Virus record (IMG/VR): IMGVR_UViG_3300032249_000861
Location: 1 to 64,000 of that record
Length of the DNA: 64,000 nucleotides
Source: a virus
Strand: one strand, 5' to 3'
The translations under genes were made by a program, and so were the position numbers. The first letter of the stretch is position 1, and the number at the start of each line of letters is the position of its first letter. The notes below the pieces were generated by a model, which saw nothing but the letters and a program-made list of their open reading frames with translations, searched no databases and was not told the origin of the DNA. Below are positions 1 through 64,000 of this stretch, in pieces.

Positions 1-88
1 ATCCACCATAGACCGAATAGAAGACGAAACCCACAACAGCAACGGCAGCAGCCGCAAGAATCGAACCAAACAAAATCACATCGTTCAT
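1..88 (-). CDS. Small membrane protein, truncated at the window edge (MNDVILFGSILAAAAVAVVGFVFYSVYGG...)
   Basis: Manual translation; ATG at 88-86 preceded by GAAAGGG; hydrophobic stretch; promoter at ~134-174. Confidence 0.6.
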   Translation of the reverse strand, partial: MNDVILFGSILAAAAVAVVGFVFYSVYGG

Positions 89-133
89 AGAAACCCTTTC
101 AAATTGAAAATCGATCACAACATCCATGCCACA

Positions 134-174
134 AGTCTACACTAATTATCGTCATTTGTCAAGTGGGAACTTTA
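134..174 (-). promoter_or_regulatory. Composite early promoter: TTGACA-17-TAGACT overlapping TAAA-17-GACGATAA
   Basis: Read directly on the minus strand; same architecture as the other cassette promoters. Confidence 0.7.
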
Positions 175-187
175 AAAAAATTTTGGT

Positions 188-346
188 TCACCACCCATTA
201 CGGCGACACTCTTCATTCCAAGCGTCTACCTCTGCTTTTTGCTTACGGGTAACTGCCGGACCCTCGCCCGTCAAGTAAGCGTCACGGGCTGCATCATAGC
301 CATCATCCGAATCTTCGTCATCGTACTCGTTATCATACCGACTCAT
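188..346 (-). CDS. Small acidic hypothetical protein (MSRYDNEYDDEDSDD...)
   Basis: ORF 188..403; likely start is ATG 346 after GAGG, because the promoter lies at ~375-416. Confidence 0.65.
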   Translation of the reverse strand: MSRYDNEYDDEDSDDGYDAARDAYLTGEGPAVTRKQKAEVDAWNEECRRNGW

Positions 347-374
347 CACCAACCTCACTTTCTTGTATGCCATC

Positions 375-416
375 ATTCTACCATATATTATCGGCAAATG
401 CAAGGGGCGAACTTGA
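375..416 (-). promoter_or_regulatory. Composite early promoter: TTGCAT-17-TAGAAT overlapping TCAA-17-GCCGATAA
   Basis: Direct reading of the minus strand. Confidence 0.75.
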
Positions 417-442
417 ATCTTACGAGATTGTAAGGATTGTCG

Positions 443-520
443 TAAAGTGTTGCAGCATAAAGACTTGCGACGACCCCGGCCCGCCCCGTCGGCCCTAAGT
501 GCTTGAACACAAAGGGTTTA
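443..520. repeat. 78-bp bipartite element E1 (box 443-467, GC core, box 496-520)
   Basis: Two boxes of pattern TAA-N4-TT-N7-AA-N4-TTR; 28-bp spacer containing GGCCCGCCCC. Confidence 0.9.
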
Positions 521-534
521 CGACGAGGGAGAGT

Positions 535-765
535 TTACTCAAAATCAACAAAGATGATCTGAGCGTAGCCGCGAGGCTTAACGGTATAGCCATCTCCATA
601 GTCAAGGGTATCGGCCTTAACAGCCGTCATACCAGCTAGAGCCTTAGCCTTACGAACAACACTGCGCTGGCTAGCATTTTTCTTGGGGATGAACTCGTAA
701 CGATTCACCCAACCAAAGTTAGCTTCACCACCAAAAGTATCCGTATGGGTAACAACGCACTTCAT
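535..765 (-). CDS. Hypothetical phage protein, 76 aa
   Basis: ORF track; ATGA overlap with the upstream gene; ends just before E1. Confidence 0.75.
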   Translation of the reverse strand: MKCVVTHTDTFGGEANFGWVNRYEFIPKKNASQRSVVRKAKALAGMTAVKADTLDYGDGYTVKPRGYAQIIFVDFE

Positions 766-905
766 TTTGCCAATTCCTTTGCTTTCATGGTTTCAAGATA
801 CAACTGTTCCAACATCTTCACACGATTTACTGCACGATCAGTCTCACGATTCATGAGTATAACAGCTTTCTCATGTGCTGTCAACTCTATCTTTTTCGTT
901 TTCAT
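762..905 (-). CDS. Hypothetical protein, 47 aa (MKTKKIELTAHEKAV...)
   Basis: Manual translation; ATGA overlaps at both ends. Confidence 0.6.
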   Translation of the reverse strand: MKTKKIELTAHEKAVILMNRETDRAVNRVKMLEQLYLETMKAKELAK

Positions 906-1057
906 TTGTTTTCTTCTTCTTTCTTCAACGGGCCACGATAGCCCCTGAACTTTCTCAACTCACCATAGTAGTTACGACTAGCAGACCCGTGCGAGGTCTT
1001 TTTCTTTTTAGGGTTTTGGTACATAACTTTCAACAAAAATTCATAATGAGGATCCAT
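902..1057 (-). CDS. Hypothetical basic protein, 51 aa (MDPHYEFLLKV...)
   Basis: Manual translation; AGGAG RBS. Confidence 0.55.
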   Translation of the reverse strand: MDPHYEFLLKVMYQNPKKKKTSHGSASRNYYGELRKFRGYRGPLKKEEENK

Positions 1058-1068
1058 TTTTTATACTC

Positions 1069-1224
1069 CTAACCAAACAACTCATATTCTTCATCGGTCA
1101 ATGCTACCTCATCGGGACGATAGCAGTTATTGCCGTACAGATCACGATTCTTAGGACGCTTTTCCCATTCGTCCATGAATCGGTTATACTCTTCGATACG
1201 CTTTTCTTCTTCGCTTTTCATCAT
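1069..1224 (-). CDS. Hypothetical protein, 51 aa (MMKSEEEKRIEEYNRF...)
   Basis: Manual translation; directly downstream of the promoter at ~1245-1282. Confidence 0.6.
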   Translation of the reverse strand: MMKSEEEKRIEEYNRFMDEWEKRPKNRDLYGNNCYRPDEVALTDEEYELFG

Positions 1225-1317
1225 TCACTCTCTTTTTCTACTCTATTATCGACAAGTATAGCAGAGAAACTTTAGGTGTCAAGCAGGAAGTTTTCTTACA
1301 ATATCGTAAGGTTATCG

Positions 1318-1395
1318 TAAAGCATTACAACATAAGGACTTACGCTTCGCCCGGCCTGCCCCGTTTGACGTAAGTGTTTACGCCATAAGGGTTTA
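1318..1395. repeat. 78-bp bipartite element E2
   Basis: Boxes 1318-1342 and 1371-1395; core GGCCTGCCCC. Confidence 0.9.
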
Positions 1396-1397
1396 GA

Positions 1398-1841
1398 TTA
1401 GGTGCAGTTGTAGGTGTCGGTGTAAACCTCGCACCCCATCTCACTAAGCCGTGCGGCCAGCTCCCTAACCAATTCCGTACGCTCAGTCAGAGTGTTGGGG
1501 GTTCCGTTGATATATTTGGGAGCCCAATATCCATTATCGTCATATGTACCAGCACCAAGATCGAGCTTTCCCAGAGCAACATCAACGAAATCCTTGCTCT
1601 CTTTCAGACCCCACAGCAGAGTGTTTCTTACGGCAGCAATGCACCGAATCTTCTCTTTGACAGGAACGCTTTGCAGAGTCAGATTCATGTGACGGGTGGG
1701 CTCAGAGCAACCACGATCACACGGAGACAGGCCGATTTCAATAGCCCTCTGAATCTCGTCACGAATAGTGTCGGAGATACTGGTGTTGCGGAGCAGCGAG
1801 AGAGCAGAGGTGAGAGCGAGCGAGAGGTTGATATTGTTCAT
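1398..1841 (-). CDS. Protein with a ribosomal protein bL12 (L7/L12) C-terminal-like domain
   Basis: KEKIRCIAAVRNTLLWGLKESKDFVD...ELAARLSEMGCEV resembles the bL12 CTD pattern KI-x-VIK-x-VR-x-TGLGLKEAK-x-LV...L-x-x-x-GA-x-V. Confidence 0.6.
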   Translation of the reverse strand: MNNINLSLALTSALSLLRNTSISDTIRDEIQRAIEIGLSPCDRGCSEPTRHMNLTLQSVPVKEKIRCIAAVRNTLLWGLKESKDFVDVALGKLDLGAGTYDDNGYWAPKYINGTPNTLTERTELVRELAARLSEMGCEVYTDTYNCT

Positions 1842-1942
1842 CTTGAAGTTCCTACTGGGGGTTTGGTTAGTGATTACACACTAGTCTACCATACATTATC
1901 GACCAATGCAAGAGGGTGTCTTGAAAAATTCTTTTTTTATCC

Positions 1943-2020
1943 TAAGTCTATTAGCTTCAAGGACTTGCGTCAAAAGCGGCCCGCCCCGTTTGCCCTAAGT
2001 GCTGTCGCACAAAGGGTTTA
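1943..2020. repeat. 78-bp bipartite element E3
   Basis: Boxes 1943-1967 and 1996-2020; core GGCCCGCCCC. Confidence 0.9.
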
Positions 2021-2031
2021 GGGGGAATGGC

Positions 2032-2307
2032 TCAGTCGTCGTATGGGCCATCTTCGTTATAGTCTACAAATCCCACAGCCTCATCAGCGTGGAAATCTTC
2101 CTGATAATCTAAATCTTCCCCATAACAGCCGTAATCTTCATCGGTTCCCCATCCTGCGGAAGCCAACGCAGATTCAGCATCACCATCCATACTATCATCA
2201 AACGAATCATCGTCAAATTCTCCAACGGTATCATCTTGCTCAAAATCGTATCCCTGTCCGTATTCCTCATTCCAGCCCTGATCAGCACTGTCGTAGCTCA
2301 TGGTCAA
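2032..2307 (-). CDS. Highly acidic small protein (motif DGDAESALASAGWGTDEDYG)
   Basis: ORF track; extreme D/E content and no K/R. Confidence 0.75.
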   Translation of the reverse strand: MTMSYDSADQGWNEEYGQGYDFEQDDTVGEFDDDSFDDSMDGDAESALASAGWGTDEDYGCYGEDLDYQEDFHADEAVGFVDYNEDGPYDD

Positions 2308-2367
2308 TCCCTCACAATGGTGGTGATGTAAAACAGGCCAACGTATCCGACAACAAAAGCAATTGCA

Positions 2368-2541
2368 CTAAGCATGATCATACTCCTCTGGAACAAATTC
2401 GTCAATAGCACCCACAACGTCTGCCCAATCCCAAAAGTTGACTTCCACACTAGGGTCGTCGATAGGCTCAACCATCGGCTCAACAATACCCGCTTCGGCC
2501 ATGTCGTTCAGAATGTCGTTGATCTCGTCGAAGTTCAGCAT
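2368..2541 (-). CDS. Acidic small protein (MLNFDEINDILNDMAEAG...)
   Basis: ORF 2368..2607; likely start 2541 after AGGA, downstream of the promoter. Confidence 0.65.
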   Translation of the reverse strand: MLNFDEINDILNDMAEAGIVEPMVEPIDDPSVEVNFWDWADVVGAIDEFVPEEYDHA

Positions 2542-2578
2542 GATTCTGATTCCTGTGGTTTCCGTTCGTGATGCTGCG

Positions 2579-2620
2579 ATTATACTCTTATTATCGGCCA
2601 GCGTCAAGCAGAAACTTGGA
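2579..2620 (-). promoter_or_regulatory. Composite early promoter: TTGACG-17-TATAAT overlapping CCAA-17-GCCGATAA
   Basis: Direct reading of the minus strand. Confidence 0.75.
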
Positions 2621-2671
2621 AAATTCCAGAATATAATTTCATGCCAAAGATGAAAAATCTTTTAGTTGACG

Positions 2672-2749
2672 TAAAGCGTTGGTACATAAAGACTTACGCT
2701 TCGCGGGGCGGGCCGGACTCGCGGTAAGTCCTTACTGGTGAAGGAGATA
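2672..2749. repeat. 78-bp bipartite element E4 (core inverted)
   Basis: Boxes 2672-2696 and 2725-2749; core GGGGCGGGCC; right box overlaps the stop of ORF 2732..2920. Confidence 0.85.
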
Positions 2750-2920
2750 CGTCAAGCCACACCCTAGAATGAAACACACCCCCAGTAGAACATAATCACT
2801 AATTTTCATCATTTTCCTCCATATACATGATATTTGACATACTAGCATACAGAATAATACCAACAATATACCCAAAAGCCACACTGATAAAATCAAACTG
2901 ATACATCCCTGTATCTCCAT
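2732..2920 (-). CDS. Small membrane protein with two hydrophobic segments
   Basis: ORF track; hydrophobic composition. Confidence 0.55.
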   Translation of the reverse strand: MEIQGCISLILSVWLLGILLVLFCMLVCQISCIWRKMMKISDYVLLGVCFILGCGLTYLLHQ

Positions 2921-2934
2921 TTTGGTTTAAGTGG

Positions 2935-3129
2935 TCAATCCCTGTATCCTACCCAGAAATCATCCCCATCATCACTCTTCATAAGGGTAAAACCTCTGGC
3001 CCTCATAGCCTCATACTCATGTATTCTCTGCCAAACTTCTCCCACAATAGAGAGAAAGTAGACAAACCCCAAAACAAAAAGCATAAGACCCATCCAAGCC
3101 CACACCAGAATAAAATCGCCCATGTTCAA
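2935..3129 (-). CDS. Small membrane protein
   Basis: ORF track; N-terminal TM segment; GGAGG RBS. Confidence 0.65.
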   Translation of the reverse strand: MNMGDFILVWAWMGLMLFVLGFVYFLSIVGEVWQRIHEYEAMRARGFTLMKSDDGDDFWVGYRD

Positions 3130-3329
3130 GCCTCCGTTTCGGCAGGGATATTGGTCAAATTCTCACACTGGTCAAGGTAGCACGACCGATACTCAGTATG
3201 TCCAATCTTCACAATCATCAACTTACCCTTGGGCTTATCTTCAACCCTACGAACCTCACCACGGAAGTCCTCACCCTTATAGCTAAACTCTACCCAATCA
3301 TACCGCTGGGGCAACACAATGTTACTCAT
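3126..3329 (-). CDS. Small beta-rich hypothetical protein (MSNIVLPQRYDWVEF...)
   Basis: ORF 3126..3377; likely start after GAGG. Confidence 0.65.
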   Translation of the reverse strand: MSNIVLPQRYDWVEFSYKGEDFRGEVRRVEDKPKGKLMIVKIGHTEYRSCYLDQCENLTNIPAETEA

Positions 3330-3425
3330 CTTTTCCTCTTGGTTACTGGTCATCTTCCCTATACCTATTATCGACATCCTACCACATCAGCCTTTAGTCT
3401 GCAACACCTTGCAATGCCGTAAGGT

Positions 3426-3629
3426 TCAGATTCTCCACTCAACAAATTTGAGCGTGAAAACTTGACCGGGATACTTACTGGCGATATACGCCCGTGCAGT
3501 CTCCTCACGATTGTCGGTGGCGCCAACGCCTTGAACAACCTTTCCGTCAATGATCACACTCCAAATCTTACGCTTCCGAATTTTGGGAAGCGAACCAATG
3601 AAACCATTCACACTCGTAACTTTTTCCAT
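3426..3629 (-). CDS. Hypothetical protein (MEKVTSVNGFIGSLPK...)
   Basis: ORF 3426..3740; promoter TTGACA-17-TATAAT at ~3658-3686 places the start downstream. Confidence 0.65.
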   Translation of the reverse strand: MEKVTSVNGFIGSLPKIRKRKIWSVIIDGKVVQGVGATDNREETARAYIASKYPGQVFTLKFVEWRI

Positions 3630-3732
3630 CTTCAACTCTCTCTTTCTTTCTGTCACCATTATACAAGTATTATCGTCATTTGTCAATAGCTTAGGCCAGA
3701 AAAACTTTCCTTGCAATGTCGTAAGGTTGTCG

Positions 3733-3810
3733 TAAGTCATTACCCCACAAGTACTTACGCTTCGCGGGGCGGGCCGCGTTTGCCCTAAGTGCTTATAGGG
3801 TAACGCTTTA
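3733..3810. repeat. 78-bp bipartite element E5 (core inverted)
   Basis: Boxes 3733-3757 and 3786-3810; core GGGGCGGGCC. Confidence 0.9.
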
Positions 3811-3845
3811 TGTCAACTGCTATAATTTTGTGCAGTAGTGATCGT

Positions 3846-4220
3846 TCATTCATCACTCTTGAAGCTGAACGGGCTGAGTTCCAGATGGGCGACCGCACCG
3901 TATTGCTTGGTCAGTTCTTCGACACGTTCACGACTTCCCGGCTTGCCAACCGGAACGATCATTGTGTCCTCACCCCCCACATAGCGTGGGTCAGCCTTTT
4001 CCTTGCGAGCTTTGCCAATGTTCTTCAGTGCGGCACGATTGAACTTGAGAACCTTTTCAGTCACAACGTAACGCTTGTGGTCAGTTACACCGTGAACATA
4101 GTCAACGTCGATGATAAACTGCTCATCGGTCACTTCGTGGCGAACGGGAATCGCGATACCCTTGAAGATCATACGGGCTTGACGCTCGGCATTTTCGATG
4201 ATGGGATACTTGGTTTTCAT
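3846..4220 (-). CDS. Hypothetical protein, 124 aa
   Basis: ORF track; own promoter TTGACA-16-TATAAT at 4261-4288. Confidence 0.75.
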   Translation of the reverse strand: MKTKYPIIENAERQARMIFKGIAIPVRHEVTDEQFIIDVDYVHGVTDHKRYVVTEKVLKFNRAALKNIGKARKEKADPRYVGGEDTMIVPVGKPGSRERVEELTKQYGAVAHLELSPFSFKSDE

Positions 4221-4295
4221 TTTCTTTTCTCTCTTAGGTCTATCGTTCTCTTGTGCGTGAATTATACCAAAAAACTTTTTCTTGTCAATCCCCTC

Positions 4296-4454
4296 TTATG
4301 CGGGGGATATCTCATGATCGCCACAATCCCAAAGGTTTCCACCTTCGGTACGCACGATCCACACATTCCCCTCATCGTAGGTATAGGAAACAATCTTTCC
4401 TACAATCTTTTTCTCGAATCCCTTGAGCACAACCTTATCACCAATTTCAAACAT
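4296..4454 (-). CDS. Small SH3/KOW-like hypothetical protein (MFEIGDKVVLKGFEKKIVGKIV...)
   Basis: Manual translation; F-x-IGD-x-V start is typical of small phage beta-barrels; promoter at ~4487-4523. Confidence 0.6.
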   Translation of the reverse strand: MFEIGDKVVLKGFEKKIVGKIVSYTYDEGNVWIVRTEGGNLWDCGDHEISPA

Positions 4455-4587
4455 TCTTTTCTCTCTTTCTTTCTTCTCTATCTCTTATATCGACATTATA
4501 CCACAGCTTTCTTGAGTTTGCAAGAGAAATCCAGAGATTTTATTGTCAAGAGATTTTGACAAAACTTTTCGTCATTTCCTTTGGGCT

Positions 4588-4603
4588 TGGCACACCATTT
4601 GCT
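4588..4603 (+). promoter_or_regulatory. Exact sigma54 -24/-12 consensus TGGCAC-N5-TTGCT
   Basis: Sequence TGGCACACCATTTGCT, immediately left of E6. Confidence 0.4.
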
Positions 4604-4612
4604 AAGTCGTCG

Positions 4613-4690
4613 TAAAGTCTTATGGGGCAAGTACTTACGTCGAGCGGGGCCCGCCCGCCTTGCCCTAAGTGCTTTAGGGTCAAGGACTTA
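4613..4690. repeat. 78-bp bipartite element E6
   Basis: Boxes 4613-4637 and 4666-4690; core GGGGCCCGCCCGCC. Confidence 0.9.
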
Positions 4691-4693
4691 CGG

Positions 4694-5011
4694 TTAGTAT
4701 ACCAGATTCATATCGGCTACCGTTACCCCATCAGTATATGGTGTACCATCGTCCAGGTACCATTCTCCCTTGCGTTGATACACACGTACAGGCGAATACT
4801 GGTTGATTCTATCTTTAGTGGTAATGGTATACCATCCACCCGTATTGAGTGTAGCAGAGTTATCGGGATGAATACGTACAACGGTCGTACCATGTAAGGC
4901 GATACCTACGCTACCATCAGGAAGAATTTCCGCATAGGTATTGTTACCCACCTTGCGAGTATTCCTCTTAGTCTTACCATGTACCATCTTAGTAGCTTCG
5001 TAGTGTGTCAT
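4694..5011 (-). CDS. Hypothetical phage protein (MTHYEATKMVHGK...LNTGGWYTITTKDRINQY)
   Basis: ORF 4694..5101; likely start 5011 after AAGGA. Confidence 0.75.
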   Translation of the reverse strand: MTHYEATKMVHGKTKRNTRKVGNNTYAEILPDGSVGIALHGTTVVRIHPDNSATLNTGGWYTITTKDRINQYSPVRVYQRKGEWYLDDGTPYTDGVTVADMNLVY

Positions 5012-5021
5012 TTTGTTTTCC

Positions 5022-5141
5022 TTAGTCGTTTTCGTGCAGAATGGAATGAACAGCGTTACCCACTTCGTGGGCAGTATACGAAATAAAACCAGCAAAAGCA
5101 ATCAAGGCGAACAGTTGAGCGTATTCGATAACCGTAATCAT
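5022..5141 (-). CDS. Small membrane peptide, 39 aa (MITVIEYAQLFALIAFAGFISY...)
   Basis: Manual translation; promoter TTGACA-17-TAGAAT just upstream. Confidence 0.5.
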   Translation of the reverse strand: MITVIEYAQLFALIAFAGFISYTAHEVGNAVHSILHEND

Positions 5142-5241
5142 TAGACTCTCTCTTTCTTGTGTCATCATTCTACATCTATTATCGACCAATGTCAACCCCT
5201 AGCAGCAAGAAAAACTTCCTTACAATACCGTAAGCTTTCTC

Positions 5242-5319
5242 TAAGTCTATACGGAATAAGCACTTACGTCGAGTTCGGCCCGTCCGCCTAGCCCTAAGTA
5301 CTTATAGGGCAGGGGTTTA
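5242..5319. repeat. 78-bp bipartite element E7
   Basis: Boxes 5242-5266 and 5295-5319; core GGCCCGTCCG. Confidence 0.9.
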
Positions 5320-5321
5320 CG

Positions 5322-5537
5322 TCATGAGGCGTGAATGAACACCGTTTCGCTTACTGTACGGTTGGTCACCGTCACGATCCAATTCTTTCCACTACCATCC
5401 TCACGCATGATGCCATTGATAAGGCCCACATGAGCGTTACCCCTTGGGTCGATCACACAGTGATACTTGCCAGCTCGCATAGCAGCGAAAATCTTGTCAA
5501 GATTATTCGTCACAGTTTTATAGTTAGTCTGAAGCAT
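5322..5537 (-). CDS. Hypothetical protein, 71 aa
   Basis: ORF track; GAGG RBS; stop abuts E7. Confidence 0.75.
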   Translation of the reverse strand: MLQTNYKTVTNNLDKIFAAMRAGKYHCVIDPRGNAHVGLINGIMREDGSGKNWIVTVTNRTVSETVFIHAS

Positions 5538-5603
5538 CTTTTTCCTCTTGGGTTGATTCTATTCTAGTGTTTTGCTCTTACGTTGTCAATACTGTACGAA
5601 CTA

Positions 5604-5837
5604 TCAGTTGACCGCAAAATCATCGATAACGTATCCCATATCGTCAATCTCGATCCAACCGCCATCGTCCATGAACCCAAGCTCATCATCGATTGCAATC
5701 TGGTTGTATCCGCTTGCACGAACATGGTCGAGAAGATCAGCAGCAAAAGCAACTCGACCAACCAAAGTAGAAAGGCTAGTGTTGTCAAGGAACTCCCTCA
5801 ACTCAGCCACAGTGTTCAGAACGATCAGGTTTTCCAT
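5604..5837 (-). CDS. Acidic hypothetical protein (MENLIVLNTVAELREFL...)
   Basis: ORF 5604..5879; likely start after GAGGA. Confidence 0.7.
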   Translation of the reverse strand: MENLIVLNTVAELREFLDNTSLSTLVGRVAFAADLLDHVRASGYNQIAIDDELGFMDDGGWIEIDDMGYVIDDFAVN

Positions 5838-5969
5838 TTTCTTATCCTCTTTTTGTCTCTTGGTCTCTTGTGCTTTCATTATACAGTATTTATCGACACT
5901 TTCAAGAGAAATCTTTGGAATTTTTGAAATATAATTTCATGCCAAACAAAATCTTTTTTATATTTATCA

Positions 5970-6047
5970 TAAGTCTATATGTGGTAAGCACTTACGTCAA
6001 GCGGGGCCCGTCCAACAAGACATAAGTCCTTGCCTACCATATACTTA
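5970..6047. repeat. 78-bp bipartite element E8 (rightmost copy)
   Basis: Boxes 5970-5994 and 6023-6047; core GGGGCCCGTCC. Confidence 0.85.
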
Positions 6048-6157
6048 GGGGGTTTTTTCGTTTTCAAGGGGCTAAGGGGCCGCACCGTCAAAACCGCCGG
6101 GAGGTCCATAAACAATAAGCACCCCCATATATAATTGGCCAGTTTAATAGCCAGTTA

Positions 6158-6462
6158 TTAGTATCTGTTTGGAACATAAACCGTTTGAGGCAATGTTACC
6201 ACTTCATACTTTTTAAAAAAGCAACAGTATCGACGTTCCACTAGTATATTTTGATAACTTGTCACAGGAACGAACAGAGGAACTGCAGGAGCAATAGTTA
6301 CGGTTGGAGCATAATATTGAATCATCTGAAAATTTTGAACTACTGGAGCTTGTTGACTCACTATTGGAGCCCGATAAACATACGGCCCCATCCTTCATCT
6401 CCATTAACACTACCACAACATCCTACACAAACTAAAAACACTGTTGCTAATAGCTTTTTCAT
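6158..6462 (-). pseudogene. Frameshifted secreted Pro/Val/Tyr-rich protein
   Basis: Signal peptide MKKLLATVFLVCVG (ATG 6462) is out of frame with PYVYRAP...PNRY at ~6385; resembles 9312..9626. Confidence 0.5.
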
Positions 6463-6553
6463 AAAAAATCCTCTATATTAGAAAGTAATTGACCGATTTC
6501 CCGCTAATACTATTATCGACAGACCTTGCTCGGAACTTTAGAAATAGCAGAAA

Positions 6554-8359
6554 CTACTCCACAGTCACACTTTTTGCTAAATTTCTTGGCTTATCAACGT
6601 TTAAGTTCAATTTTATAGCATAATAATAGGCTAATAGCTGAAGAGGTATCACAGACAATAGTGGACTTAGCTGATCTATTGTTGAAGGAACCAGAATATC
6701 ACAATGTTCTTGAGATCCTAATAATATTACAGGACCATTTCTTGCTTTTATTTCTTGAATATTATTTTGAAGCTTCTGATATTGATCCATGTTGTTTGCT
6801 ATAACTAAAGTTGGAGTATCTTTATCAACCAAAGCTAAAGGCCCGTGTTTCATCTCTGCTGCAGCATATCCTTCAGCATGAATATAGCTTATCTCTTTAA
6901 GTTTTAAAGCGCCCTCTAAAGCTATTGGAAAGTTGTATCCTCGTCCAAGAAACAAACAATTTTTAATGCTTTTGTATTTTTCAACTGTTTGTATTAGCTG
7001 ATCACTATCGCTTAGTGTTTTTTTAATTAAGTATGGTAGTTGTAGTATGTTACTAATTAAATTTTTTCTAATATTAGTATTAGAGTTTTCTTGATTTTGA
7101 TTTATCCATAACGATAATAGAAGCAATACCAAAACCTGATTCAAAAAAGTTTTAGTACTAGCTACTCCTATTTCTACTCCTGATCTTAAGAAGATACCAC
7201 AATCTGTCATTCGTGCCATTGTTGAATTAGGAACATTACATATACCAATAATAGTAGCTCCTTGAGCTTTTGCTTTTTCTAATGCTGATAATGTATCTGC
7301 AGTTTCCCCACTTTGACTAATTCCAATAACAATATCACCAGGACCAATTGCTGTTGTTCGATATTTAAATTCACTAGCATACTCAACACTAACTTTAATA
7401 TTATTTAATTCTTCTATGTAGTACTTGCCCAATAATCCAGCATTCCAACTGGACCCACATGCTACTATGGTAATATGATTAGCAGATGCTAATATCTTTT
7501 CATATCCTAATAATCCCCCTAGTCTAATACTATCTTTAAAAAGCCTGCCACTAAAACATTGAGCTATAGTATCAGGTTGTTCATTTATCTCCTTAAGCAT
7601 GTAAGAATCATAAGCCCCCTTGTCAGAAGGCATTCTATGATCTAACACCTTTTCAATTTCACAATCCACCTCAACACCACATGTCATATCATATGTAATG
7701 ATTTGATCACCGATTTGACATATGTTATTATCTTTCAAATAGATTAGATCTGTAATATTTTCATCAATGCCCATCTTATCAGAAGACACATAATATTCCT
7801 GATCACCCACCCCGACTATTAAAGAGCTTCCTTTTCTTGCACAAACAAGAGTATTAGGATTATCTTTGTCAACAATTACAATAGCATAAGCCCCCATAAC
7901 TTGTTCTAAAGCCAATTTAACAGCTTCAAATAACGACAGATTATTTAAAATCATAATATCGTATACCAGATATAATAATACTTCGCTGTCAGTATCTGAA
8001 GAAAAATTATATTTCTTAGAAAGTTCAGCTTTTAAATCTTTATAATTCTCAATGATACCGTTATGAACTAAAGACAACCGCCTATCTTCTGTAACATGAG
8101 GATGACAGTTGTTAACAGATGGTTGTCCATGAGTTGCCCATCTAGTATGAGAGATAGCACAGTATGATCTCAATAATGACGAGCCTACCTCTTTTTTTAA
8201 AGATTCTACTGGCCCCACAGACTTATAAACTTTAAATTCTGGACCACAAACATAGCACACCCCAGCACTATCATAGCCTCTATATTCTAGATGAGATAGT
8301 TTGTCTAATATATTGTTAGAGCAGTTGTTCTTTCCTATATATGCTACAATTCCGCACAT
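6554..8359 (-). CDS. glmS: Glutamine--fructose-6-phosphate aminotransferase
   Basis: N-terminal MCGIV, YRGYDSAG, HTRWATHG, HNGIIEN, SQSGETADT, EMKHGP, C-terminal PRNLAKSVTVE. Confidence 0.98.
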   Translation of the reverse strand: MCGIVAYIGKNNCSNNILDKLSHLEYRGYDSAGVCYVCGPEFKVYKSVGPVESLKKEVGSSLLRSYCAISHTRWATHGQPSVNNCHPHVTEDRRLSLVHNGIIENYKDLKAELSKKYNFSSDTDSEVLLYLVYDIMILNNLSLFEAVKLALEQVMGAYAIVIVDKDNPNTLVCARKGSSLIVGVGDQEYYVSSDKMGIDENITDLIYLKDNNICQIGDQIITYDMTCGVEVDCEIEKVLDHRMPSDKGAYDSYMLKEINEQPDTIAQCFSGRLFKDSIRLGGLLGYEKILASANHITIVACGSSWNAGLLGKYYIEELNNIKVSVEYASEFKYRTTAIGPGDIVIGISQSGETADTLSALEKAKAQGATIIGICNVPNSTMARMTDCGIFLRSGVEIGVASTKTFLNQVLVLLLLSLWINQNQENSNTNIRKNLISNILQLPYLIKKTLSDSDQLIQTVEKYKSIKNCLFLGRGYNFPIALEGALKLKEISYIHAEGYAAAEMKHGPLALVDKDTPTLVIANNMDQYQKLQNNIQEIKARNGPVILLGSQEHCDILVPSTIDQLSPLLSVIPLQLLAYYYAIKLNLNVDKPRNLAKSVTVE

Positions 8360-9282
8360 GATTTAGTAGTTAAGTACCATTCTATAGTTGTTTTTAATCC
8401 TGATGTAAAATCTTGTTTCGGTTCCCAGTCTAATAACTGTTTAGCTTTAGCAATATTCAAAACTCTTCGTGGCTGGCCATTTGGTTTATCACTATCCCAA
8501 AGAATATCTCCTCTATAATTAACCAACTCTTTAATCTTATCAGCTAACAATAGAATACTAATTTCTTTATTAGACCCAATATTAATAGGACTAGGATCCT
8601 TAACCTTCTCCATGCCGTTAACTATCGCCCTTGCAGCATCCTGCACATACAAAAACTCTCTTGTTGCTGATCCGTCTCCCCAACAAGAAACATTGGGGAA
8701 GTTATATTTTTTAGCTATGACAAATTTTCTAATTAGCGCAGGAATAACATGAGAAGAAGCTGGATCAAAGTTATCAAAAGGTCCATACAGATTAGTTGGT
8801 ACTATTACACAACTATTTAATCCATATTGTTTTTTATAAGCCTCTAACATAACAAACAAAGCCTTTTTAGCAACACCATACGGAGCATTAGTTTCTTCAG
8901 GATATCCATCCCAAATATCTTCTTCCATAAAAGGAGCATCACAAAATTTTGGATAAGCACATACTGTACCAATTTGAACAAACTGGCTAACCCCGTATAA
9001 TCTGCTCATCTCAATAAGATTAGATCCCATAACCATATTACTATAGAAGAATCTTCCAGGATTGGCCATATTCGCCCCGATACCTCCAACCTCTGCTGCC
9101 AGATGAATCACAGTATCAGGCTTATGCTCTTCAAATAGTTTTTTAACAGTATTATAATCAGTTAGATCATAGTCTTTCTTACGGGGGATAAATATATCGG
9201 TTTGGCCGTAATTCCTATTCAATAGTTCCTGATAAACAAATCGGCCTAAAAATCCACCACCACCAGTTAATAATATTTTCAT
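8344..9282 (-). CDS. fcl: GDP-L-fucose synthase (epimerase/reductase)
   Basis: GGGGFLG, HLAAEVGGIGAN, GTVCAYPK, YGVAKK, PTNLYGP, SHVIPALIRK, REFLYV. Confidence 0.95.
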   Translation of the reverse strand: MKILLTGGGGFLGRFVYQELLNRNYGQTDIFIPRKKDYDLTDYNTVKKLFEEHKPDTVIHLAAEVGGIGANMANPGRFFYSNMVMGSNLIEMSRLYGVSQFVQIGTVCAYPKFCDAPFMEEDIWDGYPEETNAPYGVAKKALFVMLEAYKKQYGLNSCVIVPTNLYGPFDNFDPASSHVIPALIRKFVIAKKYNFPNVSCWGDGSATREFLYVQDAARAIVNGMEKVKDPSPINIGSNKEISILLLADKIKELVNYRGDILWDSDKPNGQPRRVLNIAKAKQLLDWEPKQDFTSGLKTTIEWYLTTKSCAEL

Positions 9283-9311
9283 ATCTTATTTTTTTTCCTA
9301 TATTCTATACT

Positions 9312-9626
9312 TTAATACCTATAAGGAGCAACCATCATACCATTGCTATAATATGAACCAGGATTACCAAACCAACAAAGCCCATGATAATATACGGGGG
9401 TAATATGCTGGTATTGATAAATCGTAAAATTAGGTATGACTATTGGCCGAAATTCCCAAGTATGTACTAACACTTCTTTCTGCACCAATACTAGAACAAA
9501 AGAAACGTTTGGAGCTTGAGAGTATACTATTGATTGAGACGGAACAGTTTGATATATAACATCTTGACCATAAGAAACTGAACAAAACGTTAGGGCCAAA
9601 AGAAATAAGACACTTTTAATCATCAT
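9312..9626 (-). CDS. Secreted Pro/Val/Tyr-rich small protein
   Basis: Signal peptide; C-terminal PYRY. Confidence 0.65.
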   Translation of the reverse strand: MMIKSVLFLLALTFCSVSYGQDVIYQTVPSQSIVYSQAPNVSFVLVLVQKEVLVHTWEFRPIVIPNFTIYQYQHITPVYYHGLCWFGNPGSYYSNGMMVAPYRY

Positions 9627-9695
9627 AAGATGCTTCCTTTACATGAGAAAATAAGAATATTAGTATTATGATACAACTTAAACTTTTATATTCCA

Positions 9696-9732
9696 AAAAT
9701 AAAAGCTACCAGCTCAAATAAACCGGTAGCTT
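9696..9732 (-). terminator. Putative intrinsic terminator
   Basis: AAGCTACC...GGTAGCTT stem followed by a T-run on the minus strand, after ORF 9762..9992. Confidence 0.5.
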
Positions 9733-9761
9733 CTATCTGTTATTAGCTATTTGTAAATAGG

Positions 9762-9992
9762 TCAATTAATTGATGACGGAACAGCATCATCTGATACCTT
9801 AACAATCTTACGAGGACGACCCCTACTCTTCTTAAGAGCAAGCTTTCTTCGCTGTCTTCGCACCATAGCAGTAGTAACATTCTCTCCAGTCATCTTACTA
9901 AGAGATCCGGCCAGAAATTCGTCACACAAACTTGTGTGGTTGTTTTGAATATAGTCCAGTTCAGCAGATGTCCACTTCTTATAGTTGGCCAT
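9762..9992 (-). CDS. Small DNA-binding protein (Myb/HTH-like, with an AT-hook-like RGRPRK)
   Basis: KWTSAELDYI...VRRQRRKL...SRGRPRK; AGGAG RBS. Confidence 0.65.
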   Translation of the reverse strand: MANYKKWTSAELDYIQNNHTSLCDEFLAGSLSKMTGENVTTAMVRRQRRKLALKKSRGRPRKIVKVSDDAVPSSIN

Positions 9993-10214
9993 AATAACTC
10001 CTTAAAAAAATCTTGTTTAATAATTGACAATTTGTCCAATGAACATATTATAGTAAGAGTTGGCAAGTTTGAGGCAACAAAAAAATGAATGAAAATAATA
10101 TAAAAACTAATAACATTATCGACTCTGTATTGTATATCAGGGCATCGGGCAGTATAGAGGACGTATCCTCAGATCTAGAGTCTCAGCCCACAAAAACCAT
10201 AGCTCAACTACTAG

Positions 10215-10898
10215 ATGAAAAAACAAAAGAAACCCATACCGATCAAGATAAAACCTCAAACTAATTTACCGAATGGCGTAAATACAGAAGAGTTTTTACA
10301 AGCGTTAGAAAATATTAGCAAAAGATTAGCTAATAAATTTAGGTTTGCATATCATAGCGTAGAGGACATGAAACAACAAGCAGCAATATTCGCTCTTGAG
10401 GGTTTGGAAAACTATGATAATAAAAGACCATTAGAGAATTTCTTATGGACTCATGTTCGCAATCGTTTATTTAATTACAAACGAAACAACTATCAGCGAC
10501 CAGACAAGCCTTGTCACTCATGCCCTTTCTTTGACAAAACCTATAAACTATCACTAAATCAATGTGAGAAATATTGTAATAAAGACGATTGTGAATTATA
10601 TTCTGCTTGGGCAAAACGTAATGAGGTTAAGAAAAATATTATACAACCATCATACATAGAAACTTCATTACATCAATCTGTTCAGCCGACAGATTTTGAT
10701 CTTAGCATACAAAATCAGGAATTAATTAAATTTCTAGACACTAGTGTTCAAAGTGAATTTCGTGAAAGTTACCTTAAACTTAAGCATGGGGCCAAAATTT
10801 CTAAGTTAGAACTTAAAAAATTACAACAACACATCTTTACTCTAATGGAGGCTAATAATTGGAAGCTAACAACATTCCAAGAAAACGAGGACAATTAA
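10215..10898 (+). CDS. Phage RNA polymerase sigma factor-like protein with a Cys-rich insertion
   Basis: Region-2-like EDMKQQAAIFALEGLENYD..PLENFLWTHVRNRLFNYKR; CHSC...CEKYC..DC cluster. Confidence 0.7.
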   Translation: MKKQKKPIPIKIKPQTNLPNGVNTEEFLQALENISKRLANKFRFAYHSVEDMKQQAAIFALEGLENYDNKRPLENFLWTHVRNRLFNYKRNNYQRPDKPCHSCPFFDKTYKLSLNQCEKYCNKDDCELYSAWAKRNEVKKNIIQPSYIETSLHQSVQPTDFDLSIQNQELIKFLDTSVQSEFRESYLKLKHGAKISKLELKKLQQHIFTLMEANNWKLTTFQENEDN

Positions 10899-11680
10899 GC
10901 CTCGACGAAGAAAAATACATTAGAGAGAACTACAAACAACTAAGTTTACAGCAAATAGCTGATAACTTAAATCGTACAGTATCTCCAGTACAAAGATATA
11001 TTTCTGAGAATCAGCTCTCTATTGTAGAAACAGATAATGATGCAGAAATATTAAAGCATAAACTTCATACTAAAACTTTCTGGCGAGAAATACAGAGACA
11101 GTTTGATGTTGATACTGGAGAACTTGCATATTTTGAAGATACTTGGATTGGTTTGATAAAACAGTTTAGAGAGGATGTTCTACCAGCCGAAGAACTACAA
11201 ATAAAACAATTTATTACTATTGATATTTTGATTAACAGAAGCATGAAGGAGCGAAAGAGACATATCGCCGAAACAGAAAAGCTTCAGAGACAAGTTGACA
11301 AAGAATATGAAAAAACAGAAACAGAAAGAGACATTCCGAAACTTGCAAACCTAGAAACCCAACTGAGCTTTGCTCGCAATAGCATTGCCAATTATACCAA
11401 TGAGTATACAAAGCTATTAAATGAACAACAAAAGATTAGTAAAGATTTAAAGGCGACCCGAGAGCAGAGAATTAAAAGAATCGAAGATGGGAAAAGTAGC
11501 TGGGTAGGATTAATTAGAATGTTAGAAGATGAAGAAGTCAGGGAGAGAGAGGGTAGGGAAATGGAAATTTTGAGCATGGCAACCGAAAAGGTTAAGAAGG
11601 AATTACAAGGATATCATAATTACCAAGACGGAGTTGTTGACAAACCACTCTTAACACCAGAAAGCATTAATAATGAATAA
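10859..11680 (+). CDS. HTH + coiled-coil protein, probable terminase small subunit
   Basis: N-terminal HTH (LSLQQIADNLNRTVSPVQRY), helical body, C-terminal LKATREQR; upstream of TerL. Confidence 0.5.
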   Translation: MEANNIPRKRGQLSLDEEKYIRENYKQLSLQQIADNLNRTVSPVQRYISENQLSIVETDNDAEILKHKLHTKTFWREIQRQFDVDTGELAYFEDTWIGLIKQFREDVLPAEELQIKQFITIDILINRSMKERKRHIAETEKLQRQVDKEYEKTETERDIPKLANLETQLSFARNSIANYTNEYTKLLNEQQKISKDLKATREQRIKRIEDGKSSWVGLIRMLEDEEVREREGREMEILSMATEKVKKELQGYHNYQDGVVDKPLLTPESINNE

Positions 11681-12677
11681 AACAGCACTTATTAGTGGAG
11701 TAACAGGACAAGACGGATCATATCTTGCAGAATTATTGCTTGATTTAGACTATTCAGTCATTGGATTATACAGAAGATCCAGTTCTTCTAATCTTGAAAG
11801 AATATCCCACATATCTAGTCCAAATCTAAAACTAGAAGAATTTGATCTGACCGACCCAAGTTCATGCCTTTCAGTAATCAATAAATATAAACCGAACGAG
11901 TTCTACAACCTAGCTGCGCAAAGTCATGTTGGAACAAGTTTCAACCAGCCAACCACAACCTTTGAAATTGATACTATTGGAGTAATTAATCTCTTGGAGA
12001 GTATCAGAAAATTTTCTCCCAGTACAAGATTCTATCAGGCCAGTACCAGCGAAATGTTTGGCTCTAATTATTCTGTAGATGTTGGAAATAACAAATATCA
12101 AAATGAAGATACTAAGTTTTTGCCACAAAGTCCCTACGCTGTTGCAAAGATGGCAAGTCATAGAATGATACAGATATATAGAGAAGCTTATGGTTTATAT
12201 ACTTGTTCTGGGATTTTATTTAATCACGAAAGTCCACGAAGAGGTGTAAATTTTGTTACTCGTAAGATAACCAATTTTATCGGTCAACTTGTTTCCGGAT
12301 CAATATCACCTGCATCAAAACTTGGATTAGGCAACTTAGAAGCTAGTAGAGACTGGGGACATGCTAGAGACTATGTTAAAGGTATGTTTTTAATGTTACA
12401 ACAAGATGAAGCAGACGATTTTGTACTGAGTACTGGAGATACATATACCGTAAGAGAATTTTGTGAAAAAGCATTTTCTCATGTTGATTTAAATTGGTCA
12501 GATTACATATTTATTGATCCAGAGTTCTATAGGCCCTGTGAAGTTAATTATCTTAAAGGTGACAGTACGAAGGCCAGAAATAAACTGGGATGGTCCCCTA
12601 ATGTATCCTTTGATGATCTGGTTAAAGATATGGTAGATAGTGATATTTCTAAATATAAAAGTAGTTCATATGTTTAA
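11673..12677 (+). CDS. gmd: GDP-mannose 4,6-dehydratase
   Basis: GVTGQDGSYLAE, YNLAAQSHV, YQASTSEMFG, SPYAVAK, GILFNHESPRRG, RDWGHARDYV. Confidence 0.97.
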   Translation: MNKTALISGVTGQDGSYLAELLLDLDYSVIGLYRRSSSSNLERISHISSPNLKLEEFDLTDPSSCLSVINKYKPNEFYNLAAQSHVGTSFNQPTTTFEIDTIGVINLLESIRKFSPSTRFYQASTSEMFGSNYSVDVGNNKYQNEDTKFLPQSPYAVAKMASHRMIQIYREAYGLYTCSGILFNHESPRRGVNFVTRKITNFIGQLVSGSISPASKLGLGNLEASRDWGHARDYVKGMFLMLQQDEADDFVLSTGDTYTVREFCEKAFSHVDLNWSDYIFIDPEFYRPCEVNYLKGDSTKARNKLGWSPNVSFDDLVKDMVDSDISKYKSSSYV

Positions 12678-12948
12678 ACGTAATTTTGATGATCCAGAAT
12701 ATAAAAAGTGGAGAACCAAGGTATACAAAAGAGACGAACACCAGTGTCAATGGATAGGGTGTACTATGAGAAAAAAACTGAATGCTCACCATATTAAAAC
12801 TTGGGCTAATTTTCCTGGTTTGAGATTTGATGTTAATAATGGAATTACTTTATGCTATTATCATCACAAATTAATCCAAGGATTAGAGCATATATACGAA
12901 GCGGTATTCTTAAAAATATTAGCGGATAAAAAAAATGACTCATTATAA
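12670..12948 (+). CDS. HNH endonuclease
   Basis: RD-x-x-x-CQ-x-x-GC, LNAHHIK, NGITLC-x-x-HH; likely start MFKRNF overlapping the gmd stop. Confidence 0.85.
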   Translation: MFKRNFDDPEYKKWRTKVYKRDEHQCQWIGCTMRKKLNAHHIKTWANFPGLRFDVNNGITLCYYHHKLIQGLEHIYEAVFLKILADKKNDSL

Positions 12949-13414
12949 TAACTTTACTATTATCGTAGACACAAGAGAACAACAACCCTGGGTTTTTGAG
13001 TCTTATACTACAGCAAATAAAAAACTGGATACCGGAGATTATAGTATAGAAGGATTAGAGCACTTAATTTGTGTTGAAAGAAAAAAGAGTGCTAGCGAAT
13101 TTGCTAATAATGTTGTAGAAAGCAGATTTAAAGATGTAATAATGAGAATGAGTAGTATTAAATATGCATTTTTATTACTAGAATTCGATCTAGAAGACCT
13201 TCTTATTTATCCTGTCGGATCTACTGTTCCTAAAAAAATGTGGGATAAAATTAAAATTAGTCCAGCTTTCTTAATTAAAAATATATTAGAGCTAGAGATG
13301 TCTCACAATATAAAAGTATTTTTCTGTGGTAATGCTACAAATGCTGCCAAGCTTGCAGAAATGATTCTTAAAAAAATTCACTACATAGAAGTGGTTAAAC
13401 AGAATAATGCTTAA
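12935..13414 (+). CDS. ERCC4/XPF-family nuclease
   Basis: IIVDTREQ, LDTGDYS, VERKK. Confidence 0.85.
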   Translation: MTHYNNFTIIVDTREQQPWVFESYTTANKKLDTGDYSIEGLEHLICVERKKSASEFANNVVESRFKDVIMRMSSIKYAFLLLEFDLEDLLIYPVGSTVPKKMWDKIKISPAFLIKNILELEMSHNIKVFFCGNATNAAKLAEMILKKIHYIEVVKQNNA

Positions 13415-15428
13415 AAATGTAGCTTTTGATAATGCGTGGCTTGGATTAGGAGACCTAACAGCTCTGTCTCTTGACGATAATCCGATGATTCATAGAAATG
13501 AACTGGATATAGAAAATCCAGATTTACATTTGATGAAATTATTAAGAAATCCAAAATATATCGGAGGTACATGCAAGTTGTTATTTAGTATAGAGCTACA
13601 TCCTATTCAAATGACAATTCTGCAAGAGCTATGGGTTAGACCATTTCCTATGTATATTGCTAGTCGTGGATGGGGCAAAAGCTTTTTACTAGCTCTATAT
13701 TGTATTATACGTATGACTTTTTATCCAGGAACAAAAATAGTAGTAGTTGGCGCTGCTTTTCGTCAAAGTAAAATCATTTTTGAATATATGGAAACCATAT
13801 GGCGCAGCAGTCCCATATTAAGGAGTATCTTTGGAGGAGGAGACGACGGTCCTCGTAGAGATGTTGATAGATGCACTATGAGACTAGGCGATAGTTGGAC
13901 AGTGGCTATTCCCATGGGTGATGGAAGTAAAATTAGAGGATTAAGAGCACATATTATTATTGCAGACGAATTTGCTTCGATATCTCCAGATATTTATGAA
14001 ACAGTAGTTTCAGGTTTCGCAGCAGTATCAGCTAGTCCAATACAGAATGTTAAAGAAGAAGCCAAAAAAGCAGCAATGGTTGAAGCTGGACTGTGGAATA
14101 CGGAATTGGAAGAACTAAATATAAAGATGGGTAATCAGGCTATTATATCAGGTACGGCAGACTATGCTTTCAAACACTTTGCAAGTTACTGGAAAAGATA
14201 CAAAGCTATTATAGAAAGTAGGGGAGATACTAAAAAATTAGAAGAAATTTTTAAAGGAGAAGTTCCTAGTAATTTTAATTGGAAAGACTATAGTATTATT
14301 AGAATGCCTTATGAGTTAATACCTAAAGGATTTATGGATGATAAACAGGTATCAAGAGCTAAGGCTACTATTCATAGCGGTATTTATAATATGGAATATG
14401 CTGCATGTTTTGTTAGTGATAGTGAAGGATTTTTCAGAAGGAGTTTGATTGAAAATTGTGTTGTGTCTAATAATAATGTTATTATAGATAATAAGCCTAT
14501 TAAATTTTCAGCAACAATTAACGGAGATCCAAATAAGCAATATATTTATGGCATCGACCCGGCATCTGAACAAGATAATTTCAGTATAGTTATATTAGAA
14601 GTTAATCCTACACATTCTCGTATAGTTTATTGCTGGACAACAAATCGTGCTAATTTTAAGGAAAGACAAAAAATAGGATTAGTTACAGAACATGATTTTT
14701 ATGGATTCTGTTGTAGAAAAATTCGTAATTTAATGAAGACTTTTACTCCTATAAGGATTGGTATGGATGCTCAAGGTGGTGGTGTTGCTATAGAAGAAGG
14801 TCTTCACGATCCAATAAAAATAGAAGCAGGAGAACATTTAATATGGCCAGTAGTAGACGATAGTAAGTCTAGAGATACTGATGATCAAACAGGATTGCAT
14901 ATTCTAGAACTTGTTCAATTTGCCAAAGCAGAATGGACTAGTCAAGCGAATCATGGTATGAGAAAAGACTTTGAGGATAAAGTATTATTATTTCCAGAAT
15001 TTGATAGCTTAACACTAGGTTTGGCGCTAGAGCAAGAAAATAAAAATATTATTACTACAGATCTAAGTTCGGCTCTTTATGATAGTTTAAGTGAGTGCAT
15101 ACTAGAAATCGAAGAATTAAAGAACGAATTAACAACTATTGTAATGACACAAACAAGTAACAATGCTAACGCTAGAGATAGATGGGATACACCCGAAACA
15201 AAACTGTCTCATGGTAAAAAGGGCCGACTAAGAAAAGATAGATATAGTGCCTTAGTAATTGCCAATATGTTAGCTCGTCAAATTAATAGAGCTCTTAAGC
15301 CAATAGACTATGATGTGATTGGTGCAGATGCTCGTAATTCCGTAAAAAGCGATGGAAAGCTATATAAGGGTCCAGATTGGTTTGTATCTGGTGCCAATGA
15401 CGATATTTATACGGGAATTTATAGATAA
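13407..15428 (+). CDS. Terminase large subunit
   Basis: Walker A ASRGWGKS, IRGLR, Walker B IIIADE, RNase H-like YGIDPA, KDRYSA. Confidence 0.92.
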   Translation: MLKNVAFDNAWLGLGDLTALSLDDNPMIHRNELDIENPDLHLMKLLRNPKYIGGTCKLLFSIELHPIQMTILQELWVRPFPMYIASRGWGKSFLLALYCIIRMTFYPGTKIVVVGAAFRQSKIIFEYMETIWRSSPILRSIFGGGDDGPRRDVDRCTMRLGDSWTVAIPMGDGSKIRGLRAHIIIADEFASISPDIYETVVSGFAAVSASPIQNVKEEAKKAAMVEAGLWNTELEELNIKMGNQAIISGTADYAFKHFASYWKRYKAIIESRGDTKKLEEIFKGEVPSNFNWKDYSIIRMPYELIPKGFMDDKQVSRAKATIHSGIYNMEYAACFVSDSEGFFRRSLIENCVVSNNNVIIDNKPIKFSATINGDPNKQYIYGIDPASEQDNFSIVILEVNPTHSRIVYCWTTNRANFKERQKIGLVTEHDFYGFCCRKIRNLMKTFTPIRIGMDAQGGGVAIEEGLHDPIKIEAGEHLIWPVVDDSKSRDTDDQTGLHILELVQFAKAEWTSQANHGMRKDFEDKVLLFPEFDSLTLGLALEQENKNIITTDLSSALYDSLSECILEIEELKNELTTIVMTQTSNNANARDRWDTPETKLSHGKKGRLRKDRYSALVIANMLARQINRALKPIDYDVIGADARNSVKSDGKLYKGPDWFVSGANDDIYTGIYR

Positions 15429-15484
15429 AAGTGTATAAGAAGTTTAATCCTTTTACATTCGCATTATAATAGTATTATAACAAT

Positions 15485-17683
15485 ATGGCTAACAGAAAAA
15501 CAAAAAACGAAGTTATCAAAGATGCTAATATCATCCCAGAGGACGCTTACGTCACATGGGGTGATGATTTGGCCAGTAAGCAAGAAGCTTTAAAAGCATC
15601 TGCTTCATCTTTAGACGAATTTACCTTAGTAGAAAGAGCTGTTGCTGCTGGCGGCAGAAGATATAGCTTAGACTTTTCTAATTTAGATGGTCAAACAGGA
15701 AGTCGTCCAGGGTTAACCAAATCGGATTACTATACTTTTCGTCCACAAGAAGCTCCTCCTAATCAAATAAAAGCTATCTTACGTAGAGCAGATGAGGTTT
15801 ATCAGCGTGTGGGCTTGGTTAAAAATGTTATAGATTTGATGGGTGATTTTGCTAGTCAGGGCATCAGGCTTGTTCATCGGAATAAAAGAATCGAAAGATT
15901 TTATAGACAGTGGTTTAAAAAAATTAGCGGTAAAGATCGTAGCGAAAGATTTCTTAATAATATATACAAAAGTGGTAATATAGTTATTGATCGTAGAACA
16001 GCAAAAATAAGTGTTAAGGTTGCAGATAAGCTTTATAGGGCCTTGGGTTCTGCCGATATGCAATTGGCAGATATTCCAGAAGTGTCTGTAGAAAAAAGAG
16101 AGATCCCTTGGAAATACACATTTATTGACCCTGTTTGTGTAGAGGTTGCTGCCGGGGCACTATCTTCATTTGTTAGCAACAAGACTTATGAATTACAATT
16201 ACCGCCATCATTACGAAGAATTATTAACAGTCCAAAAACAGAAGCTGAAAAGGCTGTTGTTTTAGGATTACCAGAACAGATAATAGAAGCGGCAAAAGCC
16301 AAGAAGCCGTATCCTCTTGATCCTAATAAAACCCTTGTTTTTCATTATAAGAAAGACGATTGGCAGTCATGGGCCTATCCTATGATTTATGCTATCATGG
16401 ACGATATTACTGTTATTGAAAAGCTTAAACTAGCAGATATGGCTGCTCTTGACGGAGCTATTAGTAATATTCGTATATTCAAACTAGGTAATCTAGAACA
16501 TAAAATAGCACCCACCAGAGCAGCTACTGCTAAACTAGCTAGTATCTTAGGTAATAATGTTGGTGGCGGTACTATGGATTTGATTTGGGGGCCAGATATT
16601 GAATTAGTCGAATCAAATACTAATGTTCACAATTTTCTTGGAGAGGGCAAATATATTCCTCACTTGAATTCAGTATATGCTGGATTGGGAATTCCTCCAA
16701 CACTAACAGGAACATTCGGTGCTGCTGGAACAACAAATAATTTCATTTCGCTAAAGACCCTTACTCAAAGACTACAATATGGTAGAGATGTTTTAATACA
16801 ATTTTGGGAACAAGAAATTGCAATTGTACAGAAAGCAATGGGTTTTAAATATCCTGCCAAGATTGAATTTGACAGAATGGATCTTAGTAATGAAGATAGT
16901 GAAAAAGCATTATTAATACAACTAGCTGATAGAAATGTTATTAGTGATGAGCTATTACAAACAAGATTTGGTTTTGATCCAGATATTGAGAGATCAAGAC
17001 TTAATCGTGAAAGCAGAGATAGAGCAGCCGAAAGAATGATACCAAAATCTGGTCCATGGCATGATCCACAATTTGAAAATGCTTTGCGTAAAATTTCTTT
17101 ACAGCTTGGTATAGCTGCTCCTAGTCAAGTTGGTCTTGAGCTAGATCCTAAAAAGTCTGGAGAAAAAAATGCTCTAGAATTAAAACAGGCTTTAACTCCT
17201 CCTAAAATACCGCCAGGATCAACTAATCCGTCACAAGATAAGCTTCCCAAAGAACCCGGAGAAGGAAGACCTAAACTATCTAAAGACAGCGAACAGCGAA
17301 AGGACAGAAAATTTAGTCCAAGAACAGGGGCTTCATTAAGACTATGGGCTACAGCAGCACAAGAAGATATTGGAGGTATTATTAATCCAATCTTATTAGA
17401 ATTTTTTAATAAAAAGAATATTCGTAGCTTATCCAATATAGAAAATAAACAATTAGAAGATTTAAAAACAAATATACTGTTTCAATTTAATCCATACTCT
17501 AGTATTAGTGAAGCAGAAATAGTTAAACAGATCAGTGAACCTATTGACCATAATTTAATTAATAACTATTATAGTTGGTTAAAATTAATTTCAATAGATA
17601 TAAACAGAGAATTAACAGTTGACGAAATCAAACAAGCTAAGGCTTCTTTCTATGATATGGTGTATAACCAGTCAGCCAAATAA
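15485..17683 (+). CDS. Portal protein
   Basis: Large ORF directly after TerL; helical character; low-complexity C-terminal region with GRP motif. Confidence 0.8.
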   Translation: MANRKTKNEVIKDANIIPEDAYVTWGDDLASKQEALKASASSLDEFTLVERAVAAGGRRYSLDFSNLDGQTGSRPGLTKSDYYTFRPQEAPPNQIKAILRRADEVYQRVGLVKNVIDLMGDFASQGIRLVHRNKRIERFYRQWFKKISGKDRSERFLNNIYKSGNIVIDRRTAKISVKVADKLYRALGSADMQLADIPEVSVEKREIPWKYTFIDPVCVEVAAGALSSFVSNKTYELQLPPSLRRIINSPKTEAEKAVVLGLPEQIIEAAKAKKPYPLDPNKTLVFHYKKDDWQSWAYPMIYAIMDDITVIEKLKLADMAALDGAISNIRIFKLGNLEHKIAPTRAATAKLASILGNNVGGGTMDLIWGPDIELVESNTNVHNFLGEGKYIPHLNSVYAGLGIPPTLTGTFGAAGTTNNFISLKTLTQRLQYGRDVLIQFWEQEIAIVQKAMGFKYPAKIEFDRMDLSNEDSEKALLIQLADRNVISDELLQTRFGFDPDIERSRLNRESRDRAAERMIPKSGPWHDPQFENALRKISLQLGIAAPSQVGLELDPKKSGEKNALELKQALTPPKIPPGSTNPSQDKLPKEPGEGRPKLSKDSEQRKDRKFSPRTGASLRLWATAAQEDIGGIINPILLEFFNKKNIRSLSNIENKQLEDLKTNILFQFNPYSSISEAEIVKQISEPIDHNLINNYYSWLKLISIDINRELTVDEIKQAKASFYDMVYNQSAK

Positions 17684-17697
17684 CTAAGGTAAAAACT

Positions 17698-19254
17698 ATG
17701 CAAATATTTGAACAAGAAAAAGCAGATGGTTTAGCTTCGGCTCTTCAAGCATCCTCCTCAATTTCTTATGCTAGTGTGGCATTGCCATACAACGGAGCGA
17801 ATAAAGATGTTAAATATCTAAAGAGCATAGCCTCGTTTAGTGATGAAGATCTATACTATGTTCAGTCCATTCTAGTATCGTCATCATGGAATAAAAATGA
17901 TGATATATTTGATAAACTAGAAGTATGGAATGCTAGAAATACTCCAGAACATAAGCCCACTAATCTCGAACATAATGAAGAAACTATTATCGGTCATATT
18001 ATTTCTAATTGGCCAATTACAGAAGATGGCATACTAATCGACGAAAATACTCCAATAGATAATTTACCAGAAAAATACCATATATTAACTGGTTCTGTTA
18101 TTTATAAAGGCTTTACTACTCCAGAACTCAGAGAAAGATCAGAGAAGCTGATTGCAGAAATCGAAGATGGATCAAAGTACGTTAGTATGGAATGTTTCTT
18201 TAAGGGATTTGATTATGGTGTTTTAAATAAAGCTAGCGGAGAATATAAAATTCTCGGTAGAAATAACGAGACAGCATATCTTACCAAATATCTAAGAGCA
18301 TATGGTGGTCTTGGAGAACATGAAGACTATAAAATAGGCAGAGTTCTAAGAAATATTACCTTTACTGGTAAGGGTTATGTTGACAAACCAGCCAATCAAG
18401 ATAGTATAATCTTTTCTAAGAATATGATCATTAAACCAGAACCAGAACCAGAAACAATAATTGATAATTTTGAAGAAAAAAATGAAGAAATTGTCAATTC
18501 AGGTGTATTAAATTTTCAATCCAATACTAATTCGGAGATTTTAACTATGAGTGCAGCTAAAGAAGGGGTTGTAATGAATAATTCAGAAACTACAACAGAA
18601 GTCGTTGCGCAAGTGACTGAGCTTAAAACAGCAAACGAAAAACTACAAGCAGAACTCGCAGGAGTCGTGGCTGCTAAAGACAGTGAGATTGCTCAGATCA
18701 AAGAGCAGGCTGCACAATTACTTGCACAAGAAATCGAGAAGCTTCAAACAGAAATGTTGGCTGAGGCTGCCAAAAAAATGGATGAAGAAAAGAAAGCTAA
18801 AGACGAAGAAATGACAAAAGTCAAGTCTGAGCTTGATGCCGCTAATGAAGTCATTGCTGGCTATAAAATGAAAGAAGAAGAGATGGCCAAGAAAGAAAAG
18901 AAAATGAAACGTATGGCTTCTCTTGTTGAGGTTGGCTTTGATAACGAAGCAGCCTCTGCTACAGTAGATAAGTTTGAGTCTCTTGATGATGTTTCTTTTG
19001 AGGCTATGACATCACTCTTTGCTGGCAAATTACCTCCTTGGTTAAACAAGAAGGATAAAGAAGACGACAAAGAGAAGAAAGATAAGCCCAAAGCCTCGTC
19101 TGATAATGCCGATTCCCAGGTTTTGGAGCAGGCTGAAGAAGATGAGTCTGTTAATTTGAGCGTCGGCAGCGAAACAGAATCCCAAGTGGATTCAACAAGA
19201 GCTGCTTTGGTCGAATTCGTATGTAGCAAACTAGGCAAAAAGAATAACAAATAA
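17698..19254 (+). CDS. Prohead protease fused to a coiled-coil scaffold
   Basis: WNKNDDIF, P-x-NLEH...IIGH, VSMEC, G-x-GYVDKPAN; C-terminal E/K/A-rich coiled coil. Confidence 0.8.
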   Translation: MQIFEQEKADGLASALQASSSISYASVALPYNGANKDVKYLKSIASFSDEDLYYVQSILVSSSWNKNDDIFDKLEVWNARNTPEHKPTNLEHNEETIIGHIISNWPITEDGILIDENTPIDNLPEKYHILTGSVIYKGFTTPELRERSEKLIAEIEDGSKYVSMECFFKGFDYGVLNKASGEYKILGRNNETAYLTKYLRAYGGLGEHEDYKIGRVLRNITFTGKGYVDKPANQDSIIFSKNMIIKPEPEPETIIDNFEEKNEEIVNSGVLNFQSNTNSEILTMSAAKEGVVMNNSETTTEVVAQVTELKTANEKLQAELAGVVAAKDSEIAQIKEQAAQLLAQEIEKLQTEMLAEAAKKMDEEKKAKDEEMTKVKSELDAANEVIAGYKMKEEEMAKKEKKMKRMASLVEVGFDNEAASATVDKFESLDDVSFEAMTSLFAGKLPPWLNKKDKEDDKEKKDKPKASSDNADSQVLEQAEEDESVNLSVGSETESQVDSTRAALVEFVCSKLGKKNNK

Positions 19255-19278
19255 CTCACTTTTAATGGAGATTTTACA

Positions 19279-19737
19279 ATGGCTCTAAAACCAGATCGTG
19301 TTGAACTTTTAACTGATGTTTCCTTTTTCATGAACACAACAGCCGAGCGTGGTGGTGTTGTCAGTGTTGTAACAGCCACCAGCGGTGTTGGCGTTTCAAT
19401 GGACGACGCTAATGCTGTTGTTGCTTATGCTGCGGTTGCTTCTGGCGCCAAGCCAGTTGGACTACTAATGAATGATGTTGTTAATCTTGACCTAACAAGA
19501 CAACACATCAACTGGCACAAAGACGAGACACAAGTTGGTGGCAAGGTCACCGTGCTTCGTGTTGGTCAGGTTACAACAAATATGTTAGTTGCTAACACAA
19601 CACCTTCCGCTGGTGCTGATGCTTATGTTGGTGCTAATGGTTTAATTGGTACAAGCAGTACTAATGCTGTTAAAGTTGGTCAATTCCTTAGTGCTAAAGA
19701 TACCGACGGTTACGTCAAAGTATCAGTTAACCTTTAA
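19279..19737 (+). CDS. Capsid decoration/cement protein
   Basis: Position between scaffold and capsid genes; beta-rich, 152 aa. Confidence 0.65.
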   Translation: MALKPDRVELLTDVSFFMNTTAERGGVVSVVTATSGVGVSMDDANAVVAYAAVASGAKPVGLLMNDVVNLDLTRQHINWHKDETQVGGKVTVLRVGQVTTNMLVANTTPSAGADAYVGANGLIGTSSTNAVKVGQFLSAKDTDGYVKVSVNL

Positions 19738-19766
19738 TCATTTTTTAATAACAGGGAGATAAAAAC

Positions 19767-20777
19767 ATGTCAGCCAAAACCGAAAGATTTCAACCCACAC
19801 CAGAGTTAACAGATCTTCTTGTTCGTTCTGGTTCACCAAATAGAGAGGTCGCTCTTGCTGCTAATGCTGAATTTGCAAAAGCTCTTGAACTACCTCTTCG
19901 CAGAGGAGTTTTAAGTGGAGATATCCTAGACGGTATTTTCGAGCCAATTCAATTAGCTCAAAGTGCTACTCCAGAGTTTCCTCTTGATTTTCTAGCTCCT
20001 GGCACAGAGAAAGACTTTGTTGCCTATACTATTCCTAACCATGGATATATTCCAGAGCGTCATGTTGAAGGCGATTACGTCATGGTGCCAACATATGATG
20101 TTGGTGCATCTATCGACTATCTCCTAAAGTATGCCCGCGATGCTCGTTGGGACGTTGTTGGCCGTGCTATGGAAGTTCTAGAAGCTTCTTTTGTTAAGAA
20201 GATGAATGACGACGGTTGGCACACTATCATGGCTGCTGGTATTGATCGCAATATCGTAGTATATGATAGCGATGCAAATTCAAGTCAATTCACCAAGAGA
20301 CTAGTTAGTCTCATGAAGACTGTTATGCGTCGAAATGGTGGTGGTAATAGTACCAGTGCCAATAGAGGTCTACTAACAGATCTTTATGTTTCTCCAGAAG
20401 CCATGGAAGACATTCGTAACTGGGGTCTAGATCAAGTTGACGAAGTTACTCGTAGAGAAATCTACACAGCTGCTGATGGCAGTCTTAACAGAGTATTCGG
20501 CGTAAATCTTCACGATCTAGATGAACTAGGTGTTGGACAACAGTATCAGTTGTTCTACTCCAATACTCTCGGAGCAAGTCTTCCAGCAGGCAAGACCGAG
20601 GTTGTTGTTGGTCTTGACCTTCGTAAGAGAGACAGTTTTATTATGCCAGTTCGTCAAGAAGTTCAGATCTTTGAAGACGATACACTACATCGTCAGAAGA
20701 GAGCTGGTTTCTACGGCTGGGCCGAACTAGGCTTTGCTGTTCTTGACAACCGCAGAGTTCTTGTTGGCGCACTATAA
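19767..20777 (+). CDS. Major capsid protein (HK97 fold inferred)
   Basis: Synteny, size, strong RBS, terminator downstream, C-terminal GFYGWAELGFAVLD. Confidence 0.85.
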   Translation: MSAKTERFQPTPELTDLLVRSGSPNREVALAANAEFAKALELPLRRGVLSGDILDGIFEPIQLAQSATPEFPLDFLAPGTEKDFVAYTIPNHGYIPERHVEGDYVMVPTYDVGASIDYLLKYARDARWDVVGRAMEVLEASFVKKMNDDGWHTIMAAGIDRNIVVYDSDANSSQFTKRLVSLMKTVMRRNGGGNSTSANRGLLTDLYVSPEAMEDIRNWGLDQVDEVTRREIYTAADGSLNRVFGVNLHDLDELGVGQQYQLFYSNTLGASLPAGKTEVVVGLDLRKRDSFIMPVRQEVQIFEDDTLHRQKRAGFYGWAELGFAVLDNRRVLVGAL

Positions 20778-20806
20778 TTTAGTGATTGTCAATCATTAAT
20801 CAAAAG

Positions 20807-20843
20807 AAGATGGGCCAGTATTCTCTGGCCTGTCTTTTTTTTT
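20807..20843 (+). terminator. Intrinsic terminator after the capsid gene
   Basis: AAGATGGGCCAG-loop-CTGGCCTGTCTT followed by a T-run. Confidence 0.85.
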
Positions 20844-20877
20844 ATACATATGCTTTTCAGCATAGTTATAGTTTCAA

Positions 20878-20887
20878 GGTGTATTAA
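20878..20887 (+). promoter_or_regulatory. Putative late promoter GGTGTATTAA
   Basis: Identical 10-mer at 18502, 27283 and 31307; variants at 15431, 17659 and 35811. Confidence 0.65.
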
Positions 20888-20927
20888 ACTATGAATATCT
20901 TACATAAAAATCTATTTAAGGCAGATT

Positions 20928-21329
20928 ATGGCAGCTAGTAAATACGATTTTATTATCGAACAAGGATCGTCTTTTAAGTTAACACTAATTTATAAAGACG
21001 AGAACGGTACCATTATCGACTTGACTAACTGGTGCGCCAGATTTACCTGGAAAACAAATACAAATATTACACAAGTTTTTACTACTGATAACTTAGACTA
21101 TAGTGTATATAAGTTTACAATAGAACCAGAAATTGGCAAGCTTACACTATTGATTCCCGCAAGCACAACCAATTCTTTTACTTTTAATACAGCTAAATAC
21201 GATTTAGAACTTCAAAGCGATTACGATTTATACACAGGAGGAGGTAAGTATATTAGCCGTTTGCTTTTTGGAACAGCAACTATTGGCAAGAGATTCAGTC
21301 AATCCACAGATTTACTGGAATGTGAATAA
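20928..21329 (+). CDS. Virion structural protein (IEQGS-type adaptor domain)
   Basis: Paralogous to the N-terminus of 31874..32881 (YxFIIEQGS...AxYDL). Confidence 0.6.
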   Translation: MAASKYDFIIEQGSSFKLTLIYKDENGTIIDLTNWCARFTWKTNTNITQVFTTDNLDYSVYKFTIEPEIGKLTLLIPASTTNSFTFNTAKYDLELQSDYDLYTGGGKYISRLLFGTATIGKRFSQSTDLLECE

Positions 21330-21332
21330 TTT

Positions 21333-21560
21333 ATGAGTAATTTTACATTAGAGATTTTTGATACTAAACATACCGTTGAGATAGAAACCACCATAGCTGA
21401 TACTGTTAATAATTTATTTATTGAGACGTCCTCTGATAAAAGTGTAGATATAACTGTTGGATATATAGGCGCTGTTGTGTATGCTAGTGATATCGTCGGT
21501 TTGGATTCATACTTAACAAATTTCATAGATCACCACAATATTGATTGTGGTTCACCATAA
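21333..21560 (+). CDS. Small virion protein ending in IDCGSP
   Basis: ORF track; C-terminus resembles IDGGTP of the next gene. Confidence 0.55.
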   Translation: MSNFTLEIFDTKHTVEIETTIADTVNNLFIETSSDKSVDITVGYIGAVVYASDIVGLDSYLTNFIDHHNIDCGSP

Positions 21561-21578
21561 TAACTAGGAGATGACATA

Positions 21579-23750
21579 ATGGCTGTTCAAACATTAATTC
21601 AGGTTCGTAGAGGCACAGCAAGCGAATGGAGAATAGCCAATTCAACACTAAGTGCTGGTGAATGGGGTTTTGAAACAGACTCAAAAAGATATAAGATAGG
21701 TGATGGTCTAACATCATGGAATAGTTTGCCCTACTCGTCTATATTACCATCATCTAGTGATCTTTCTGGAGTAAGCGGCATAGGCGTATCGTTTACTGCA
21801 AACTCTGGCGTACCTGTTACTATTGCTGTTACTGGTATTAGCTCATCACAAGTTACTAATTTTAATAGTTCCGTAAGCGGCCTATTGCCAGTTAAAAGTA
21901 TCTTAGCAGGAAATAACATTACTGTTACTCCTACTGGTGATAATGGGTTTGTTATTAGCTCTCCAGTAAATGAAGATACTGTTAAAGACATTATCGGCTC
22001 CACCATTGTTGGCGTGAGCGGTATTAGAGCAAGTTACGACAGTGTTAATAAAATAGAGACCATCTCAGTTACTGGATTGACTAGTTCATATATCGGAGAC
22101 TTTAATACTGCAGTAAGTGGACTATTAGGAGTTAAAAGTCTGATTCAAGGTACTGGCATAGGTATTTCGAATGCCGGAGGAAACCAGACAATTAGTATTA
22201 CTGGTATTCCAACATCTTTGATCACCAACTTTGCTAGTGGTGTTAATACTCTTATTGATAATGCTGTTAGTGCAAGTATTGTTGGAGGTAGCGGTGTTGA
22301 TATTGTATACAATAGTGGCACAAATACTCTTACTATTAGTAGTGCTCTAACTGCAGGCAGTGGAATAGCATTAACTCATAATAGTGGTAATTATGTTGTT
22401 AGTCTAAGTGATCCTACCATTCAGCTATCAGAGATTACAGACCTGTCAGCTAACGCTAGAAGCTTTTTACTAACACCAAGCAGTAACAATCTTTCAGCTC
22501 TAGTTAGTGACGAAACAGGAACAGGTCCTCTAGTATTTGCTAATAATCCAACAATGAGTGGAGTTACTGTTAACGGTAATCTTACTGTTAGTGGTAGTGG
22601 ATTAGTGGCCAGTAATGTTAACGACTTTAATACTGCTGTAAGAACTAATCGTTTAGATCAAATGGCTGTTCCTACAGGTGATGTATCGTTCAATAGTGTT
22701 AAGATCACTAGTTTAGCGGATCCAGTTAGTGCCCAAGACGCTGCTACAAAGTCCTATGTTGATGCTGCCCGAATGGGTCTTGATGTTAAAGAGAGTGTCA
22801 GAGTTGCCACAACGGCAAACTTAACACTATCTGGAACACAAACTATTGATGGAGTATCTCTTTCAGCTGGTGATAGAGTATTAGTTAAAAATCAGAGTAC
22901 AGCTAGCCAAAATGGTATTTACGTAGTGGCCGCTGGAGTTTGGGGTAGAGCTTCTGATGCTGATATTAGTGCAGAAGTAACAGCCGGTATGTTTACTTTC
23001 GTGGCCGAAGGTACTGTTAATGCTGATAGTGGATGGGTATTAACAACGAACGATACCATCACTCTTGGCACAACAAGTCTAACATTTGCTCAATTCTCTG
23101 GAGCAGGCCAGATAACTGCTGGTGCTGGTTTAACAAAGAATGGTAATACTATAGACGCTGTTGGTACAGCTGGTCGTATAGTTGTTAATGCTGACAATAT
23201 TGATCTTGATACAGTAAGCCAAACAGACGGGAGTGGTTCGGCTGGTACTAGTTTTGTACAGAGTGTTACTAGAGATTCTTATGGACGAGTAACCGGAGTA
23301 ACAACAGCCTCGGTACAAGACGCCACGACTTCTGCTAAAGGTATAGCTAGTTTTGATAGTGGAGATTTTAGTGTTGCTTCTGGCTCTGTTAGTATCAAGG
23401 CTAGCGGTGTTGATAACTCTCAGTTAGTCAACAGCGCTGTTACAATTGGTTCAACATCAGTTAGTCTTGGAGGAAGCGTAACTTCTGTATCAGGATTGAC
23501 TAGTGTTGCTAGTACGTCATTCGTTGGTGATTTGACAGGTACTGCTACTAATGCTAATAATATTGAAGTTGATCTTAGTACAAGTAATGTGAATAATCTT
23601 GTCTTTGTTAATGGCACAGATGGTAATCTTAAGCCTAGTGTTAATAATAATTTAAGATTTAATGCGTCAGCTAATGAGTTACTAGGTTCATCAAATACAA
23701 CCCCAGCAACAACACTGAAGTATTTTATTATCGATGGAGGCACACCATAA
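21579..23750 (+). CDS. Tail/head fibre protein with Mtd-N/hyaluronidase-like N-terminus
   Basis: IQVRRGTASEW...GEWGFETD...KIGDG; DAATKSYVD; GDRVLVKNQ...NGIYV fibre module. Confidence 0.8.
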   Translation: MAVQTLIQVRRGTASEWRIANSTLSAGEWGFETDSKRYKIGDGLTSWNSLPYSSILPSSSDLSGVSGIGVSFTANSGVPVTIAVTGISSSQVTNFNSSVSGLLPVKSILAGNNITVTPTGDNGFVISSPVNEDTVKDIIGSTIVGVSGIRASYDSVNKIETISVTGLTSSYIGDFNTAVSGLLGVKSLIQGTGIGISNAGGNQTISITGIPTSLITNFASGVNTLIDNAVSASIVGGSGVDIVYNSGTNTLTISSALTAGSGIALTHNSGNYVVSLSDPTIQLSEITDLSANARSFLLTPSSNNLSALVSDETGTGPLVFANNPTMSGVTVNGNLTVSGSGLVASNVNDFNTAVRTNRLDQMAVPTGDVSFNSVKITSLADPVSAQDAATKSYVDAARMGLDVKESVRVATTANLTLSGTQTIDGVSLSAGDRVLVKNQSTASQNGIYVVAAGVWGRASDADISAEVTAGMFTFVAEGTVNADSGWVLTTNDTITLGTTSLTFAQFSGAGQITAGAGLTKNGNTIDAVGTAGRIVVNADNIDLDTVSQTDGSGSAGTSFVQSVTRDSYGRVTGVTTASVQDATTSAKGIASFDSGDFSVASGSVSIKASGVDNSQLVNSAVTIGSTSVSLGGSVTSVSGLTSVASTSFVGDLTGTATNANNIEVDLSTSNVNNLVFVNGTDGNLKPSVNNNLRFNASANELLGSSNTTPATTLKYFIIDGGTP

Positions 23751-23823
23751 TCGATTTTATACTTTAACCCATTGTTCATACAACCATAACCAAATCCCTT
23801 ATTTTTGAAATAGGCATAATAAC

Positions 23824-24696
23824 ATGAGTGGTAAATTCTTTATCGTTAATGGACAAGCAAAGACTTTTCCACCAAAACCACCATCTCCTCCGCTATCGTC
23901 CTTACCGGCGATGACGGTAGGGGGTTGGGGAGATCCACATATTTATATTACTACTAGCTCTGTAGATTCCAAAAACAGAACAAGTACTAAAACTATAGCT
24001 CAGGTTGGAGATAATAAGCCTGGATCAGCTGGAAATAATGAACTTATTTTATTAGATCTACAAACAACAACAGATACTATTAAAATTTATTATACCAACA
24101 AACCATGGCAGAATACCACTGCTAAAATTATAGACTCTATTAAAGTAGAACATAATACTGTCTCAACAATATATAGTGATACTACTAAAGTAGTCATTGG
24201 TCCAGTAACTCTAAGTATTGTTAAAGTTGGATCCGGAGTAAATGGTTATTTGAACTTTGAGACAACTTGGGCCAAAATCAATAATATTATTAAATTAGGA
24301 GGGGCCATAGTACCTATTCTTAAAAGAGTGGCTAATAGTAATGGAAAACTCTGGAATGGTGGAGACGGAGTATCATGGGACGGTATTGGAAAAGCAGCAG
24401 CTCCTTATGGGTTAAATAGAAGTAACTTTGAAACTGGTGTTGGAATTCAAGGCTTAGAAGAAGAACTAGTATTATCAGAGAAAGAAGCTGAATTTTTAGA
24501 AGTTGCAGCAGAAAACTTTACTCAAAATAGCGATGCTTTAGAGATTTATCAAGATAGCGACGGCGCCCCTGTTGCAACATGGGATGATGGTACTGGGCCA
24601 GCTAGGGCAATGCATTCTCTTCCTGGTGGACTAACGAGCGTAGCTGATGGGACTTATGTTGTGACTTTTGCCACTAATGTAAATTATATTCCATAA
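23824..24696 (+). CDS. Virion-associated protein with a GDPH (VWD-like) motif
   Basis: GGWGDPH after a Pro-rich linker. Confidence 0.55.
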   Translation: MSGKFFIVNGQAKTFPPKPPSPPLSSLPAMTVGGWGDPHIYITTSSVDSKNRTSTKTIAQVGDNKPGSAGNNELILLDLQTTTDTIKIYYTNKPWQNTTAKIIDSIKVEHNTVSTIYSDTTKVVIGPVTLSIVKVGSGVNGYLNFETTWAKINNIIKLGGAIVPILKRVANSNGKLWNGGDGVSWDGIGKAAAPYGLNRSNFETGVGIQGLEEELVLSEKEAEFLEVAAENFTQNSDALEIYQDSDGAPVATWDDGTGPARAMHSLPGGLTSVADGTYVVTFATNVNYIP

Positions 24697-24713
24697 TAAT
24701 ATATAGATAGAAC

Positions 24714-27215
24714 ATGAAAAATAGCAAAATATTTATTAAAAATGGACAACCTTATGTTCTGCCAGTTCGCTTGGTAGATGGTGTTTGGGTGGGTTATGTT
24801 GATCACAATATATCAGCAGCAGTCACCGCACCGCCAGGAGCTAATTCTGCTAATTATAATTTTTGTGCTGATTGGGACTCTAGGACCATTGGGGGGAGTG
24901 GCGAACAATTTTTAAACGGTAATGTTACAACCGTTGGGACCAACGGCGGACCAAGTGCTTACGGAACATATGATCAAATTGGGCAAATCCGTGAGTGGAA
25001 TGATTCGGATAATATCACCATTCGTGTGACGCGGGGCGGCGGTTGGGACAGTAACGCGTTCTTATTGTCGTCCTCCGACGACGGCTTGTACCTTAACTCG
25101 CACGGTCAGGGCAATACTGCCGTCGGTTTTCGTATCGCCAGTTCCTTTTCTACTCCTAATCCTTTAGCTCTTTCTAACTTTGTGACTGTTGGTGATGTTA
25201 ACAACTCTGCTGATACTGGAGGAACTGTTGGAAGAGGTAGTGTAGGCTACAGTTATGCTATAGGAAAGTATCCTGTAACCAATAGTGAATACGTTGAATT
25301 TTTGAACGCTGTTGCTGCAACTGACTCGTATTTTCTTTACAATCCCAATATGGCAGATGCTAGGGGCGGTATCACACAATCAGGAAGTGGTGGAAGTTAC
25401 ACTTACTCAGTAAAAACCAATTACGGTAATAAGCCAGTAAGTTATGTAAGCTGGTATGATTGCGCAAGATACTGTAATTGGCTTCATAACAATAAACCGT
25501 CTGGAAGTCAGAATAGCAGCACAACAGAAAACGGAGCCTACACCTTGAGTGGGGCAACAACAGGAAACGCAGTATCTAAAAACGCTGGAGCAAAATACCA
25601 CATTCCTACAGAAGATGAATGGTATAAAGCCGCTTACTATAAAGGTGGCGGAACAAATGCTGGATATTGGAGCTATGCAACTCAAAGCGATACTGAACCA
25701 ACATGTGTTAATGCTGATAGCATAGGAGACGGTATCCCTACCCCTGCACCAACACCAACAGTCACACCAACACCAACAGCCACCCCAGCACAGGTTGAAT
25801 CATTGGAAACTTCTATTGGATCAAATATTGTACTTTCTATTCCTAAACAACAGCCTTCTGACATAGGAATATCTTTAAATTTTGACTCTGTCGTTGATTC
25901 CGGAGTAACTACGATAGTTACTATAAATCCAAACTTAAATACTCCGGATCTTCCAGCTAATTTCGTGGTTGGAGACTCTTTAGCATCTTTTTCAATAAAT
26001 TCGACTGCCAGCTTCTCTGGTGACGTGGTGCTTGATTTTTACCTTCCGGAAAGTATTTCGCAACAAATTTTTAATTCGTGTAGAATATTTAGGGTTTCAA
26101 ACGGACAAACCACGGACTCAACTGTACTTAATGGACCAAAAGCTCCAGATTTTAGCACAAAAAGAATATCAGCACTAGTGAATGGTTTTAGTGAATTCTA
26201 TGTTATACCAGAAACAATCGCTCCAACACCAACACCAACTCCAAGTTCTAGTTCAGTAGCAGTCACGCCCACACCAACTAATACGATTACACCAACAGCT
26301 ACACCAACACCAACGACCACACCAACGACCACACCAACCTCCACACTAACACAAACCCCTACTACTACTCCGACAACTACTATAACTAATACTCCTACTT
26401 CTAGTACTATACCAGCTACGCCCACTCCAACAGTAACGCCAACGCCAACCGCCACACCAGCTCCTCAATCGGTATTATCTGCCTCTGGATGGACGGGTAG
26501 CGGCACCAACTCTAGCCGACTGACCCCTCCCGGCAATTTTGATAATGCAACAATCTCTGTGGGCCAGACGGGGGTGCTGAATGTCAAATTCCACGTGTCT
26601 GGAAGCGAAGACACACAGGCCATTGTTTCTGTCAATGGGGTGTCGAGGCGAGGGGTTGCCAACTATGCCGATGGTGAAGTGCAAACCGTCGGCGTAATGT
26701 CTGGCGATACTGTCACGCTGAGTACGAACGACAATCGATATATTGATTGGTTCGCAGCGACCCGCGTTTGGATTGGCGATCTGCCAGCCAACAACTCCAT
26801 TACTTTCCCGTTTGGTATTGGAAGCCCCAACGGATACAGCCTTGCGGGTGCGGGAACCAGCGCAAGCCCATATTATTTCAACTTCGCCCGCAATGTTGAA
26901 AAGATTCCGATTATCTGGGTACGGGGAACGCAGCAGATAACTTTCCAATTTGGCGATCATCGCGGTGAAGAGGATAGCGAAGTAGTCGAAGCGATCTACT
27001 CATTCAGTTCCTTCCCCGACATCAACAAAAATCAATTCCCATCGCCCACGGGCGGGACGTTGATTGCCTCCGGTCGCAACACTACCGTCACTGTAACGGT
27101 GACAGACAAGTTCCTAGCGATGCGGCGGCGCAATGCCGAATGGGGGCCGTTTGTCGATTACTACCCGCAAGACTTTTTCAACGGCGGGCCGTCTGTAAGA
27201 TTTTTTGCATCTTAG
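24714..27215 (+). CDS. Adhesin-like protein: permuted FGE-sulfatase (C-type lectin fold) domain, PT linkers and a C-terminal beta domain
   Basis: YPVTNSEYVEFLN, PVSYVSWYDCARYCNWL, PTEDEWYKAA, RGGGW...GFRIA; (PT)n runs. Confidence 0.8.
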   Translation: MKNSKIFIKNGQPYVLPVRLVDGVWVGYVDHNISAAVTAPPGANSANYNFCADWDSRTIGGSGEQFLNGNVTTVGTNGGPSAYGTYDQIGQIREWNDSDNITIRVTRGGGWDSNAFLLSSSDDGLYLNSHGQGNTAVGFRIASSFSTPNPLALSNFVTVGDVNNSADTGGTVGRGSVGYSYAIGKYPVTNSEYVEFLNAVAATDSYFLYNPNMADARGGITQSGSGGSYTYSVKTNYGNKPVSYVSWYDCARYCNWLHNNKPSGSQNSSTTENGAYTLSGATTGNAVSKNAGAKYHIPTEDEWYKAAYYKGGGTNAGYWSYATQSDTEPTCVNADSIGDGIPTPAPTPTVTPTPTATPAQVESLETSIGSNIVLSIPKQQPSDIGISLNFDSVVDSGVTTIVTINPNLNTPDLPANFVVGDSLASFSINSTASFSGDVVLDFYLPESISQQIFNSCRIFRVSNGQTTDSTVLNGPKAPDFSTKRISALVNGFSEFYVIPETIAPTPTPTPSSSSVAVTPTPTNTITPTATPTPTTTPTTTPTSTLTQTPTTTPTTTITNTPTSSTIPATPTPTVTPTPTATPAPQSVLSASGWTGSGTNSSRLTPPGNFDNATISVGQTGVLNVKFHVSGSEDTQAIVSVNGVSRRGVANYADGEVQTVGVMSGDTVTLSTNDNRYIDWFAATRVWIGDLPANNSITFPFGIGSPNGYSLAGAGTSASPYYFNFARNVEKIPIIWVRGTQQITFQFGDHRGEEDSEVVEAIYSFSSFPDINKNQFPSPTGGTLIASGRNTTVTVTVTDKFLAMRRRNAEWGPFVDYYPQDFFNGGPSVRFFAS

Positions 27216-27340
27216 ATAATATATTAGAAAAGCTAAAATAAGGTCTTTAATAGCTAAATAGAGCAATACTATCTTGCCCACGGGTGTATTAACTATTATC
27301 ATACCGTATAGTATTCATAAAAATAGGACTATTTTCCAAG

Positions 27341-29443
27341 ATGGCTGTAAATGACCTTATTACATTTCGTAAAGGAATAGCATCAGAATGGATATCGGCT
27401 AATCCTGTTTTAGCTAGTGGTGAGCCAGGATATGATCTAACAAATAGTATTCTTAAGATAGGCAACGGTGTTTCTAATTGGGTAGCTCTTAGTGGAATAG
27501 GATCAACTAGTGTTGGAGGGTCATCATCTTCGTCTGTTGGAGTTAGAGGAGTTATCAATACAACAGGGGTATTGACCAGTTTCTCCGTATCAGGAGGCTA
27601 CCCTGTTGGATATTTAGACTTATTCCAAGATGGAGTTAAGCTAGTATCAAGTTTAGACTTTTCTGCAACAGACGGATCTAATGTTACTCTTAGCAACAGT
27701 GTACCATCTGGAACAGTTTTAGAATATTTAACTATGGCTTCTGGAGTTTCTTATTTAAACGGAATACTTCCTGGCTCATCAGGATCCCCGGCTATTAGTT
27801 CATCCAATGATTTAACAACTGGTTTTTATTTTCCAAGTTCTGGTAATATTTCAGTAGTTGGTAATTTAGGGATAGGAACATCATCACCCTCAAGCAAACT
27901 TCATGTAGTTGGTGATATTAATGCTACTAGTGGTAATTTTAGTCAGAATCTAAAAGTTAATAATGTTAATGTTAGCGTTAGTGGCCATAATCATATTATT
28001 AATGATATTTCCGGATTACAGACCGCTTTAGATAGTAAGCAAGCTTCTGGAAGCTATGCAGCCAACTCCCATACTCACTCATCTTCAAACATAACTGATT
28101 TTAATAGTAGCGTTAGCGGTTTATTACCAATTACTAATATAGTTGCTGGAAATGGAATTAATGTTGCCATTAGTGGAACAACAGCTATTGTAACTAACAA
28201 TGATACTAGGTGGAATTTGTTTCTGCCAGCCGCACCGACCAACCTCTCTGTGACCAGAGGTAATGGTAAGGCATCGCTGTCATGGACAGCACCTACTGGA
28301 GTGATCGTTCAGGCACCGATTACGGATTACCGCGAGCAATACAGCGACAATAATGGATCAACATGGACGATGTTTTCGTCGGCCTCTTCTGTCGCAACAA
28401 GTGGAACGATCACAGGACTGACCAACGGGACAGCATATGTATTTCGCGTTGCAGCAGTGAACGACATAGGTCTCGGTGCTTATACTGCGGCAAGTAGCAG
28501 CGTTACACCAATAGTCGGAACCCCACCCAATGCGCCAACTAATTTGACTATAACCCCAGGTCAGACACAAGCCTCACTCACGTGGACTGCTCCGTCTGCA
28601 CCCGGTACTTATGCGATCACAGGCTATACAGTGGAATACACACCGTCTGGAGGCTCCGCTCAGACTATCAATACTAGCAGCACATCAACTACCTATACGT
28701 TGACAGGACTGACCAACGGCATCTCTTATGCTGTGAGAGTAGCGGCGGTGAGTGACTCGGGCACAGGGACGTATACAGCAAGCAACAATGTGACGCCCAG
28801 TTCAATGGCTGTGGTGACAGGTGGCACCGTTACGACTCCTGGCGATGGCTACACATATCGAACATTCACCAGCAGCGGTACTCTTGGCATTTCCGGCTCC
28901 TCTCTGACCGCAGACGTTCTTGTGGTTGGCGGTGGCGGGGGTGGCGGCAAAGCCGGTGGCGGAGGTGGTGGCGTTCTGTATCAAACCGGCCAGACTCTTA
29001 ATGCTGGGTCTTATGTTGTAACAGTTGCTGATAGTGTCAATCCCAGTGCAAATGCTGGATCATCGTCATTGGGCGCGTCATACACTGCAACAGGCGGTGC
29101 AGGCGGCGTAAATAACTGGGTAACTGGTGGAACGTCTGGCTTTCCTACCTCAACGTCAAATACTACTGGAAATGCCGGAGGCGCCGGGGCCACTGGTTCC
29201 TGTGACTATACTGGCGGAGGTGGCGGTGGTGCGGGCGGAGCAGGTTCAACGCCGCCGTGTGACGTGCAGTTTGCTGGTGGCGGTGCTGGTAGGCTTGTCT
29301 TCGGCAATACTTATGGTGAGGGTGGCGGTGGCGTTGACCAGAGTGGGGGAACAAACGCCCCAGCGAATATTGGCAGAGGCGGGTCCGGCACCAACTCTCG
29401 CGGAGGTTCTGGTATTGTTATAATCAGATACATTGTTGCATAA
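27341..29443 (+). CDS. Fibre protein: Mtd-N-like N-terminus, two FN3 domains, Gly-rich C-terminal domain
   Basis: NPVLASGEPGYD...KIGNG; PAAPTNL...LSWTAP...GLTNGTAYVFRVAAVN twice; VLVVGGGGGGG...GGSGIVIIRY. Confidence 0.8.
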   Translation: MAVNDLITFRKGIASEWISANPVLASGEPGYDLTNSILKIGNGVSNWVALSGIGSTSVGGSSSSSVGVRGVINTTGVLTSFSVSGGYPVGYLDLFQDGVKLVSSLDFSATDGSNVTLSNSVPSGTVLEYLTMASGVSYLNGILPGSSGSPAISSSNDLTTGFYFPSSGNISVVGNLGIGTSSPSSKLHVVGDINATSGNFSQNLKVNNVNVSVSGHNHIINDISGLQTALDSKQASGSYAANSHTHSSSNITDFNSSVSGLLPITNIVAGNGINVAISGTTAIVTNNDTRWNLFLPAAPTNLSVTRGNGKASLSWTAPTGVIVQAPITDYREQYSDNNGSTWTMFSSASSVATSGTITGLTNGTAYVFRVAAVNDIGLGAYTAASSSVTPIVGTPPNAPTNLTITPGQTQASLTWTAPSAPGTYAITGYTVEYTPSGGSAQTINTSSTSTTYTLTGLTNGISYAVRVAAVSDSGTGTYTASNNVTPSSMAVVTGGTVTTPGDGYTYRTFTSSGTLGISGSSLTADVLVVGGGGGGGKAGGGGGGVLYQTGQTLNAGSYVVTVADSVNPSANAGSSSLGASYTATGGAGGVNNWVTGGTSGFPTSTSNTTGNAGGAGATGSCDYTGGGGGGAGGAGSTPPCDVQFAGGGAGRLVFGNTYGEGGGGVDQSGGTNAPANIGRGGSGTNSRGGSGIVIIRYIVA

Positions 29444-29482
29444 AGCATCTCAAAATTTATACTTTAACAACCAACACATAAA

Positions 29483-29683
29483 ATGACAAAAGCATACGAT
29501 AATTCAATACTAGCACAAAACATAAACGTTAGTGGAGTTAATACTAATGTTAGTGGGCCATTAACTGCTCCTAGCGGATCATTTACTAATAATCTTACAG
29601 TTGGTTCTAATAATTTGACACCAACCAATACTCTCAATATAATAAATAGTAGTAATCTTTACTTGTGGTCTAATTTCATATAG
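29483..29683 (+). CDS. Small fibre-associated protein
   Basis: ORF track; lies in the fibre cluster. Confidence 0.5.
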   Translation: MTKAYDNSILAQNINVSGVNTNVSGPLTAPSGSFTNNLTVGSNNLTPTNTLNIINSSNLYLWSNFI

Positions 29684-29692
29684 GAGAATATC

Positions 29693-30076
29693 ATGGCAGC
29701 TAGTCCAGTTTTTGCGGTAACGCCCAGAATAGGTGCTGTTTCTATAGCAACAGCAGAAGCTAGTTATACAGCACCAACCAATTTTGGAACATTAATAACA
29801 GGAGCAGCGACAGGAACACGAATAGCAGAAATAATAGTAAAGATGGCGGCAACGAGTGCTGCTGCTATTGTTAGAATATTTTTATATGATGGATCAACAT
29901 ATTGGTTATTTGATGAAATTACTATAGCTGCTGCTACTGGTAGTTCAACCGTTCAACAAACCAGAGTATCTACAACTTATAATAATTTAATTCTGCCTAG
30001 CGCTTCTTGGTCAGTTAGAGTAACAACCTCAGTATCTCAAGCTACACACGTAACAGCTTTAGGAGCAGATTTATAA
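29693..30076 (+). CDS. Virion/fibre-associated protein
   Basis: AGGAG RBS; beta-rich, 127 aa. Confidence 0.65.
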   Translation: MAASPVFAVTPRIGAVSIATAEASYTAPTNFGTLITGAATGTRIAEIIVKMAATSAAAIVRIFLYDGSTYWLFDEITIAAATGSSTVQQTRVSTTYNNLILPSASWSVRVTTSVSQATHVTALGADL

Positions 30077-30945
30077 TGAATCAAGGTATTTATTCTATTG
30101 GAAATGCAGCAATTGCCTCAGTACCATATGGGGTTAATGGTGTCACTGCACCCACTAGCGTTAGAGTACTTGTTGTGGGTGGTGGTGGCTCTGGTGGCTC
30201 TGGTGGGGCAACAGCAACTATTGGAGCAGGAGCCGGTGGCGGTGCGGTCGTAGAGCAGACAGTAACTATAGCTTTAAACTCTGCTATTTCTGTTACTGTT
30301 GGTGCTGGTGGTGCCGGATCTGTTACCAATGGTATTAGAAGTAGTTTTGGAGTTGCTAGTAAATTTGATAGCGTTACAGCAATTGGTGGAGGTTCTGGTG
30401 GAATACAAGATTCTAACGGAACTTTTGCGTCATATGTGCGATCTGGTGGTAATGGTGCTAATGGTGGTGGACGTTCGTATCTCGTAGGATCGTTTGATGT
30501 CGCTGGTGCATCTGTGACAGGCTCCGGTTTCGCTGGCAGAGTAGGTGACGGTTTTAATCCTGGTGGTGGTGGCGGTTCAGGAGGTCTCGGTACCACAGGA
30601 GGACTTGGAGGTGCCGGAAAAGTATCAACTATTACTGGATTAACTTATGGAGGTGGTGGCGGTGGTGGTCGTAGTGGTTCTGCTGGTGGAACAGGTGGAG
30701 GAGGTTCTGGCGGTGCTTCTGGCGTAGCAGCCGTGGCAGGAACAGCTAATACAGGAGGTGGCGGAGGTGGAGCGTTTGCAGCTTCTACTGCTACCGGTAC
30801 TGGCGGAAGCGGAGTCGTTGTTATTCGATGCTCTTCTGGCTTGAATATTAGATTAGGAATAGGTTTAACTTATACAGTTTCCACAATTAGTGGAGATCGT
30901 TTAATTACAATTACGGCTGGTACAGACACTGTTACTTTTTTCTAA
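30076..30945 (+). CDS. Glycine-rich fibre domain protein
   Basis: VLVVGGGGSGG...ANTGGGGGG...GGSGVVVIR; same family as the C-terminus of 27341..29443. Confidence 0.75.
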   Translation: MNQGIYSIGNAAIASVPYGVNGVTAPTSVRVLVVGGGGSGGSGGATATIGAGAGGGAVVEQTVTIALNSAISVTVGAGGAGSVTNGIRSSFGVASKFDSVTAIGGGSGGIQDSNGTFASYVRSGGNGANGGGRSYLVGSFDVAGASVTGSGFAGRVGDGFNPGGGGGSGGLGTTGGLGGAGKVSTITGLTYGGGGGGGRSGSAGGTGGGGSGGASGVAAVAGTANTGGGGGGAFAASTATGTGGSGVVVIRCSSGLNIRLGIGLTYTVSTISGDRLITITAGTDTVTFF

Positions 30946-30956
30946 AGGACTATTAT

Positions 30957-31271
30957 ATGGCTCATTATGCATTTTTAGACGAAAACAATATGGTAACAGA
31001 AGTTATAGTTGGCAAGAACGAAGACGAAAATAATATCGACTGGGAAACTTATTATGGAGAATTTAGGGGACAAATCTGTAAACGAACATCATATAATACA
31101 GTGGGTGGGATTCATAACAGTGGTGGAGTTCCATACCGAAAAAATTATGCTGGCGTAGGATACTCTTTTCGTGACGATATTAATGTTCCAGAAGGAGCTT
31201 TTGTTCCACCATGTCCCGGTGACGAATATGTTTTAGATGAGATTACTGGATTATGGGTAGTTCCAAATTAG
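30957..31271 (+). CDS. Fibre-associated/assembly protein
   Basis: MAHYAFLDENN-x-VTEVIVG...RTSYNT...RKNYAG, a type that commonly follows Gly-rich fibre genes. Confidence 0.65.
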   Translation: MAHYAFLDENNMVTEVIVGKNEDENNIDWETYYGEFRGQICKRTSYNTVGGIHNSGGVPYRKNYAGVGYSFRDDINVPEGAFVPPCPGDEYVLDEITGLWVVPN

Positions 31272-31353
31272 CCCTTTAATTTTAAATTCCATACCCTCCA
31301 CTATAAGGTGTATTAAAGACTAGACACCTATATCTATATAAAAGGGTTAAATT

Positions 31354-31863
31354 ATGAGTTGGAATATTGAAATTCCTATTATTGTTAGGACACTAATTAA
31401 TGACTTAGATGATAGTCCAACATATAGTGACGAAAGAATACTCCAAGTAATAGCTGTTGCAGCAAAATATGTGCAATTTGATATTGTTTTAGATACTACC
31501 TATGTTATAGATGTGGTTAATACAAATATTGCTCCAGATCCCACAATTAATAACGACAGTATTTTTATAAGCTTGGTTGGATTAAAAGCAGCGTGCATTA
31601 TTGACCAAAGTACTCTCAGAAGCAAAGCGGCCCTGGAAGGCATTAGAGCTGCTCTAGGCCCCGCACAATTAAGTGTTGCTGGAAGTTTAGCTGGATTTAA
31701 TTTGATCTTGGATAAAGGCCCATGCGCTGCATATGAAGAGCTAGTATCTCATTGGGATGTTAGAGAAGCAACAGCCGTTAGGGCCATTCTTAGTCCGTTT
31801 GTTGGCAATAAATTTGATCCTCGTTCTCTTTATTCAGATAACCGTGGTCGAGACATGATATAG
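31354..31863 (+). CDS. Probable head-tail adaptor
   Basis: IVRTLIND..YSDERI pattern; synteny. Confidence 0.55.
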   Translation: MSWNIEIPIIVRTLINDLDDSPTYSDERILQVIAVAAKYVQFDIVLDTTYVIDVVNTNIAPDPTINNDSIFISLVGLKAACIIDQSTLRSKAALEGIRAALGPAQLSVAGSLAGFNLILDKGPCAAYEELVSHWDVREATAVRAILSPFVGNKFDPRSLYSDNRGRDMI

Positions 31864-31873
31864 AAAGAGTACT

Positions 31874-32881
31874 ATGCCAGCTGCTAATTATAATTTTATT
31901 ATAGAACAAGGTTCTGATTTTATATTAAATTTTCAATATAATGATCAAGACAGAAATTCTATTGACCTTAGTTCTAAATGTATTGTTCTACAATGGGTAA
32001 CTGATGATGGAACTACCAAGCGAGTATTTTCTAGTGGAGCAAATGCTAATTACAATATTAATGATTGGTCTATCGTTGGAGATAATAGGGGATTAATTAG
32101 ATTTAGAATAGCTGCCAACCTCACTAAAGCTTTCACTTTTAATACTGCTGTTTATGATTTAGATATTATTTCTCCAGGAGATAGATTAAGAAGTATAAGG
32201 CTTTCTACTGGAATTATTACTTTAGCAAAAAGAAATACTGAATTATTAGACACTTGCCCATCTGATGTTGATTCTAATATAGACCTAGTAACTCCAACAT
32301 TAACCGCTCCAGGTACAACCCCCGGAATCACCCCTACTGTAACAGTAACCTCTGGTCAGGTTGAAGATCTCTGTTTGCCAGAAGACTGTTTAAATCTAGA
32401 TATATATTCAGTAGTATACACTGGGAATAGATTAAATCTGCCTGATCTATCAACAGTTAGCGGTTCTGTTACAACAACTGACACTAGATTAATAGAAAAT
32501 ATAGAAGTGGCAATAAACAAACTTCAACATAACAGCCCATCTGATCTATGGTTCATATTAAGTCCTCCATCTGGAAATAAAATTCTATTATCTGCCAATA
32601 GTAAAATACCAGCATTCAATAATAATTTTAGTTTTATGTTTTCTAATAAAGCCAAGCCTTCTGATTATTTACATAATATATCTAATGGTGGATTGTCTAA
32701 TATATATAATAAAACAAATATTATAAACTATAGTAATGAAACACTAACTTCTGGGTTTGGTCATTTGCTTGGAGCTTCTGTTACAGGAAACTGGAATCTT
32801 GTGGTTAAGGACACTGATCCGATAGGATCAGGATTAATTGACTCCTGGAAACTAATAATAACATACGCACCACGAGAGTAA
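31874..32881 (+). CDS. Virion protein: IEQGS domain + proprotein-convertase P domain
   Basis: LQHNSPSDLWFILSPPSG...GNWNLVVKD...GLIDSWKL. Confidence 0.7.
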   Translation: MPAANYNFIIEQGSDFILNFQYNDQDRNSIDLSSKCIVLQWVTDDGTTKRVFSSGANANYNINDWSIVGDNRGLIRFRIAANLTKAFTFNTAVYDLDIISPGDRLRSIRLSTGIITLAKRNTELLDTCPSDVDSNIDLVTPTLTAPGTTPGITPTVTVTSGQVEDLCLPEDCLNLDIYSVVYTGNRLNLPDLSTVSGSVTTTDTRLIENIEVAINKLQHNSPSDLWFILSPPSGNKILLSANSKIPAFNNNFSFMFSNKAKPSDYLHNISNGGLSNIYNKTNIINYSNETLTSGFGHLLGASVTGNWNLVVKDTDPIGSGLIDSWKLIITYAPRE

Positions 32882-32885
32882 TACA

Positions 32886-33095
32886 ATGATATTGTTTTCA
32901 GAATTTAAATCCGGATCAAATGTAACAATAACTACTCCTAGTAGAGTACTATTCTCTGTTCCTGGCTTCGGAGGGAATGGTGAGCAAATTGTAACAATAA
33001 ACAATGAAATAATTTCATATTCAGCAAATCTATTTAATTCTGGATCCGAAATAAGAGAAGAATCCCCATTAGTTTATGGTATTATATCATCATGA
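32886..33095 (+). CDS. Hypothetical protein
   Basis: ORF track; coupled to the next gene. Confidence 0.5.
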   Translation: MILFSEFKSGSNVTITTPSRVLFSVPGFGGNGEQIVTINNEIISYSANLFNSGSEIREESPLVYGIISS

Positions 33096-33625
33096 GCAAT
33101 AATCCATATATCAATATAATTTCTCCAGAACTCAAAGCAGTATTCAATAACGCAATAGATGCACTACTGCAACAAAACGCACTAACTGTTCAGTGTCGAT
33201 TAAGATACTCTGGACAACAAAACTCAAAATTCTGTTCAAATTGTATTTTTGATGCTATATCTCAGCTATCTTCAAACATTTATAATGGAACAGGATCTAA
33301 TCCATTTTCAGAAGGATCAATTTGTCCAGTATGTATGGGTATGGGCATGATGCTTAGTGACAGTTCTGAGATTGTTTCTTTAGCTTGTATTTTTGATAGT
33401 AAATACTTTGTAAATTATTCTTCTAAAACAATCAATATTCCAGCCGGAACAATTCAAACAATTTGTCATTCTTCTCTTCTTCCTAAAATCCGTAATGCTA
33501 ATGATGTTGTTGTAGATACAACTCTTGAACAATACGGTAATTATATTTATCAAAGGGCTGGAGATCCAGAACCAATAGGATTCGGAGACAACAGATATAT
33601 AGCAACAATATGGAGTAGAAAATGA
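33092..33625 (+). CDS. Probable head-closure/neck protein with a Zn ribbon
   Basis: CSNC...CPVCMGMG; synteny. Confidence 0.55.
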   Translation: MSNNPYINIISPELKAVFNNAIDALLQQNALTVQCRLRYSGQQNSKFCSNCIFDAISQLSSNIYNGTGSNPFSEGSICPVCMGMGMMLSDSSEIVSLACIFDSKYFVNYSSKTINIPAGTIQTICHSSLLPKIRNANDVVVDTTLEQYGNYIYQRAGDPEPIGFGDNRYIATIWSRK

Positions 33626-34263
33626 AATTTGATATTACCATATTAGAAAGTAACAGCCAAATCGCCTCTGCTATTATCCATAGCATAAAAGATGTTATTA
33701 GTGGAGCTATTAAAAAGTCTATGAATAAAATTATAGATGGTGCCAAAGAGATTATATCAGAATCTTTAAGACAAGAACCAGAGTATGGATCTTTGATGTC
33801 TGGTAAGTTGAAAGCAGACTTTGGTATACCTAATTCCTCTGTTGTTCAAAGAGTGGTAGATGCTTTGGTTAATACCGTAATTATGACTGATATGCCTATT
33901 ACCGCAAATAAGAATGGATTGCACGGAGGATTCGTTCTTACAATGATGAAGTCTAGTGATCTTAATGGTGTTATATATCAAGATATCGCTAGTGTATCAG
34001 ATGTTAAAGGCTATACGTTACCGTGGCTAGAATGGCTATTATTACAAAATAATTCTCCAATAATTAAAAACTATGAAGTTAAATACGGTCCGTCTCCATA
34101 CTCTAGATCTGGTTTAGGAATTATGGTTCCATCAGATAGTGACTGGAGAGTTCCTCCGGAATTTGCAGGATCACAAGATAATAACTGGACTACTAGAGCT
34201 GTTGATCGTTCAGAAACCCAAATATATAAACTTATCCAACAGGCTATTGAAAAAAATATATGA
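33622..34263 (+). CDS. Probable neck/tail-completion protein
   Basis: LPWLEWLL motif; synteny. Confidence 0.5.
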   Translation: MKFDITILESNSQIASAIIHSIKDVISGAIKKSMNKIIDGAKEIISESLRQEPEYGSLMSGKLKADFGIPNSSVVQRVVDALVNTVIMTDMPITANKNGLHGGFVLTMMKSSDLNGVIYQDIASVSDVKGYTLPWLEWLLLQNNSPIIKNYEVKYGPSPYSRSGLGIMVPSDSDWRVPPEFAGSQDNNWTTRAVDRSETQIYKLIQQAIEKNI

Positions 34264-35249
34264 CAACACAGTTTAACCATGTAGAATCAATAGGTAAAAA
34301 AGACAGATTATCAGGATTAGAAGATAATCTTAAAAGCTTTTTAGACTGGTCATTTTTACAAATTGGTGGATTCGTTAATGTGAATATTCCGACCTCTGGT
34401 ATTGAGACTACTAAAGGTACGGGATTTCATATTATGAAATGTGTTAACGAACCATCAAAGCCATCAAAAACCTGGGAAGCTCCAAGAAAAGACTGGGTTT
34501 ACGAAAACAATAGTCTGCTAAACAATCCAGCATCAATATCATATAATCCATATGGCTCTGTAGCTTCGGGACTAAAAACATCTCCAATATCTTTTTCTGG
34601 AGTTCATCTCAATAATACTTTTTTACCAGCTCCATCAGGTAGCGGCAACTATACATATTCTGTTAATTATCCATTAGGACATATTGTTTTTAATAATAAT
34701 GTAGCGCCCACTAGTACAGTATCAGTATCGTATAGTCACAGATATATTCAAGTATATAAAGCTAGTGATTCAGTATGGTGGAAAGAAATCCAAAAAGAGA
34801 CTTATACTCCACAAATTAAAACCAATGGCGACTACAGTATAACTTCAAATCATAGAGCCCAGCTACCCTGTATAATTGTTGAATTAATTCCTCGTACTGA
34901 GATGATACCATACCAGTTAGGAACAACTGAAAACATTGTTATTCAAGATGTATTCCTACATATTTTTGCTCAAACGGCCAATCAAAGAAATAATATAATA
35001 GATACTTTATTACTTCAAAAAGATAATAGCTTTTGGTTATACGATGTTAGTGCAGTAATAAAAAATAATGCCTACTTGCTAAGTCGTAACGGAGATATTA
35101 ATATTGGTGGACAGAACTATAATACTCTAGTTTCCAACTTTAAGGATCATTGGAGTACTATTAAGAATGCTACTCTCAGTGAATTAAATAATATGAGTGC
35201 TAGTTTATACAATGGCATAGTGAGATGGTCAATAGAAATTTTTCCATAA
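34260..35249 (+). CDS. Probable tail terminator protein
   Basis: QLPCIIVE...PYQLG...DVFLHIFA; upstream of the tube genes. Confidence 0.55.
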   Translation: MTTQFNHVESIGKKDRLSGLEDNLKSFLDWSFLQIGGFVNVNIPTSGIETTKGTGFHIMKCVNEPSKPSKTWEAPRKDWVYENNSLLNNPASISYNPYGSVASGLKTSPISFSGVHLNNTFLPAPSGSGNYTYSVNYPLGHIVFNNNVAPTSTVSVSYSHRYIQVYKASDSVWWKEIQKETYTPQIKTNGDYSITSNHRAQLPCIIVELIPRTEMIPYQLGTTENIVIQDVFLHIFAQTANQRNNIIDTLLLQKDNSFWLYDVSAVIKNNAYLLSRNGDINIGGQNYNTLVSNFKDHWSTIKNATLSELNNMSASLYNGIVRWSIEIFP

Positions 35250-35283
35250 CAGACAATTTATTTAGGACAAGATAGGAAACAGT

Positions 35284-36027
35284 ATGATTAATACAAAATG
35301 TAAAGAGTGTATGTTTGCACACTCTAACGATAAAAATAATAGTAACCCAATATGTTCTAAAAATATAATAGAACAAATAAAAAATCTTAAAAAGATTACA
35401 CAAGAAGATGGATTTAATATAATAGAAAATTATGCTTGTAGATATGGTTTTTCTAAAGACATTTATGAAAAACACAAGGATAACTGGGATCCACAAGATT
35501 TCGAAAACAGATTACAAGAAAATAGTAAAATTAGATATTACTTATTATTAGACTGTTATGATCCTGATTTAAATTTTAACGATATTATACAAAAAATACC
35601 ACAGCTCAATATACCTCCTAAATCTGTATCTTTTATGTTTAGGAGCTTAAATTTTAGACCATTTATTCAAGAGCACCAAGATTTTTTGTTATCAAACTAT
35701 AAAGATATTCGTTGGAAAGCTCATAATTTTTTGGAAGAGATGCCCCTTGAAGGTGGAATCGATCACATTTTGTCAACCAATGCAAAAAATAATAATACAT
35801 CAATTTTTTTGGTGTATAATGCTAAAGATATCCAGTTTCTAGATAATGATATTCGTACCATTAACGATAATATGATTTTATATCAATCTCCAACGATAGC
35901 AGTAATTGATCGCAACAATAGCTTATATAGGTTAGCCATGTCTTTTGAAAATTATAAACTGGCTAAAACATTGGGTCCAGAATTGATTCCGGTACTAATC
36001 CAAGAAAGTGGTATCGTATACTATTAA
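35284..36027 (+). CDS. Hypothetical protein with an N-terminal Cys cluster
   Basis: CKECMFA...C...C; AT-rich. Confidence 0.6.
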   Translation: MINTKCKECMFAHSNDKNNSNPICSKNIIEQIKNLKKITQEDGFNIIENYACRYGFSKDIYEKHKDNWDPQDFENRLQENSKIRYYLLLDCYDPDLNFNDIIQKIPQLNIPPKSVSFMFRSLNFRPFIQEHQDFLLSNYKDIRWKAHNFLEEMPLEGGIDHILSTNAKNNNTSIFLVYNAKDIQFLDNDIRTINDNMILYQSPTIAVIDRNNSLYRLAMSFENYKLAKTLGPELIPVLIQESGIVYY

Positions 36028-36084
36028 TTTTATGTATCATTTGGTGTAAGTCTTAATACACGCACAATACAATGGGAGTTTCAA

Positions 36085-37338
36085 ATGTCTATTAATAACA
36101 GAGTTTACTACGCATCACAAGCAGTACAGTTAAGACCAACTAGTGCAGAAGGAACATCGTTTGGGTACTGGTATCACCCGTTAGCCGTTCAAAGTGTTGG
36201 CATGCAAACCAACTTTACTACTGAGCAAACTTTTCAATTAGGAACAGTAGAACTTTACGATAATGTTGAAACTATTCCAGAAGTAGAAGTAACCATTAAT
36301 AAGGTTATAGATAGTACAGCTCCTCTATATCTAATGTGCATGGGTGGAAGTGCTGGAATACCAGGAGCAGATAACAAGTCATTAGTATCATTATCAAATA
36401 ATAGAGTTCATTTCCGTTTAGGTATTTACGGCGATGATCAACAATACGTCACAGGATCTGCAAAATCTAGTGTTCTCTGTTCTGGTATGTACTTATCTAG
36501 TTTTAATTATACTTTTCCCGTTGATGGTAATGCTACAGAAGAAGTGACTTTAGTAGGCAATAGTAAATTGTGGAATACCGGAAATATTCCGGGAGTACAG
36601 TCTAATAACTTTGCTGCTGGTACAATGTTTGAACCAACTACTGTAGTTAATGGTATAAAGCCGTCAACAAGCAGTGGCATTGTAACTAGACAATATCTTA
36701 ACATTATTGACTCGGTTCTTCCTACTGGAGTGGGAGGAATTAGAACTCCTGACGGAACACATCAACTTCCTCACGTTCAAAATATTACAATTAGTGCTGA
36801 TCTTGGTCGCGAAACCATTAATCAATTAGGTAAATTTGGACCATATTGTCGCTATGCTACTTTCCCAATTGAGGTTACTAGCGAATTTGAAGTTATTGCT
36901 CAAGATGGTGATGGAGTAGATGCTAACGACTTTAAGACTGATGCGTTCTGTGGATCATTAAAGAAAAATTTACATAATAAAACAATCACTTTATCTGTAT
37001 GTGATAAAGAGAGCGGCAATAATGATAATAGTATGACTTTTAATTTGGGAGATAAAAATACATTAACATCAATTAATTATACCGGCGGAGATACTGGTGG
37101 TGGTAATGCCACAGTTTCATATAGCTTCAGAAATTTTAATACCTTTTCTATAACTGCTGTAGGAAAATATAAAAAGGGTATTGCTTTTGCTGATTCCAAT
37201 GGTGCCATATCTACGCAGTCAGTAGTTGTTGATAGTTCAAAACCAGTTGCTCTTGATAAGCCAAAATCAGTCGCTCTTGATAATTCAGAGCCAGTACCAT
37301 ATTTAGATTATAATTCTGGAGATAACAACAATGTCTAA
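36085..37338 (+). CDS. Major tail tube protein, paralogue 1
   Basis: Shares NRxFY, QSVG, PEVEVT, MYLSS..YTFPVDGNATEE, FPxEVTSEFE and LTSxNYTGGDTxGGN with the next two genes. Confidence 0.7.
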   Translation: MSINNRVYYASQAVQLRPTSAEGTSFGYWYHPLAVQSVGMQTNFTTEQTFQLGTVELYDNVETIPEVEVTINKVIDSTAPLYLMCMGGSAGIPGADNKSLVSLSNNRVHFRLGIYGDDQQYVTGSAKSSVLCSGMYLSSFNYTFPVDGNATEEVTLVGNSKLWNTGNIPGVQSNNFAAGTMFEPTTVVNGIKPSTSSGIVTRQYLNIIDSVLPTGVGGIRTPDGTHQLPHVQNITISADLGRETINQLGKFGPYCRYATFPIEVTSEFEVIAQDGDGVDANDFKTDAFCGSLKKNLHNKTITLSVCDKESGNNDNSMTFNLGDKNTLTSINYTGGDTGGGNATVSYSFRNFNTFSITAVGKYKKGIAFADSNGAISTQSVVVDSSKPVALDKPKSVALDNSEPVPYLDYNSGDNNNV

Positions 37339-38560
37339 TAAAAGAATTTTTTATGCTTCACAAAGTATCAACATTCAGCCAGTTTCAACGGGTACTGCTG
37401 ATCCGATAAACTACAGAGACCCTACTCATTATACTCAGTTTGGAAACGGAAGTAGTTGGGTGGTTCCACTGGGTTTACAAAGTGCTGGTGTTTCAACAAC
37501 ATTCAACTCTGAGCCAGTATCTCAACTTGGTACTCTTCAGGTTTATTCTCAAACAGAAACTTCTCCAGAAGTTGAAGTTACTTTGTCAAAAGTACTAGAT
37601 GGAACAGCTCCATTATATTCTATTTGCACAGCCAAAGTTAATGAGAGCGATACTAGTGAATTAAAGTCAATTAATGCAGATATTACCGAAGTGTCGTCTA
37701 ATATGGTTAATGTTCGCATAGCAGTAACCAAGGATACAGGAGCAGCAGCAACCGGTACTGCCAACTACTATACTCTTTGTGAAAGAATGTACTTATCTAG
37801 TGTTTCTTTTACTTTTCCTGTTGATGGAAATGCTACAGAAGAAATCACATTAGTTGGAACTAATAAGTCATGGAATAGTGGCCCATTAACTCTACCAGGA
37901 GATAATAATGGTACTCCTTATGGAACTGGTACAGAGGCTGTTGTAAGTAGGCAGTATATTTCAGTTACGGGAACAGATACAGCTGCCACTCGTGATAGTA
38001 ATGGAAAAATAAGCGTAAATCCAGCGAACAGTATTCTTCCAACCAGATTGCCTAAATATATTATTAATGGAGTTAGTCAACCTCATTTACAAAATATTAC
38101 AATTAATGCTAATTTTAATCGTGAAAATATTAATGAGCTGGGTTTCTTTGGTCCATACTATAAGTATACCAGCTTCCCTCTTGAGGTGACTAGTGAATTT
38201 GAGGTTATTGCTGTTAGTGGAGATCTAGTATCCGCTAATGATTTTGAATATAAAGATAACGAAGGTAATGACATGACCACTTTTAGCTGCACAACTAAAT
38301 ATGATAATGTTAAGGATGAAGAAATTGTAGTTAAAGTTTGTGGTAATATAGCTGGTAGTAATCTCTATCTTGATCTTGGCAAAAAGAATAAATTAACATC
38401 TGTTAACTATACTGGTGGAGATACTGGTGGCGGTAATGCTACTGTAACTTATAGTTATCAAACATTTAATAAGTTTAATGTAATTCCAGAAGGATCATAC
38501 GCTGACTATGTGACCCATGACGGAACATCCTCATCAACAGAGACACTGGCAAATTACTAA
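37331..38560 (+). CDS. Major tail tube protein, paralogue 2
   Basis: Same motif set as paralogue 1. Confidence 0.7.
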   Translation: MSNKRIFYASQSINIQPVSTGTADPINYRDPTHYTQFGNGSSWVVPLGLQSAGVSTTFNSEPVSQLGTLQVYSQTETSPEVEVTLSKVLDGTAPLYSICTAKVNESDTSELKSINADITEVSSNMVNVRIAVTKDTGAAATGTANYYTLCERMYLSSVSFTFPVDGNATEEITLVGTNKSWNSGPLTLPGDNNGTPYGTGTEAVVSRQYISVTGTDTAATRDSNGKISVNPANSILPTRLPKYIINGVSQPHLQNITINANFNRENINELGFFGPYYKYTSFPLEVTSEFEVIAVSGDLVSANDFEYKDNEGNDMTTFSCTTKYDNVKDEEIVVKVCGNIAGSNLYLDLGKKNKLTSVNYTGGDTGGGNATVTYSYQTFNKFNVIPEGSYADYVTHDGTSSSTETLANY

Positions 38561-38583
38561 TTCATAAATATAGGAGATTTTAA

Positions 38584-39675
38584 ATGGCCAATAATAATAG
38601 AGTTTTTTACGGTTCTCAGGTAGCCCAACTAAAGCCAGCCACTACTGGCAATAACTATAGCGCTTGGTATCAACCTCTAGGCGTACAAAGTGTTGGATTT
38701 AATACCACTTTTGAAACAGAGCAAGCGTTTCAGTTAGGGGCTCTAGATATTTATGCCATTTCAGAAAATGTTCCTAATGTAGAAACAACAATGTCTAAGG
38801 TTCTTGATGGAACATGTCCACTATATTTAATGTGCATGGGCGGGGAGAACGGCATTAGTGGCGCAAACCTAACAGATTTCTCAGATGACCAAAAGAATAA
38901 TAAGGGGCTTGGTGCTTTAGCTAATAATACTGTTACTTTTAGACTTGGTATATATAATGATACAAAATCCAATGTTGCTGGAGAAACTAGCGACTGGGTT
39001 CAATGTTCTGGTATGTACTTATCAAGTTTAAACTACACCTTCCCTGTTGATGGTAATGCTACAGAAGAAATAACTTTAGTTGGAAACAACAAAAGATGGA
39101 GTCAGAATAATGCAGGCACTATGGGTAATATGACTGCTGTTGCCCCAACAGGAGAATATGCCATAGCCAAAAAACTAGCTCGTCGTCAATTTATTAATGT
39201 AAATGGTTCTACTATGCCTACTGGTAGTGGCGGTCTGCCGACCGGCGTAGCAACCAATGTTGACTTACATTTACAAAATGTTACCATTAGTGCTGATCTT
39301 GGAAGAGATCAAATTAATGAGTTAGGATCATTTGCTCCCTATCACCGCTACGCAACATTTCCTGTAGAAGTTACTAGCGAATTTGAAATGATTGCTACAG
39401 AAGGAGATTGGATTAGTGCTAATGACTTTTTATTCCAAAGCGGATGTGGAGTTAATTACACAAATACTGAGTCTCTACCAATTCAACTGCAAGTATGTGG
39501 CAGTGGTGACGCTACTTTAGAGATTTTCCTTGGTAGTGGTAATCAATTAACTTCCGTTAATTATACTGGGGGAGATACTAGTGGTGGAAACGTATCAGTA
39601 ACATATAGTTTCAGAAATTATAATGATTTCTATATGAAGGCTTCTGGTACATATGCTAGTGTTCCTTCGTTATAA
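38584..39675 (+). CDS. Major tail tube protein, paralogue 3
   Basis: Same motif set; strongest RBS (AGGAG). Confidence 0.7.
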   Translation: MANNNRVFYGSQVAQLKPATTGNNYSAWYQPLGVQSVGFNTTFETEQAFQLGALDIYAISENVPNVETTMSKVLDGTCPLYLMCMGGENGISGANLTDFSDDQKNNKGLGALANNTVTFRLGIYNDTKSNVAGETSDWVQCSGMYLSSLNYTFPVDGNATEEITLVGNNKRWSQNNAGTMGNMTAVAPTGEYAIAKKLARRQFINVNGSTMPTGSGGLPTGVATNVDLHLQNVTISADLGRDQINELGSFAPYHRYATFPVEVTSEFEMIATEGDWISANDFLFQSGCGVNYTNTESLPIQLQVCGSGDATLEIFLGSGNQLTSVNYTGGDTSGGNVSVTYSFRNYNDFYMKASGTYASVPSL

Positions 39676-39747
39676 GATTGGTTTACTATAGAAAAGTAGA
39701 TTGTTGATTTATCAAAGAGACTAAAGGACCAATAAAAGGACACAGGA

Positions 39748-39921
39748 ATGGAAGAGCTATATAATATAGTCGGTCGGTTATATGTCGATATACTTCATGC
39801 TCAGAAGTATGTTGAAAGCATACAAAATCAATTAAAAGACAAAGACACAGAGATCATATTACTAAAATCAAAATTAGTAGGTTTACCAAAAGATAAGGAC
39901 AAAAATGCTGAATCGGTATGA
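39748..39921 (+). CDS. Small coiled-coil protein, 57 aa (MEELYNIVGRLYVDI...)
   Basis: Manual translation; AGGA RBS; ATGA overlap with 39918. Confidence 0.55.
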   Translation: MEELYNIVGRLYVDILHAQKYVESIQNQLKDKDTEIILLKSKLVGLPKDKDKNAESV

Positions 39922-40928
39922 GTCAGGAACTAGAACAATTTATATATCGTATTATAAGTGCTAAATTATTATTTACCTATAATAACAAAACATATGTTCT
40001 TGTTTCTACTAAACCGATAACTAAATATAGAGCTAATTTATTATATATTTCTATCTTAAATGATGAAAAATATGATGAGTGGATAAGGGCTGAAAATTTG
40101 GACAGATACATGATGTTTCTAGAAGTTTGGAATAGTGATATGTCTAGTTTTATGGAAAAATCAGAGAAACAGATAGAAGACTTAAAAATATCACTTTATA
40201 ATAACAGACTGAATAGTAAGATGACAACGAAAACAAGAAATCAACTAGCACATTTAAGAAAAAGAATATCTGATCTTCAACTTATAAAACAAACATATTA
40301 TGCTCAAACCTTGGAAGGATATGCAGAGAGTATAAAATACGAATATATTATTACGAATACATTATTTCATAATAAAAAAAGAGTGTTTAAAAAATTTGGA
40401 TCAGTACAAACATCATATCAAGAATTTACATCAGTAGTGTCAGAGATAAATAAATATGCACTACAAACATCGGATTACAGAAGAATTGCAAGATCAGATT
40501 TATGGAGATCTTTTTGGACTATAGATAAGACTAACATCTTCCCTGGACCAGTTTCATTATGGACAGAAGAACAACGAACATTGGCAGGATATAGTTCCAT
40601 GTATGATAGTGTATACGAACATCCCGAAAAACCTAATGATTCTGTAATTGATGATGATGATATGCTTGATGGTTGGATGATTAGTCAACGTAGAGCAATA
40701 GAAAAGAGTAAACAACAAGAGTCTATACTCAAGAGCAATTCCAAGCTTGGTAAAGCACAAGAAGTATTTATCTTTACCGATAATGAGCAAGGAATTAAAG
40801 AGGTTATGAGTATGAACTCCGATGAAGCTAACCTAGCCATTGCACAACGATCTAATATACTAAATAATACGCAATCAATAGATCATGCTCGCTTGCCAGA
40901 CGTTCAAAAAGATTTACTAAATAAATAG
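39918..40928 (+). CDS. Hypothetical protein, possible tail assembly chaperone
   Basis: YDSVYEHPEKPNDSVIDDDDMLDGW; between tube and TMP genes. Confidence 0.55.
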   Translation: MSQELEQFIYRIISAKLLFTYNNKTYVLVSTKPITKYRANLLYISILNDEKYDEWIRAENLDRYMMFLEVWNSDMSSFMEKSEKQIEDLKISLYNNRLNSKMTTKTRNQLAHLRKRISDLQLIKQTYYAQTLEGYAESIKYEYIITNTLFHNKKRVFKKFGSVQTSYQEFTSVVSEINKYALQTSDYRRIARSDLWRSFWTIDKTNIFPGPVSLWTEEQRTLAGYSSMYDSVYEHPEKPNDSVIDDDDMLDGWMISQRRAIEKSKQQESILKSNSKLGKAQEVFIFTDNEQGIKEVMSMNSDEANLAIAQRSNILNNTQSIDHARLPDVQKDLLNK

Positions 40929-40938
40929 GATACAATAT

Positions 40939-41226
40939 ATGTCAAATTATCAACAACTACTCTACGACGTAGAAACAAAATTTAAAACAACAATGATTGG
41001 CTCATTGGCCAGATTTGAAGAAACATTTGGTCACTTATGGGAAGAAGAAGGGCCTGATCAACAGGAATATTTAGAATCTTGGGAATATACTCGAAATGCT
41101 ATTCTAAACAATGGAAACAAGCAAATGAGAGCAGCTTTGGATGATTTATCAGATGCTTTATTGGGGTCATATAAAACAAAATATACTTATAAGTTCAACA
41201 ACAGGAATAATGGAGATAAACAATGA
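40939..41226 (+). CDS. Hypothetical protein
   Basis: ORF track. Confidence 0.6.
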   Translation: MSNYQQLLYDVETKFKTTMIGSLARFEETFGHLWEEEGPDQQEYLESWEYTRNAILNNGNKQMRAALDDLSDALLGSYKTKYTYKFNNRNNGDKQ

Positions 41227-42131
41227 AGACAAAGACTTTCAAAGCTACTATTGACGGTAAGGAAAGAGAATTTTTAGTTAAGACACCTTCTTTGACCGAT
41301 CAAAGAGAAGGACAAAAGGTTTATAACCAAGCTTTTACAGACGCTATTAAGAGCAAGAGTGTTGTTAGGGCTAAATTGGATGATCTATTAGAAGATCAAG
41401 GACTATGGAATGATGAGAAACAGGCTAAGTTCACAGCACTACAAAGAGAACTATTAGACGGCGAGAAAAAGCTAGCTAAGGGCGGGTTTAGTTTAAACGA
41501 AGCCAAAGACCTTGCTATTAAAATGAAGGGCGTGAGAGACGAAATCAGAGATCTAATCAGTGTTAGAACTTCTTTGGACAATCATAGTGCTGAAGGTCAA
41601 GCTGATAATGCTAGATTTAATTATCTTGTATCAGTATGTGTGGTGTATAGTGATAACAAAGAGCCATATTTTAGGAATATGGAAGATTATTTAAATCGAG
41701 CTACTGAAGAAGTTTCTTTATTGGGTGCTCAGAATTTGGCTAATATGATTTACGGATTGGATAATGACTATGAGACTAATTTGCCTGAAAATAAGTTTTT
41801 GAAAAAGTATAGGTTTGTTGATGACAAACTAAGACTAATTGACAAAAAGGGTAGATTAGTAGATGGTGATGGTAGACTAATTGATAGCAGTGGCAGATTT
41901 ATTGATGAAGAAGGCAATTTTGTTGATAAATATGGCAATAAGGTTACTTCAGACGGAGATTATATTGTTGAGCCACAACCGTTTTTGGACGACAATGGAA
42001 ATCCAGTTGTTCTAGAGGAAGAGAAAAAAGATGCACCAGCAAACACTGAGACACCACCAACACCTCTCCCAGTACAACCAGCAGCACCAGCACCAGAGGC
42101 TCAACCGCCAACTCCTCCAACTAATAGTTAG
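41223..42131 (+). CDS. Probable tail assembly chaperone
   Basis: Directly upstream of the TMP; GRL(I/V)D repeats; Pro-rich tail. Confidence 0.55.
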   Translation: MKTKTFKATIDGKEREFLVKTPSLTDQREGQKVYNQAFTDAIKSKSVVRAKLDDLLEDQGLWNDEKQAKFTALQRELLDGEKKLAKGGFSLNEAKDLAIKMKGVRDEIRDLISVRTSLDNHSAEGQADNARFNYLVSVCVVYSDNKEPYFRNMEDYLNRATEEVSLLGAQNLANMIYGLDNDYETNLPENKFLKKYRFVDDKLRLIDKKGRLVDGDGRLIDSSGRFIDEEGNFVDKYGNKVTSDGDYIVEPQPFLDDNGNPVVLEEEKKDAPANTETPPTPLPVQPAAPAPEAQPPTPPTNS

Positions 42132-42156
42132 TGTTTTTTGTTTTATCTTGATTCCT

Positions 42157-42203
42157 AAAAGTATTCCCTGCTCAGACATTGTTTTGGGCCGGGAATATTT
42201 TTT
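42157..42203 (+). terminator. Long hairpin/terminator upstream of the TMP
   Basis: AAAAGTATTCCC...GGGAATATTTT with an inner stem, followed by T's. Confidence 0.6.
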
Positions 42204-42242
42204 ATTATTACCAATATCCATCTAACTTAATAATATAATTTT

Positions 42243-45200
42243 ATGGCTACAGCTTTTAATTTGACAGCACAACTTAATTTACGCGGTCCAAATAATGTTA
42301 ACAAGATTGTTGCAGACATTAAAAAGCAACTAACTGGTATAACTGCTAATGTTAATTTAAAACTAGACCCTAACGTTGCTAAAAATGTTAAAGCTATTGA
42401 TTATTCGCTAAAATCATTAAATGCTACATTATCTAAAACAACTACAAATGCTGGTTCCGCAGCAGCTGCTATAGCCGCTTTTGGTAAAGCTGTTAATGCT
42501 ATTAGTATAAAAAATGTATCGCCGCAAATTAATGCTGCTGTAGCCAGCATGAATAAGCTAAATAAGTCAAGCAGCAATGTTTCTCAGTCATTAACTGAAT
42601 CAGCAACAGAAATGCAAGAGTTTGGAAAACAAGCAGGATTAGCTATTAGACGTTTTGCGGCATTTAGTGCTGTTACTGGAGTTATCTATAGTTTAAGTAA
42701 TAGTATTACTCAAGGAATTCAAGCATATATAGATTATGATAAAGAACTAGTTCGTTTACAACAAGTTACAGGCGAGACCGCTGGAGGTCTACAATTACTA
42801 CAAGACTCAATTTCTCAACTAGCAACAGGTTTCGGCGTTAGCTCAAAAGAATTAACAACAGTATCAGTTACACTAGCACAGGCCGGTTTAAGTGCTAAAG
42901 ATACCGAAAGAGCCTTAAGAGCACTAGCATTAAGTTCATTGGCCCCATCGTTCGATGATATGAATGAAACTGTAGAAGGTTCTATTGCTTTGATGAGACA
43001 GTTTGGAATTAGTGCTGGACAACTAGAACCAGCTTTAGGTTCCATCAATGCTGTTGCTGCTGCGTTTGCTGTAGAAGCCGATGACTTAATTACTGCTATT
43101 CAACGTACCGGTGGTGTATTCGCCACTGCTAGTAAAGGCGTTAGTGAGGGAACAGATGCTCTTAATGAGTTCATTGCTGTATTTACTAGTGTTAGAGCAA
43201 CTACTCGTGAAAGCGCAGAAACTATTGCTACTGGTTTACGTACTATTTTTACACGTATTCAACGAGGAAGCACCATTGATGCTCTCAAAGAATTCGGCGT
43301 TACTTTAACAGACTCAGAAGGTAAATTTGTTGGAGCGTATAAAGCTGTTCAGTTATTAAGTGAAGGACTGTCTAAAATAGACACAAGAGATATTAAATTC
43401 TCTAGAATAGTAGAAGAGCTTGGTGGTTTTAGACAGATTGGTAAGGTTATTCCTCTTATTCAACAATTCTCTGTTGCACAAAATGCTCTTAAGATAGCTC
43501 AAACAGGACAATCTTCTTTGGCTAAAGACGCATCAACAGCGCAACTATCATTAGCAAATCAAATTCAAAAAGTTCGTGAAGAATTCTTCGCACTATTCCG
43601 TGAAATTGGACAAAGTAAAGGATTCCAGTCATTGCTTACTGGGGTATTAACATTAACAAGAGGTCTAATTAAGCTTGCTGATGTCTCTAAGAGCCTACTT
43701 CCTGCATTAAGTGTTGTACTAGCGTTTAAAGGAGCTAGTGCTTTAACTCAGTTTGCTAGTGGTTTCAGTAAAGGCTTTAGACCTGGCGGCGGCAAACCAG
43801 AAAAAGAAAGACCGCGATTTGCAGATGGTGGACAAGTTAGATACTATGCTAAGGGAGGACATGTTGCTGGTAGTGGAAATTCTGATACGATACCCGCCAT
43901 GCTAACTCCTGGCGAGTTTGTCATAAATAAAAAAGCCGCACGAGCTGTCGGCTCTAAGAATTTAAATAGGATTAATAGATATGCTTCTGGTGGTAAAGTT
44001 AAAGATTTAGTTAATGATCCTAATGGTAAAAAATCTCTTAAAAAGGTCTATGATATAAATAAAGATTTTGATAGTTATGAAGATCCTACAATAGATAGAG
44101 TAGACCTCGACAAAACATATGATCAGTATACACAACAATCTAAACAGATTTGGTTAGAGGCTAATAAAAAATACAAACAAGATTTAGCTCAAGGATACAA
44201 ACCCCAAAAAGGAGACGTCCCCCAATTAGCAAATGCATATATAAAAAGAGAAACTGGTGGACTAGCTCAGAATCTTGGATTCAAAGAACTAAGAGAGCCT
44301 CAGACGGCTAAAAAATTAAATAAAATTCGTGGAGCTTTAGCTGAAAATGAAGTTAAGAAAAGATATAAATTAGGAAATCCTCTCGCTTTACAAGATGGGG
44401 CTGATTTTTATGATGCTAAAAATGACAGATTCGTAGAAATCAAAAATCAGAAAAAACAATTAAAAGATTCTACTCTGATATCAAAAACATTGCTAGCATT
44501 TGCTGCGAGAAAAGGAAACAAGTTAAATAATCAACCAGATTATGTTCCTAGTTTAAAAATTCTTGCTGTTGAAGCTCCAAGCCCAGACAAATATGATGAA
44601 TTTGAAGAAAAAAAACTTGGCGGACCAATTAATAAAAGAGTTAAACAAGCTGTTGACTTCAAGAACCTGCACAAGATTAATGGGTATGCTAAAGGTGGGC
44701 CTATTGCAGCAAATATTACTGATACTACAACAAGCGATGGAGATACATTAAATGTAAATTTTACACCAGAACAAAAACCATTTAATACTTTGAGCAGATT
44801 AGAAAATTGGGATGCTTTTGAAACAGATGATGTTCAAGGTTTCAAAATACCCGAATGGCAAAGAAAATTGGGTAGAGCGGCAGCGAAGGTTACTTCTGAA
44901 GAATACAATAAACAAGATGACAAAGCTTTGAAAGCGTTTAGGTCGTCAAACGGAGCTATGGATAATTATGGTCGCCCAATGTTTAAAGATGATAATTTGG
45001 GGTCAAAATTAAAAAACTTAGGATTAGCTATGCCATATAAAGGTAAAGGCAAAGCTCCTACCAAACAGCTATCAACATGGGGAGACTATAGAAATATTTT
45101 TGGATATGCTCCTTCACAAGCACCAGGATTACAAGGAGAAGAGATATCAGAAGATAAGGCTGTAAAAAAAGCTTTGGGAGGAATGATTCAAAAGTTTGAA

Positions 45201-48200
45201 GAAGGTGGAGTAGCTCAAAGAAAAGTTGGATATATTGATTATGATGTTATAGCTAATGAAGCTAATAAAGATATTGTAGAAAAAGGAATGAAAGAAACAG
45301 GATCTGATGGTCCTAGAATCTATTCAGACTATCTTACCAAATTAGCTGTTAATGCTAGGAAATCTTCTAGTATTCAAAAACTAAGAGCAATCTATGGTGT
45401 TGCTGGTAGTGGTAAAACAACACTAGCTCGCGGTCAAGGAACAGATAATGCTAGACTAAGAAAGACAGAAAGATTTCCAATTCTTAGTCCAGAAGATATT
45501 CAAAAAGCTACTGAAATATTAATCCTAACTAGTAGTGTAAGTCAAACTAAAATGGATGATTTCTTTGGTGATGTTGATAGAGCATATACATTAAGTTCGA
45601 CTACTGATGCAGAAAGAAGCAGAGTAAGGGATCAAAGAGGATCAAGAGATGTTACGGGGATTGGTTTAGAGGGTCGTCAGCCAGGAACTACTATGGGCGT
45701 TTCAGCAGATACTGCTGTTGGAGAGGCTTTATTATCAGATAAACTAGGAGCTAAATCTACAGTATTAGGAAGAAGTGGCTCTGGTAGACTAAGAAGAAAG
45801 AGCGGAAATGAATTAGTAGACATTGTCAAGAAGAGAATTGGTTTTACATGGGGTGGATTTGCCCCAACAACAGCTGGTCATGAATCAATTATGGATGCTG
45901 CTGCTGCTATGGGTATTCCTCCAGAAGACTTTATAGCACTAGTTGGAGCTAACGAAGCCGTAGACGCATCATCTTATCGCACAGCAATATTTGATCAAGA
46001 TTCCAGAGTATTGCTAGCCAAGGCTGGTTTTGGAGCAAAAGGAGCTACTGTACTTCCCAAGCCAAGAGATTTTGAAGTTCCTCAAGGTTTTGATATAACT
46101 CAACAGGGTTCTGATAGAAGACAAGTACTAATTCCCAGCCAAGGTAGTACAGCATTTGTTGCAGATAAAACAGAAGACCAGACAGCAAAATATAGACAAG
46201 CTGGATATGATGTTAAGAACATAGAACGAACCGGTGGTATTAGTGGCACAATGGTTAGAGATTTAATTATAGCTGGAGATATGGCTAAACTTCAATCAGT
46301 ATTGTCTCCTGGCGTATATGATCTTGTCTCGAATAACATAGGAAGAATACAAAATAGAGCTAGTGTTTTACCATCTCTTATAGAACAAGCTCAAAAAGAA
46401 GCACAAGCTGAAATGGGTCAGGTGGATCAACAGATAGAAGCTCTTGGAATCAAGAGAATAGATTCTAAAAAGTTGGAGAGTGACCCAGAATATGCAGCTA
46501 AAGTAGAAGTTCTTAAAGAGTTAAGAGCTAAAAAACAAAAGATCAAATCAGCTGCGGGATTCACCCCATATAAATTATTAGATGCTTTAGCCGAAAAAGA
46601 TCCGCAAAATTATGCATTGGACTTCTCCACATCATCTAACCTGGGTAATGTTCCAGACATGAGGGTCATGGGACAAAACTCACAAGCTTCAATACCAGCT
46701 GGTAGAGTTGCTCAATTAGCTCAAGAAAAAAATAAAAGTATTCAAGACGTTATACTAGAACAGCTAGGCGGATTGGGTGGTCCTGCTGGAGTTAAAAAAA
46801 TACTTGGCATAGGTAGTGGAGATAGAACATTAAGCTCATTATTACAAGCAGGAAATATTAAGGGAGGTAAAGGTCTAGACGAAGCAGCAGACTATGTTAA
46901 CAGAGCTTTAGCCGCTAGGGGTATAAGAGATGCTGCAGAAGCCAAAAGATTAGAGGAGTATCAAGCTAAGGCTCTTCATTTTGGTATTGCTGGTTTATTG
47001 CCAATGGATTACTCAAAAGAATTCGAATGGGATATTGGCGGTACCGATGTTTACGCTACTGCCAGAGGTTTTGGTAGTACGTATTTGGAAGAAGCAAAAC
47101 AAATGCAGAAGGAGTCATCAGAACTAGCTCAAAGATTTGCAGAAAATGTGCAAAATAAAAATATCTTTGGTGGTGGTGAAAAATTGGCTTTTGATTTTGA
47201 CAAAACATTAGTTGAGGATGCAGATATTCTTGATGCTAAGGGCAAGCCAGATATTGCAAAATATTCAAATAGAGAGGCTGTACAAGAAGCTCTCAAAAGT
47301 GCAAGACCAACCAGACTAGCAACTAAATTAAAATCACTCATAGAGCAAGATCCCCCATTTATTAAGAAAACCAGAATACTAACAGCTAGGCCACAAAGCA
47401 CAGCAGACCTTCTTGCACAATCATTACAAAGCTTTGGTCTTCCCTATGCCGAAACAGATATTACTGGAGTTAGTGGTGGCGTTAGTAGCAATATTCCTGC
47501 ATTAAAAGCTGCTAATTTACAGAAAGAAGAGAAACTTATTGATGATAGTTTAGATAATATTATGGCTGTTCGTAAAGCTGGTAAAAAAGGATTTCAATAT
47601 ACTGAACCCAAATCCACAACATCAGAACTAGACGAAAAAATGGGTCAGGGTAATATCGAGGGTGCTATAATAGAAAAAGCTTTGGCTGTTTTGGGTGCTC
47701 CAGTAAGGCCGGATGCTAAACAAAATAGAGCCATAGACTATCCAGACGGTTTAGGTAGTGCATCTCAATTCTTTCCTGGTATTGATCCTGGTATTCCAAC
47801 AGAAGTTAAAAGAACAATTGACGGTAGTAGTTTAGAGAAAGTTAGAGAAGAGATTGGAAGATACATAACAGGAGGAGCCCAAGCTGTTAAATTAGCTAGA
47901 GGTGGAGCCGTTCAAAGCTTTATGGCCGGTGGAGCAGCAACCAAAACCAGAAAAACAAAAGAGCCTTTCGGAACTGGTGAAACAGAATTTCCAACAAGAA
48001 TATCAAAAAAATATGCCGAAGAACAAAAAACTGCTGATGAATTTGCTAAATCTAAATTAGCATGGGATAAGTATCCTAAAGACGAAAGAATAATGGTTGA
48101 CGATACAAAAGTGCAAGAAGCTTATCAGCAACCATTCGATAGAGAAAGATTTGCTTCATCATTCAAAGAAAAAATTAGTCGCGACTCACTATTCCAAAGA

Positions 48201-51200
48201 ATGTCAGATTTTGCTAAGTTTGTAGGACTTCCAGAAGAAGACCTATCAGTAGCATTACCCCTACAATTAGATTTCGGCGCTAGCAAAAGAGGCGGTGGTC
48301 TAGGCATGTTCGCTGCTGCTCAATTTGAAAAAGGAGCAACCGGAATTAGGCCATATGAAGGCTATGATTTATCTAAATTTGGATATGGAGAAAAACAAAA
48401 ACAAGAAGCTTATGGATTAGAGAAGCTTATAACAGCAAAAGAAAAAGAAATAGCAAAGATTAGAAAAACACCAACTGAAACTTATGATGATGGTAGTTTC
48501 TCTTTTGATAGTGAAGCATTCCAGAAAACCAGTATTGAGTTAGATAGCCTTAAAAATAGATTATTTAAACTAAAAGATTTAAAACGTGACGCAGAAAAAG
48601 CGGCACTGTCTGAGCAAAATACTACTTCATCAGCTGCCGGTCGAGGAACTATCAGCTTTGCTTCTTCTATGGGTTACTCTAGCGATACCAAGAACAGCAC
48701 CCTATACCACGAAATGACTCATCAGCTATTTCAAGGACTAAGAACAAAATCAGCAGGGAGTTTTGATAAATATCGAGATAGAGTATCGTCATTATTTTCT
48801 GGAGATAATGATGATTTAGCAGACGCTTTTGACTCCTTAACGGCTGGGGGCGGATATTCTAGTGCTGATGTTGTATATGGTAGAAGCTATAAGTCAAATA
48901 ACTTAAGTCAAATACTTTCGAGCTATTATCGTCAGAATCTTGATTTTTCTAGAAGTGCTGCTACTATTCCCCAAGATACGACAAAAAATCTTGCTAGTTT
49001 AAGTACCCAAAGCACAGCCGCCAAAAGAGCCAGAGAGTATAGACCAATAAATCCTAGAGTTAACGAAGCTTTACTTCAAGCTGGCGATAAGTTTGGAATG
49101 ACTCAAGAGAAGATTGATAGAATGGAAGATAATGGTAAAGAAGAGTTCTTAACAACCTTAATGGAAAAAGCCCCTCAGCTTGATCAAAATTTACAAGGAA
49201 TTTTAGACTCTACTTTAACAGAACTATTGAGTGGAGCTGGAATTCAGAGACAAAAATATGCAGCAGGAAGAAAAGTAGATTACGAATCTGGTGTTGGAGT
49301 ATCACCATTCGGAGGTTCGATATCAAAAAGATTAAGCGAGTCAGTTTATAATCTGCAAAAGGGTACCGGACTAAGTGATCCAGAATTCAATGAGATCAAA
49401 AAGACAGCAGATACATACGGATATAATGAAGAAGAATTTAAAGAATATTTAGCAAAAAGAATACAAGAGAAAAAGAATAAACAGGGACTAAGAGCCAGTC
49501 CATCAGCCTTGGCACAGCAGTTGATGCAACAAAAAACAGTATCAACACCCAAACAGCTAGCATTAGCAGAAACACTAAAGGGTGAGCCAGATGCTGGTTA
49601 TAGACCCATACCAACAGCAGCCGAAAGAATAGCTTCAGATCGAATGGCTGTTCAGAATGCCACAAGAAGATTTGCTAGTGGAGGCACTGTCTCGGCTTTA
49701 GTTAGTAACGGCGAAGCTTATGTTCCGCCAAAAATAGCCAAGAGAATTGGTTATGGTAATCTTAATCGTATGAATCAAGCTGATCGTAACGGGATGAGCA
49801 AGTTCTCTAGCGGTGGTATTAGTGTGTTTAAAGGTCCTGGGACTGGCACTAGTGACAGTATTCCTGCTAATTTACCAGTTGGTAGTTTTATTATTAGAGA
49901 AAAGGCTACGAAGGCTTTAGGTCTTAATAAGGGAGGTGCTGTACCAGCACAAAGATTTGCTACTGGGGGTAGCGTAACAAGCATGATTATGGAATGGTTG
50001 TCATCAGACATGACTGCTGGGACTAAGCCTAAAATGCCTCAAAGACCTGATATTGTTAGTAGGGCTACTGTTACAGCTTCTTCTGATACAACAAAAGAGT
50101 TGGATAATCTAGTTAAATCTCTTAATGCTGTCGGGTTTAGTGCAAAAGAATCTGCAGACATATTGAATAGGGGCGGGCAGGTTAGTTATAAAACTATAGA
50201 AAAAGCTTTGGTTAAAGATATTGAGAGATTAAAAAAATCTACAGCAGGTATAGATCAAATTACTCAAGCAGAAACAACTTTAGCAAGAATTCGTAATCAG
50301 ACAAAAAAAGATGTTGGTAGTAAACAAAAAATGGAGGAAGCTTTCAGAGGATCAGGAAGATCATCCGGCTCTGTGCAGCAAGAAATTTATTCTACAGCCA
50401 TGTCTATGGGCGAACAGAATATAGAAGCAAAAGAAGCTGCGAGAAGAAAGAAAATACCACAAATAGAAAAAAGAGAAAGAAAAAAGCTTATAGAAAGTAA
50501 GCGAGAAGATTTTATTGAGAAAGAATATAAAAATCAAGTAGCTAAAGAACAAAAAACTAAAGGTAGAAAATTAACAAGTACAGAAAAAGATAAAGTTAGA
50601 TCTGATGCAGAGCTTAAGGGAAATACAAAAACTTTTAAATTAACTACAGAAGAAAAAACCAATGTTAAAGCAACAGCACAAGCCAAAACCACATTATCTG
50701 CTGAAGAAAGAACAAAAGAATACAATAAAGCAGCGTTAAGGGCGACAACCTCGGTTACAGGAGCAAGTAAATCAGAATTAGCAGCTAAAAACGTTAAAGG
50801 TTCTGATATCTTAAGATATGCTCAAGAGAGTATGAGAGATCGTAAAACCCTAGCCGAAATGGATAAACAGTTTGTGGCTATGGCAATGGATGAGTATAAA
50901 AATCGTGGCACTGTAAATGGTATAGTTGTTAAGAGTGCGGCTGAAGCTAAAAAAGCTGCTGAAGAGGAGATCTCAAAGAGAAGAGAAGCTATTAATGCGA
51001 GAGCTTCACAGAATGGAGAAAAAGGAGTCGGTGCTGCTGGGTTGAGAGACTATAGAAATAGTCCCATACTTAATCAGATAAAGGGATTTATAAAATCTCC
51101 TGGAAGAGTAATGGGTGGAGTGTCTGTTGCTGCTGGGCTAGCTGCTGGCTCTTCCGATATGATTGCTAAAAATATGTATGATATGAGTACAACAGAGGGC

Positions 51201-54200
51201 CAAGGGAAAGCTGCTAAAACTTCTGCAGCTATTCAGTCTTCTGGTACTATTCTTAGTACTGGATTAGCAGCAGCATCACAGATGGCAACCATACCAGTTA
51301 TTGGTCCTTATGTTGCTGCTCTTACTGCTGTGGGAACAGCTGCTGCAGCTGCTGCTGATTATTTTTATGATTTTACAGGAGCTCAAAAGGCTGCTACTGT
51401 AGAATTCGAAAGATCAGTAAGGGCCAAAGAAATTGGAATTGCTATGGATGGTTTAGATAGAGCATTCCAAAATTTTGAAAAAGACATGGGTAATATTGAT
51501 TTACAAAACGCTTTAGAAAAATCCCTCGGCGGCGCATCCTCTTTGCAAATTAAAGATAATATGGCAGAAAGAGACAATGCTAAAGCAGAGTTCTCTTTAA
51601 AGAATAGAAGTTGGTCGGATATTTTTAGTGGAAACTTCAAAGGTTCCGCCAAGATGGACGCTCTTCAGCAAGGTGCTATGGATAGTGAAATGTCTCAAAA
51701 GATAACACCAATAGCAGATAAGGCTATGTCGTTATATGAGAAACAAATTAGTAGCGGTAAGAGTATACAAGATATTGTTAATAATGTTCGTACAGGAAAT
51801 AAAGAGGCTGGAGCTGCTGGTTTTGCTGTTGCTGCAAGTGTAAATCCCAAGTTGTGGTCAGAGTTAGAAGCCAAGATAGCAAAATCAGGAGATACTTCAG
51901 AGCAGAATAGAGAAAAAATTCAAAAAGAAATAGCTGCTAGAGAATTACTGACCAATGTTCAATTACAGTCAATTGAAAGAATGGCTAAACTAAATAAAGA
52001 GATGGATGCTGCTGATAGAGCTGGTCGCAGATTGGCTGAAACTTTTGAACACATAGGTGAAACTATTGATCAGTCAATTCAGAGAATGCAAAGAGAGTCG
52101 CAAATTCGTCAAGCTCAAGCTAACGACAGAGTAGAAGCTAGAAGAGGAAATGCTGGTTTTGATGAGAGGGCTGTTAATAACAGAAATGTTGGAGTACTAA
52201 CCAGTCCAAAAGCATATCAAAATGATCCTGGGCGCATAGAAGAAGCTATCAGAGCAGGAACTACCGGCATGTCCCCGGAACTTGCTCAAAAAATGGCTGG
52301 TGGAGCTAGATTAGAAGCTACTTTACCTAATGTGATGAGAAATGCAGTATCTTCAGAGCTTAAAACAAATGCCAATTTAGATCTTGCTGAAGCAGCAGAT
52401 GCCGCCAGGAAAAAAGGAACAGAAGCTATTCAAAGGTCTGGATTATCAGAAGCTGACCAAAAAGTTGCTATAGATAAATTAAACACAAAATTAAATAGTG
52501 AACAAGAAAAAGCACAAAAAGAAGGAGGAGATAGTCCAAGACAGAAAGTTGACTTTTTTATTGATTCTGTTAGTGAGCTTGGTCCAGAAATAGCTAATAT
52601 ATTTGGTAATGCTGGTAAGAGACTAGATGATATTATTCAAGCCAGACAAGGAATCTATGATACTTTTGCAAAGAATCTTCAAGCCGCCTCAGAAGCTGCT
52701 AAAAAAGCACGAGAATTTTTCAGTAAAGCAAGAGACATAAGATATAATGCTGGAATGGATTTGAGAGAAGCTCAAACGGGCGTAGGAGAAAGTTATGCTG
52801 AAGCAAAAGCTAAATCTGATAGTAGTATTGCACGATTAACTGGCGGGGTTACCGATCCTCAAGCTATTGGTAGAAATATTGATGCTTTAACGGCTCGTCG
52901 TGATCAGCAAATGAAAGCTAGAGATGCCGCAGCATCTGATCCAAATCTAACTCCAAAACAACAAGAAGATGCGGCCATAAAATTTGCTAAAGATATTCAA
53001 GCTACTAATAATGCTTTAAACGATAATAGAGAAGCACTAGATAAGCTAGCTAATAGTGCTGAAGTAGCACAAAAAGCTTTAGACGAAGTTAAGAACATTA
53101 GAGGACTACAACAAGATAGAGAGAACTTTGTTAATCAATTACTAACAAATACTCCAGCAGAAGCAGACAAACTTAATCAATCATTTATTAGACTTCAGCG
53201 TAACTTGTCTGGTGGGTTAAATAATGCTTCTAATCAAAGAGATGCCCGAAATGCTTTTAATGATACGTTACGTCGTACAGGTAATCTAAGAGAAGCTACT
53301 CGCGCTGGAAATACTGTATTAGCAGATCAAAGAAAACAAACCCTACAGCTGATGCAAGATCCTGGATTTAGGGGTATGATGACCCTTAATATGAAAAATC
53401 AGGGAATGAATGATCAACAGATAGATAAGAAATTCAGAGATCAAGAGAGTATGCTGATGCAGCAGATGGCTGTTGAAAGTGGAATGATCAATAATCCAAT
53501 GGTCAGACAAGCACTAGCCGCAAAACAAGATCCTAATGCTGATCCTGCCATGAAACGTGCTGCTGAACAATTTTTACAGTCAACGGGCTTACAGGCAAAA
53601 GCTACTGAGGAGCAAGGTCGATTAGAATTAGCTAATGTGCAAAGCTTATTAATAACATCTACTGATGATTTAAGAACGTCTATAGATGCTTTAACAACAA
53701 GTATTAATGCTTCGTTAGGTCCAGACGGAGAAAGAGTTCCTGGCGCTGTTGGGCCTATGGTGCCTGTTCCAGCCGGGGCCAGAGGAGCAGGTCCTATTGG
53801 ACGTCCTATTAGACGAGCTACTGGTGGTAAAGTCAATACTCAATATGCTAGTACTGGTAAATTAATAGACTTTTCTCCCAAGGGTACCGACACTGTTCCC
53901 GCCATGTTAACCCCCGGTGAATTTGTTGTTAATGCCAAAGCAACGGCAGACAATTACCCACTGCTAAAAGCTATTAATAATGGAACTAATCTAGTTGGTA
54001 ATACGGCTATGATGAGTAAGGGTGGAGTTGTTTATTTAGATAATGGCGGATTAATAGATGAGTTTAGAAGAATAGATTCTAATAGTTCCAACTTTTTAGA
54101 AGTTGGTGAAATAGATCTTAAAATGATGCAATTATTAGATACAGATAAAGATAATAAAGTTTCATTTAGAGAATATTCTGCAAGAGCAAAGAGCGGTGGT

Positions 54201-57200
54201 AGTGGATCTTCAAGATCTGGTCAAAGATCACCAGTTAATAGTAGTTTTAAAGCCGACAATCTAAGCTTTAAAGCGTATTCTAATGCTAGAGAAGAAAAAT
54301 ACTCAAAAAGATACGAAGGCACCAGAGATCGATTCCCTAGAGAAACAGAGAAATTTTCTAGTGGGGGCTTAGTTACTCCATACTATTTACAGGACGGAAC
54401 AGAAAAACCACTATCTAAAAGACCCTTTATGGTAAAGATGGAGAAACCAGAAGACCCTCTTGAGGCTGCTGAACGCCGTCGTGCCCGTGCTCTTAAAGCG
54501 TCCCATCCAGAGATTACTAGAGTCAGACAACCATCTTTGGTTCCTGGGGATCCTAGAGCATTAAGACACAAAGAAAGCTTCTATAGACTAGATGTTAATA
54601 GTGATGGTGTTCTAGATGCAAAAGAAGGCAGACCACATCCTGAACTTGATAGAGATTTAGATCGAAGAATAACACTAGAAGAATGGGACGGAATCGATCC
54701 TGGTGAATTTGACCCAGATGATTCAAGCCATGTTCTGCGAGACAGTAAAGGCAATCCTTTAACTCCTGGACTTATGGGAAGCCCATTTGAAAAAAGGCAT
54801 CGTTCTTTAATGGCTTCTGTTGCTATGGATGAAGAAAAACTTGCTAAGGGTGAACCTTTAGTGGACTCTAATGGAAAACCCATAGACTTAGCAAGTAAAA
54901 GGAAAGAACTAGCCATATTTAATGCTCAGTCTGGTCTATATAATACTAGTCAATCACTTATAGCAAGACAAAAAAATATTGACGATAGTCTAACCAAACG
55001 ATTAACTGGTGGCGGTTCTCTTCGTAATCCTGATAGTTCTTATGCTGTTACGAGAGAATTTAATAAGATTCGTGATCGGAGATCTGCTTTTGAAGAAGAA
55101 AGAAGAGGTCAAAGAGCCAAAGATGAGAACGCAACAGATGAAGAGATATTTGATCGCACAGTAGAAGCCTATGGGCAGGGAGATTCAGATTATTGGCGTA
55201 GTATGGGCGTTACTGAAGCACCAAACTCTTATGATGAATCTAATACTCTGAATTTTATTCGCTCAGGTGATCGTCTTGCAAGCAGAGGAGATCCTTATGG
55301 AGACAAGGCCAGAGCATATATAGACGGATATATCGCATCACAAGGTGCTAGACAACAGCAGGACAGAGTAGATATTGGCATGGGAAGACCTACCATATCT
55401 CCGGACAAAGCTGTAGTAGGTACTCAAGGTCCAGTAGACGATCTTAATTATTTGATAGACCGAAATGAAGTAGGTAGAGCGGTAAAGTATAAAGCAGAAC
55501 AAGCAAAGACTGAGGAAGAGAATAAGCAGAGAGATGATGCTCAGGTAAAACAAGCAGAAAAACAAGCAAGCTTAGAAAAAAGAGATAAAGAACTAGGCAT
55601 AGACACTAGCGGCATTAATCGAGATATATATGAGAGTGGTGGGGGTTTTTCAAATCAGCCAGGAAGTGGCAGAAAAGTTACAGTAGAAGAACAAACACAA
55701 AGAAAAAGAGAAAGGGCTATAGCAGATAGATTTTCGTTCACAGATAAAACAGGAAAATACTCTACTGCTGGTACTATTGATAAGGTTGATTTTGAAAAAG
55801 GTACAGTTAAAATAGCTAAGATGGATCCGAAAACTGGGGAGCCTATTACCAGAACGGTTCCGGTTTTTGCTGGTGGTGAAACAGAAGAAGCGATTAAGGC
55901 TTCTGGTAGAGATCCCAGAAGATTCAAGGTTGGGGAGAAAGAAGAACAAGTATACACTACTGTACCACTAGATAAGCTTAGTGATAAATCTAGAGATAAA
56001 GTTAGATCTTATGGCTTAGAGAAAGAAGCAGACAAAGCTAAGACTGGTGAAAATTTTACAGTTGGCACTAGTTTTGAAGATTATAAAGGTAAAATATTTA
56101 GAGTAGATGAAAAATCTGAAAAAGTTATTGTTCAAAAGGAAGATGGCAAACTAGTTAGTGTTCCTATGGGAATAATAGATCCCGAAACAAAAAATATAGC
56201 ACTAGATCAAGCCAAGACAGCTACTACAGTTACTGATTTAACACAGAAACAGATGGATGCAGATATCGGTAATATTGATTTCACTTCATCATTACCAGAA
56301 CCTCAGGTTCCATTAATTGAGGACTTTACTGATAGAGCAAATGAAGTTCGTCAAGAGACTATGAACAATGCTGCTTTAGAACAGACAAAGATGGATCAGT
56401 TACCGGTGATGTCTGAACCAGTACCAACTTCAGGTACTATTGATCCTCTTACTGGCAAAGTTGTTGGGAATAATGTTTCTATGGACTTGAATCCAGACGG
56501 AACTCGCACTCCAGAACAATTAAACATATTAAACCAACAAGCTACCAGAGATGCAGACAGACGTAATTCTAACGCAAGATACGAGGAGCTTAGAGCTCGA
56601 TCAAAAGCAGAGTCTTCATATGACAGATCATGGTTTGGAGAAAACTGGCCCAAAGAATGGGGAGGAGTATCAAAGCCCGAAAAAAGATTAACAAGAAAAG
56701 AATTAGAAGAACTTGGGGCTATGGAAAGTGAAAGAGGTGTTCCTGCATTATCAAGATTAGGAGCCAACACAAGAGTAGAACAAACAAGGAGAAATGCTGG
56801 GTTAGACGAAGCACAAATTGAAAGTTTGAGTCAACAAAAAACAGAACAGTTTAAAGCTGAACTTGAGAAAAAAAATGACGCAGAAGGTGGGGTGGCTGTT
56901 GGACTAGCTGCTCAAAGAGCAGTAGTTCCATTATTAGCTGGTGCTACCGCTGTTGCTGCTGCGCCTGCTTTAGTTCCAGCAGGAGTAATTGGTGCTGGAC
57001 TTACCATTGCTGGCGGTGTTGGTTTTAGTTTGGGTGCTAATAAACTACAAGATGTGGCATTAGAAGGTACAGATTTTGACAAGAGGCAAAAAGAATTGGC
57101 AGAAAAAAGGCCAGGAGCAACTGCTGTTGGGTCTTTATTACCAGGATTATTAACGGGCAATCCACTGACTGGTGCAACTACTCTGCGACAAGCACTAGCA

Positions 57201-60200
57201 ACAAGAGCTGCTAGCGGAGCTACTGAAGCAGCACTAGGGGCGGGCATCAGAGGAGCAACTAGTGGTGGAGATTTCGGTACCGTACAAGATGTTGGAATGG
57301 ACTTTATCTCTGGAGCTATTCTTCCGTCTCCTAATTTTGGAGGTAAGGGATCAAAAAACTATAATATTCCAGAAGGTCCAGCAAAACCCAAAACAGAAGC
57401 AGTCGCTTTAAAAGAACTTGCTAAAACAGTTAAGGCTGAACAACGAGCAATCACAGAAGAAAATGTTCTTGATGGTGCTGAAATATTAGCAACAAAAAGA
57501 AAACAAGAAGAAGTTAGAAGAGCAGCACAAGAAAAACAAAGAGTCAGAGATGAAGCAGAAGCAGTGAAAGAATCAGGAAGAGAAAAGGCTGTTTTTGATG
57601 TTTTCACTATTGGAGGAAGATTAAGTGATGATAATATAGCCAGTGCCCTAAAGTCAGCCAAGGAAAAAACTGTAACAGGAACCAAGTTACTAACCGGCAA
57701 AGTTACCGGCAAGCCTAGGGGAGATTTAATAGAGCAGAATCCTACACTAGCTAGTAGACTAGGGGTGTCAACTCCAGGATTAGATGCTGTCAAGAATGGA
57801 CAAAATATAACAGCAAAAGATTTAGTTGCAAAACTAAAAGATGAAGGTTTTAGTGAAGAATATGCTAAGAAGGTCTCAAGAGAGCGTACTCTTAAGATGG
57901 TATCAGATCTTGCTACCGAACGATCAAAAAGAAAAGATGAATCAATACAACAAGTGGCTTCTGAATATAAAGACGCTGTAACTGGTGTTGAAGATCCTAA
58001 TAAGCGAGCCAAAATTAAGGCTAAATTTCAAACCAGACTGCAAAAAGAACTATCGTCTATAGTATCTGACACTAACGACAGAGCAGAAGCATTTGATTCT
58101 GGTATGACGGTTCAAGAACTTAAAAAACAAAGAGCAGCAGAAGCTCAAGCCAAAGATAAAGCAGAGTCTGATAAATTAATACAAGAGTTTGATTCTACTC
58201 TAGGATCAAGTAAGCCAATAACTATTGATAATCCGCCCATCGGAGAACCTCTCGATCTAGGAGTAGACCCACTCGCACCAATAACGTCTGCCAGGGATAA
58301 TGCCGCTACTACGGCAGCTAGTACAAAACCGATATCAACAGAAGAACAGTCTCCGGTTGGAGAAACCACAATTCCTCAGCCTAATAAAGATGCTGCTGAT
58401 ACCGTAACTGCCGGTACAAAACCAGTCGATGCTGCAACAGTAGCAGCAAAAAACCAGACAGTAGTCAAGGCAGCAGAACAAGAAAATACATCTTCGCTAC
58501 AAACATCAGCGATACCGCAGCCCAAACCCTATAATCCTACAGATTATCCTATTATGGATAGTATTATGAGAGGAGGAAAGAACGGCCATTATGGTCCGAT
58601 GGGTACTACTAATATAACAGGTAAACAAAATATTCATGGAATAAGCGGATGGAAAACTAGACTCATACCAAAAGACGACGCGTCTGCAGCAAAAATTAAA
58701 GAATTTTTAGATACTCATCCAGATATAGGGTCATATAAGTTAGCATTAAATGAGGGACCAGTACCAGTATTTAGTGTCTATTTCAAAAAAGGCACCAAAG
58801 ATGAAGCACTATCTTTTGCACAAGCTAGTGAAAAAGGACTAAAAGATAGTTTAGATCCTCGTTTATATCAGGGTGCTGATACTCTGCTAGAAGGGACAAA
58901 TATTTCCGCAAGATTTGATGCTAGAGATCTAAAGAATAAATCAGCATCATCAATTATAGATAGACAACTAGAGAATTCTCCTTTTAGTAGAGGATTTTTA
59001 AAAGCTGAAGAACTGAATCTACAAATACTTCCATCAAATACGGCACCTGGGTCAACGGCTAGCAGAGCAATGCCAAACATTACTGCTGGCACCAGAGGAG
59101 TACCAGATACCGGGTATGTTGATTGGTTAAAAACAAAAAAGTTTTTGGCGAAAGATCCTAAAAAGATAGCTAGTCTAGATGCAGAGATACAAAGAGCTAC
59201 TAACGTAGCAGATGATTGGCTAAAAGAAAATATGTCCGACATCTACAGCGCATCTGCTGAACGAACAGCTAGAGAATCAACAGGCCCACAACAACAAGCA
59301 GTAGTTGAAACAGCAACAAGAGACGCTACGAGCAGGCCAACCAAATCCGGTTTTGTTCGAGATAAATCATTACCGATAAACGAAGTAGACGATCTAGCTT
59401 CTGCCGGATTTGGAGTTATAAGCCCAGACCAAGAAGTAGAAAGTGTTATAAGGGGTGCAAGAGAAAATTTTCTTGGCTCTTTAACTAAACCAGCAGCATT
59501 ATTACAGCCAGAAACATACCAAAAATATGCAGACCAACTATTAGAACTAGAAAAATCAGGAAAAATAAAAATAACCAAAGGCGCTTCATTTGGTACTAGT
59601 GGCCAACCAAGTATATTTGTAGGAAAACCAGAAAATGTAGATATTCTTGCAAAAGCTTTTGAATCTGAAACAGCAAGGACACGAGAAACGAGAGGTTCAA
59701 CATCAAATGAATTTAAAGAAACGGTAGGAAAAGCATTAGGATATAGTAAAGATAGTATAGCCCTACATATATTAGAAAAAGATTGGGATAAAGCAGGATT
59801 AGATATAGACACTATTCAAGATAGATTACAAGTTAGTCGTGGTGCTGCTGCTCGGTATATGGTATCAGAAATTAATAAAGCTAAAGAACAAGCATCAGTT
59901 GAGCAAGGAGTAAAAGAATCAATAAACCCGCCCATCAAAGATCCTATTACTGGAGATGAATTTGAATTAGGACCTGGAGATGATTTTCAATTAGGAGGTC
60001 TTGGAGAAGATCCGTTGGCACCGGCTCCTATAATAAAACCAGAAAATGTATTACCTGAAGCAAGAGCAGAATCAGAAGCTCGTAGAGCCGAAACAGCAAC
60101 CTCACGAACTAAATCTAGTATTGTTGATGAAGATGAGTTTGTTTTAGGAGACATGGAAGATGATAGTACTGTCGTAGCTGTTGAGCCTGACGATGGTTCG

Positions 60201-63200
60201 AACTTTTTTGGAGAAGCATTCGCTGCCGCCGCACAAGAAGCCAGAGCCATAGAAGCAACAAGGGCTCAGATTGAAACCAACGATAAGTTTGTTGTTGACC
60301 AGCCTGATATGATGACAGCTTCAGAGCTTGACCCAATAACAAGAGCTTCTAGTAGGAGGGTTTGGGGATCTGATAAGGCTTTTGAAAATATGCCCAAACC
60401 CAAAATTTCTAGAGAAAAAGTCAAAGCACTAGACACTGGCGAGCCTGACGAGATGACAGCTTCAGAGCTTACTCCTCTACAGAGGGCCGTTATTAATAAG
60501 TCATTCGGACTTGATTCTGATAAAGGTTTCGAATTGCGAGAACAACTTATAGCTCAAAAAAGAGAAGCAGATATACTTCCAGAAGACTTTTTTCCAAACG
60601 GTTCATCAAGAACAGAAACTCCATTATCTTCAGCTAGAACAGAAGCAGAAGCTAAGAATCCTGGTACCGTATTTGAAGGACAGTTAGAAGCAGCATTAAC
60701 CGATGCTTCTTCTCCAGAAGCTTTAAAAGCTTCTGCAGAAGCTCAACAAAGATTAGCAGCACAAAAATTAGCAGCAAAATCTCCAGAACAAATATCTGTA
60801 GAAAAAACATATGGTCCTTTATATAGAGAAGCTAAAAAAGCTAATGATACAGCGGAGATGGCCAGAATACGATTAGAAGCTAATGCAGAATTTAAGAAAC
60901 GCTCTCAAGAAGCTTCTACAAGATCTGAAGATAAAAAGAACAATTTCCTTCCTGTTATGGGTAGGGTCTTAAAGATAGCCGCCCCAATCGGATCAGCTAT
61001 TGGTTATGGACTAGGATCGTTATTAAGTGGTTCTATGGGCAGAAAAAAAGAAGAACCTCAAGATTTAGCTTCTAGGTTAGAAAATGCTTCTGATCTACAA
61101 GAAGTTTTTGATCTTTTAAAACTAGCAGAAAAAGACAAGATAGGAAACCCGACTAATCCTTTAAGAGAAATAGGCGGATCATCCCCACTTATTGCTAAAT
61201 TACAAAAACTAGCTCCAGAAATATATGGTAAAAAAGGTAGTGACTATTTTAGCTCTCAAGACTTAGCAGCTATGCCGGAAGACGCATATAATGAGAATTT
61301 TCTAGAAAGATTAAAAGATAATGCAACATTCGAGAAGATGAAAAGAGAACAAAAGGTAGCTGAACCTGCTCGCTTAAAGAGTGATGAGGCTGCACGGGCT
61401 ACAACAAGAGATCTTATAACGCAATGGTCTCAAGACTTTGCTATGGCGGGTAATGATGTCCGAACTCCTCCAGGTTCTGATCCTAAAAAAGCTAGAAATC
61501 CGTTAAAAGCCATGTCACGAGAAATGGCAGAAAGAGCACAAGAAAGAAGAAGTGGATTCCCCACAGACGATCAAGGAAACGATCTACAGATAGGCACTAT
61601 GATTCCCGCCCCGATATCGGTTTTAGATCGTACAAAAAATGATGCTGCAGCGATGAGAGAAATTGACGAAAAAGATAATAATGCTGCTCCGATGCTGGAA
61701 GTTAAGAAACCAGTAAAGAAATCTCTTGGGGGTTTAATTTATGCGTCGAAAGGAACCTTAGTAAACTACCAACCTCGTGGAACTGACACAGTACCAGCAA
61801 TGTTAACTCCGGGCGAGTTTGTTGTTAATGCCAGAGCAACAGCAGATAACTACCCATTACTAAAAGCTATTAATAGCGGAACTAACGTTGATACTACTGC
61901 TAATATGAGTAAGGGCGGTGTGGTTTATGCTCAAGAAGGAGCATTAGTACCTAGCTTCGGAATGCATATTCCATCTTTAGATCCAGACAAAAATACTAAA
62001 TTAACCCTATTACCAGAAAGCTCTTTAGATCAAGCAAATACAAAAGAAGCTTTTCGAGAATATGGAAACGCTCGACCTTCCTATCAATCAAGACCACAAC
62101 TACCAAAGCCAACTGTTCAATCAGGATCTTTTAAAGAAGGAGTTCATGATAGAAATTCTGTTATAAAAGATAGTGAATATTCTAGAAGTTTAAAGAGAAT
62201 GGGTATTCCACACGTATCACAGAGTGGTGGATCTAAAACCTATTTGGATCAAAATGGCAGAGAAATTTCAGCAAATGAATTTAAACTTTTACCAGAAACG
62301 TCTTTTAATCATCCAGAATATGCAGTCATGCGTAGCAGAGCAGCTTTTGCTGCTGGAGCTGCTAAGTCTGTTGTTCCTCAAATGGGGGCTACGTCTGGGG
62401 CTATAGCAGGAGCAGCTGCCGGAGCCGTATTAGGACCTCCCGGAGTAATTGCCGGAGGCTTGATTGGAGGTTTGACTGGTGGTATAATGGGATCGGCATT
62501 ACAAGAAACAGCATTAGATATAGCAAATCCAGAGGCTAACGCTATAGCTAATCAACTAATGGATCAAAATCCCGTATCAGCAATGGCAGGATCAGCAGCA
62601 GGAGACATTGCAACAGGAGGATTACTATCATTAGCCTTGCCTTCTATACCAACACCAACAAGGGCTGGAGATTCAATGGTTGGTCCCGGAGGACTAACAC
62701 CAAAACAAATAAAACATGCTGAAAAAGGATTAAATAGACCCATATCAGAAGCGATTACTCCGTTTACAGGAATGAAAGGATTTGGAGGTCGTTATGTTGA
62801 CGGTCCAATAAGTGTTGATCAGTTAGTATATAAATCCAGAGACAACTTGGCTGAGAGTATTCATTACTCTGGGGCAGATCCCAAAACATTTGATTCATTA
62901 ACAACAAGATTAACAGAACCTGTTCCTGGAGCTCTTGGTGATTATTACCAGGGACTAAGCAGGATATCTCCTAAAGCTCCTCCAGAACATATTATTGGAA
63001 CAATAGCTCATGAGGCTGGCCATCATTATCAAACAATGAAGGACCCTACTGGAAGATTCGTAAAAACTTGGATGTCAGATAATAGAGATCAAGCAAGTGA
63101 CTGGATTTTAAAAAGAACATCCTCTCCTCAATATCTTGAAACTGCAACTCCAAGAAACCAGGTGAATTATGGAGTTAATGATATGCTGAGTGGGGATTTT

Positions 63201-64000
63201 TATAAACAGAGACAAATGGAACAATTAAGAAAAGAGTTTGGAGAGGATGGTTTTAAGACTTTATTAGAAGACTCGTTAGCACATACTCTAGGGGCTGGTA
63301 AAAAAGGCATAGCTGGAGATGTAAATTCAGCACTAAGATTTGAGTCTCAAAACTATATTCGCGGCAGAACTGGTGGCAGATATGGCGAAGCAGGACTAGC
63401 ATTTGGAGGCGAAGACCTGTCTCGCATAGATCCCGATATAATGGCAAAGGTTGGAGTAAGAGCTCCACAAACCTTAACAGGTCACGACAGAGTTTTAGAC
63501 GCTATGACAAGATATGGTCAGGATAAGGGTTTTGCATTTCCTAATTTTGTAGATAATGCAGAAGTGTCTGGTAGACAAGAATTTCTTACGTCTATGTTCC
63601 AGGATTTAGGAGGAGCAGATAAAGAAGCCAGAGGATTATCTCAAGGATTAGTCAAATTTATCGAAACTAAGGGTGGAGAAGGCGTAAAAATGACTCCACC
63701 GCCACTTCCTCCATCTCCACCACCACTTCCTGTTAATAGATACGCAAATGGCGGAATGGTCAATATGTCTGAAGGTAACAAGATTCCATCCGAAGTATGG
63801 GCAATAGGTACAAAATATACAAATGTTATGTCTCCTGAAGATTTTGAAAAACGCAAAGTCATTAGACCAAAATTATCTGATGATAGTACCTATGATACCC
63901 CCAAGGTTTTTAAAGACTATCACGAAGCACATAAAAAACCTATTAGTATTGATCCAGCATTACTAGATAAACAATCTTCTTTCTCTAAGTATTTACAGTC
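42243..64000 (+). CDS. Giant tape measure protein / multi-domain polyprotein (>7,250 aa, 3'-truncated)
   Basis: ATG at 42243; TP901-type TMP N-terminus (LAQAG...INAVAAAFAV...AETIATGLRTIFTRI); frame open at every point checked, up to the last codons; its absence from the ORF track is consistent with no stop codon in the window. Confidence 0.9.
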   Translation, partial: MATAFNLTAQLNLRGPNNVNKIVADIKKQLTGITANVNLKLDPNVAKNVKAIDYSLKSLNATLSKTTTNAGSAAAAIAAFGKAVNAISIKNVSPQINAAVASMNKLNKSSSNVSQSLTESATEMQEFGKQAGLAIRRFAAFSAVTGVIYSLSNSITQGIQAYIDYDKELVRLQQVTGETAGGLQLLQDSISQLATGFGVSSKELTTVSVTLAQAGLSAKDTERALRALALSSLAPSFDDMNETVEGSIALMRQFGISAGQLEPALGSINAVAAAFAVEADDLITAIQRTGGVFATASKGVSEGTDALNEFIAVFTSVRATTRESAETIATGLRTIFTRIQRGSTIDALKEFGVTLTDSEGKFVGAYKAVQLLSEGLSKIDTRDIKFSRIVEELGGFRQIGKVIPLIQQFSVAQNALKIAQTGQSSLAKDASTAQLSLANQIQKVREEFFALFREIGQSKGFQSLLTGVLTLTRGLIKLADVSKSLLPALSVVLAFKGASALTQFASGFSKGFRPGGGKPEKERPRFADGGQVRYYAKGGHVAGSGNSDTIPAMLTPGEFVINKKAARAVGSKNLNRINRYASGGKVKDLVNDPNGKKSLKKVYDINKDFDSYEDPTIDRVDLDKTYDQYTQQSKQIWLEANKKYKQDLAQGYKPQKGDVPQLANAYIKRETGGLAQNLGFKELREPQTAKKLNKIRGALAENEVKKRYKLGNPLALQDGADFYDAKNDRFVEIKNQKKQLKDSTLISKTLLAFAARKGNKLNNQPDYVPSLKILAVEAPSPDKYDEFEEKKLGGPINKRVKQAVDFKNLHKINGYAKGGPIAANITDTTTSDGDTLNVNFTPEQKPFNTLSRLENWDAFETDDVQGFKIPEWQRKLGRAAAKVTSEEYNKQDDKALKAFRSSNGAMDNYGRPMFKDDNLGSKLKNLGLAMPYKGKGKAPTKQLSTWGDYRNIFGYAPSQAPGLQGEEISEDKAVKKALGGMIQKFEEGGVAQRKVGYIDYDVIANEANKDIVEKGMKETGSDGPRIYSDYLTKLAVNARKSSSIQKLRAIYGVAGSGKTTLARGQGTDNARLRKTERFPILSPEDIQKATEILILTSSVSQTKMDDFFGDVDRAYTLSSTTDAERSRVRDQRGSRDVTGIGLEGRQPGTTMGVSADTAVGEALLSDKLGAKSTVLGRSGSGRLRRKSGNELVDIVKKRIGFTWGGFAPTTAGHESIMDAAAAMGIPPEDFIALVGANEAVDASSYRTAIFDQDSRVLLAKAGFGAKGATVLPKPRDFEVPQGFDITQQGSDRRQVLIPSQGSTAFVADKTEDQTAKYRQAGYDVKNIERTGGISGTMVRDLIIAGDMAKLQSVLSPGVYDLVSNNIGRIQNRASVLPSLIEQAQKEAQAEMGQVDQQIEALGIKRIDSKKLESDPEYAAKVEVLKELRAKKQKIKSAAGFTPYKLLDALAEKDPQNYALDFSTSSNLGNVPDMRVMGQNSQASIPAGRVAQLAQEKNKSIQDVILEQLGGLGGPAGVKKILGIGSGDRTLSSLLQAGNIKGGKGLDEAADYVNRALAARGIRDAAEAKRLEEYQAKALHFGIAGLLPMDYSKEFEWDIGGTDVYATARGFGSTYLEEAKQMQKESSELAQRFAENVQNKNIFGGGEKLAFDFDKTLVEDADILDAKGKPDIAKYSNREAVQEALKSARPTRLATKLKSLIEQDPPFIKKTRILTARPQSTADLLAQSLQSFGLPYAETDITGVSGGVSSNIPALKAANLQKEEKLIDDSLDNIMAVRKAGKKGFQYTEPKSTTSELDEKMGQGNIEGAIIEKALAVLGAPVRPDAKQNRAIDYPDGLGSASQFFPGIDPGIPTEVKRTIDGSSLEKVREEIGRYITGGAQAVKLARGGAVQSFMAGGAATKTRKTKEPFGTGETEFPTRISKKYAEEQKTADEFAKSKLAWDKYPKDERIMVDDTKVQEAYQQPFDRERFASSFKEKISRDSLFQRMSDFAKFVGLPEEDLSVALPLQLDFGASKRGGGLGMFAAAQFEKGATGIRPYEGYDLSKFGYGEKQKQEAYGLEKLITAKEKEIAKIRKTPTETYDDGSFSFDSEAFQKTSIELDSLKNRLFKLKDLKRDAEKAALSEQNTTSSAAGRGTISFASSMGYSSDTKNSTLYHEMTHQLFQGLRTKSAGSFDKYRDRVSSLFSGDNDDLADAFDSLTAGGGYSSADVVYGRSYKSNNLSQILSSYYRQNLDFSRSAATIPQDTTKNLASLSTQSTAAKRAREYRPINPRVNEALLQAGDKFGMTQEKIDRMEDNGKEEFLTTLMEKAPQLDQNLQGILDSTLTELLSGAGIQRQKYAAGRKVDYESGVGVSPFGGSISKRLSESVYNLQKGTGLSDPEFNEIKKTADTYGYNEEEFKEYLAKRIQEKKNKQGLRASPSALAQQLMQQKTVSTPKQLALAETLKGEPDAGYRPIPTAAERIASDRMAVQNATRRFASGGTVSALVSNGEAYVPPKIAKRIGYGNLNRMNQADRNGMSKFSSGGISVFKGPGTGTSDSIPANLPVGSFIIREKATKALGLNKGGAVPAQRFATGGSVTSMIMEWLSSDMTAGTKPKMPQRPDIVSRATVTASSDTTKELDNLVKSLNAVGFSAKESADILNRGGQVSYKTIEKALVKDIERLKKSTAGIDQITQAETTLARIRNQTKKDVGSKQKMEEAFRGSGRSSGSVQQEIYSTAMSMGEQNIEAKEAARRKKIPQIEKRERKKLIESKREDFIEKEYKNQVAKEQKTKGRKLTSTEKDKVRSDAELKGNTKTFKLTTEEKTNVKATAQAKTTLSAEERTKEYNKAALRATTSVTGASKSELAAKNVKGSDILRYAQESMRDRKTLAEMDKQFVAMAMDEYKNRGTVNGIVVKSAAEAKKAAEEEISKRREAINARASQNGEKGVGAAGLRDYRNSPILNQIKGFIKSPGRVMGGVSVAAGLAAGSSDMIAKNMYDMSTTEGQGKAAKTSAAIQSSGTILSTGLAAASQMATIPVIGPYVAALTAVGTAAAAAADYFYDFTGAQKAATVEFERSVRAKEIGIAMDGLDRAFQNFEKDMGNIDLQNALEKSLGGASSLQIKDNMAERDNAKAEFSLKNRSWSDIFSGNFKGSAKMDALQQGAMDSEMSQKITPIADKAMSLYEKQISSGKSIQDIVNNVRTGNKEAGAAGFAVAASVNPKLWSELEAKIAKSGDTSEQNREKIQKEIAARELLTNVQLQSIERMAKLNKEMDAADRAGRRLAETFEHIGETIDQSIQRMQRESQIRQAQANDRVEARRGNAGFDERAVNNRNVGVLTSPKAYQNDPGRIEEAIRAGTTGMSPELAQKMAGGARLEATLPNVMRNAVSSELKTNANLDLAEAADAARKKGTEAIQRSGLSEADQKVAIDKLNTKLNSEQEKAQKEGGDSPRQKVDFFIDSVSELGPEIANIFGNAGKRLDDIIQARQGIYDTFAKNLQAASEAAKKAREFFSKARDIRYNAGMDLREAQTGVGESYAEAKAKSDSSIARLTGGVTDPQAIGRNIDALTARRDQQMKARDAAASDPNLTPKQQEDAAIKFAKDIQATNNALNDNREALDKLANSAEVAQKALDEVKNIRGLQQDRENFVNQLLTNTPAEADKLNQSFIRLQRNLSGGLNNASNQRDARNAFNDTLRRTGNLREATRAGNTVLADQRKQTLQLMQDPGFRGMMTLNMKNQGMNDQQIDKKFRDQESMLMQQMAVESGMINNPMVRQALAAKQDPNADPAMKRAAEQFLQSTGLQAKATEEQGRLELANVQSLLITSTDDLRTSIDALTTSINASLGPDGERVPGAVGPMVPVPAGARGAGPIGRPIRRATGGKVNTQYASTGKLIDFSPKGTDTVPAMLTPGEFVVNAKATADNYPLLKAINNGTNLVGNTAMMSKGGVVYLDNGGLIDEFRRIDSNSSNFLEVGEIDLKMMQLLDTDKDNKVSFREYSARAKSGGSGSSRSGQRSPVNSSFKADNLSFKAYSNAREEKYSKRYEGTRDRFPRETEKFSSGGLVTPYYLQDGTEKPLSKRPFMVKMEKPEDPLEAAERRRARALKASHPEITRVRQPSLVPGDPRALRHKESFYRLDVNSDGVLDAKEGRPHPELDRDLDRRITLEEWDGIDPGEFDPDDSSHVLRDSKGNPLTPGLMGSPFEKRHRSLMASVAMDEEKLAKGEPLVDSNGKPIDLASKRKELAIFNAQSGLYNTSQSLIARQKNIDDSLTKRLTGGGSLRNPDSSYAVTREFNKIRDRRSAFEEERRGQRAKDENATDEEIFDRTVEAYGQGDSDYWRSMGVTEAPNSYDESNTLNFIRSGDRLASRGDPYGDKARAYIDGYIASQGARQQQDRVDIGMGRPTISPDKAVVGTQGPVDDLNYLIDRNEVGRAVKYKAEQAKTEEENKQRDDAQVKQAEKQASLEKRDKELGIDTSGINRDIYESGGGFSNQPGSGRKVTVEEQTQRKRERAIADRFSFTDKTGKYSTAGTIDKVDFEKGTVKIAKMDPKTGEPITRTVPVFAGGETEEAIKASGRDPRRFKVGEKEEQVYTTVPLDKLSDKSRDKVRSYGLEKEADKAKTGENFTVGTSFEDYKGKIFRVDEKSEKVIVQKEDGKLVSVPMGIIDPETKNIALDQAKTATTVTDLTQKQMDADIGNIDFTSSLPEPQVPLIEDFTDRANEVRQETMNNAALEQTKMDQLPVMSEPVPTSGTIDPLTGKVVGNNVSMDLNPDGTRTPEQLNILNQQATRDADRRNSNARYEELRARSKAESSYDRSWFGENWPKEWGGVSKPEKRLTRKELEELGAMESERGVPALSRLGANTRVEQTRRNAGLDEAQIESLSQQKTEQFKAELEKKNDAEGGVAVGLAAQRAVVPLLAGATAVAAAPALVPAGVIGAGLTIAGGVGFSLGANKLQDVALEGTDFDKRQKELAEKRPGATAVGSLLPGLLTGNPLTGATTLRQALATRAASGATEAALGAGIRGATSGGDFGTVQDVGMDFISGAILPSPNFGGKGSKNYNIPEGPAKPKTEAVALKELAKTVKAEQRAITEENVLDGAEILATKRKQEEVRRAAQEKQRVRDEAEAVKESGREKAVFDVFTIGGRLSDDNIASALKSAKEKTVTGTKLLTGKVTGKPRGDLIEQNPTLASRLGVSTPGLDAVKNGQNITAKDLVAKLKDEGFSEEYAKKVSRERTLKMVSDLATERSKRKDESIQQVASEYKDAVTGVEDPNKRAKIKAKFQTRLQKELSSIVSDTNDRAEAFDSGMTVQELKKQRAAEAQAKDKAESDKLIQEFDSTLGSSKPITIDNPPIGEPLDLGVDPLAPITSARDNAATTAASTKPISTEEQSPVGETTIPQPNKDAADTVTAGTKPVDAATVAAKNQTVVKAAEQENTSSLQTSAIPQPKPYNPTDYPIMDSIMRGGKNGHYGPMGTTNITGKQNIHGISGWKTRLIPKDDASAAKIKEFLDTHPDIGSYKLALNEGPVPVFSVYFKKGTKDEALSFAQASEKGLKDSLDPRLYQGADTLLEGTNISARFDARDLKNKSASSIIDRQLENSPFSRGFLKAEELNLQILPSNTAPGSTASRAMPNITAGTRGVPDTGYVDWLKTKKFLAKDPKKIASLDAEIQRATNVADDWLKENMSDIYSASAERTARESTGPQQQAVVETATRDATSRPTKSGFVRDKSLPINEVDDLASAGFGVISPDQEVESVIRGARENFLGSLTKPAALLQPETYQKYADQLLELEKSGKIKITKGASFGTSGQPSIFVGKPENVDILAKAFESETARTRETRGSTSNEFKETVGKALGYSKDSIALHILEKDWDKAGLDIDTIQDRLQVSRGAAARYMVSEINKAKEQASVEQGVKESINPPIKDPITGDEFELGPGDDFQLGGLGEDPLAPAPIIKPENVLPEARAESEARRAETATSRTKSSIVDEDEFVLGDMEDDSTVVAVEPDDGSNFFGEAFAAAAQEARAIEATRAQIETNDKFVVDQPDMMTASELDPITRASSRRVWGSDKAFENMPKPKISREKVKALDTGEPDEMTASELTPLQRAVINKSFGLDSDKGFELREQLIAQKREADILPEDFFPNGSSRTETPLSSARTEAEAKNPGTVFEGQLEAALTDASSPEALKASAEAQQRLAAQKLAAKSPEQISVEKTYGPLYREAKKANDTAEMARIRLEANAEFKKRSQEASTRSEDKKNNFLPVMGRVLKIAAPIGSAIGYGLGSLLSGSMGRKKEEPQDLASRLENASDLQEVFDLLKLAEKDKIGNPTNPLREIGGSSPLIAKLQKLAPEIYGKKGSDYFSSQDLAAMPEDAYNENFLERLKDNATFEKMKREQKVAEPARLKSDEAARATTRDLITQWSQDFAMAGNDVRTPPGSDPKKARNPLKAMSREMAERAQERRSGFPTDDQGNDLQIGTMIPAPISVLDRTKNDAAAMREIDEKDNNAAPMLEVKKPVKKSLGGLIYASKGTLVNYQPRGTDTVPAMLTPGEFVVNARATADNYPLLKAINSGTNVDTTANMSKGGVVYAQEGALVPSFGMHIPSLDPDKNTKLTLLPESSLDQANTKEAFREYGNARPSYQSRPQLPKPTVQSGSFKEGVHDRNSVIKDSEYSRSLKRMGIPHVSQSGGSKTYLDQNGREISANEFKLLPETSFNHPEYAVMRSRAAFAAGAAKSVVPQMGATSGAIAGAAAGAVLGPPGVIAGGLIGGLTGGIMGSALQETALDIANPEANAIANQLMDQNPVSAMAGSAAGDIATGGLLSLALPSIPTPTRAGDSMVGPGGLTPKQIKHAEKGLNRPISEAITPFTGMKGFGGRYVDGPISVDQLVYKSRDNLAESIHYSGADPKTFDSLTTRLTEPVPGALGDYYQGLSRISPKAPPEHIIGTIAHEAGHHYQTMKDPTGRFVKTWMSDNRDQASDWILKRTSSPQYLETATPRNQVNYGVNDMLSGDFYKQRQMEQLRKEFGEDGFKTLLEDSLAHTLGAGKKGIAGDVNSALRFESQNYIRGRTGGRYGEAGLAFGGEDLSRIDPDIMAKVGVRAPQTLTGHDRVLDAMTRYGQDKGFAFPNFVDNAEVSGRQEFLTSMFQDLGGADKEARGLSQGLVKFIETKGGEGVKMTPPPLPPSPPPLPVNRYANGGMVNMSEGNKIPSEVWAIGTKYTNVMSPEDFEKRKVIRPKLSDDSTYDTPKVFKDYHEAHKKPISIDPALLDKQSSFSKYLQ

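Follow-up and report, generated by a model that had tools for sequence, protein, structure and literature searches.

A rigid, polar four-site DNA element at early transcription-unit boundaries in uncultured freshwater phages

Results

Eight copies of a 78 bp DNA element divide the early region of the phage contig studied here, each built from four short sites that alternate in orientation at exact spacing and each followed by a promoter. We tentatively regard the element as a platform on duplex DNA at which a presumed multimeric protein would mark the boundaries of transcription units, and we give this reading slightly less than an even chance.

Eight elements in a single array

An initial annotation of the window (the whole stretch of DNA analysed, 64,000 nucleotides) had placed elements at positions 443, 1318, 1943, 2672, 3733, 4613, 5242 and 5970, and all eight were confirmed, in register. 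The pattern given there had eight forward matches in the 110,025 bp record, all within 443-6047, and the reversed control pattern had none. A weight matrix trained without the contig itself, using only the elements of other phages, scored the eight copies at 60-89 bits, whereas no other position in the contig exceeded −43 and a shuffled genome peaked at −35; the 110 kb contig carries no copies beyond these eight. The box-to-box distance of 53 bp, described as common to all eight, was indeed found in every one, and relatives showed exactly the same spacing in 466 of ∼480 pairs of boxes lying close together (97%).

Transcription of the array runs from right to left, and all elements are given here on the minus strand. 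E8 (5970..6047, 60 bits), the first in the direction of transcription, is followed by a promoter at 5905-5878. E7 (5242..5319, 75 bits), 2 bp past a stop codon, adjoins a palindrome at 5218-5237 and has its promoter at 5195-5167, whereas E6 (4613..4690, 89 bits) lies 3 bp past the stop codon of gene 4694-5011 and ahead of a promoter at 4523-4495. E5 (3733..3810, 77 bits) begins 35 bp after a stop codon, and its promoter at 3686-3658 agrees with the consensus at 12 of 12 positions. E4 (2672..2749, 67 bits) overlaps the stop codon of gene 2732-2809 (a gap of −18 bp) and precedes a promoter at 2607-2579. E3 (1943..2020, 66 bits) is found 11 bp past the stop codon of gene 2032-2307, with a promoter at approximately 1925-1890, E2 (1318..1395, 75 bits) 2 bp past that of gene 1398-1841, with a promoter at 1282-1255, and E1 (443..520, 72 bits) 14 bp past that of gene 535-765, with a promoter downstream at approximately 404-377. 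The gaps between stop codon and element are −18 to 35 bp for E1-E7, and the nearest ORF upstream of E8 is 110 bp away. The intervals had been said to hold one to four unrelated genes; no paralogy between cassettes was found, but the count is one to five. As to the proposed continuation of the array past the left edge, relatives bear several more elements after the homologue of the leftmost gene, but the contig begins at window base 1, and the array is therefore cut at that point. Five short palindromes (CTTRC, 5-8 bp, GTAAG; 418-436, 1294-1313, 3407-3426, 3709-3728 and 5218-5237) have the half-site of the element in common, and each lies between a stop codon or an element and a promoter.

Anatomy and geometry of the element

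The element consists of four copies of a site of ∼11-14 bp with the core TAAGTNCTT, often with GACG just before it. The sites are ordered -> <- (centre) -> <-, i.e. tail-to-tail, head-to-head and tail-to-tail, around a centre made up of G and C only, with the consensus GGCCGGCC. Site centres are ∼21, 32 and 21 bp apart, corresponding to 2, 3 and 2 helical turns, and all four sites therefore face the same side of the helix. The original box consensus greatly understated the conservation of the inner half-sites, AAGNACTTA(CG) and (C)NTAAGTNCTT, which hardly vary, and each site reaches ∼14 bp. Both the N4 and the N7 positions had been taken to vary freely; this is correct for the 7 bp spacers, which have an information content of ∼0.3 bits or less, but the N4 positions comprise a few recurrent variants with strong dependence between neighbours. 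The same C/G change is tolerated in the half-site on either arm, independently, and copies inside one genome are just 60-77% identical. The half-boxes had also been likened to IHF sites. The AANNNNTTR part does fit, but no more than 45 of the ∼1,900 half-boxes satisfy the full WATCAANNNNTTR consensus, so that the likeness is trivial and an IHF binding site was rejected. A MITE or transposon-like repeat was likewise discarded, as the 473 copies inspected lacked direct-repeat flanks of 3, 4 or 6-9 bp and a 5 bp match occurred in seven (1.5%).

Polarity, position and promoters

For 470 of 507 copies (93%), the direction of transcription can be read from the internal sequence of the element, and in ∼69% of copies the upstream stop codon ends between −26 and +15 bp from the element start. 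A promoter with nine or more of the 12 consensus positions matched is present within 200 bp downstream in 418 of 473 copies, and many of the copies lacking one have a TAAAG...CCGATAA-only promoter instead. In the window, a series of near-consensus sigma-70-type promoters extends over 127..5905 on the minus strand, one or two per cassette, many of them preceded by an A/T tract and overlapped by a TAAAG...CCGATAA motif; a near-consensus promoter follows each of the eight elements (minus strand, 10-12 of 12 positions). The A/T tract is aligned in the element flanks, and roughly four of the ∼12 window promoters are not preceded by an element. Distances between element and promoter peak at 20, 30-31, 41-42, 53, 64 and 85 bp, a periodicity that comes largely from one common flank class and has a broad Rayleigh statistic (10.5-12 bp). 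Elements stand ahead of several promoter types, and the distances differ, which speaks against an activator working at one set geometry. Between the same two genes, the element, the promoter and the SD are either all present or all missing; E7, the palindrome at 5218-5237 and the promoter at 5195-5167 make up a ∼185 bp unit that is missing from the relative L066.

Folding and covariation

Global dyad pairing amounted to 64.4% as against 65.1% in shuffles, and pairing of the box hairpin to 68.6% as against 70.3% (100 diverse copies in each case). Among 307 non-redundant copies, the excess of pairing was at most +0.03 in every register, and the top mutual-information pairs were neighbours only. 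Covariation was thus absent from every base-pairing register, and a conserved hairpin is therefore unlikely. Fold z scores of the eight copies as RNA were inconsistent, ranging from −0.4 to −5.3 with four at −3 or below; the 307 copies had a mean z of −1.9, retained the inner stem in 55% of minimum-energy folds, and were on average 1 kcal/mol more stable as sense than as antisense RNA. Intrinsic (Rho-independent) terminators were rejected, since a G+C-rich hairpin with a U-run (T-run on the coding strand) was found at no element, and the terminator-like count across the region (16 versus 12.1 ± 3.9 in shuffles) was at chance level. A search of Rfam gave no match for the element.

Distribution of the element

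At least 523 distinct copies were found in more than 100 metagenomic phage contigs. The bearers are uncultured siphovirus-like freshwater phages of ∼150-244 kb, in which the elements are restricted to one promoter-dense region adjoining the packaging genes; five near-complete relatives (230-244 kb) each carry 14-17 copies in one cluster of 16-19 kb, located 4-15 kb from the terminase gene. Outer positions left unspecified by the search pattern were also present in 241 of 248 matches in viral contigs, compared with 11 of 70 in 596 Gb of genomes. In a collection of 185,579 species' genomes the element was absent, bar 11 true copies on small MAG contigs, the other 59 of the 70 matches being of chance quality. 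These contigs have conflicting taxonomy and look like mis-binned phage DNA. Identity with REP/BIME repeats was rejected on this scarcity and on the lack of hairpin covariation.

The best candidate for an element-binding protein, encoded at 9762..9992 (minus strand) at the head of the leftward gene block, is small and conserved, with a three-helix HTH and an AT-hook-like tail. No homologue was found in three array-bearing records that are at least 91% complete according to CheckV, in two of which the array abuts the contig end.

Recombinases and gene turnover

One of the two functions initially proposed was that of recombination sites in an integron-like array, for which the analysis gave little support. 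As had been stated for the window, no recombinase was detected: the contig has no Phage_integrase or Resolvase match, nor do three of four near-complete relatives, and the fourth has one sub-threshold match. The 7 bp spacers differ among all boxes, even between orthologous elements, which counts against a tyrosine recombinase because matching overlap regions are needed; a tyrosine-recombinase core site was therefore rejected, although the arms and the 7 bp spacing are present. A serine resolvase res site was dismissed in the absence of a Resolvase match in five records and of an even-length dyad, the boxes being 25 bp long with the dyad axis consequently on a base. Neither an integron attC site, with arm pairing at the shuffled expectation given above, nor an integron array, with no Phage_integrase in the contig and in three of the four relatives and with a promoter in each cassette, was upheld. 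Gene adjacency was kept at 0.24-0.28 across elements, similar to the 0.29-0.34 at tight gene junctions and above the 0.19-0.22 at other gaps. The breakpoints at elements that were expected from shuffling are thus no more frequent there than at other gaps, which is largely the outcome that the initial annotation itself had named as speaking against it. Among relatives, cassette order is changed in L038, two units are missing from L066, and a single module has been displaced in L123. Furthermore, the joints of contigs in sister populations coincide with the edges of elements or promoters, the ends of BLAST segments are enriched twofold at elements, and near-identical elements have only the upstream gene in common in 22% of cases, only the downstream gene in 15% and neither in 15%.

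Discussion

The other initial proposal, a scaffold of phased protein-binding sites by which transcription units would be insulated, fits the rigid geometry, the location of the sites on one face, the lack of hairpin covariation and the position at unit boundaries. A sequence-specific protein would be bound to each element, in the simplest form as four protomers, i.e. two dimers. Wedged in fixed orientation between the stop codon that closes one small early operon and the next operon's UP element and promoter, the occupied element would constitute a transcription-unit boundary: it may act as a polar roadblock at which read-through polymerase from the strong promoter upstream is stopped or attenuated, and/or it may tune the activity of the adjacent promoter. 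Element and promoter together would form a regulatory cassette of ∼150-190 bp similar to the promoter-early stem-loop (PeSL) cassettes of T4-type phages, and the repeated homology of such cassettes could ease the gain, loss and reshuffling of early genes. We consider it possible, with rather more doubt, that the element represents a kind of phage 'punctuation' not described before: a four-site nucleoprotein platform, rigid and polar, that would serve as a factor-dependent terminator or insulator ending every early unit, helically phased with the next promoter. If so, whole ∼19 kb arrays of independently promoted host-takeover genes would have been assembled from this platform and exchanged within a clade of uncultured freshwater phages of ∼150-244 kb.

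It is unlikely, in our judgement, that the element functions as RNA at the 3' end of transcripts, where a hairpin of the conserved inner arms with a G+C-rich top would terminate transcription, protect the 3' end or be cut by a double-strand-specific RNase, on the model of PeSL stem-loops or of the RNase III sites that separate the early genes of T7. Such a role would agree with the location of most copies 2-14 bp past a stop codon, which is analogous to that of the PeSL stem-loop (PMC2839356), with a polarity that tracks transcription, and with the low z of four of the eight copies, the retention of the inner stem in just over half of the 307 and the slightly greater stability of the sense strand. 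However, covariation is lacking in all registers over 100-307 diverse copies, the outer sites and N positions would be mismatched in ∼60-70% of copies, the stem has no T-run, neither terminator-like nor Rfam matches were obtained at any element, and a hairpin does not need four equal motifs in alternating orientation and at exact spacing. Those same features, together with invariant bases amid free spacers, would be equally superfluous in a homology patch or selfish repeat that spreads and persists by mediating homologous exchange of early cassettes between co-infecting relatives, in the way of PeSLs, without any sequence-specific factor of its own, which we regard as improbable. The varying order and content of cassettes in L038, L066 and L123, the presence of element-plus-promoter units in some relatives and their absence from others, the joints and BLAST ends at element edges and the unshared neighbours of near-identical elements speak for such a repeat; on the other hand, an identity of 60-77% within one genome makes a poor substrate for homologous recombination, adjacency breaks at elements are no commoner than at other gaps, and target-site duplications were not found.

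A rigid, dyad-like, helically phased platform with a G+C-only centre, polar and confined to a promoter-loaded region by the packaging genes, might also be expected of a protein-DNA site with no part in transcription, such as a polar replication-fork barrier, a checkpoint for stepwise DNA entry, or a strong topoisomerase or gyrase site, which could relieve supercoils between very strong co-directional promoters. We attach little likelihood to these functions, as the coupling to stop codon and promoter is more simply explained by transcription. Least of all do we expect site-specific recombination, with each 25 bp box as a 9-7-9 core for a cassette-moving tyrosine recombinase. The 9-7-9 architecture is that of a lambda-Int-type core site, the elements are direct repeats along the array and cassette content varies, but an integrase or resolvase was found neither in the contig nor in three of four near-complete relatives, spacers differ, attC-like covariation is absent, all cassettes are self-promoted and breakpoints are not concentrated at elements.

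Among known systems, the PeSL cassettes (Arbiol et al., 2010, PMC2839356; Comeau et al., 2014, PMC4122927) carry a stable, polymerase-blocking stem-loop (PMC2839356, PMC4122927). Like them, the modules described here are repeated, composite and intergenic, lie between small, mostly orphan early genes of a hyperplastic region, combine a consensus sigma-70 promoter and upstream A/T-rich tract with a G+C-rich element ahead, and may be tied to gene insertion, deletion and replacement between relatives without a dedicated recombinase. A unit indel, reordered cassettes and contig joints speak for such a role in gene turnover, but loss of adjacency is just as frequent at other gene boundaries. The intergenic module with its sigma-70 promoter and A/T tract is shared, but a stable stem-loop is not: the upstream part is a fixed 78 bp set of four sites with neither covariation nor a consistent fold, and the bearers are uncultured siphovirus-like phages instead of T4-type myoviruses.

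A second parallel is provided by the stoperators of cluster A mycobacteriophages, which are thought to halt elongating polymerase. These are sites for the L5 repressor gp71, single, asymmetric, ∼13 bp long and distributed over the whole genome of a temperate phage. Both systems have many sites in short intergenic regions oriented with transcription (here 470/507), with protein binding presumed in ours, but the phage element is a 78 bp four-site composite within one region of 16-19 kb. REPs and BIMEs are likewise G+C-rich repeats just past stop codons between transcription units, and BIMEs are composite and bind IHF and gyrase; REPs, however, form hairpins and are host-chromosomal, unlike the phage element with its lack of hairpin covariation. 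With attC sites and tyrosine-recombinase cores it shares an imperfect dyad, 9 bp inverted arms, a 7 bp spacer and arrays of small cassettes, but differs in having neither conserved folding nor identical spacers, in the lack of an integrase match in the contig and in three of four near-complete relatives, and in the self-promoted cassettes. Polar protein-DNA barriers are also formed at the TTF-I 'Sal box' and Reb1 sites in rDNA, at Tus-Ter and at RTP-Ter, the RTP sites binding two dimers. Organisms, proteins and sequences are unrelated to those of the phages, and the resemblance is one of logic only, in that a barrier may stand where a heavily transcribed unit ends, just before the next promoter.

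The array and its distribution

The window covers the initial 64 kb of an IMG/VR phage contig of 110 025 bp (completeness 73%) from a siphovirus-like phage, with portal and tail genes, the terminase large subunit (TerL) encoded at 13407-15428 and a giant tape-measure-type ORF starting at 42243. All of the approximately 22 small ORFs in bases 1-6100 lie on the minus strand, as do about ten near-consensus sigma-70-type promoters, and this stretch has a G+C content of 44.9% compared with 36.2% in the remaining contig. The element-bearing early region (the array) is about 9 percentage points higher in G+C than the remainder of the genome and still reaches 44.2% when the elements are left out; the same G+C step was found in the relative G001 (locus L195, 1-4000 compared with 4000-18000). 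A nucleotide query with bases 1-6600 gave no match among isolated phage genomes, and TerL was at most 26% identical to that of isolated phages, so that neither a cultured relative nor a host could be identified. TerL of the element-bearing contigs showed 55-96% identity to that of the window. In the two relatives G012 and G013 (loci L017 and L018), the TerL match fell into two pieces inside one open frame of ∼1,030 aa; the ∼350 aa inserted between them, after residue ∼92, might represent an intein or some other inserted domain.

The eight 78 bp elements listed in the initial annotation (starting at 443, 1318, 1943, 2672, 3733, 4613, 5242 and 5970) were all recovered. The earlier pattern gave eight forward matches in the record and none with the reversed control, and a weight matrix derived solely from elements of other phages scored the eight copies at 60-89 bits, the next best site in 110 kb reaching −43. 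Elsewhere in the genome, including the divergent promoter at about 10 kb, no isolated site copies were found. Loose box-pattern matches at 97,936 and 98,389 were A/T-rich and were dismissed as chance.

With a pattern that fixed only the two inner half-sites and left ten outer positions open, more than 119 stretches of IMG/VR contigs were matched, mostly with several at one locus, and the ten open positions were also present in 241 of the 248 pattern matches. Applied to 596 Gb of bacterial and archaeal genomes, this pattern matched 70 stretches, 59 of which had the outer positions at chance level; the 11 true copies lay mostly on small contigs of lake MAGs assigned to unrelated phyla and look like mis-binned phage DNA, and one of these carriers, a contig of 141 kb, encoded a TerL 75% identical to that of the window. 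Matrix scanning of the fetched loci yielded 549 matches (523 distinct). Five relatives of 230-244 kb, complete by CheckV, had 14-17 copies each and no control matches, and in all five the copies formed a single cluster of 16-19 kb located 4-15 kb from TerL. As had been proposed, the array extends past the left edge of the window: it is cut by the contig end, and relatives have more elements after the homologue of gene 2-127. The element is a compact and sharply defined signature by which the early region of these phages, probably the host-takeover region, can be found in metagenomic contigs, and hundreds of small orphan genes turn over in the region so marked.

Anatomy and geometry of the element

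A gapless alignment of the copies showed near-invariant blocks with free positions in between. Along the direction of transcription, the element opens with site A (TAA, then four semi-variable bases and TT), after which come seven free bases and site B (AAGNACTTA, then mostly GGG). A G+C-rich middle of 24-28 bp, whose central eight bases are exclusively G or C (consensus GGCCGGCC), leads to site C (CGTAAGTNCTT), another seven free bases and site D (AA and TTA on either side of four semi-variable bases, usually with CG next). The four sites are one motif in alternating orientation, each ∼14 bp long with its flanks (often GACG), and their centres are separated by about 21, 32 and 21 bp. As these distances equal two, three and two helical turns, the coordinates place all four sites on what would be one face of the helix. 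The distance of 53 bp between the starts of the two 25 bp halves (boxes) was exact in 466 of about 480 close pairs, and the exceptions included seven pairs with 52 bp and two with 54 bp. The earlier view that geometry rather than sequence is conserved stands for the rigid spacing and the free 7 bp spacers, but the four-base positions are only semi-variable and the alignment contains near-invariant blocks.

A short palindrome containing the half-site of the element (CTTRC, 5-8 bp, GTAAG) occurs five times in the window and is absent from the rest of the contig; each copy separates a promoter from either an element or a stop codon. The spacings of the elements within 443-6047 repeat (875/625/729 and 880/629/728 bp); tblastn with E-values up to 10 revealed no paralogy between cassettes (the small genes between elements) as a cause of these lengths.

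Conservation of the duplex sequence rather than of base pairing

Given its long, imperfectly palindromic form, the element was tested above all for pairing, to tell a hairpin from a duplex. In 100 diverse copies the full-length dyad was paired in 64.4% of cells compared with 65.1% in shuffles, 469 of 500 shuffles reaching or exceeding the real value; for the two box-internal hairpins the figures were 68.6% and 70.3%, and 499 of 500 shuffles matched or surpassed the observed pairing. Among 307 copies of less than 80% mutual identity, excess pairing at variable positions was at most 0.03 in every register, and the 40 top mutual-information pairs, none of which suggested base pairing, almost all joined neighbouring columns, which is the signature of alternative versions of the motif. 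These negative results indicate that sequence and geometry on duplex DNA are conserved, not pairing, and a multimeric DNA-binding protein is the simplest reader of four oriented, exactly spaced sites.

That the element acts instead as RNA appears unlikely to us. Predicted RNA folds of the eight copies had z-scores from −0.4 to −5.3. Over the family the mean z of −1.9 is no stronger than conserved inverted motifs would yield, and the sense RNA was more stable than the antisense by 1.0 ± 0.35 kcal/mol. The inner stem was retained in only 55% of the family folds, a hairpin followed by a T-run was absent from every element, and Rfam gave no match at a permissive threshold.

Placement relative to genes and promoters

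Flanking GC skew served to assign the coding strand, and the tblastn strand agreed with it in 269 of 269 cases. The element is polar with respect to transcription: the GGG-bearing half was the upstream one in 353 copies and the downstream one in 40, and the direction of transcription was predicted correctly from internal sequence, under cross-validation, for 470 of 507 copies. In about 69% of 473 copies the stop codon of the upstream ORF ended between −26 and +15 bp from the element start, with peaks at +2, +3 and −3, and the stop codon was often supplied by the TAA or TAG triplets of the element itself.

On the downstream side, 418 of the 473 copies had a promoter with at least 9 of 12 consensus matches within 200 bp, and the aligned flanks displayed a full strong promoter, with an UP-element-like A/T tract, TTGACA and TAGAAT or TATAAT. 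In many of the remaining copies from relatives TAAAG...CCGATAA stood alone, others having further repeated motifs, and promoters of more than one type follow the elements. The distance from the element end to the −35 hexamer peaked at 20, 30-31, 41-42, 53, 64 and 85 bp, which suggests helical phasing, although a single class of flanks predominates and the statistic for periodicity is broad. About four of the twelve promoters in the window have no upstream element; the element is thus not required for a promoter to exist.

Several further motifs were observed in these flanks. In window 127-5905 (minus strand) and in the element flanks of relatives, a TAAAG...(G)CCGATAA motif overlaps the consensus sigma-70 −35/−10 pair; it resembles a sigma-28 (FliA-type) promoter in which the spacing exceeds the textbook value by ∼2 bp. 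At 10215-10898 the phage has a gene for a divergent sigma-70-family protein. A 45 bp repeat between element and promoter (2604-2648 and 5902-5946; coding strand TTTGGCAT, 5 bases, TATAT), which has a related counterpart in the same position in relatives (TGTGCC, about 18 bp, GGCACA), may be a further regulatory site. Downstream of some elements in five relatives' loci (L014, L022, L040, L134 and L174), three to four tandem copies of a ∼13 bp motif (GCAAAATGCTACA-like) take the place of the usual promoter flank.

Gene turnover in the array

The relatives have the small genes in common at 50-100% amino-acid identity, and cassette presence and order differ. Among relatives' loci, cassettes are reordered in L038, two units are missing in L066, one promoter-gene module has moved in L123 and one cassette is duplicated in L035. 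A unit of ∼185 bp (element, short palindrome, promoter and SD) lies between the same two genes in the window, L035 and L047, and is replaced by about 10 bp in L066. Contigs of sister populations from the source study had joints at element or promoter edges, which is weak evidence since the joints involve repeats. Breakpoints were no commoner at elements than at other gaps: the next gene was the same in other loci at 0.24-0.28 across an element, compared with 0.29-0.34 at tight gene junctions and 0.19-0.22 at other gaps. BLAST segment ends were only twofold enriched at elements, and near-identical elements had only the upstream gene in common in 22% and only the downstream gene in 15%, i.e. about equally. 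None of these tests singled out the elements. No target-site duplications were found at elements, the 7 bp spacers are unlike between boxes and also between orthologous elements, and neither a tyrosine nor a serine recombinase could be detected in the contig itself, in agreement with the initial annotation, or in three of four near-complete relatives. We conclude that the elements are not dedicated recombination sites, the integron-like option of the initial annotation, and that gene turnover is pervasive and aided by all repeated regulatory DNA.

Pfam and PHROGs assigned almost no function to the cassette proteins. The 147 aa product of 1398-1841 (minus strand) narrowly passed the Pfam cut-off (26.4 bits, E = 9e-6) as a match to the ribosomal protein L7/L12 C-terminal domain and may mimic the domain that binds translation factors. 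The product of 4694-5011 (minus strand) matched Kyano_Gp96 (Pfam, 27.1 bits), a family from T4-like cyanophages, and its gene is among the most widespread in the arrays (36 loci).

A candidate binding protein

ORF 9762-9992 stands at the head of the leftward gene block running into the array. Its 347 homologues have 29 invariant residues among the first 60, and structure prediction gave, with high confidence, a bundle of three helices (residues 11-50, pLDDT about 93) and behind it a basic, AT-hook-like RGRP tail. The nearest folds were the HTH DNA-binding domains of small terminase and GcrA, all with E > 0.5; an Atlas lead also pointed to GcrA (score 0.85), Pfam gave a weak AT-hook match and nothing else, and a PDB sequence search no significant match. 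A homologue lies between TerL and the array in all 11 genomes of at least 91% completeness with a related TerL, in one relative 140 bp ahead of the first element. Three array-bearing records had no homologue at the threshold used, the array abutting the contig end in two of them. The protein is a candidate binder of the element, and we treat it as a lead only.

Discussion

The element can be placed among the repeated regulatory cassettes, or punctuation sites, of phage early regions, and its unusual part is the four-site architecture. Our preferred, though still tentative, reading is that it is a protein-binding platform marking the boundaries of early transcription units and forming, with the next promoter, a regulatory cassette of the kind described as PeSL (promoter-early stem-loop) in T4-type phages (PMC2839356). 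The RNA-level alternative ranks second, and the others were graded lower still. The insulating scaffold envisaged as one option in the initial annotation fits the rigid geometry, the lack of hairpin covariation and the position at unit boundaries. The array seems to lack canonical terminators. A location where PeSLs have their stem-loop, a fixed polarity, the close association with stop codons, the varied promoter types and the lack of a hairpin-plus-T-run fit a polar, factor-dependent stop or attenuator; such a stop would act at the end of each early unit and may also influence the neighbouring promoter. If a protein-bound element separates every early operon, this would be an unusual way to keep many very strong co-directional promoters independent, and the element could, together with its factor, be used as a portable genetic insulator.

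A literature search on intergenic palindromic repeats in phage early regions yielded analogies only, namely PeSLs and the intergenic repeats of HF2, and no account of the 78 bp element. In PeSLs a terminator stem-loop occupies the position that the element holds here (PMC2839356), whereas the element has a rigid four-site architecture instead. The idea of a mobile regulatory cassette, so far derived from T4-type phages, would thereby be extended to an unrelated, uncultured group.

Follow-up and report, generated by a model that had tools for sequence, protein, structure and literature searches.

The locus and its giant gene

The DNA analysed here (the window, 64,000 nt) corresponds to positions 1-64000 of one 110,025-bp contig, which is that of a tailed phage. 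TerL (13407-15428) and the portal (15485-17683) are encoded upstream of a giant gene, and genes for fibre-like proteins with Mtd_N, FGE-sulfatase (C-type-lectin fold), fn3 and glycine-rich domains occupy 21.5-32 kb and also follow immediately after the giant gene. No tail sheath was detected among the contig genes scanned, so that a siphovirus-like tail is likely, and a search of the phage DNA for tRNA genes found none. The giant gene itself (42243..64000, on the + strand like all features described below) begins with an ATG at 42243 and is stop-free to the end of the window (7,252 codons according to the ORF listing and the translation), in agreement with the sequence-only reading, which had described one frame of 21,758 nt without a stop. 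Beyond the window this frame closes with a TAA at 64965-64967, giving a protein of 7,574 aa. The start codon is supported by the N-terminal sequence MAxAFNLTAQLNLRGP, which is kept in 15 relatives.

The size of this gene is extreme, and its internal repeats could mislead an assembler (two copies of an element described below, copies 3 and 4, share 78% nucleotide identity over 130 nt), which might point to an assembly chimera or to a run of genes fused through lost stop codons. Checks for in-frame stops and for a chimera found neither. An independent Logan assembly, probably of the source sample of the window, contains a contig of 94,758 nt that covers positions 44001-64000 with 0 differences and an even depth of 21.6; this excludes an assembler-specific chimera over these 20 kb. 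Runs labelled freshwater or lake with a small share, two RNA runs among them, do not enter this evidence. All 7,574 codons are free of stops, the G+C content in 2-kb windows of the 110,025-bp contig is 31-47%, and the order of core blocks is the same in hundreds of relatives, all uninterrupted and drawn from different studies. Taken together, the Logan contig and the uninterrupted relatives from several data sources indicate that the giant gene is real, and we consider the probability of an artefact to be vanishingly small. A candidate junction between 44779 and 49624 was rejected; it has only 22 nt on one side and probably stems from another phage with the same joint motif.

Word-indexed searches (E <= 0.001) retrieved at least 238 related proteins of 3,988-12,691 aa from metagenome-type data. 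The relatives among the matches listed are 4,000-7,733 aa long and uninterrupted, and almost all of them carry PF10145; they were found in data sets of JGI, ENA, Logan and NCBI, the contigs reaching 247 kb. One relative (P0003) is 87% identical. This lineage of giant mosaic proteins is metagenome-only. Megablast of 20 kb against GenBank phages gave no match, no close relative was found among 50,697 GenBank phage records, and tblastn of residues 1-3000 against GenBank phages returned only N-domain matches of 26-31% identity and short matches to the gpH-type element described below. SPbeta YomI (30% identity) is among the few GenBank phage matches to the N domain. When 185,579 species genomes were scanned for the P-loop/nucleotidyltransferase module of the protein, no locus emerged, and thus neither a host clue nor a prophage. 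'Moraphage' and cyanophage CL131, which were examined in the literature, are unrelated.

Tape measure domain and helix-rich block

Residues 149-484 (42687..43694) represent a TP901-type tape measure protein (TMP) domain, which matches TIGR01760 (E 6.4e-28, 97.8 bits, cut-off 28.8) and PHROG TMP families; PF10145 is matched by the giant protein with an E-value of 2.5e-23 (83.4 bits, cut-off 33.2). The earlier claim that about 520 aa of TP901-type TMP are located at the N-terminus is thereby substantiated. This domain is part of a conserved N block (residues 1-530), which contains a hydrophobic segment at residues 475-503 and is found in 145 of 148 relatives. Further hallmarks of a TMP are present as well, namely the setting in a tail module, hydrophobic segments, and a C-terminal gpH-type element at residues 7285-7385. 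Judged from these matches, the giant protein is the TMP of an uncultured freshwater (lake) phage, predicted to be long-tailed.

A conserved block of 1,260 residues (residues 2600-3860, 50040..53822) is helix-rich by composition, contains one hydrophobic segment (residues 3014-3039) and occurs in 133 relatives. The sequence-only reading had seen a second TMP-like block at 50-53.8 kb; the conservation, the helical character and the hydrophobic segment agree with this description, but we found neither homology to the N domain (hhalign probability 0.7%) nor a match to PHROG TMP families. The block is likely a ruler or channel part of the protein.

Enzyme-type cassettes

One module covers residues 1001-1460 (45243..46622) and consists of a P-loop part, a HIGH-class nucleotidyltransferase (NTase) and a helical tail. 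About 100 of 128 relatives contain it, and its Walker A motif GVAGSGKT (residue 1052), TAGHES (residue 1210) and GISGTxxR (here GISGTMVR, residue 1332) do not vary among 11 sequences with identities down to 43%. An AlphaFold model of residues 1001-1460 has an overall pLDDT of 68.7. Foldseek searches with this model returned NMNAT, PPAT and the NTase domains of FAD synthetases with probability 1.0, the list of folds being exclusively of the HIGH class with NMNATs at the top. At the level of the model, the fold and both signature motifs confirm the assignment as a HIGH-class NTase. Profile matches point in the same direction: the best PDB match is MJ0951, with the ISGT motif aligned (E 0.014, non-significant), and all 11 members of the module match Pfam HIGH_NTase1_ass below threshold. 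The P-loop part was folded poorly (pLDDT 26-60) and matches Pfam entries at the level of the Walker A motif only; a kinase is therefore a guess, which draws on the Walker A motif and conserved arginine residues. Searching 1.84 billion representatives with the module profile retrieved only 108 proteins, nearly all of them giant and with 600-3,400 residues between the N-terminus and the module; this set included neither a standalone cellular homologue nor a separate start site.

Residues 1640-1790 (47160..47612) form an optional cassette of the HAD type, which is absent in two relatives (L004, L005). All of 15 sequences, with identities as low as 34%, keep its motifs DxDxT (here DFDKT), T-A-R, K and DD, and the model of the cassette (pLDDT 85-97) has the features of a capless HAD and is closest in fold to the 3'-phosphatase of T4 Pnkp. 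The modelled fold and the four invariant motifs confirm a predicted phosphatase of the Pnkp type. In Pnkp such a phosphatase is fused to a P-loop polynucleotide 5'-kinase with catalytic Asp and Arg; here the P-loop, poorly folded and with Pfam matches at the Walker A level only, belongs to another module, some 600 residues closer to the N-terminus.

Further downstream, at residues 1905-2350 (47955..49292), lies a mostly helical cassette modelled with a pLDDT of 85-98, in which YHExxHQ (here YHEMTHQ, residue 2156) and several other blocks are invariant across relatives; it is a candidate zincin-like metallopeptidase. Fold searches with a 711-residue model gave no match for this cassette. They were dominated by the HAD domain, which filled the lists of folds, so that the missing match is not evidence of a new fold. 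In four relatives (L012, L013, L025, L033) this HExxH cassette is found upstream of the NTase module, whereas it is located downstream here.

Between the N block and the NTase module, residues 818-978 (44694..45176) show the motif set DGD(T/S), R, D..E and GR, invariant in 9 sequences, which resembles the active-site pattern of staphylococcal nuclease (Asp/Arg/Asp/Glu/Arg). The respective segment cluster was found in 95 relatives, and some relatives of the giant protein carry PF00565 in precomputed domain lists; comparison of this cassette with Pfam and PDB-derived profiles gave no match, and its putative identity as a staphylococcal nuclease is at motif level only. A small conserved segment with an E...D...ExK pattern (47640..47882), which was not confidently folded (pLDDT 27-45), is a possible PD-(D/E)xK nuclease. 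Among PDB sequences, nothing significant was retrieved with profiles built for the HAD, HExxH and nuclease-like cassettes, Pfam searches with single divergent copies of cassettes found nothing, and an ESM Atlas search with residues 600-1000 gave no usable match.

The globular cargo that had been proposed for 44.0-49.6 kb is thus largely borne out for residues 800-2350, with the NTase and HAD folds and the invariant motifs, the nuclease-like cassette being recognised at motif level only. The proposal of many enzymes holds in so far as there are enzyme-type domains with invariant catalytic motifs; no more than three folds or motif sets can be called solid, all within residues 1000-1800. Likewise, examination by profile and structure recovered the N domain, the NTase and the HAD, but yielded no significant profile or fold match for the HExxH and nuclease-like cassettes. 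The enzyme content of the giant protein is real but smaller than first claimed, and it is concentrated in residues 800-2350.

Repeated gpH-type elements and cassette exchange

An element of about 90 residues, in which GTDTVPAMLTPGEFVVN is preceded and followed by an xGGxV motif, occurs in five copies at residues ~551, ~2541, 3886, 6518 and 7323. Copy 1 (43800..44042) reads DTIPAMLTPGEFV between its two xGGxV motifs, and copy 2 (49650..50042) is degenerate, with SIPANLPVGSFII. Copies 3 (53790..54092) and 4 (61680..61982) are the pair with 78% nucleotide identity mentioned above, and copy 5 is located beyond the window at 64095-64397 of the contig. Relatives contain 0-8 copies each, mostly 2-5. 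A profile built from 400 copies matches residues 752-796 of lambda gpH, where the pattern can also be seen by eye, and PHROG matches place the element near the C-terminus of ordinary TMPs. It therefore represents a normal C-terminal TMP element, which has been multiplied here.

The five copies partition the giant protein, and short xGGxV motifs flank its cassettes. These joints coincide with the limits of similarity between relatives: 64% of 1,919 HSP ends are located within 20 aa of an xGGxV joint (expected 13%), as are 16 of 34 distinct breakpoint clusters (p 1.3e-6). The order of cassettes is shuffled among relatives. The alignments thus identify the xGGxV joints as recombination breakpoints, at which relatives appear to have swapped cassettes. 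Cutting 148 relatives at the joints resulted in 329 segment clusters around a small core, 217 of which are singletons; by this clustering the family consists of a conserved scaffold and a very large accessory repertoire. The comparison of cargo among relatives, which had been suggested as a check, accordingly revealed cassettes that are optional and shuffled and whose catalytic motifs are nevertheless invariant. With its defined swap points, the protein would constitute a natural chassis for protein delivery.

The C-terminal half

The region between copies 3 and 4 is a hypervariable bay (residues 3950-6480, 54090..61682) with EF-hand loops at residues ~3966 and ~4136 and a hydrophobic Gly/Ala-rich segment at residues 4883-4933. 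It is followed by a glycine-zipper segment (residues 6715-6754) and a second HExxH motif (HEAGHH, residue 6923), both within 62385..63047. Residues 3950-7250 are common to at most 10 relatives and are otherwise orphan; EF-hand loops, two Gly/Ala-rich hydrophobic segments and the second HExxH are their only recognisable contents. No recognisable enzyme was found in the C-terminal half. Searches for standalone relatives retrieved one fragment for residues 5290-5800 and none for residues 6780-7252. Pfam, PHROGs and NCBIfam searches with eight pieces of 1,000 aa gave almost nothing beyond the N domain and the EF-hands, phmmer with the whole giant protein against PDB sequences gave nothing, and no polymerase motif DxDxD like that of phage P23-45 occurs in the giant protein outside the EF-hand loops. 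The sequence-only reading had expected more cargo beyond 54 kb, which did not hold up: apart from EF-hands, glycine zippers and the second HExxH this is orphan sequence.

Absence of cysteine

The 7,574 aa of the giant protein include not a single cysteine. Among its giant relatives, 115 of 127 are free of cysteine, with 31 cysteines in 714,991 residues overall, whereas the cysteine content of other genes on the same contig varies between zero and 3.8%. Across 148 relatives, cysteine is avoided over the entire chain, enzyme cassettes included, and it is absent from P23-45 gp96 and lambda gpH as well. Since this avoidance extends to the cassettes, they appear to share the fate of a TMP, i.e. storage in the tail and ejection, rather than that of ordinary cytoplasmic enzymes; we infer that they are stored in the tail and ejected with the rest of the TMP. 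A rule that holds over 715,000 residues provides a simple, testable signature of proteins that are stored in tails and expelled.

Comparison with known systems

TMPs are usually regarded as rulers and channel formers, and those of ordinary siphophages contain a hydrophobic or Gly-rich segment, are ejected and play a role in forming a membrane channel. Several TMPs have embedded cell-wall hydrolases (mycobacteriophage TM4, SPbeta YomI, T5 Pb2), whose peptidoglycan targets are located in the envelope. In contrast to these peptidoglycan-attacking domains, the recognisable domains of the giant protein belong to types that work on nucleotides or nucleic acids, and the cytoplasm is therefore suggested as their place of action. 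The TMP of lambda, gpH, is also free of cysteine and has the same xGGxV ... GEFV ... xGGxV element at residues ~735-790, but it contains one such element and no enzyme domain, while the giant protein is nine times longer and has five elements and several cassettes. During injection the lambda TMP was labelled from the cytoplasmic side, where a defence nuclease acts (PMC13190303), and end-processing enzymes at this site are therefore plausible. Glycine zippers are found in TMPs and in effector translocation (PMC10240207).

The idea of a TMP as carrier has one proven precedent, which serves here as an analogy. The N-terminal part of the 5,002-aa TMP of Thermus phage P23-45, gp96, is a virion RNA polymerase that transcribes the pre-early genes right after injection (PMC10770324), a fusion that was termed 'previously unsuspected' (Chaban et al. 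2024, PMC10770324). We checked gp96 and found 5,002 aa, zero cysteines and M23 as its single Pfam domain. Both proteins are giant, cysteine-free TMPs with fused enzyme-type domains, and gp96 has an embedded peptidase and membrane segments as well. They show no sequence relation beyond generic TMP character, however, and their cargo differs, being RNA polymerase and M23 in gp96 and P-loop/NTase, HAD, HExxH and nuclease-like cassettes here. With 51% more residues, the giant protein is half again longer than the largest TMP studied. P23-45 lacks the repeated gpH-type element, and no shuffling of cassettes has been described for it. The family of the giant protein would be a conserved scaffold with enzyme cassettes that are exchangeable at joints. 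If this is true, modular enzyme delivery before any phage gene expression would be a general strategy and not that of P23-45 alone.

The sequence-only reading had also drawn a parallel to polyvalent proteins, which are predicted to be injected with the DNA and for which a zincin-like peptidase was proposed to mediate self-processing (Iyer et al. 2017, PMC5512222). This parallel applies to the combination of at least two disparate enzyme domains in one polypeptide encoded beside virion genes (NTase, HAD, Walker A, HExxH). The cargo appears to differ from the classic set: Pfam searches found none of the polyvalent domains (MPTase, methylase-helicase dyad, ART and others) in the giant protein, in which the TMP domain is the only anchor detected, and the HExxH cassette gave no match to a peptidase fold. 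For the phage members of the class, packaging in the capsid was predicted, with MuF-domain head proteins as prototype, and tape measures are unmentioned in that paper (PMC5512222). A further similar case are the Sle1-type TMP-related effectors of actinobacterial contractile injection systems, which have an exchangeable functional domain, are loaded into the tube and are translocated to membranes (PMC13277306, PMC11126660). These belong to cellular systems, however, are of ordinary size with a single functional domain, and show no sequence relation to the giant protein.

With regard to individual cassettes, the HAD is closest in fold to the phosphatase domain of T4 Pnkp, and P-loop plus HIGH NTase is the domain pair of NadR, but in reversed order. 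NadR-type enzymes include Bas30_86 of the phage system NARP3, which rebuilds NAD+ (PMC13464706), and such NAD+ rebuilding is the other obvious reading of a P-loop/NMNAT-like pair. We regard it as less likely for the giant protein, because only a few TMP copies are present per virion, which speaks against a bulk metabolic role. TMPs are present in three to six copies per virion. The HAD forms an optional cassette of its own at a distance of about 270 residues, so that no single pathway shared with the P-loop/NTase pair is implied.

Proposed role and alternative explanations

The tail of this phage probably carries ready-made enzymes into the host. The best overall explanation, which we hold with moderate confidence, is a TMP carrier with exchangeable enzyme cassettes that act at injection. 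As in other TMPs, the tail tube would hold the whole chain until infection, when it would be expelled; its hydrophobic and glycine-zipper segments would enter the membrane, and the enzyme cassettes would refold at or inside the inner membrane beside the entering DNA, where the few copies per virion would act locally. The likeliest targets would be nucleic-acid ends or nucleotides, through end-healing by kinase and phosphatase and through nucleotidyl transfer, and the purpose might be to counter injection-stage or RNA-cleaving defences or to prepare the genome ends. Cleavage of the chain at its joints may be brought about by the HExxH domain and the gpH-type elements. Such a carrier would be relevant to the survival of phages facing defences that strike while the DNA enters or shortly afterwards. 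Several points weigh against the carrier reading: folded domains may not fit the lumen of the tail unless they are stored unfolded, the P-loop part folded poorly, the nuclease-like and HExxH cassettes gave no significant profile or fold match, and residues 3950-7250, about half of the protein, are without a recognisable domain.

The most far-reaching version of this explanation is a programmable multi-effector injector in the tail, whose cassettes are swapped between phages at the xGGxV joints. Once ejected, they would be cut free there, either by the HExxH domain within the chain or by the gpH-type elements, and released into the cytoplasm ahead of the DNA, with kinase/NTase and Pnkp-type phosphatase neutralising injection-stage or RNA/NAD-targeting defences, and with tails of more than 1 micrometre, the longest of any virus. 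In this full form we consider it unlikely.

A simpler possibility is that the protein is a ruler only, its length building a tail of more than 1 micrometre and its enzyme-like domains being filler or relics without a catalytic role. The 5,002-aa TMP of P23-45/P74-26 indeed accompanies a tail of nearly 1 micrometre (PMC10034513, PMC10770324), and in composition the giant protein is near the P23-45 ruler (13% versus 11% G+P, zero cysteines). Filler, however, would not need catalytic motifs of NTase, HAD and HExxH that are invariant down to 34-43% identity, and with cassettes optional and shuffled and relatives ranging from 4,000 to 7,733 aa, length is not the conserved quantity. In P23-45, too, the ruler has an active enzyme as its N-terminal part. 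We judge a pure ruler to be quite improbable. Lambda gpH is trimmed at its C-terminus to gpH*, and the giant protein contains five copies of an element from the region where this trimming takes place, a conserved HExxH candidate peptidase, and joints that bound every cassette. It could thus be a polyprotein whose xGGxV/gpH-type joints are cleaved while still in the producing cell, so that only its TMP-like pieces enter the tail while the enzymes work late or are packed elsewhere in the virion. Yet the avoidance of cysteine over the whole chain in 148 relatives fits a constraint of virion storage or ejection better than enzymes working late in the cytoplasm, and the P-loop/NTase module has no separate start sites or standalone versions; we therefore give this processing scheme rather little credence.

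For the preferred reading, a carrier that is also stored along the tail, a length scaling like that of P23-45 would give a tail of about 1.1-1.4 micrometres. The longest known tail, nearly 1 micrometre, is that of P74-26, a relative of P23-45 (PMC10034513); the giant proteins indicate that this record may be surpassed by the tails of uncultured phages from lakes.

Repeats and boundaries within the tape measure gene

Among the five copies of the gpH-type element in the giant tape measure protein (an element of about 90 residues bounded by xGGxV motifs, as in lambda gpH), copies 3 (window 53883-54012) and 4 (window 61779-61908) are 78% identical at the nucleotide level over 130 nt, and thus constitute a recombination substrate within the tape measure gene. 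The phosphatase-type HAD cassette (window 47160) and the candidate metallopeptidase HExxH cassette (window 47955) both start with FG(G/T)GE directly after a joint, the short xGGxV motif that flanks cassettes. Because this start is common to both, the joint signal may reach beyond the GG motif.

Cysteine is absent from two reference tape measure proteins, P23-45 gp96 (5,002 aa) and lambda gpH (853 aa), and proteins of this kind may in general be marked by avoidance of this residue.

Genes around the tape measure gene and the early region

Counting upstream from the tape measure gene, the third gene (window 39918-40928; 336 aa), for which no family match was found, encodes a candidate tail tube protein; its product lacks cysteine, as does the giant tape measure protein. 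Immediately upstream of the putative tail tube and chaperone genes lies a tandem trio of paralogous genes (window 36085-39675; 417, 409 and 363 aa) that have DNA blocks of 71-74% identity in common and for which likewise no family match was found.

Fibre-like proteins flank the tape measure gene on both sides (window 21579-29443 and contig 64988-68518), combining Mtd_N heads with FGE-sulfatase (C-type-lectin fold) or glycine-rich domains, a domain make-up typical of diversity-generating retroelement targets. Within an 833-aa FGE-sulfatase-domain protein, a Thr/Pro-rich linker (window 25737-26463) is coded by ACACCAACA-type repeats.

In the early region (window 413-6031), an element of 62-108 nt, in which TAAG-type boxes enclose a GC-rich core, is present in seven to eight copies at intervals of 625-1,790 nt.

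Follow-up and report, generated by a model that had tools for sequence, protein, structure and literature searches.

The window analysed here is a stretch of 64,000 nucleotides, positions 1 to 64,000 of the virus record IMGVR_UViG_3300032249_000861. Its right end lies within a giant gene in tail-module position, with terminase, portal and two small open reading frames (ORFs; 40939-41226 and 41223-42131) upstream and two large ORFs of receptor-binding type downstream, of 1,176 and 827 aa, which carry FGE-sulfatase-like and FN3 domains. The N-terminal region of the giant gene's product scores 79.2 bits with PF10145 (cut-off 33.2). By domain content and gene position, the giant protein is a tape measure protein (TMP) of the TP901/PhageMin_Tail type. 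Its main features are the following.

42243..64000 in the window (to 64967 of the record), + strand: giant TMP ORF, 7,574 aa; identical protein P0002
42804..43388, + strand: PF10145 PhageMin_Tail, TP901-type TMP core (aa 188-382; Pfam, E 4.9e-22)
48708..48722, + strand: first HExxH motif (HEMTH, aa 2156-2160), in cassette C4, which is present in 44 of 119 relatives
63009..63023, + strand: second HExxH motif (HEAGH, aa 6923-6927), in cassette C7, which is present in 7 of 119 relatives

Giant TMPs of this family range from 4,000 to 7,900 aa and have a scaffold composed of an N-terminal TMP core of ~520 aa, a helical core of ~1,270 aa, and a C-terminal tail. In the present protein, a hydrophobic stretch (aa ~470-510) precedes the first copy of the module described below. 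Pfam searches of the whole protein and of ten inter-motif segments returned only sub-threshold cargo matches (cytidylyltransferase-like, P-loop, EF-hand), and domain borders were therefore set by homology breakpoints instead.

Repeated Gly-Gly motifs

The original prediction had listed 21 pentapeptides in this protein under the pattern [FYLMKR]xxGG. All 21 are in frame at the exact nucleotide positions given for them within ORF 42243..64967. These sites are real, but the loose pattern as written is unspecific, since it matches 47 places in the protein and only 21 had been listed. As a null model for enrichment, the 7,574-aa protein was shuffled 300 times with its composition preserved, and none of the shuffles reached the observed values. 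The loose pattern is expected 16.4 +/- 4.0 times in the shuffles, and the narrower form [FY][AS]xGG, observed 11 times, only 0.5 times. The pairing of motifs that had been noticed also holds, with eight pairs at a spacing of 7-12 aa against 0.21 expected, and so does the tendency of K or R to stand directly ahead of the motif (13 of 25 sites, compared with a background of 13.7%; p = 6e-6). The residues conserved round the repeated site give the consensus [KR]-[FY]-[AS]-x-G-G-[VIL]-[VI].

One listed site reads YAAGR instead of ending in GG. It is probably a degenerate copy of the motif, as the apparently corresponding element of relatives has GG there (KYAAGGKVDY or KFAAGGKVDY, from an unaligned regular-expression match).

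49257..49271, + strand: degenerate motif YAAGR

Long stretches of the protein are free of motifs, among them aa 4041-6496 and aa 988-1877, and cassettes of up to 2,455 aa have no internal motif. The delimited units are thus multi-domain cassettes and not single domains. Past the end of the window, a fifth full module and five further motifs follow. Outside this ORF, the strict motif and the module are essentially missing from the 110-kb record.

A conserved module at the borders of cargo cassettes

The motifs are the Gly-Gly flanks of a module of ~70-90 aa with the general form GG..F-A-x-GG..D-T-V-P-A-M-L-x-P-G-E-F-V..helix..Y-A-x-GG. Its N-terminal part comprises two [KR]-[FY]-[AS]-x-G-G-[VIL]-[VI] strands followed by the D-T-V-P-A-M-L-x-P-G-E-F-V hairpin, and its C-terminal part a short helix ending in L-x-x-x-N and one to three [FY]-A-x-GG strands. 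The motifs are shown to belong to a single conserved module, folded or docking, as its flanks, and are not free-standing linker signals. The ORF holds five full modules, one of them beyond the window, with profile iE values from 5e-30 to 6e-17 for the full copies, and about six truncated ones. Modules and orphan motifs in the window are distributed as follows.

43800..44018, + strand: module copy 1 (aa 520-592), with FADGG / YAKGG, D-T-I-P-A-M-L-T-P-G-E-F-V, a helix and YASGG; iE 5e-30
44607..44708, + strand: truncated module (aa 789-822), with KKLGG, part of the helix and YAKGG, at the border of cassettes C1 and C2; iE 0.06
45165..45212, + strand: orphan N-flank pair KALGG..FEEGG (aa 975-990) at the C2/C3 border; coverage step +17 at aa 977
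47859..47936, + strand: orphan triple YITGG / LARGG / FMAGG (aa 1873-1898) at the C3/C4 border; coverage step -20 at aa 1902
49659..49988, + strand: degenerate module FASGG...FSSGG, then module copy 2; iE 0.03 and 6e-17
53799..54068, + strand: module copy 3 (aa 3853-3942; RATGG ... MSKGG / LDNGG); iE 1.6e-19
54351..54380, + strand: orphan KFSSGGLV (aa 4037-4046), after an EF-hand-like cassette; coverage step -9 at aa 4048
61704..61955, + strand: module copy 4 (aa 6488-6571; KSLGG ... MSKGG); iE 6e-19
63735..63767, + strand: orphan NRYANGGMV (aa 7165-7175); coverage step +10 at aa 7167

The truncated module between C1 and C2 coincides with a coverage step of +19 at aa 796. Module copy 2 (aa 2516-2582), which ends in LNKGG / FATGG, marks the border between the first cargo region and the conserved helical core, and module copy 3, with a coverage step of -23 at aa 3948, that between the helical core and the second cargo region. 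The GG-x-I-Q-K-F-x-E-GG element of the C2/C3 border is also found at the C3 edges of relatives, and 92 of 98 relatives have a motif at the C-terminal edge of C3. Between the end of the last module copy and the stop codon lie 198-202 aa; the median distance in relatives is 147 aa.

The motif logo was built on 552 module copies from 120 relatives. In the core, D, P, A, L, and G are invariant. The AlphaFold2 monomer model of the module (77-sequence alignment) has a pLDDT of 61.8 and a pTM of 0.27, with the Gly-Gly flanks as coil; it is too poor to be suited to fold searches. The module is missing from solved structures; of the Douge TMP, 8zdo models only residues 1658-1699. Conservation as strong as that of the invariant core residues suits a role in binding or folding at least as well as one in cleavage. 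The module context of the motifs had been overlooked in the original prediction.

That prediction also placed the motifs between domains rather than inside them and proposed them as junctions for domain shuffling, and both proposals agree with the homology breakpoints. Among 1,670 BLAST HSP ends against 119 giant relatives, 36% lie within 15 aa of a motif, compared with 8% for circularly shifted sites (0 of 2000 permutations); for orphan motifs alone, the same test gave 12% against 3% (16 of 2000). Among these relatives, gain and loss of cassettes switches at the motifs. Most cassette edges retain the motif whatever the neighbour, in 63-96% of cases versus 20% for random windows. Whole or truncated, the module was shown to mark all transitions from conserved scaffold to variable cargo cassettes, and the sequence comparisons strongly support a role of the motifs as junctions between exchangeable cassettes. 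Even if uncut, the elements would provide a grammar of cargo exchange that helps to annotate and parse giant TMPs. These tail proteins with exchangeable cassettes form a large uncharacterised family, of which metagenomes, freshwater and soil ones among them, contain hundreds of members; one relative lies in a Sphingobacteriia MAG.

The module is found in all 120 giant relatives, with 3-10 copies each within a conserved framework, and in at least 14,410 protein clusters at 50% identity, of which the best 150 carry 3-11 copies. Ordinary TMPs have a single module, located after a hydrophobic or Gly-rich segment and ~90-140 aa before the C-terminus. In 20 of 31 IMG/VR loci whose stop codon is within reach, the distance from the module to the stop is 86-137 aa, and none of 78 IMG/VR loci shows an ORF boundary in the 40 aa before the module or the 86 aa after it. 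PHROG TMP profiles match the module near their own C-ends. PF09718, suggested by an ESM Atlas lead, was rejected as the module family, as it maps to residues 627-701 of lambda gpH, upstream of the module. No Pfam family covers the module, yet it occurs in lambda gpH, in the JBD30 TMP, and in at least 14,000 protein clusters, which makes it a concrete, mutable sequence testable in lambda or T5.

Processing, docking, and other explanations

It appears moderately likely that the module is a TMP processing or docking element, reiterated at the cassette borders of the giant TMP, where the protein is cut or else hinged and docked. In canonical TMPs, the module would mark off the tape (TMP*) from a short C-terminal piece that is released, such as T5 pb2C and lambda gpHC. 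In giant TMPs, the released piece may have grown into a string of enzyme cassettes, each bounded by a copy of the element. These elements would be where the protein is cut, or where it is at least hinged and docked, either in the finished tail or as it is ejected. The T5 sequence, in which the cut falls between R and A-E-G-G, suggests by analogy a scissile bond just N-terminal to [AS]-x-G-G. The cutter could be a host enzyme or an assembly-dependent self-cleavage, rather than an internal HExxH domain or the prohead protease. The motifs are good candidates for processing sites because they are the edges of a module whose usual place in TMPs is near where those of lambda and T5 are cut, and which is repeated here at cassette borders. 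The reiterated cleavage sites of the original prediction are putative, and plausible by the T5 and lambda precedents.

A different account, tentative but to be taken seriously, is that the chain stays intact, as one species of ~830 kDa, and the module is a structural or assembly element, a docking hook of beta-hairpin and helices with Gly-Gly turns. Possible binding partners of such a hook are the baseplate hub, the lumen of the tube and the tail assembly chaperone; it might instead oligomerise the TMP, and its reiteration would provide regular attachment or hinge points along a very long chain. The highly conserved core with its invariant residues fits this account, as do the maintenance of the copies at the protein level and the failure to find a protease in the record. 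A hook fold was moreover predicted by the JBD30 authors for exactly the module stretch, and the equivalent region of T5 anchors TMP* in the opened hub. It fits less easily with the 5-11 elements per chain, for which there is only one set of hub sites, or with the retention at cassette borders of truncated elements that lack hairpin and helix. In addition, T5 is cut directly at A-x-GG, and the lambda and T5 TMPs are both cleaved in the module region.

A bolder version of the processing reading, which we regard as doubtful, takes the module as a universal, self-contained maturation element of TMPs, cut before [AS]-x-G-G without a dedicated protease, and giant TMPs as tail-delivered polyproteins. 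Cleavage would then be either self-cleavage triggered by assembly or ejection, or the work of a ubiquitous host enzyme. If true, the enzyme cassettes of giant TMPs would be released one by one into the host, and lambda gpH would be predicted to be cut at or near the bond between F733 and A734.

It is very unlikely that the elements are recombination hot spots only, providing DNA homology for cassette exchange and serving no purpose at the protein level. Cassettes are indeed gained or lost at the elements, but module copies within the gene have only 72-79% DNA identity, with no long identical tracts and with differences mostly at third codon positions. The copies are conserved at the protein level and not at the DNA level, and synonymous sites are no more conserved than in the flanks. 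Homologous recombination within the gene via the module repeats was rejected, as the DNA copies are too diverged. The peptide consensus is common to thousands of unrelated single-copy TMPs.

The original proposal that either the internal HExxH peptidases or the prohead protease do the cutting is equally improbable. The protein does contain two HExxH motifs, and zincin-like peptidases have been proposed to process polyvalent proteins (PMC5512222). However, the HExxH cassettes occur in only a minority of relatives (44 and 7 of 119), and HExxH is altogether missing from 61 of 120 giant relatives, with motif numbers about equal (7.4 strict motifs on average in these 61). Single-copy TMPs with the module contain no peptidase either. 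The lambda TMP is cut on assembled tails, before head joining (PMC12617516), and is therefore out of reach of the prohead protease. ORF 17698-19254, suggested as the protease, has no protease signature in PHROGs or Pfam, and a weak match to the S78 profile at 35395-35538 lies outside it. Searches of the record for JAB, NlpC/P60, C39 and ClpP found none, and thus no cognate protease to go with the giant protein, although at 73% completeness of the record this absence is not final. Processing of the double-glycine leader or ubiquitin-like type was rejected, as no C39 or JAB/MPN peptidase was found in the record and T5 pb2 is cut ahead of A-x-GG rather than behind GG.

Chance or low-complexity Gly-rich sequence, to which the 84 GG dipeptides and 8.4% Gly of the protein might point, is refuted by an enrichment of at least 20-fold over shuffles, by the fixed flanking residues, and by conservation in relatives.

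Comparison with known tape measure and polyvalent proteins

Cleavage near the C-terminus has been suspected to be general for TMPs of sipho- and myophages (PMC11972413, PMC12617516). The literature search found no report on giant TMP polyproteins or on a GG motif of TMPs. The only exactly mapped TMP cut is that of T5 pb2, after R1127 (PMC10038345). It lies between R1127 and AEGG, one of only two [AS]xGG in 1,219 aa. The layout of pb2 resembles that of the giant TMP, with TM helices, a hub anchor of ~43 aa, the cut, and a released muralytic C-terminal fragment. In contrast, pb2 has a single site and releases 92 aa, compared with the thousands that the giant TMP would release. Neither hmmsearch nor hhalign detected homology between pb2 and the module, and the T5 precedent thus consists of a tetrapeptide and a layout, noticed post hoc.

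Lambda gpH contains a bona fide homologue of the module, whose profile matches residues 732-797 with 23.8 bits. It has FATGG and YATGG flanks, a hydrophobic or Gly-rich stretch before the module, and a hub-binding tail of ~70-120 aa after it. The cut has been placed by region in the Gly-rich stretch, directly after which the module begins (PMC12617516), and the masses of the fragments are compatible with cutting somewhere from ~aa 710 to 733. Unlike the giant TMP, gpH has one module copy and no cargo. In the JBD30 TMP, residues 1016-1069 match the profile with 21.7 bits. This match corresponds to the "hook" (1022-1066), a predicted beta-hairpin with two helices, and adjoins the cut proposed at its C-terminal edge (PMC11445458). 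The module is again single in this protein, and the proposed cut is a PeptideCutter guess.

The TMPs of mycobacteriophage TM4 and its relatives also carry cargo domains and the module, which is present in two copies in Douge gp16. They differ in having one or two small motifs where giant TMPs have 4-10 cassettes, and no junction role has been reported for the module. Polyvalent proteins of phages and conjugative elements (Iyer et al. 2017, PMC5512222) provide a parallel for the cargo, as they combine many effector-like domains, including HExxH peptidase domains, in one injected polypeptide, from which processing is proposed to free the domains. The giant TMP shows sub-threshold Pfam matches, two HExxH motifs, and mosaic cassettes, the last of which would fit a protein of this kind. 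That survey contains neither tape measure proteins nor a reiterated junction motif (PMC5512222), and the carrier here is a TMP and not a head-packaged MuF-type protein. If the elements are cut, giant TMPs would be the first tail-lumen polyproteins delivering enzyme sets into the host.

Giant tape measure gene and its glycine motifs

The motif-bearing ORF begins at 42243 and ends at 64967 of the full record, beyond the window, and encodes 7,574 amino acids. Residues 188-382 match PF10145 (PhageMin_Tail) far over the cut-off. A terminase and a portal are encoded upstream, and FGE-sulfatase-like and FN3-bearing large proteins downstream. Because of this match and this setting among head and large tail-type genes, the protein is assigned as an extraordinarily long tape measure protein (TMP). 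The ORF is no assembly artefact: a protein search yielded 387 relatives, 3,988-12,691 aa long, in independent metagenomes. The analyses below concern 120 listed relatives of the 387, with sizes of 4,017-7,872 aa.

The record, from IMG/VR, is a linear virus contig with a length of 110,025 bp, 73% complete according to CheckV. The identical protein is also present on a 200,684-bp contig, and therefore the full genome may be considerably larger. Two large ORFs after the TMP (record 64988-71021; 1,176 aa and 827 aa), with an FGE-sulfatase-like and an FN3 domain, are probably tail-tip or receptor-binding proteins. A lambda gpK-like JAB/NlpC protein was not found after the TMP in the record. The C-terminal tail (aa 7373-7574, record 64359-64964) matches PhageMin_Tail once more, though weakly (E 0.003-0.014), which hints that the TMP end goes back to a duplicated TMP or to a second one.

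The 21 [FYLMKR]-x-x-GG pentapeptides named in the original prediction were all found in frame at their predicted positions. The loose pattern occurs 47 times, versus 16.4 +/- 4.0 in composition-preserving shuffles of the protein, and is unspecific, since just 21 of the 47 matches had been named; the stricter [FY][AS]xGG occurs 11 times versus 0.5. The proposed tendencies of the motifs to form close pairs and to follow K or R were both borne out, with 8 pairs spaced 7-12 residues apart (0.21 in shuffles) and K/R preceding 13 of 25 curated sites (background 13.7%, p = 6e-6). The YAAGR found at 49257 probably represents a degenerate copy, as relatives have KYAAGGKVDY or KFAAGGKVDY, a similar-looking element found by regular-expression match, unaligned.

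Judged from sequence, the GG motifs are parts of a larger module and not independent signals, and the 'orphan' motifs outside full copies are truncated copies of it. Five full copies, of about 70-90 aa each, are present in the giant TMP.

Module copies in the giant TMP (residue numbers)
aa 520-592: full copy 1
aa 789-822: truncated; helix and C-flank alone remain
aa 975-990: truncated; N-flank pair or triple alone, GG-x-I-Q-K-F-x-x-GG
aa 1873-1898: truncated; as the preceding
aa 2473-2520: degenerate, full length
aa 2516-2582: full copy 2
aa 3853-3942: full copy 3
aa 6488-6571: full copy 4
aa 7290-7376: full copy 5, past the window end

The N-flank comprises one or two [FY]-A-x-G-G-[VI]-V elements spaced about nine residues apart. 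The centre consists of P-G-x-G, the D-T-V-P-A-M-L-T-P-G-E-F-V core and a short helix ending in L-x-x-I-N, and is followed by a C-flank of one to three [FY]-[AS]-x-GG elements. The flank logo from 552 module copies in the 120 listed relatives is [FYK]-[AS]-x-G-G-[VIL]-[VI]-[Y]. Essentially no module or strict motif was found in the remaining ORFs of the record, and an AF2 monomer model of the module was of too low quality to be informative. The intragenic copies share just 72-79% DNA identity and differ chiefly at third codon positions; selection thus acts on the peptide, and intragenic homologous recombination is disfavoured.

Cassette junctions in giant relatives

All 120 listed relatives carry 3-10 module copies and share one layout. 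The N-terminal TMP core (~520 aa) is followed by variable cargo region 1, the conserved helical core (~1,210-1,283 aa), variable cargo region 2 and the C-tail (~150 aa), with a module at each of the four borders between these parts. BLAST hits from 119 of them cover the scaffold completely and the cargo in just 4-80 of 119. Each of the 12 large coverage steps (aa 590, 796, 977, 1902, 2467, 3948, 4048, 6486, 6573, 7167, 7288 and 7377) lies within 15 residues of a motif. After removal of mostly module-to-module hits, 36% of 1,670 HSP ends (homology breakpoints) fell within 15 aa of a motif site, versus 8% for circularly shifted sites (0/2000). For orphan sites alone the values were 12% versus 3% (16/2000). 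The rate per site was four times that of other GG dipeptides. On the relatives' side, 31% versus 11% (loose motif) and 18% versus 4% (strict motif) were obtained.

Cassettes C1, C2, C3 and C4 of cargo region 1 occur in 41, 37, 69 and 44 of the 119 listed relatives, and those of cargo region 2 in 7-22 each. Whatever the neighbour, a motif is present at 52/54, 30/35, 53/66, 92/98 and 33/36 of cassette edges, against 20% of random windows. Two edges did not clearly exceed that frequency, the C-edge of C5 with 15/60 and the N-edge of C8 with 11/33. The proposal that cargo breakpoints coincide with motifs is thus upheld, and we are highly confident that the motifs mark module edges and cassette junctions. 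The related claim that they separate domains holds at cassette borders; the units delimited are cassettes and not single domains, as no internal motif is present in the kinase/nucleotidyltransferase/HAD-like block of C3, which spans 889 aa, or in a 2,455-aa segment of cargo region 2.

The helical core (window 49989-53801, aa 2583-3853) lies between two module copies and is kept in 119/119 listed relatives amid variable surroundings. It has a hydrophobic Gly/Ala-rich stretch at approximately aa 2955-3040, and may be the part truly measuring or channel-forming.

Several observations concern the cargo. C3 (window 45213-47861, aa 991-1873) gave sub-threshold cytidylyltransferase-like hits (PF01467, PF16581) and contains a P-loop and a DxDxT-type motif. 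EF-hand-like calcium-binding loops (PF00036/PF13202, slightly below cut-off) are seen at window 54069-54353 and around aa 4110, and EF-hands appear in the precomputed annotation of some relatives. Cargo region 2 contains short peptide repeats, in tandem and in frame (positions 60296-60470 and 59950-59996 of the window), e.g., a D-x-M-T-A-S-E-L unit in two copies 141 nt apart. Cassette labels such as 'REase-like' and 'SNase-like' are readings of short motifs, without significant profile hits.

The module in other tape measure proteins

Profile matches show the module to be general among TMPs. It is matched by the final 5-15% of many PHROG TMP profiles, and in a search of 1.84 billion representatives at least 14,410 proteins reached E <= 1e-3, with 3,440 of them at E <= 1e-10. 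The same arrangement was seen again in 80 IMG/VR loci, with 86-137 aa from module to stop in 20 of the 31 having a stop codon in reach. In a 77-sequence alignment, D, P, A, L and G are invariant and GG, M, E, V, L and N nearly so. Matches include lambda gpH 732-797 (23.8 bits, FATGG and YATGG flanks), JBD30 TMP 1016-1069 (21.7 bits) and two copies in the mycobacteriophage Douge TMP, both outside the resolved part of PDB 8zdo. No Pfam family extends over the module, and PF09718 ends at gpH 701; gpH 702-797 (Gly-rich stretch plus module) likewise has none, and the module alignment could seed a new family model.

Proposed processing and comparison with known tails

The original prediction attributed cleavage to the prohead protease or to internal HExxH peptidases, and both are unlikely. 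Among the listed relatives, 61/120 lack any HExxH and still average 7.4 strict motifs (9.2 in the HExxH-bearing rest); ordinary single-copy TMPs with the module also lack a peptidase. Lambda gpH is cut on tails prior to head joining (PMC12617516), and thus beyond the reach of a prohead protease. The record's sole signal for an HK97-type prohead protease (PF04586), at 35284-36027 (best stretch 35395-35538, E 0.011, below cut-off), lies just upstream of a 417-aa ORF (36085-37338), far from the portal (15485-17683). ORF 17698-19254, also proposed, gave no Pfam/PHROG protease hit, just a coiled-coil-like match. JAB/MPN, NlpC/P60, C39 and ClpP domains were not found in the record, an absence that is not final because the record is incomplete. 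The putative cutter may be a host protease or assembly-dependent self-cleavage.

In the mechanism judged most likely, a canonical TMP has a core, then a hydrophobic segment and the module, and ends in a hub-plugging tail of ~100 aa. Processing at the module would yield the tape/channel part and a small piece that is released, which in T5 has enzymatic activity. The giants resemble canonical TMPs that gained ~6,800 residues after the first module and ahead of the C-tail, with the module copied at each new border; the motifs are therefore read as repeats of the processing/docking element that TMPs themselves carry, now punctuating exchangeable cargo cassettes. That the giant chain is actually cut at them is, by analogy, a tentative proposition, somewhat short of even chances; its main rival is a docking or hinge element that acts without cleavage.

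In T5, pb2 is cut after R1127, as mapped by LC-ESI-TOF-MS (PMC10038345), within F-V-P-R | A-E-G-G-M-M-Y. Its 1,219 aa hold five GG dipeptides and two [AS]xGG, one of which starts at P1' of the cut, a coincidence noticed post hoc with a chance of ~0.002. Profile comparison revealed no homology between pb2 and the module. The pb2 order of two TM helices, a ~43-aa anchor of TMP* in the opened hub, the cut and a 92-aa released fragment mirrors the layout of module-bearing TMPs. In JBD30, residues 1022-1066, corresponding to the module core, were predicted to form a hook, and the authors speculate on a cut at its C-terminal edge (PMC11445458). The symmetry mismatch in lambda and phiTE, with six copies of the TMP bulk versus three of the C-terminal fragment, suggests widespread TMP cleavage.

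Neither giant TMP polyproteins nor this GG motif turned up in literature searches, and a polyvalent-protein survey (PMC5512222) makes no mention of TMPs. The reiterated, cassette-delimiting element extends known TMP processing. Lambda gpH loses a C-terminal peptide of ~14 kDa 'from the glycine-rich region' (PMC12617516). Computed fragment masses are compatible with a cut between about aa 710 (14.6 kDa) and F733|A734 (12.5 kDa), a range at or just before the first A-x-GG of the module, and the element gives a testable prediction of the gpH cleavage site.
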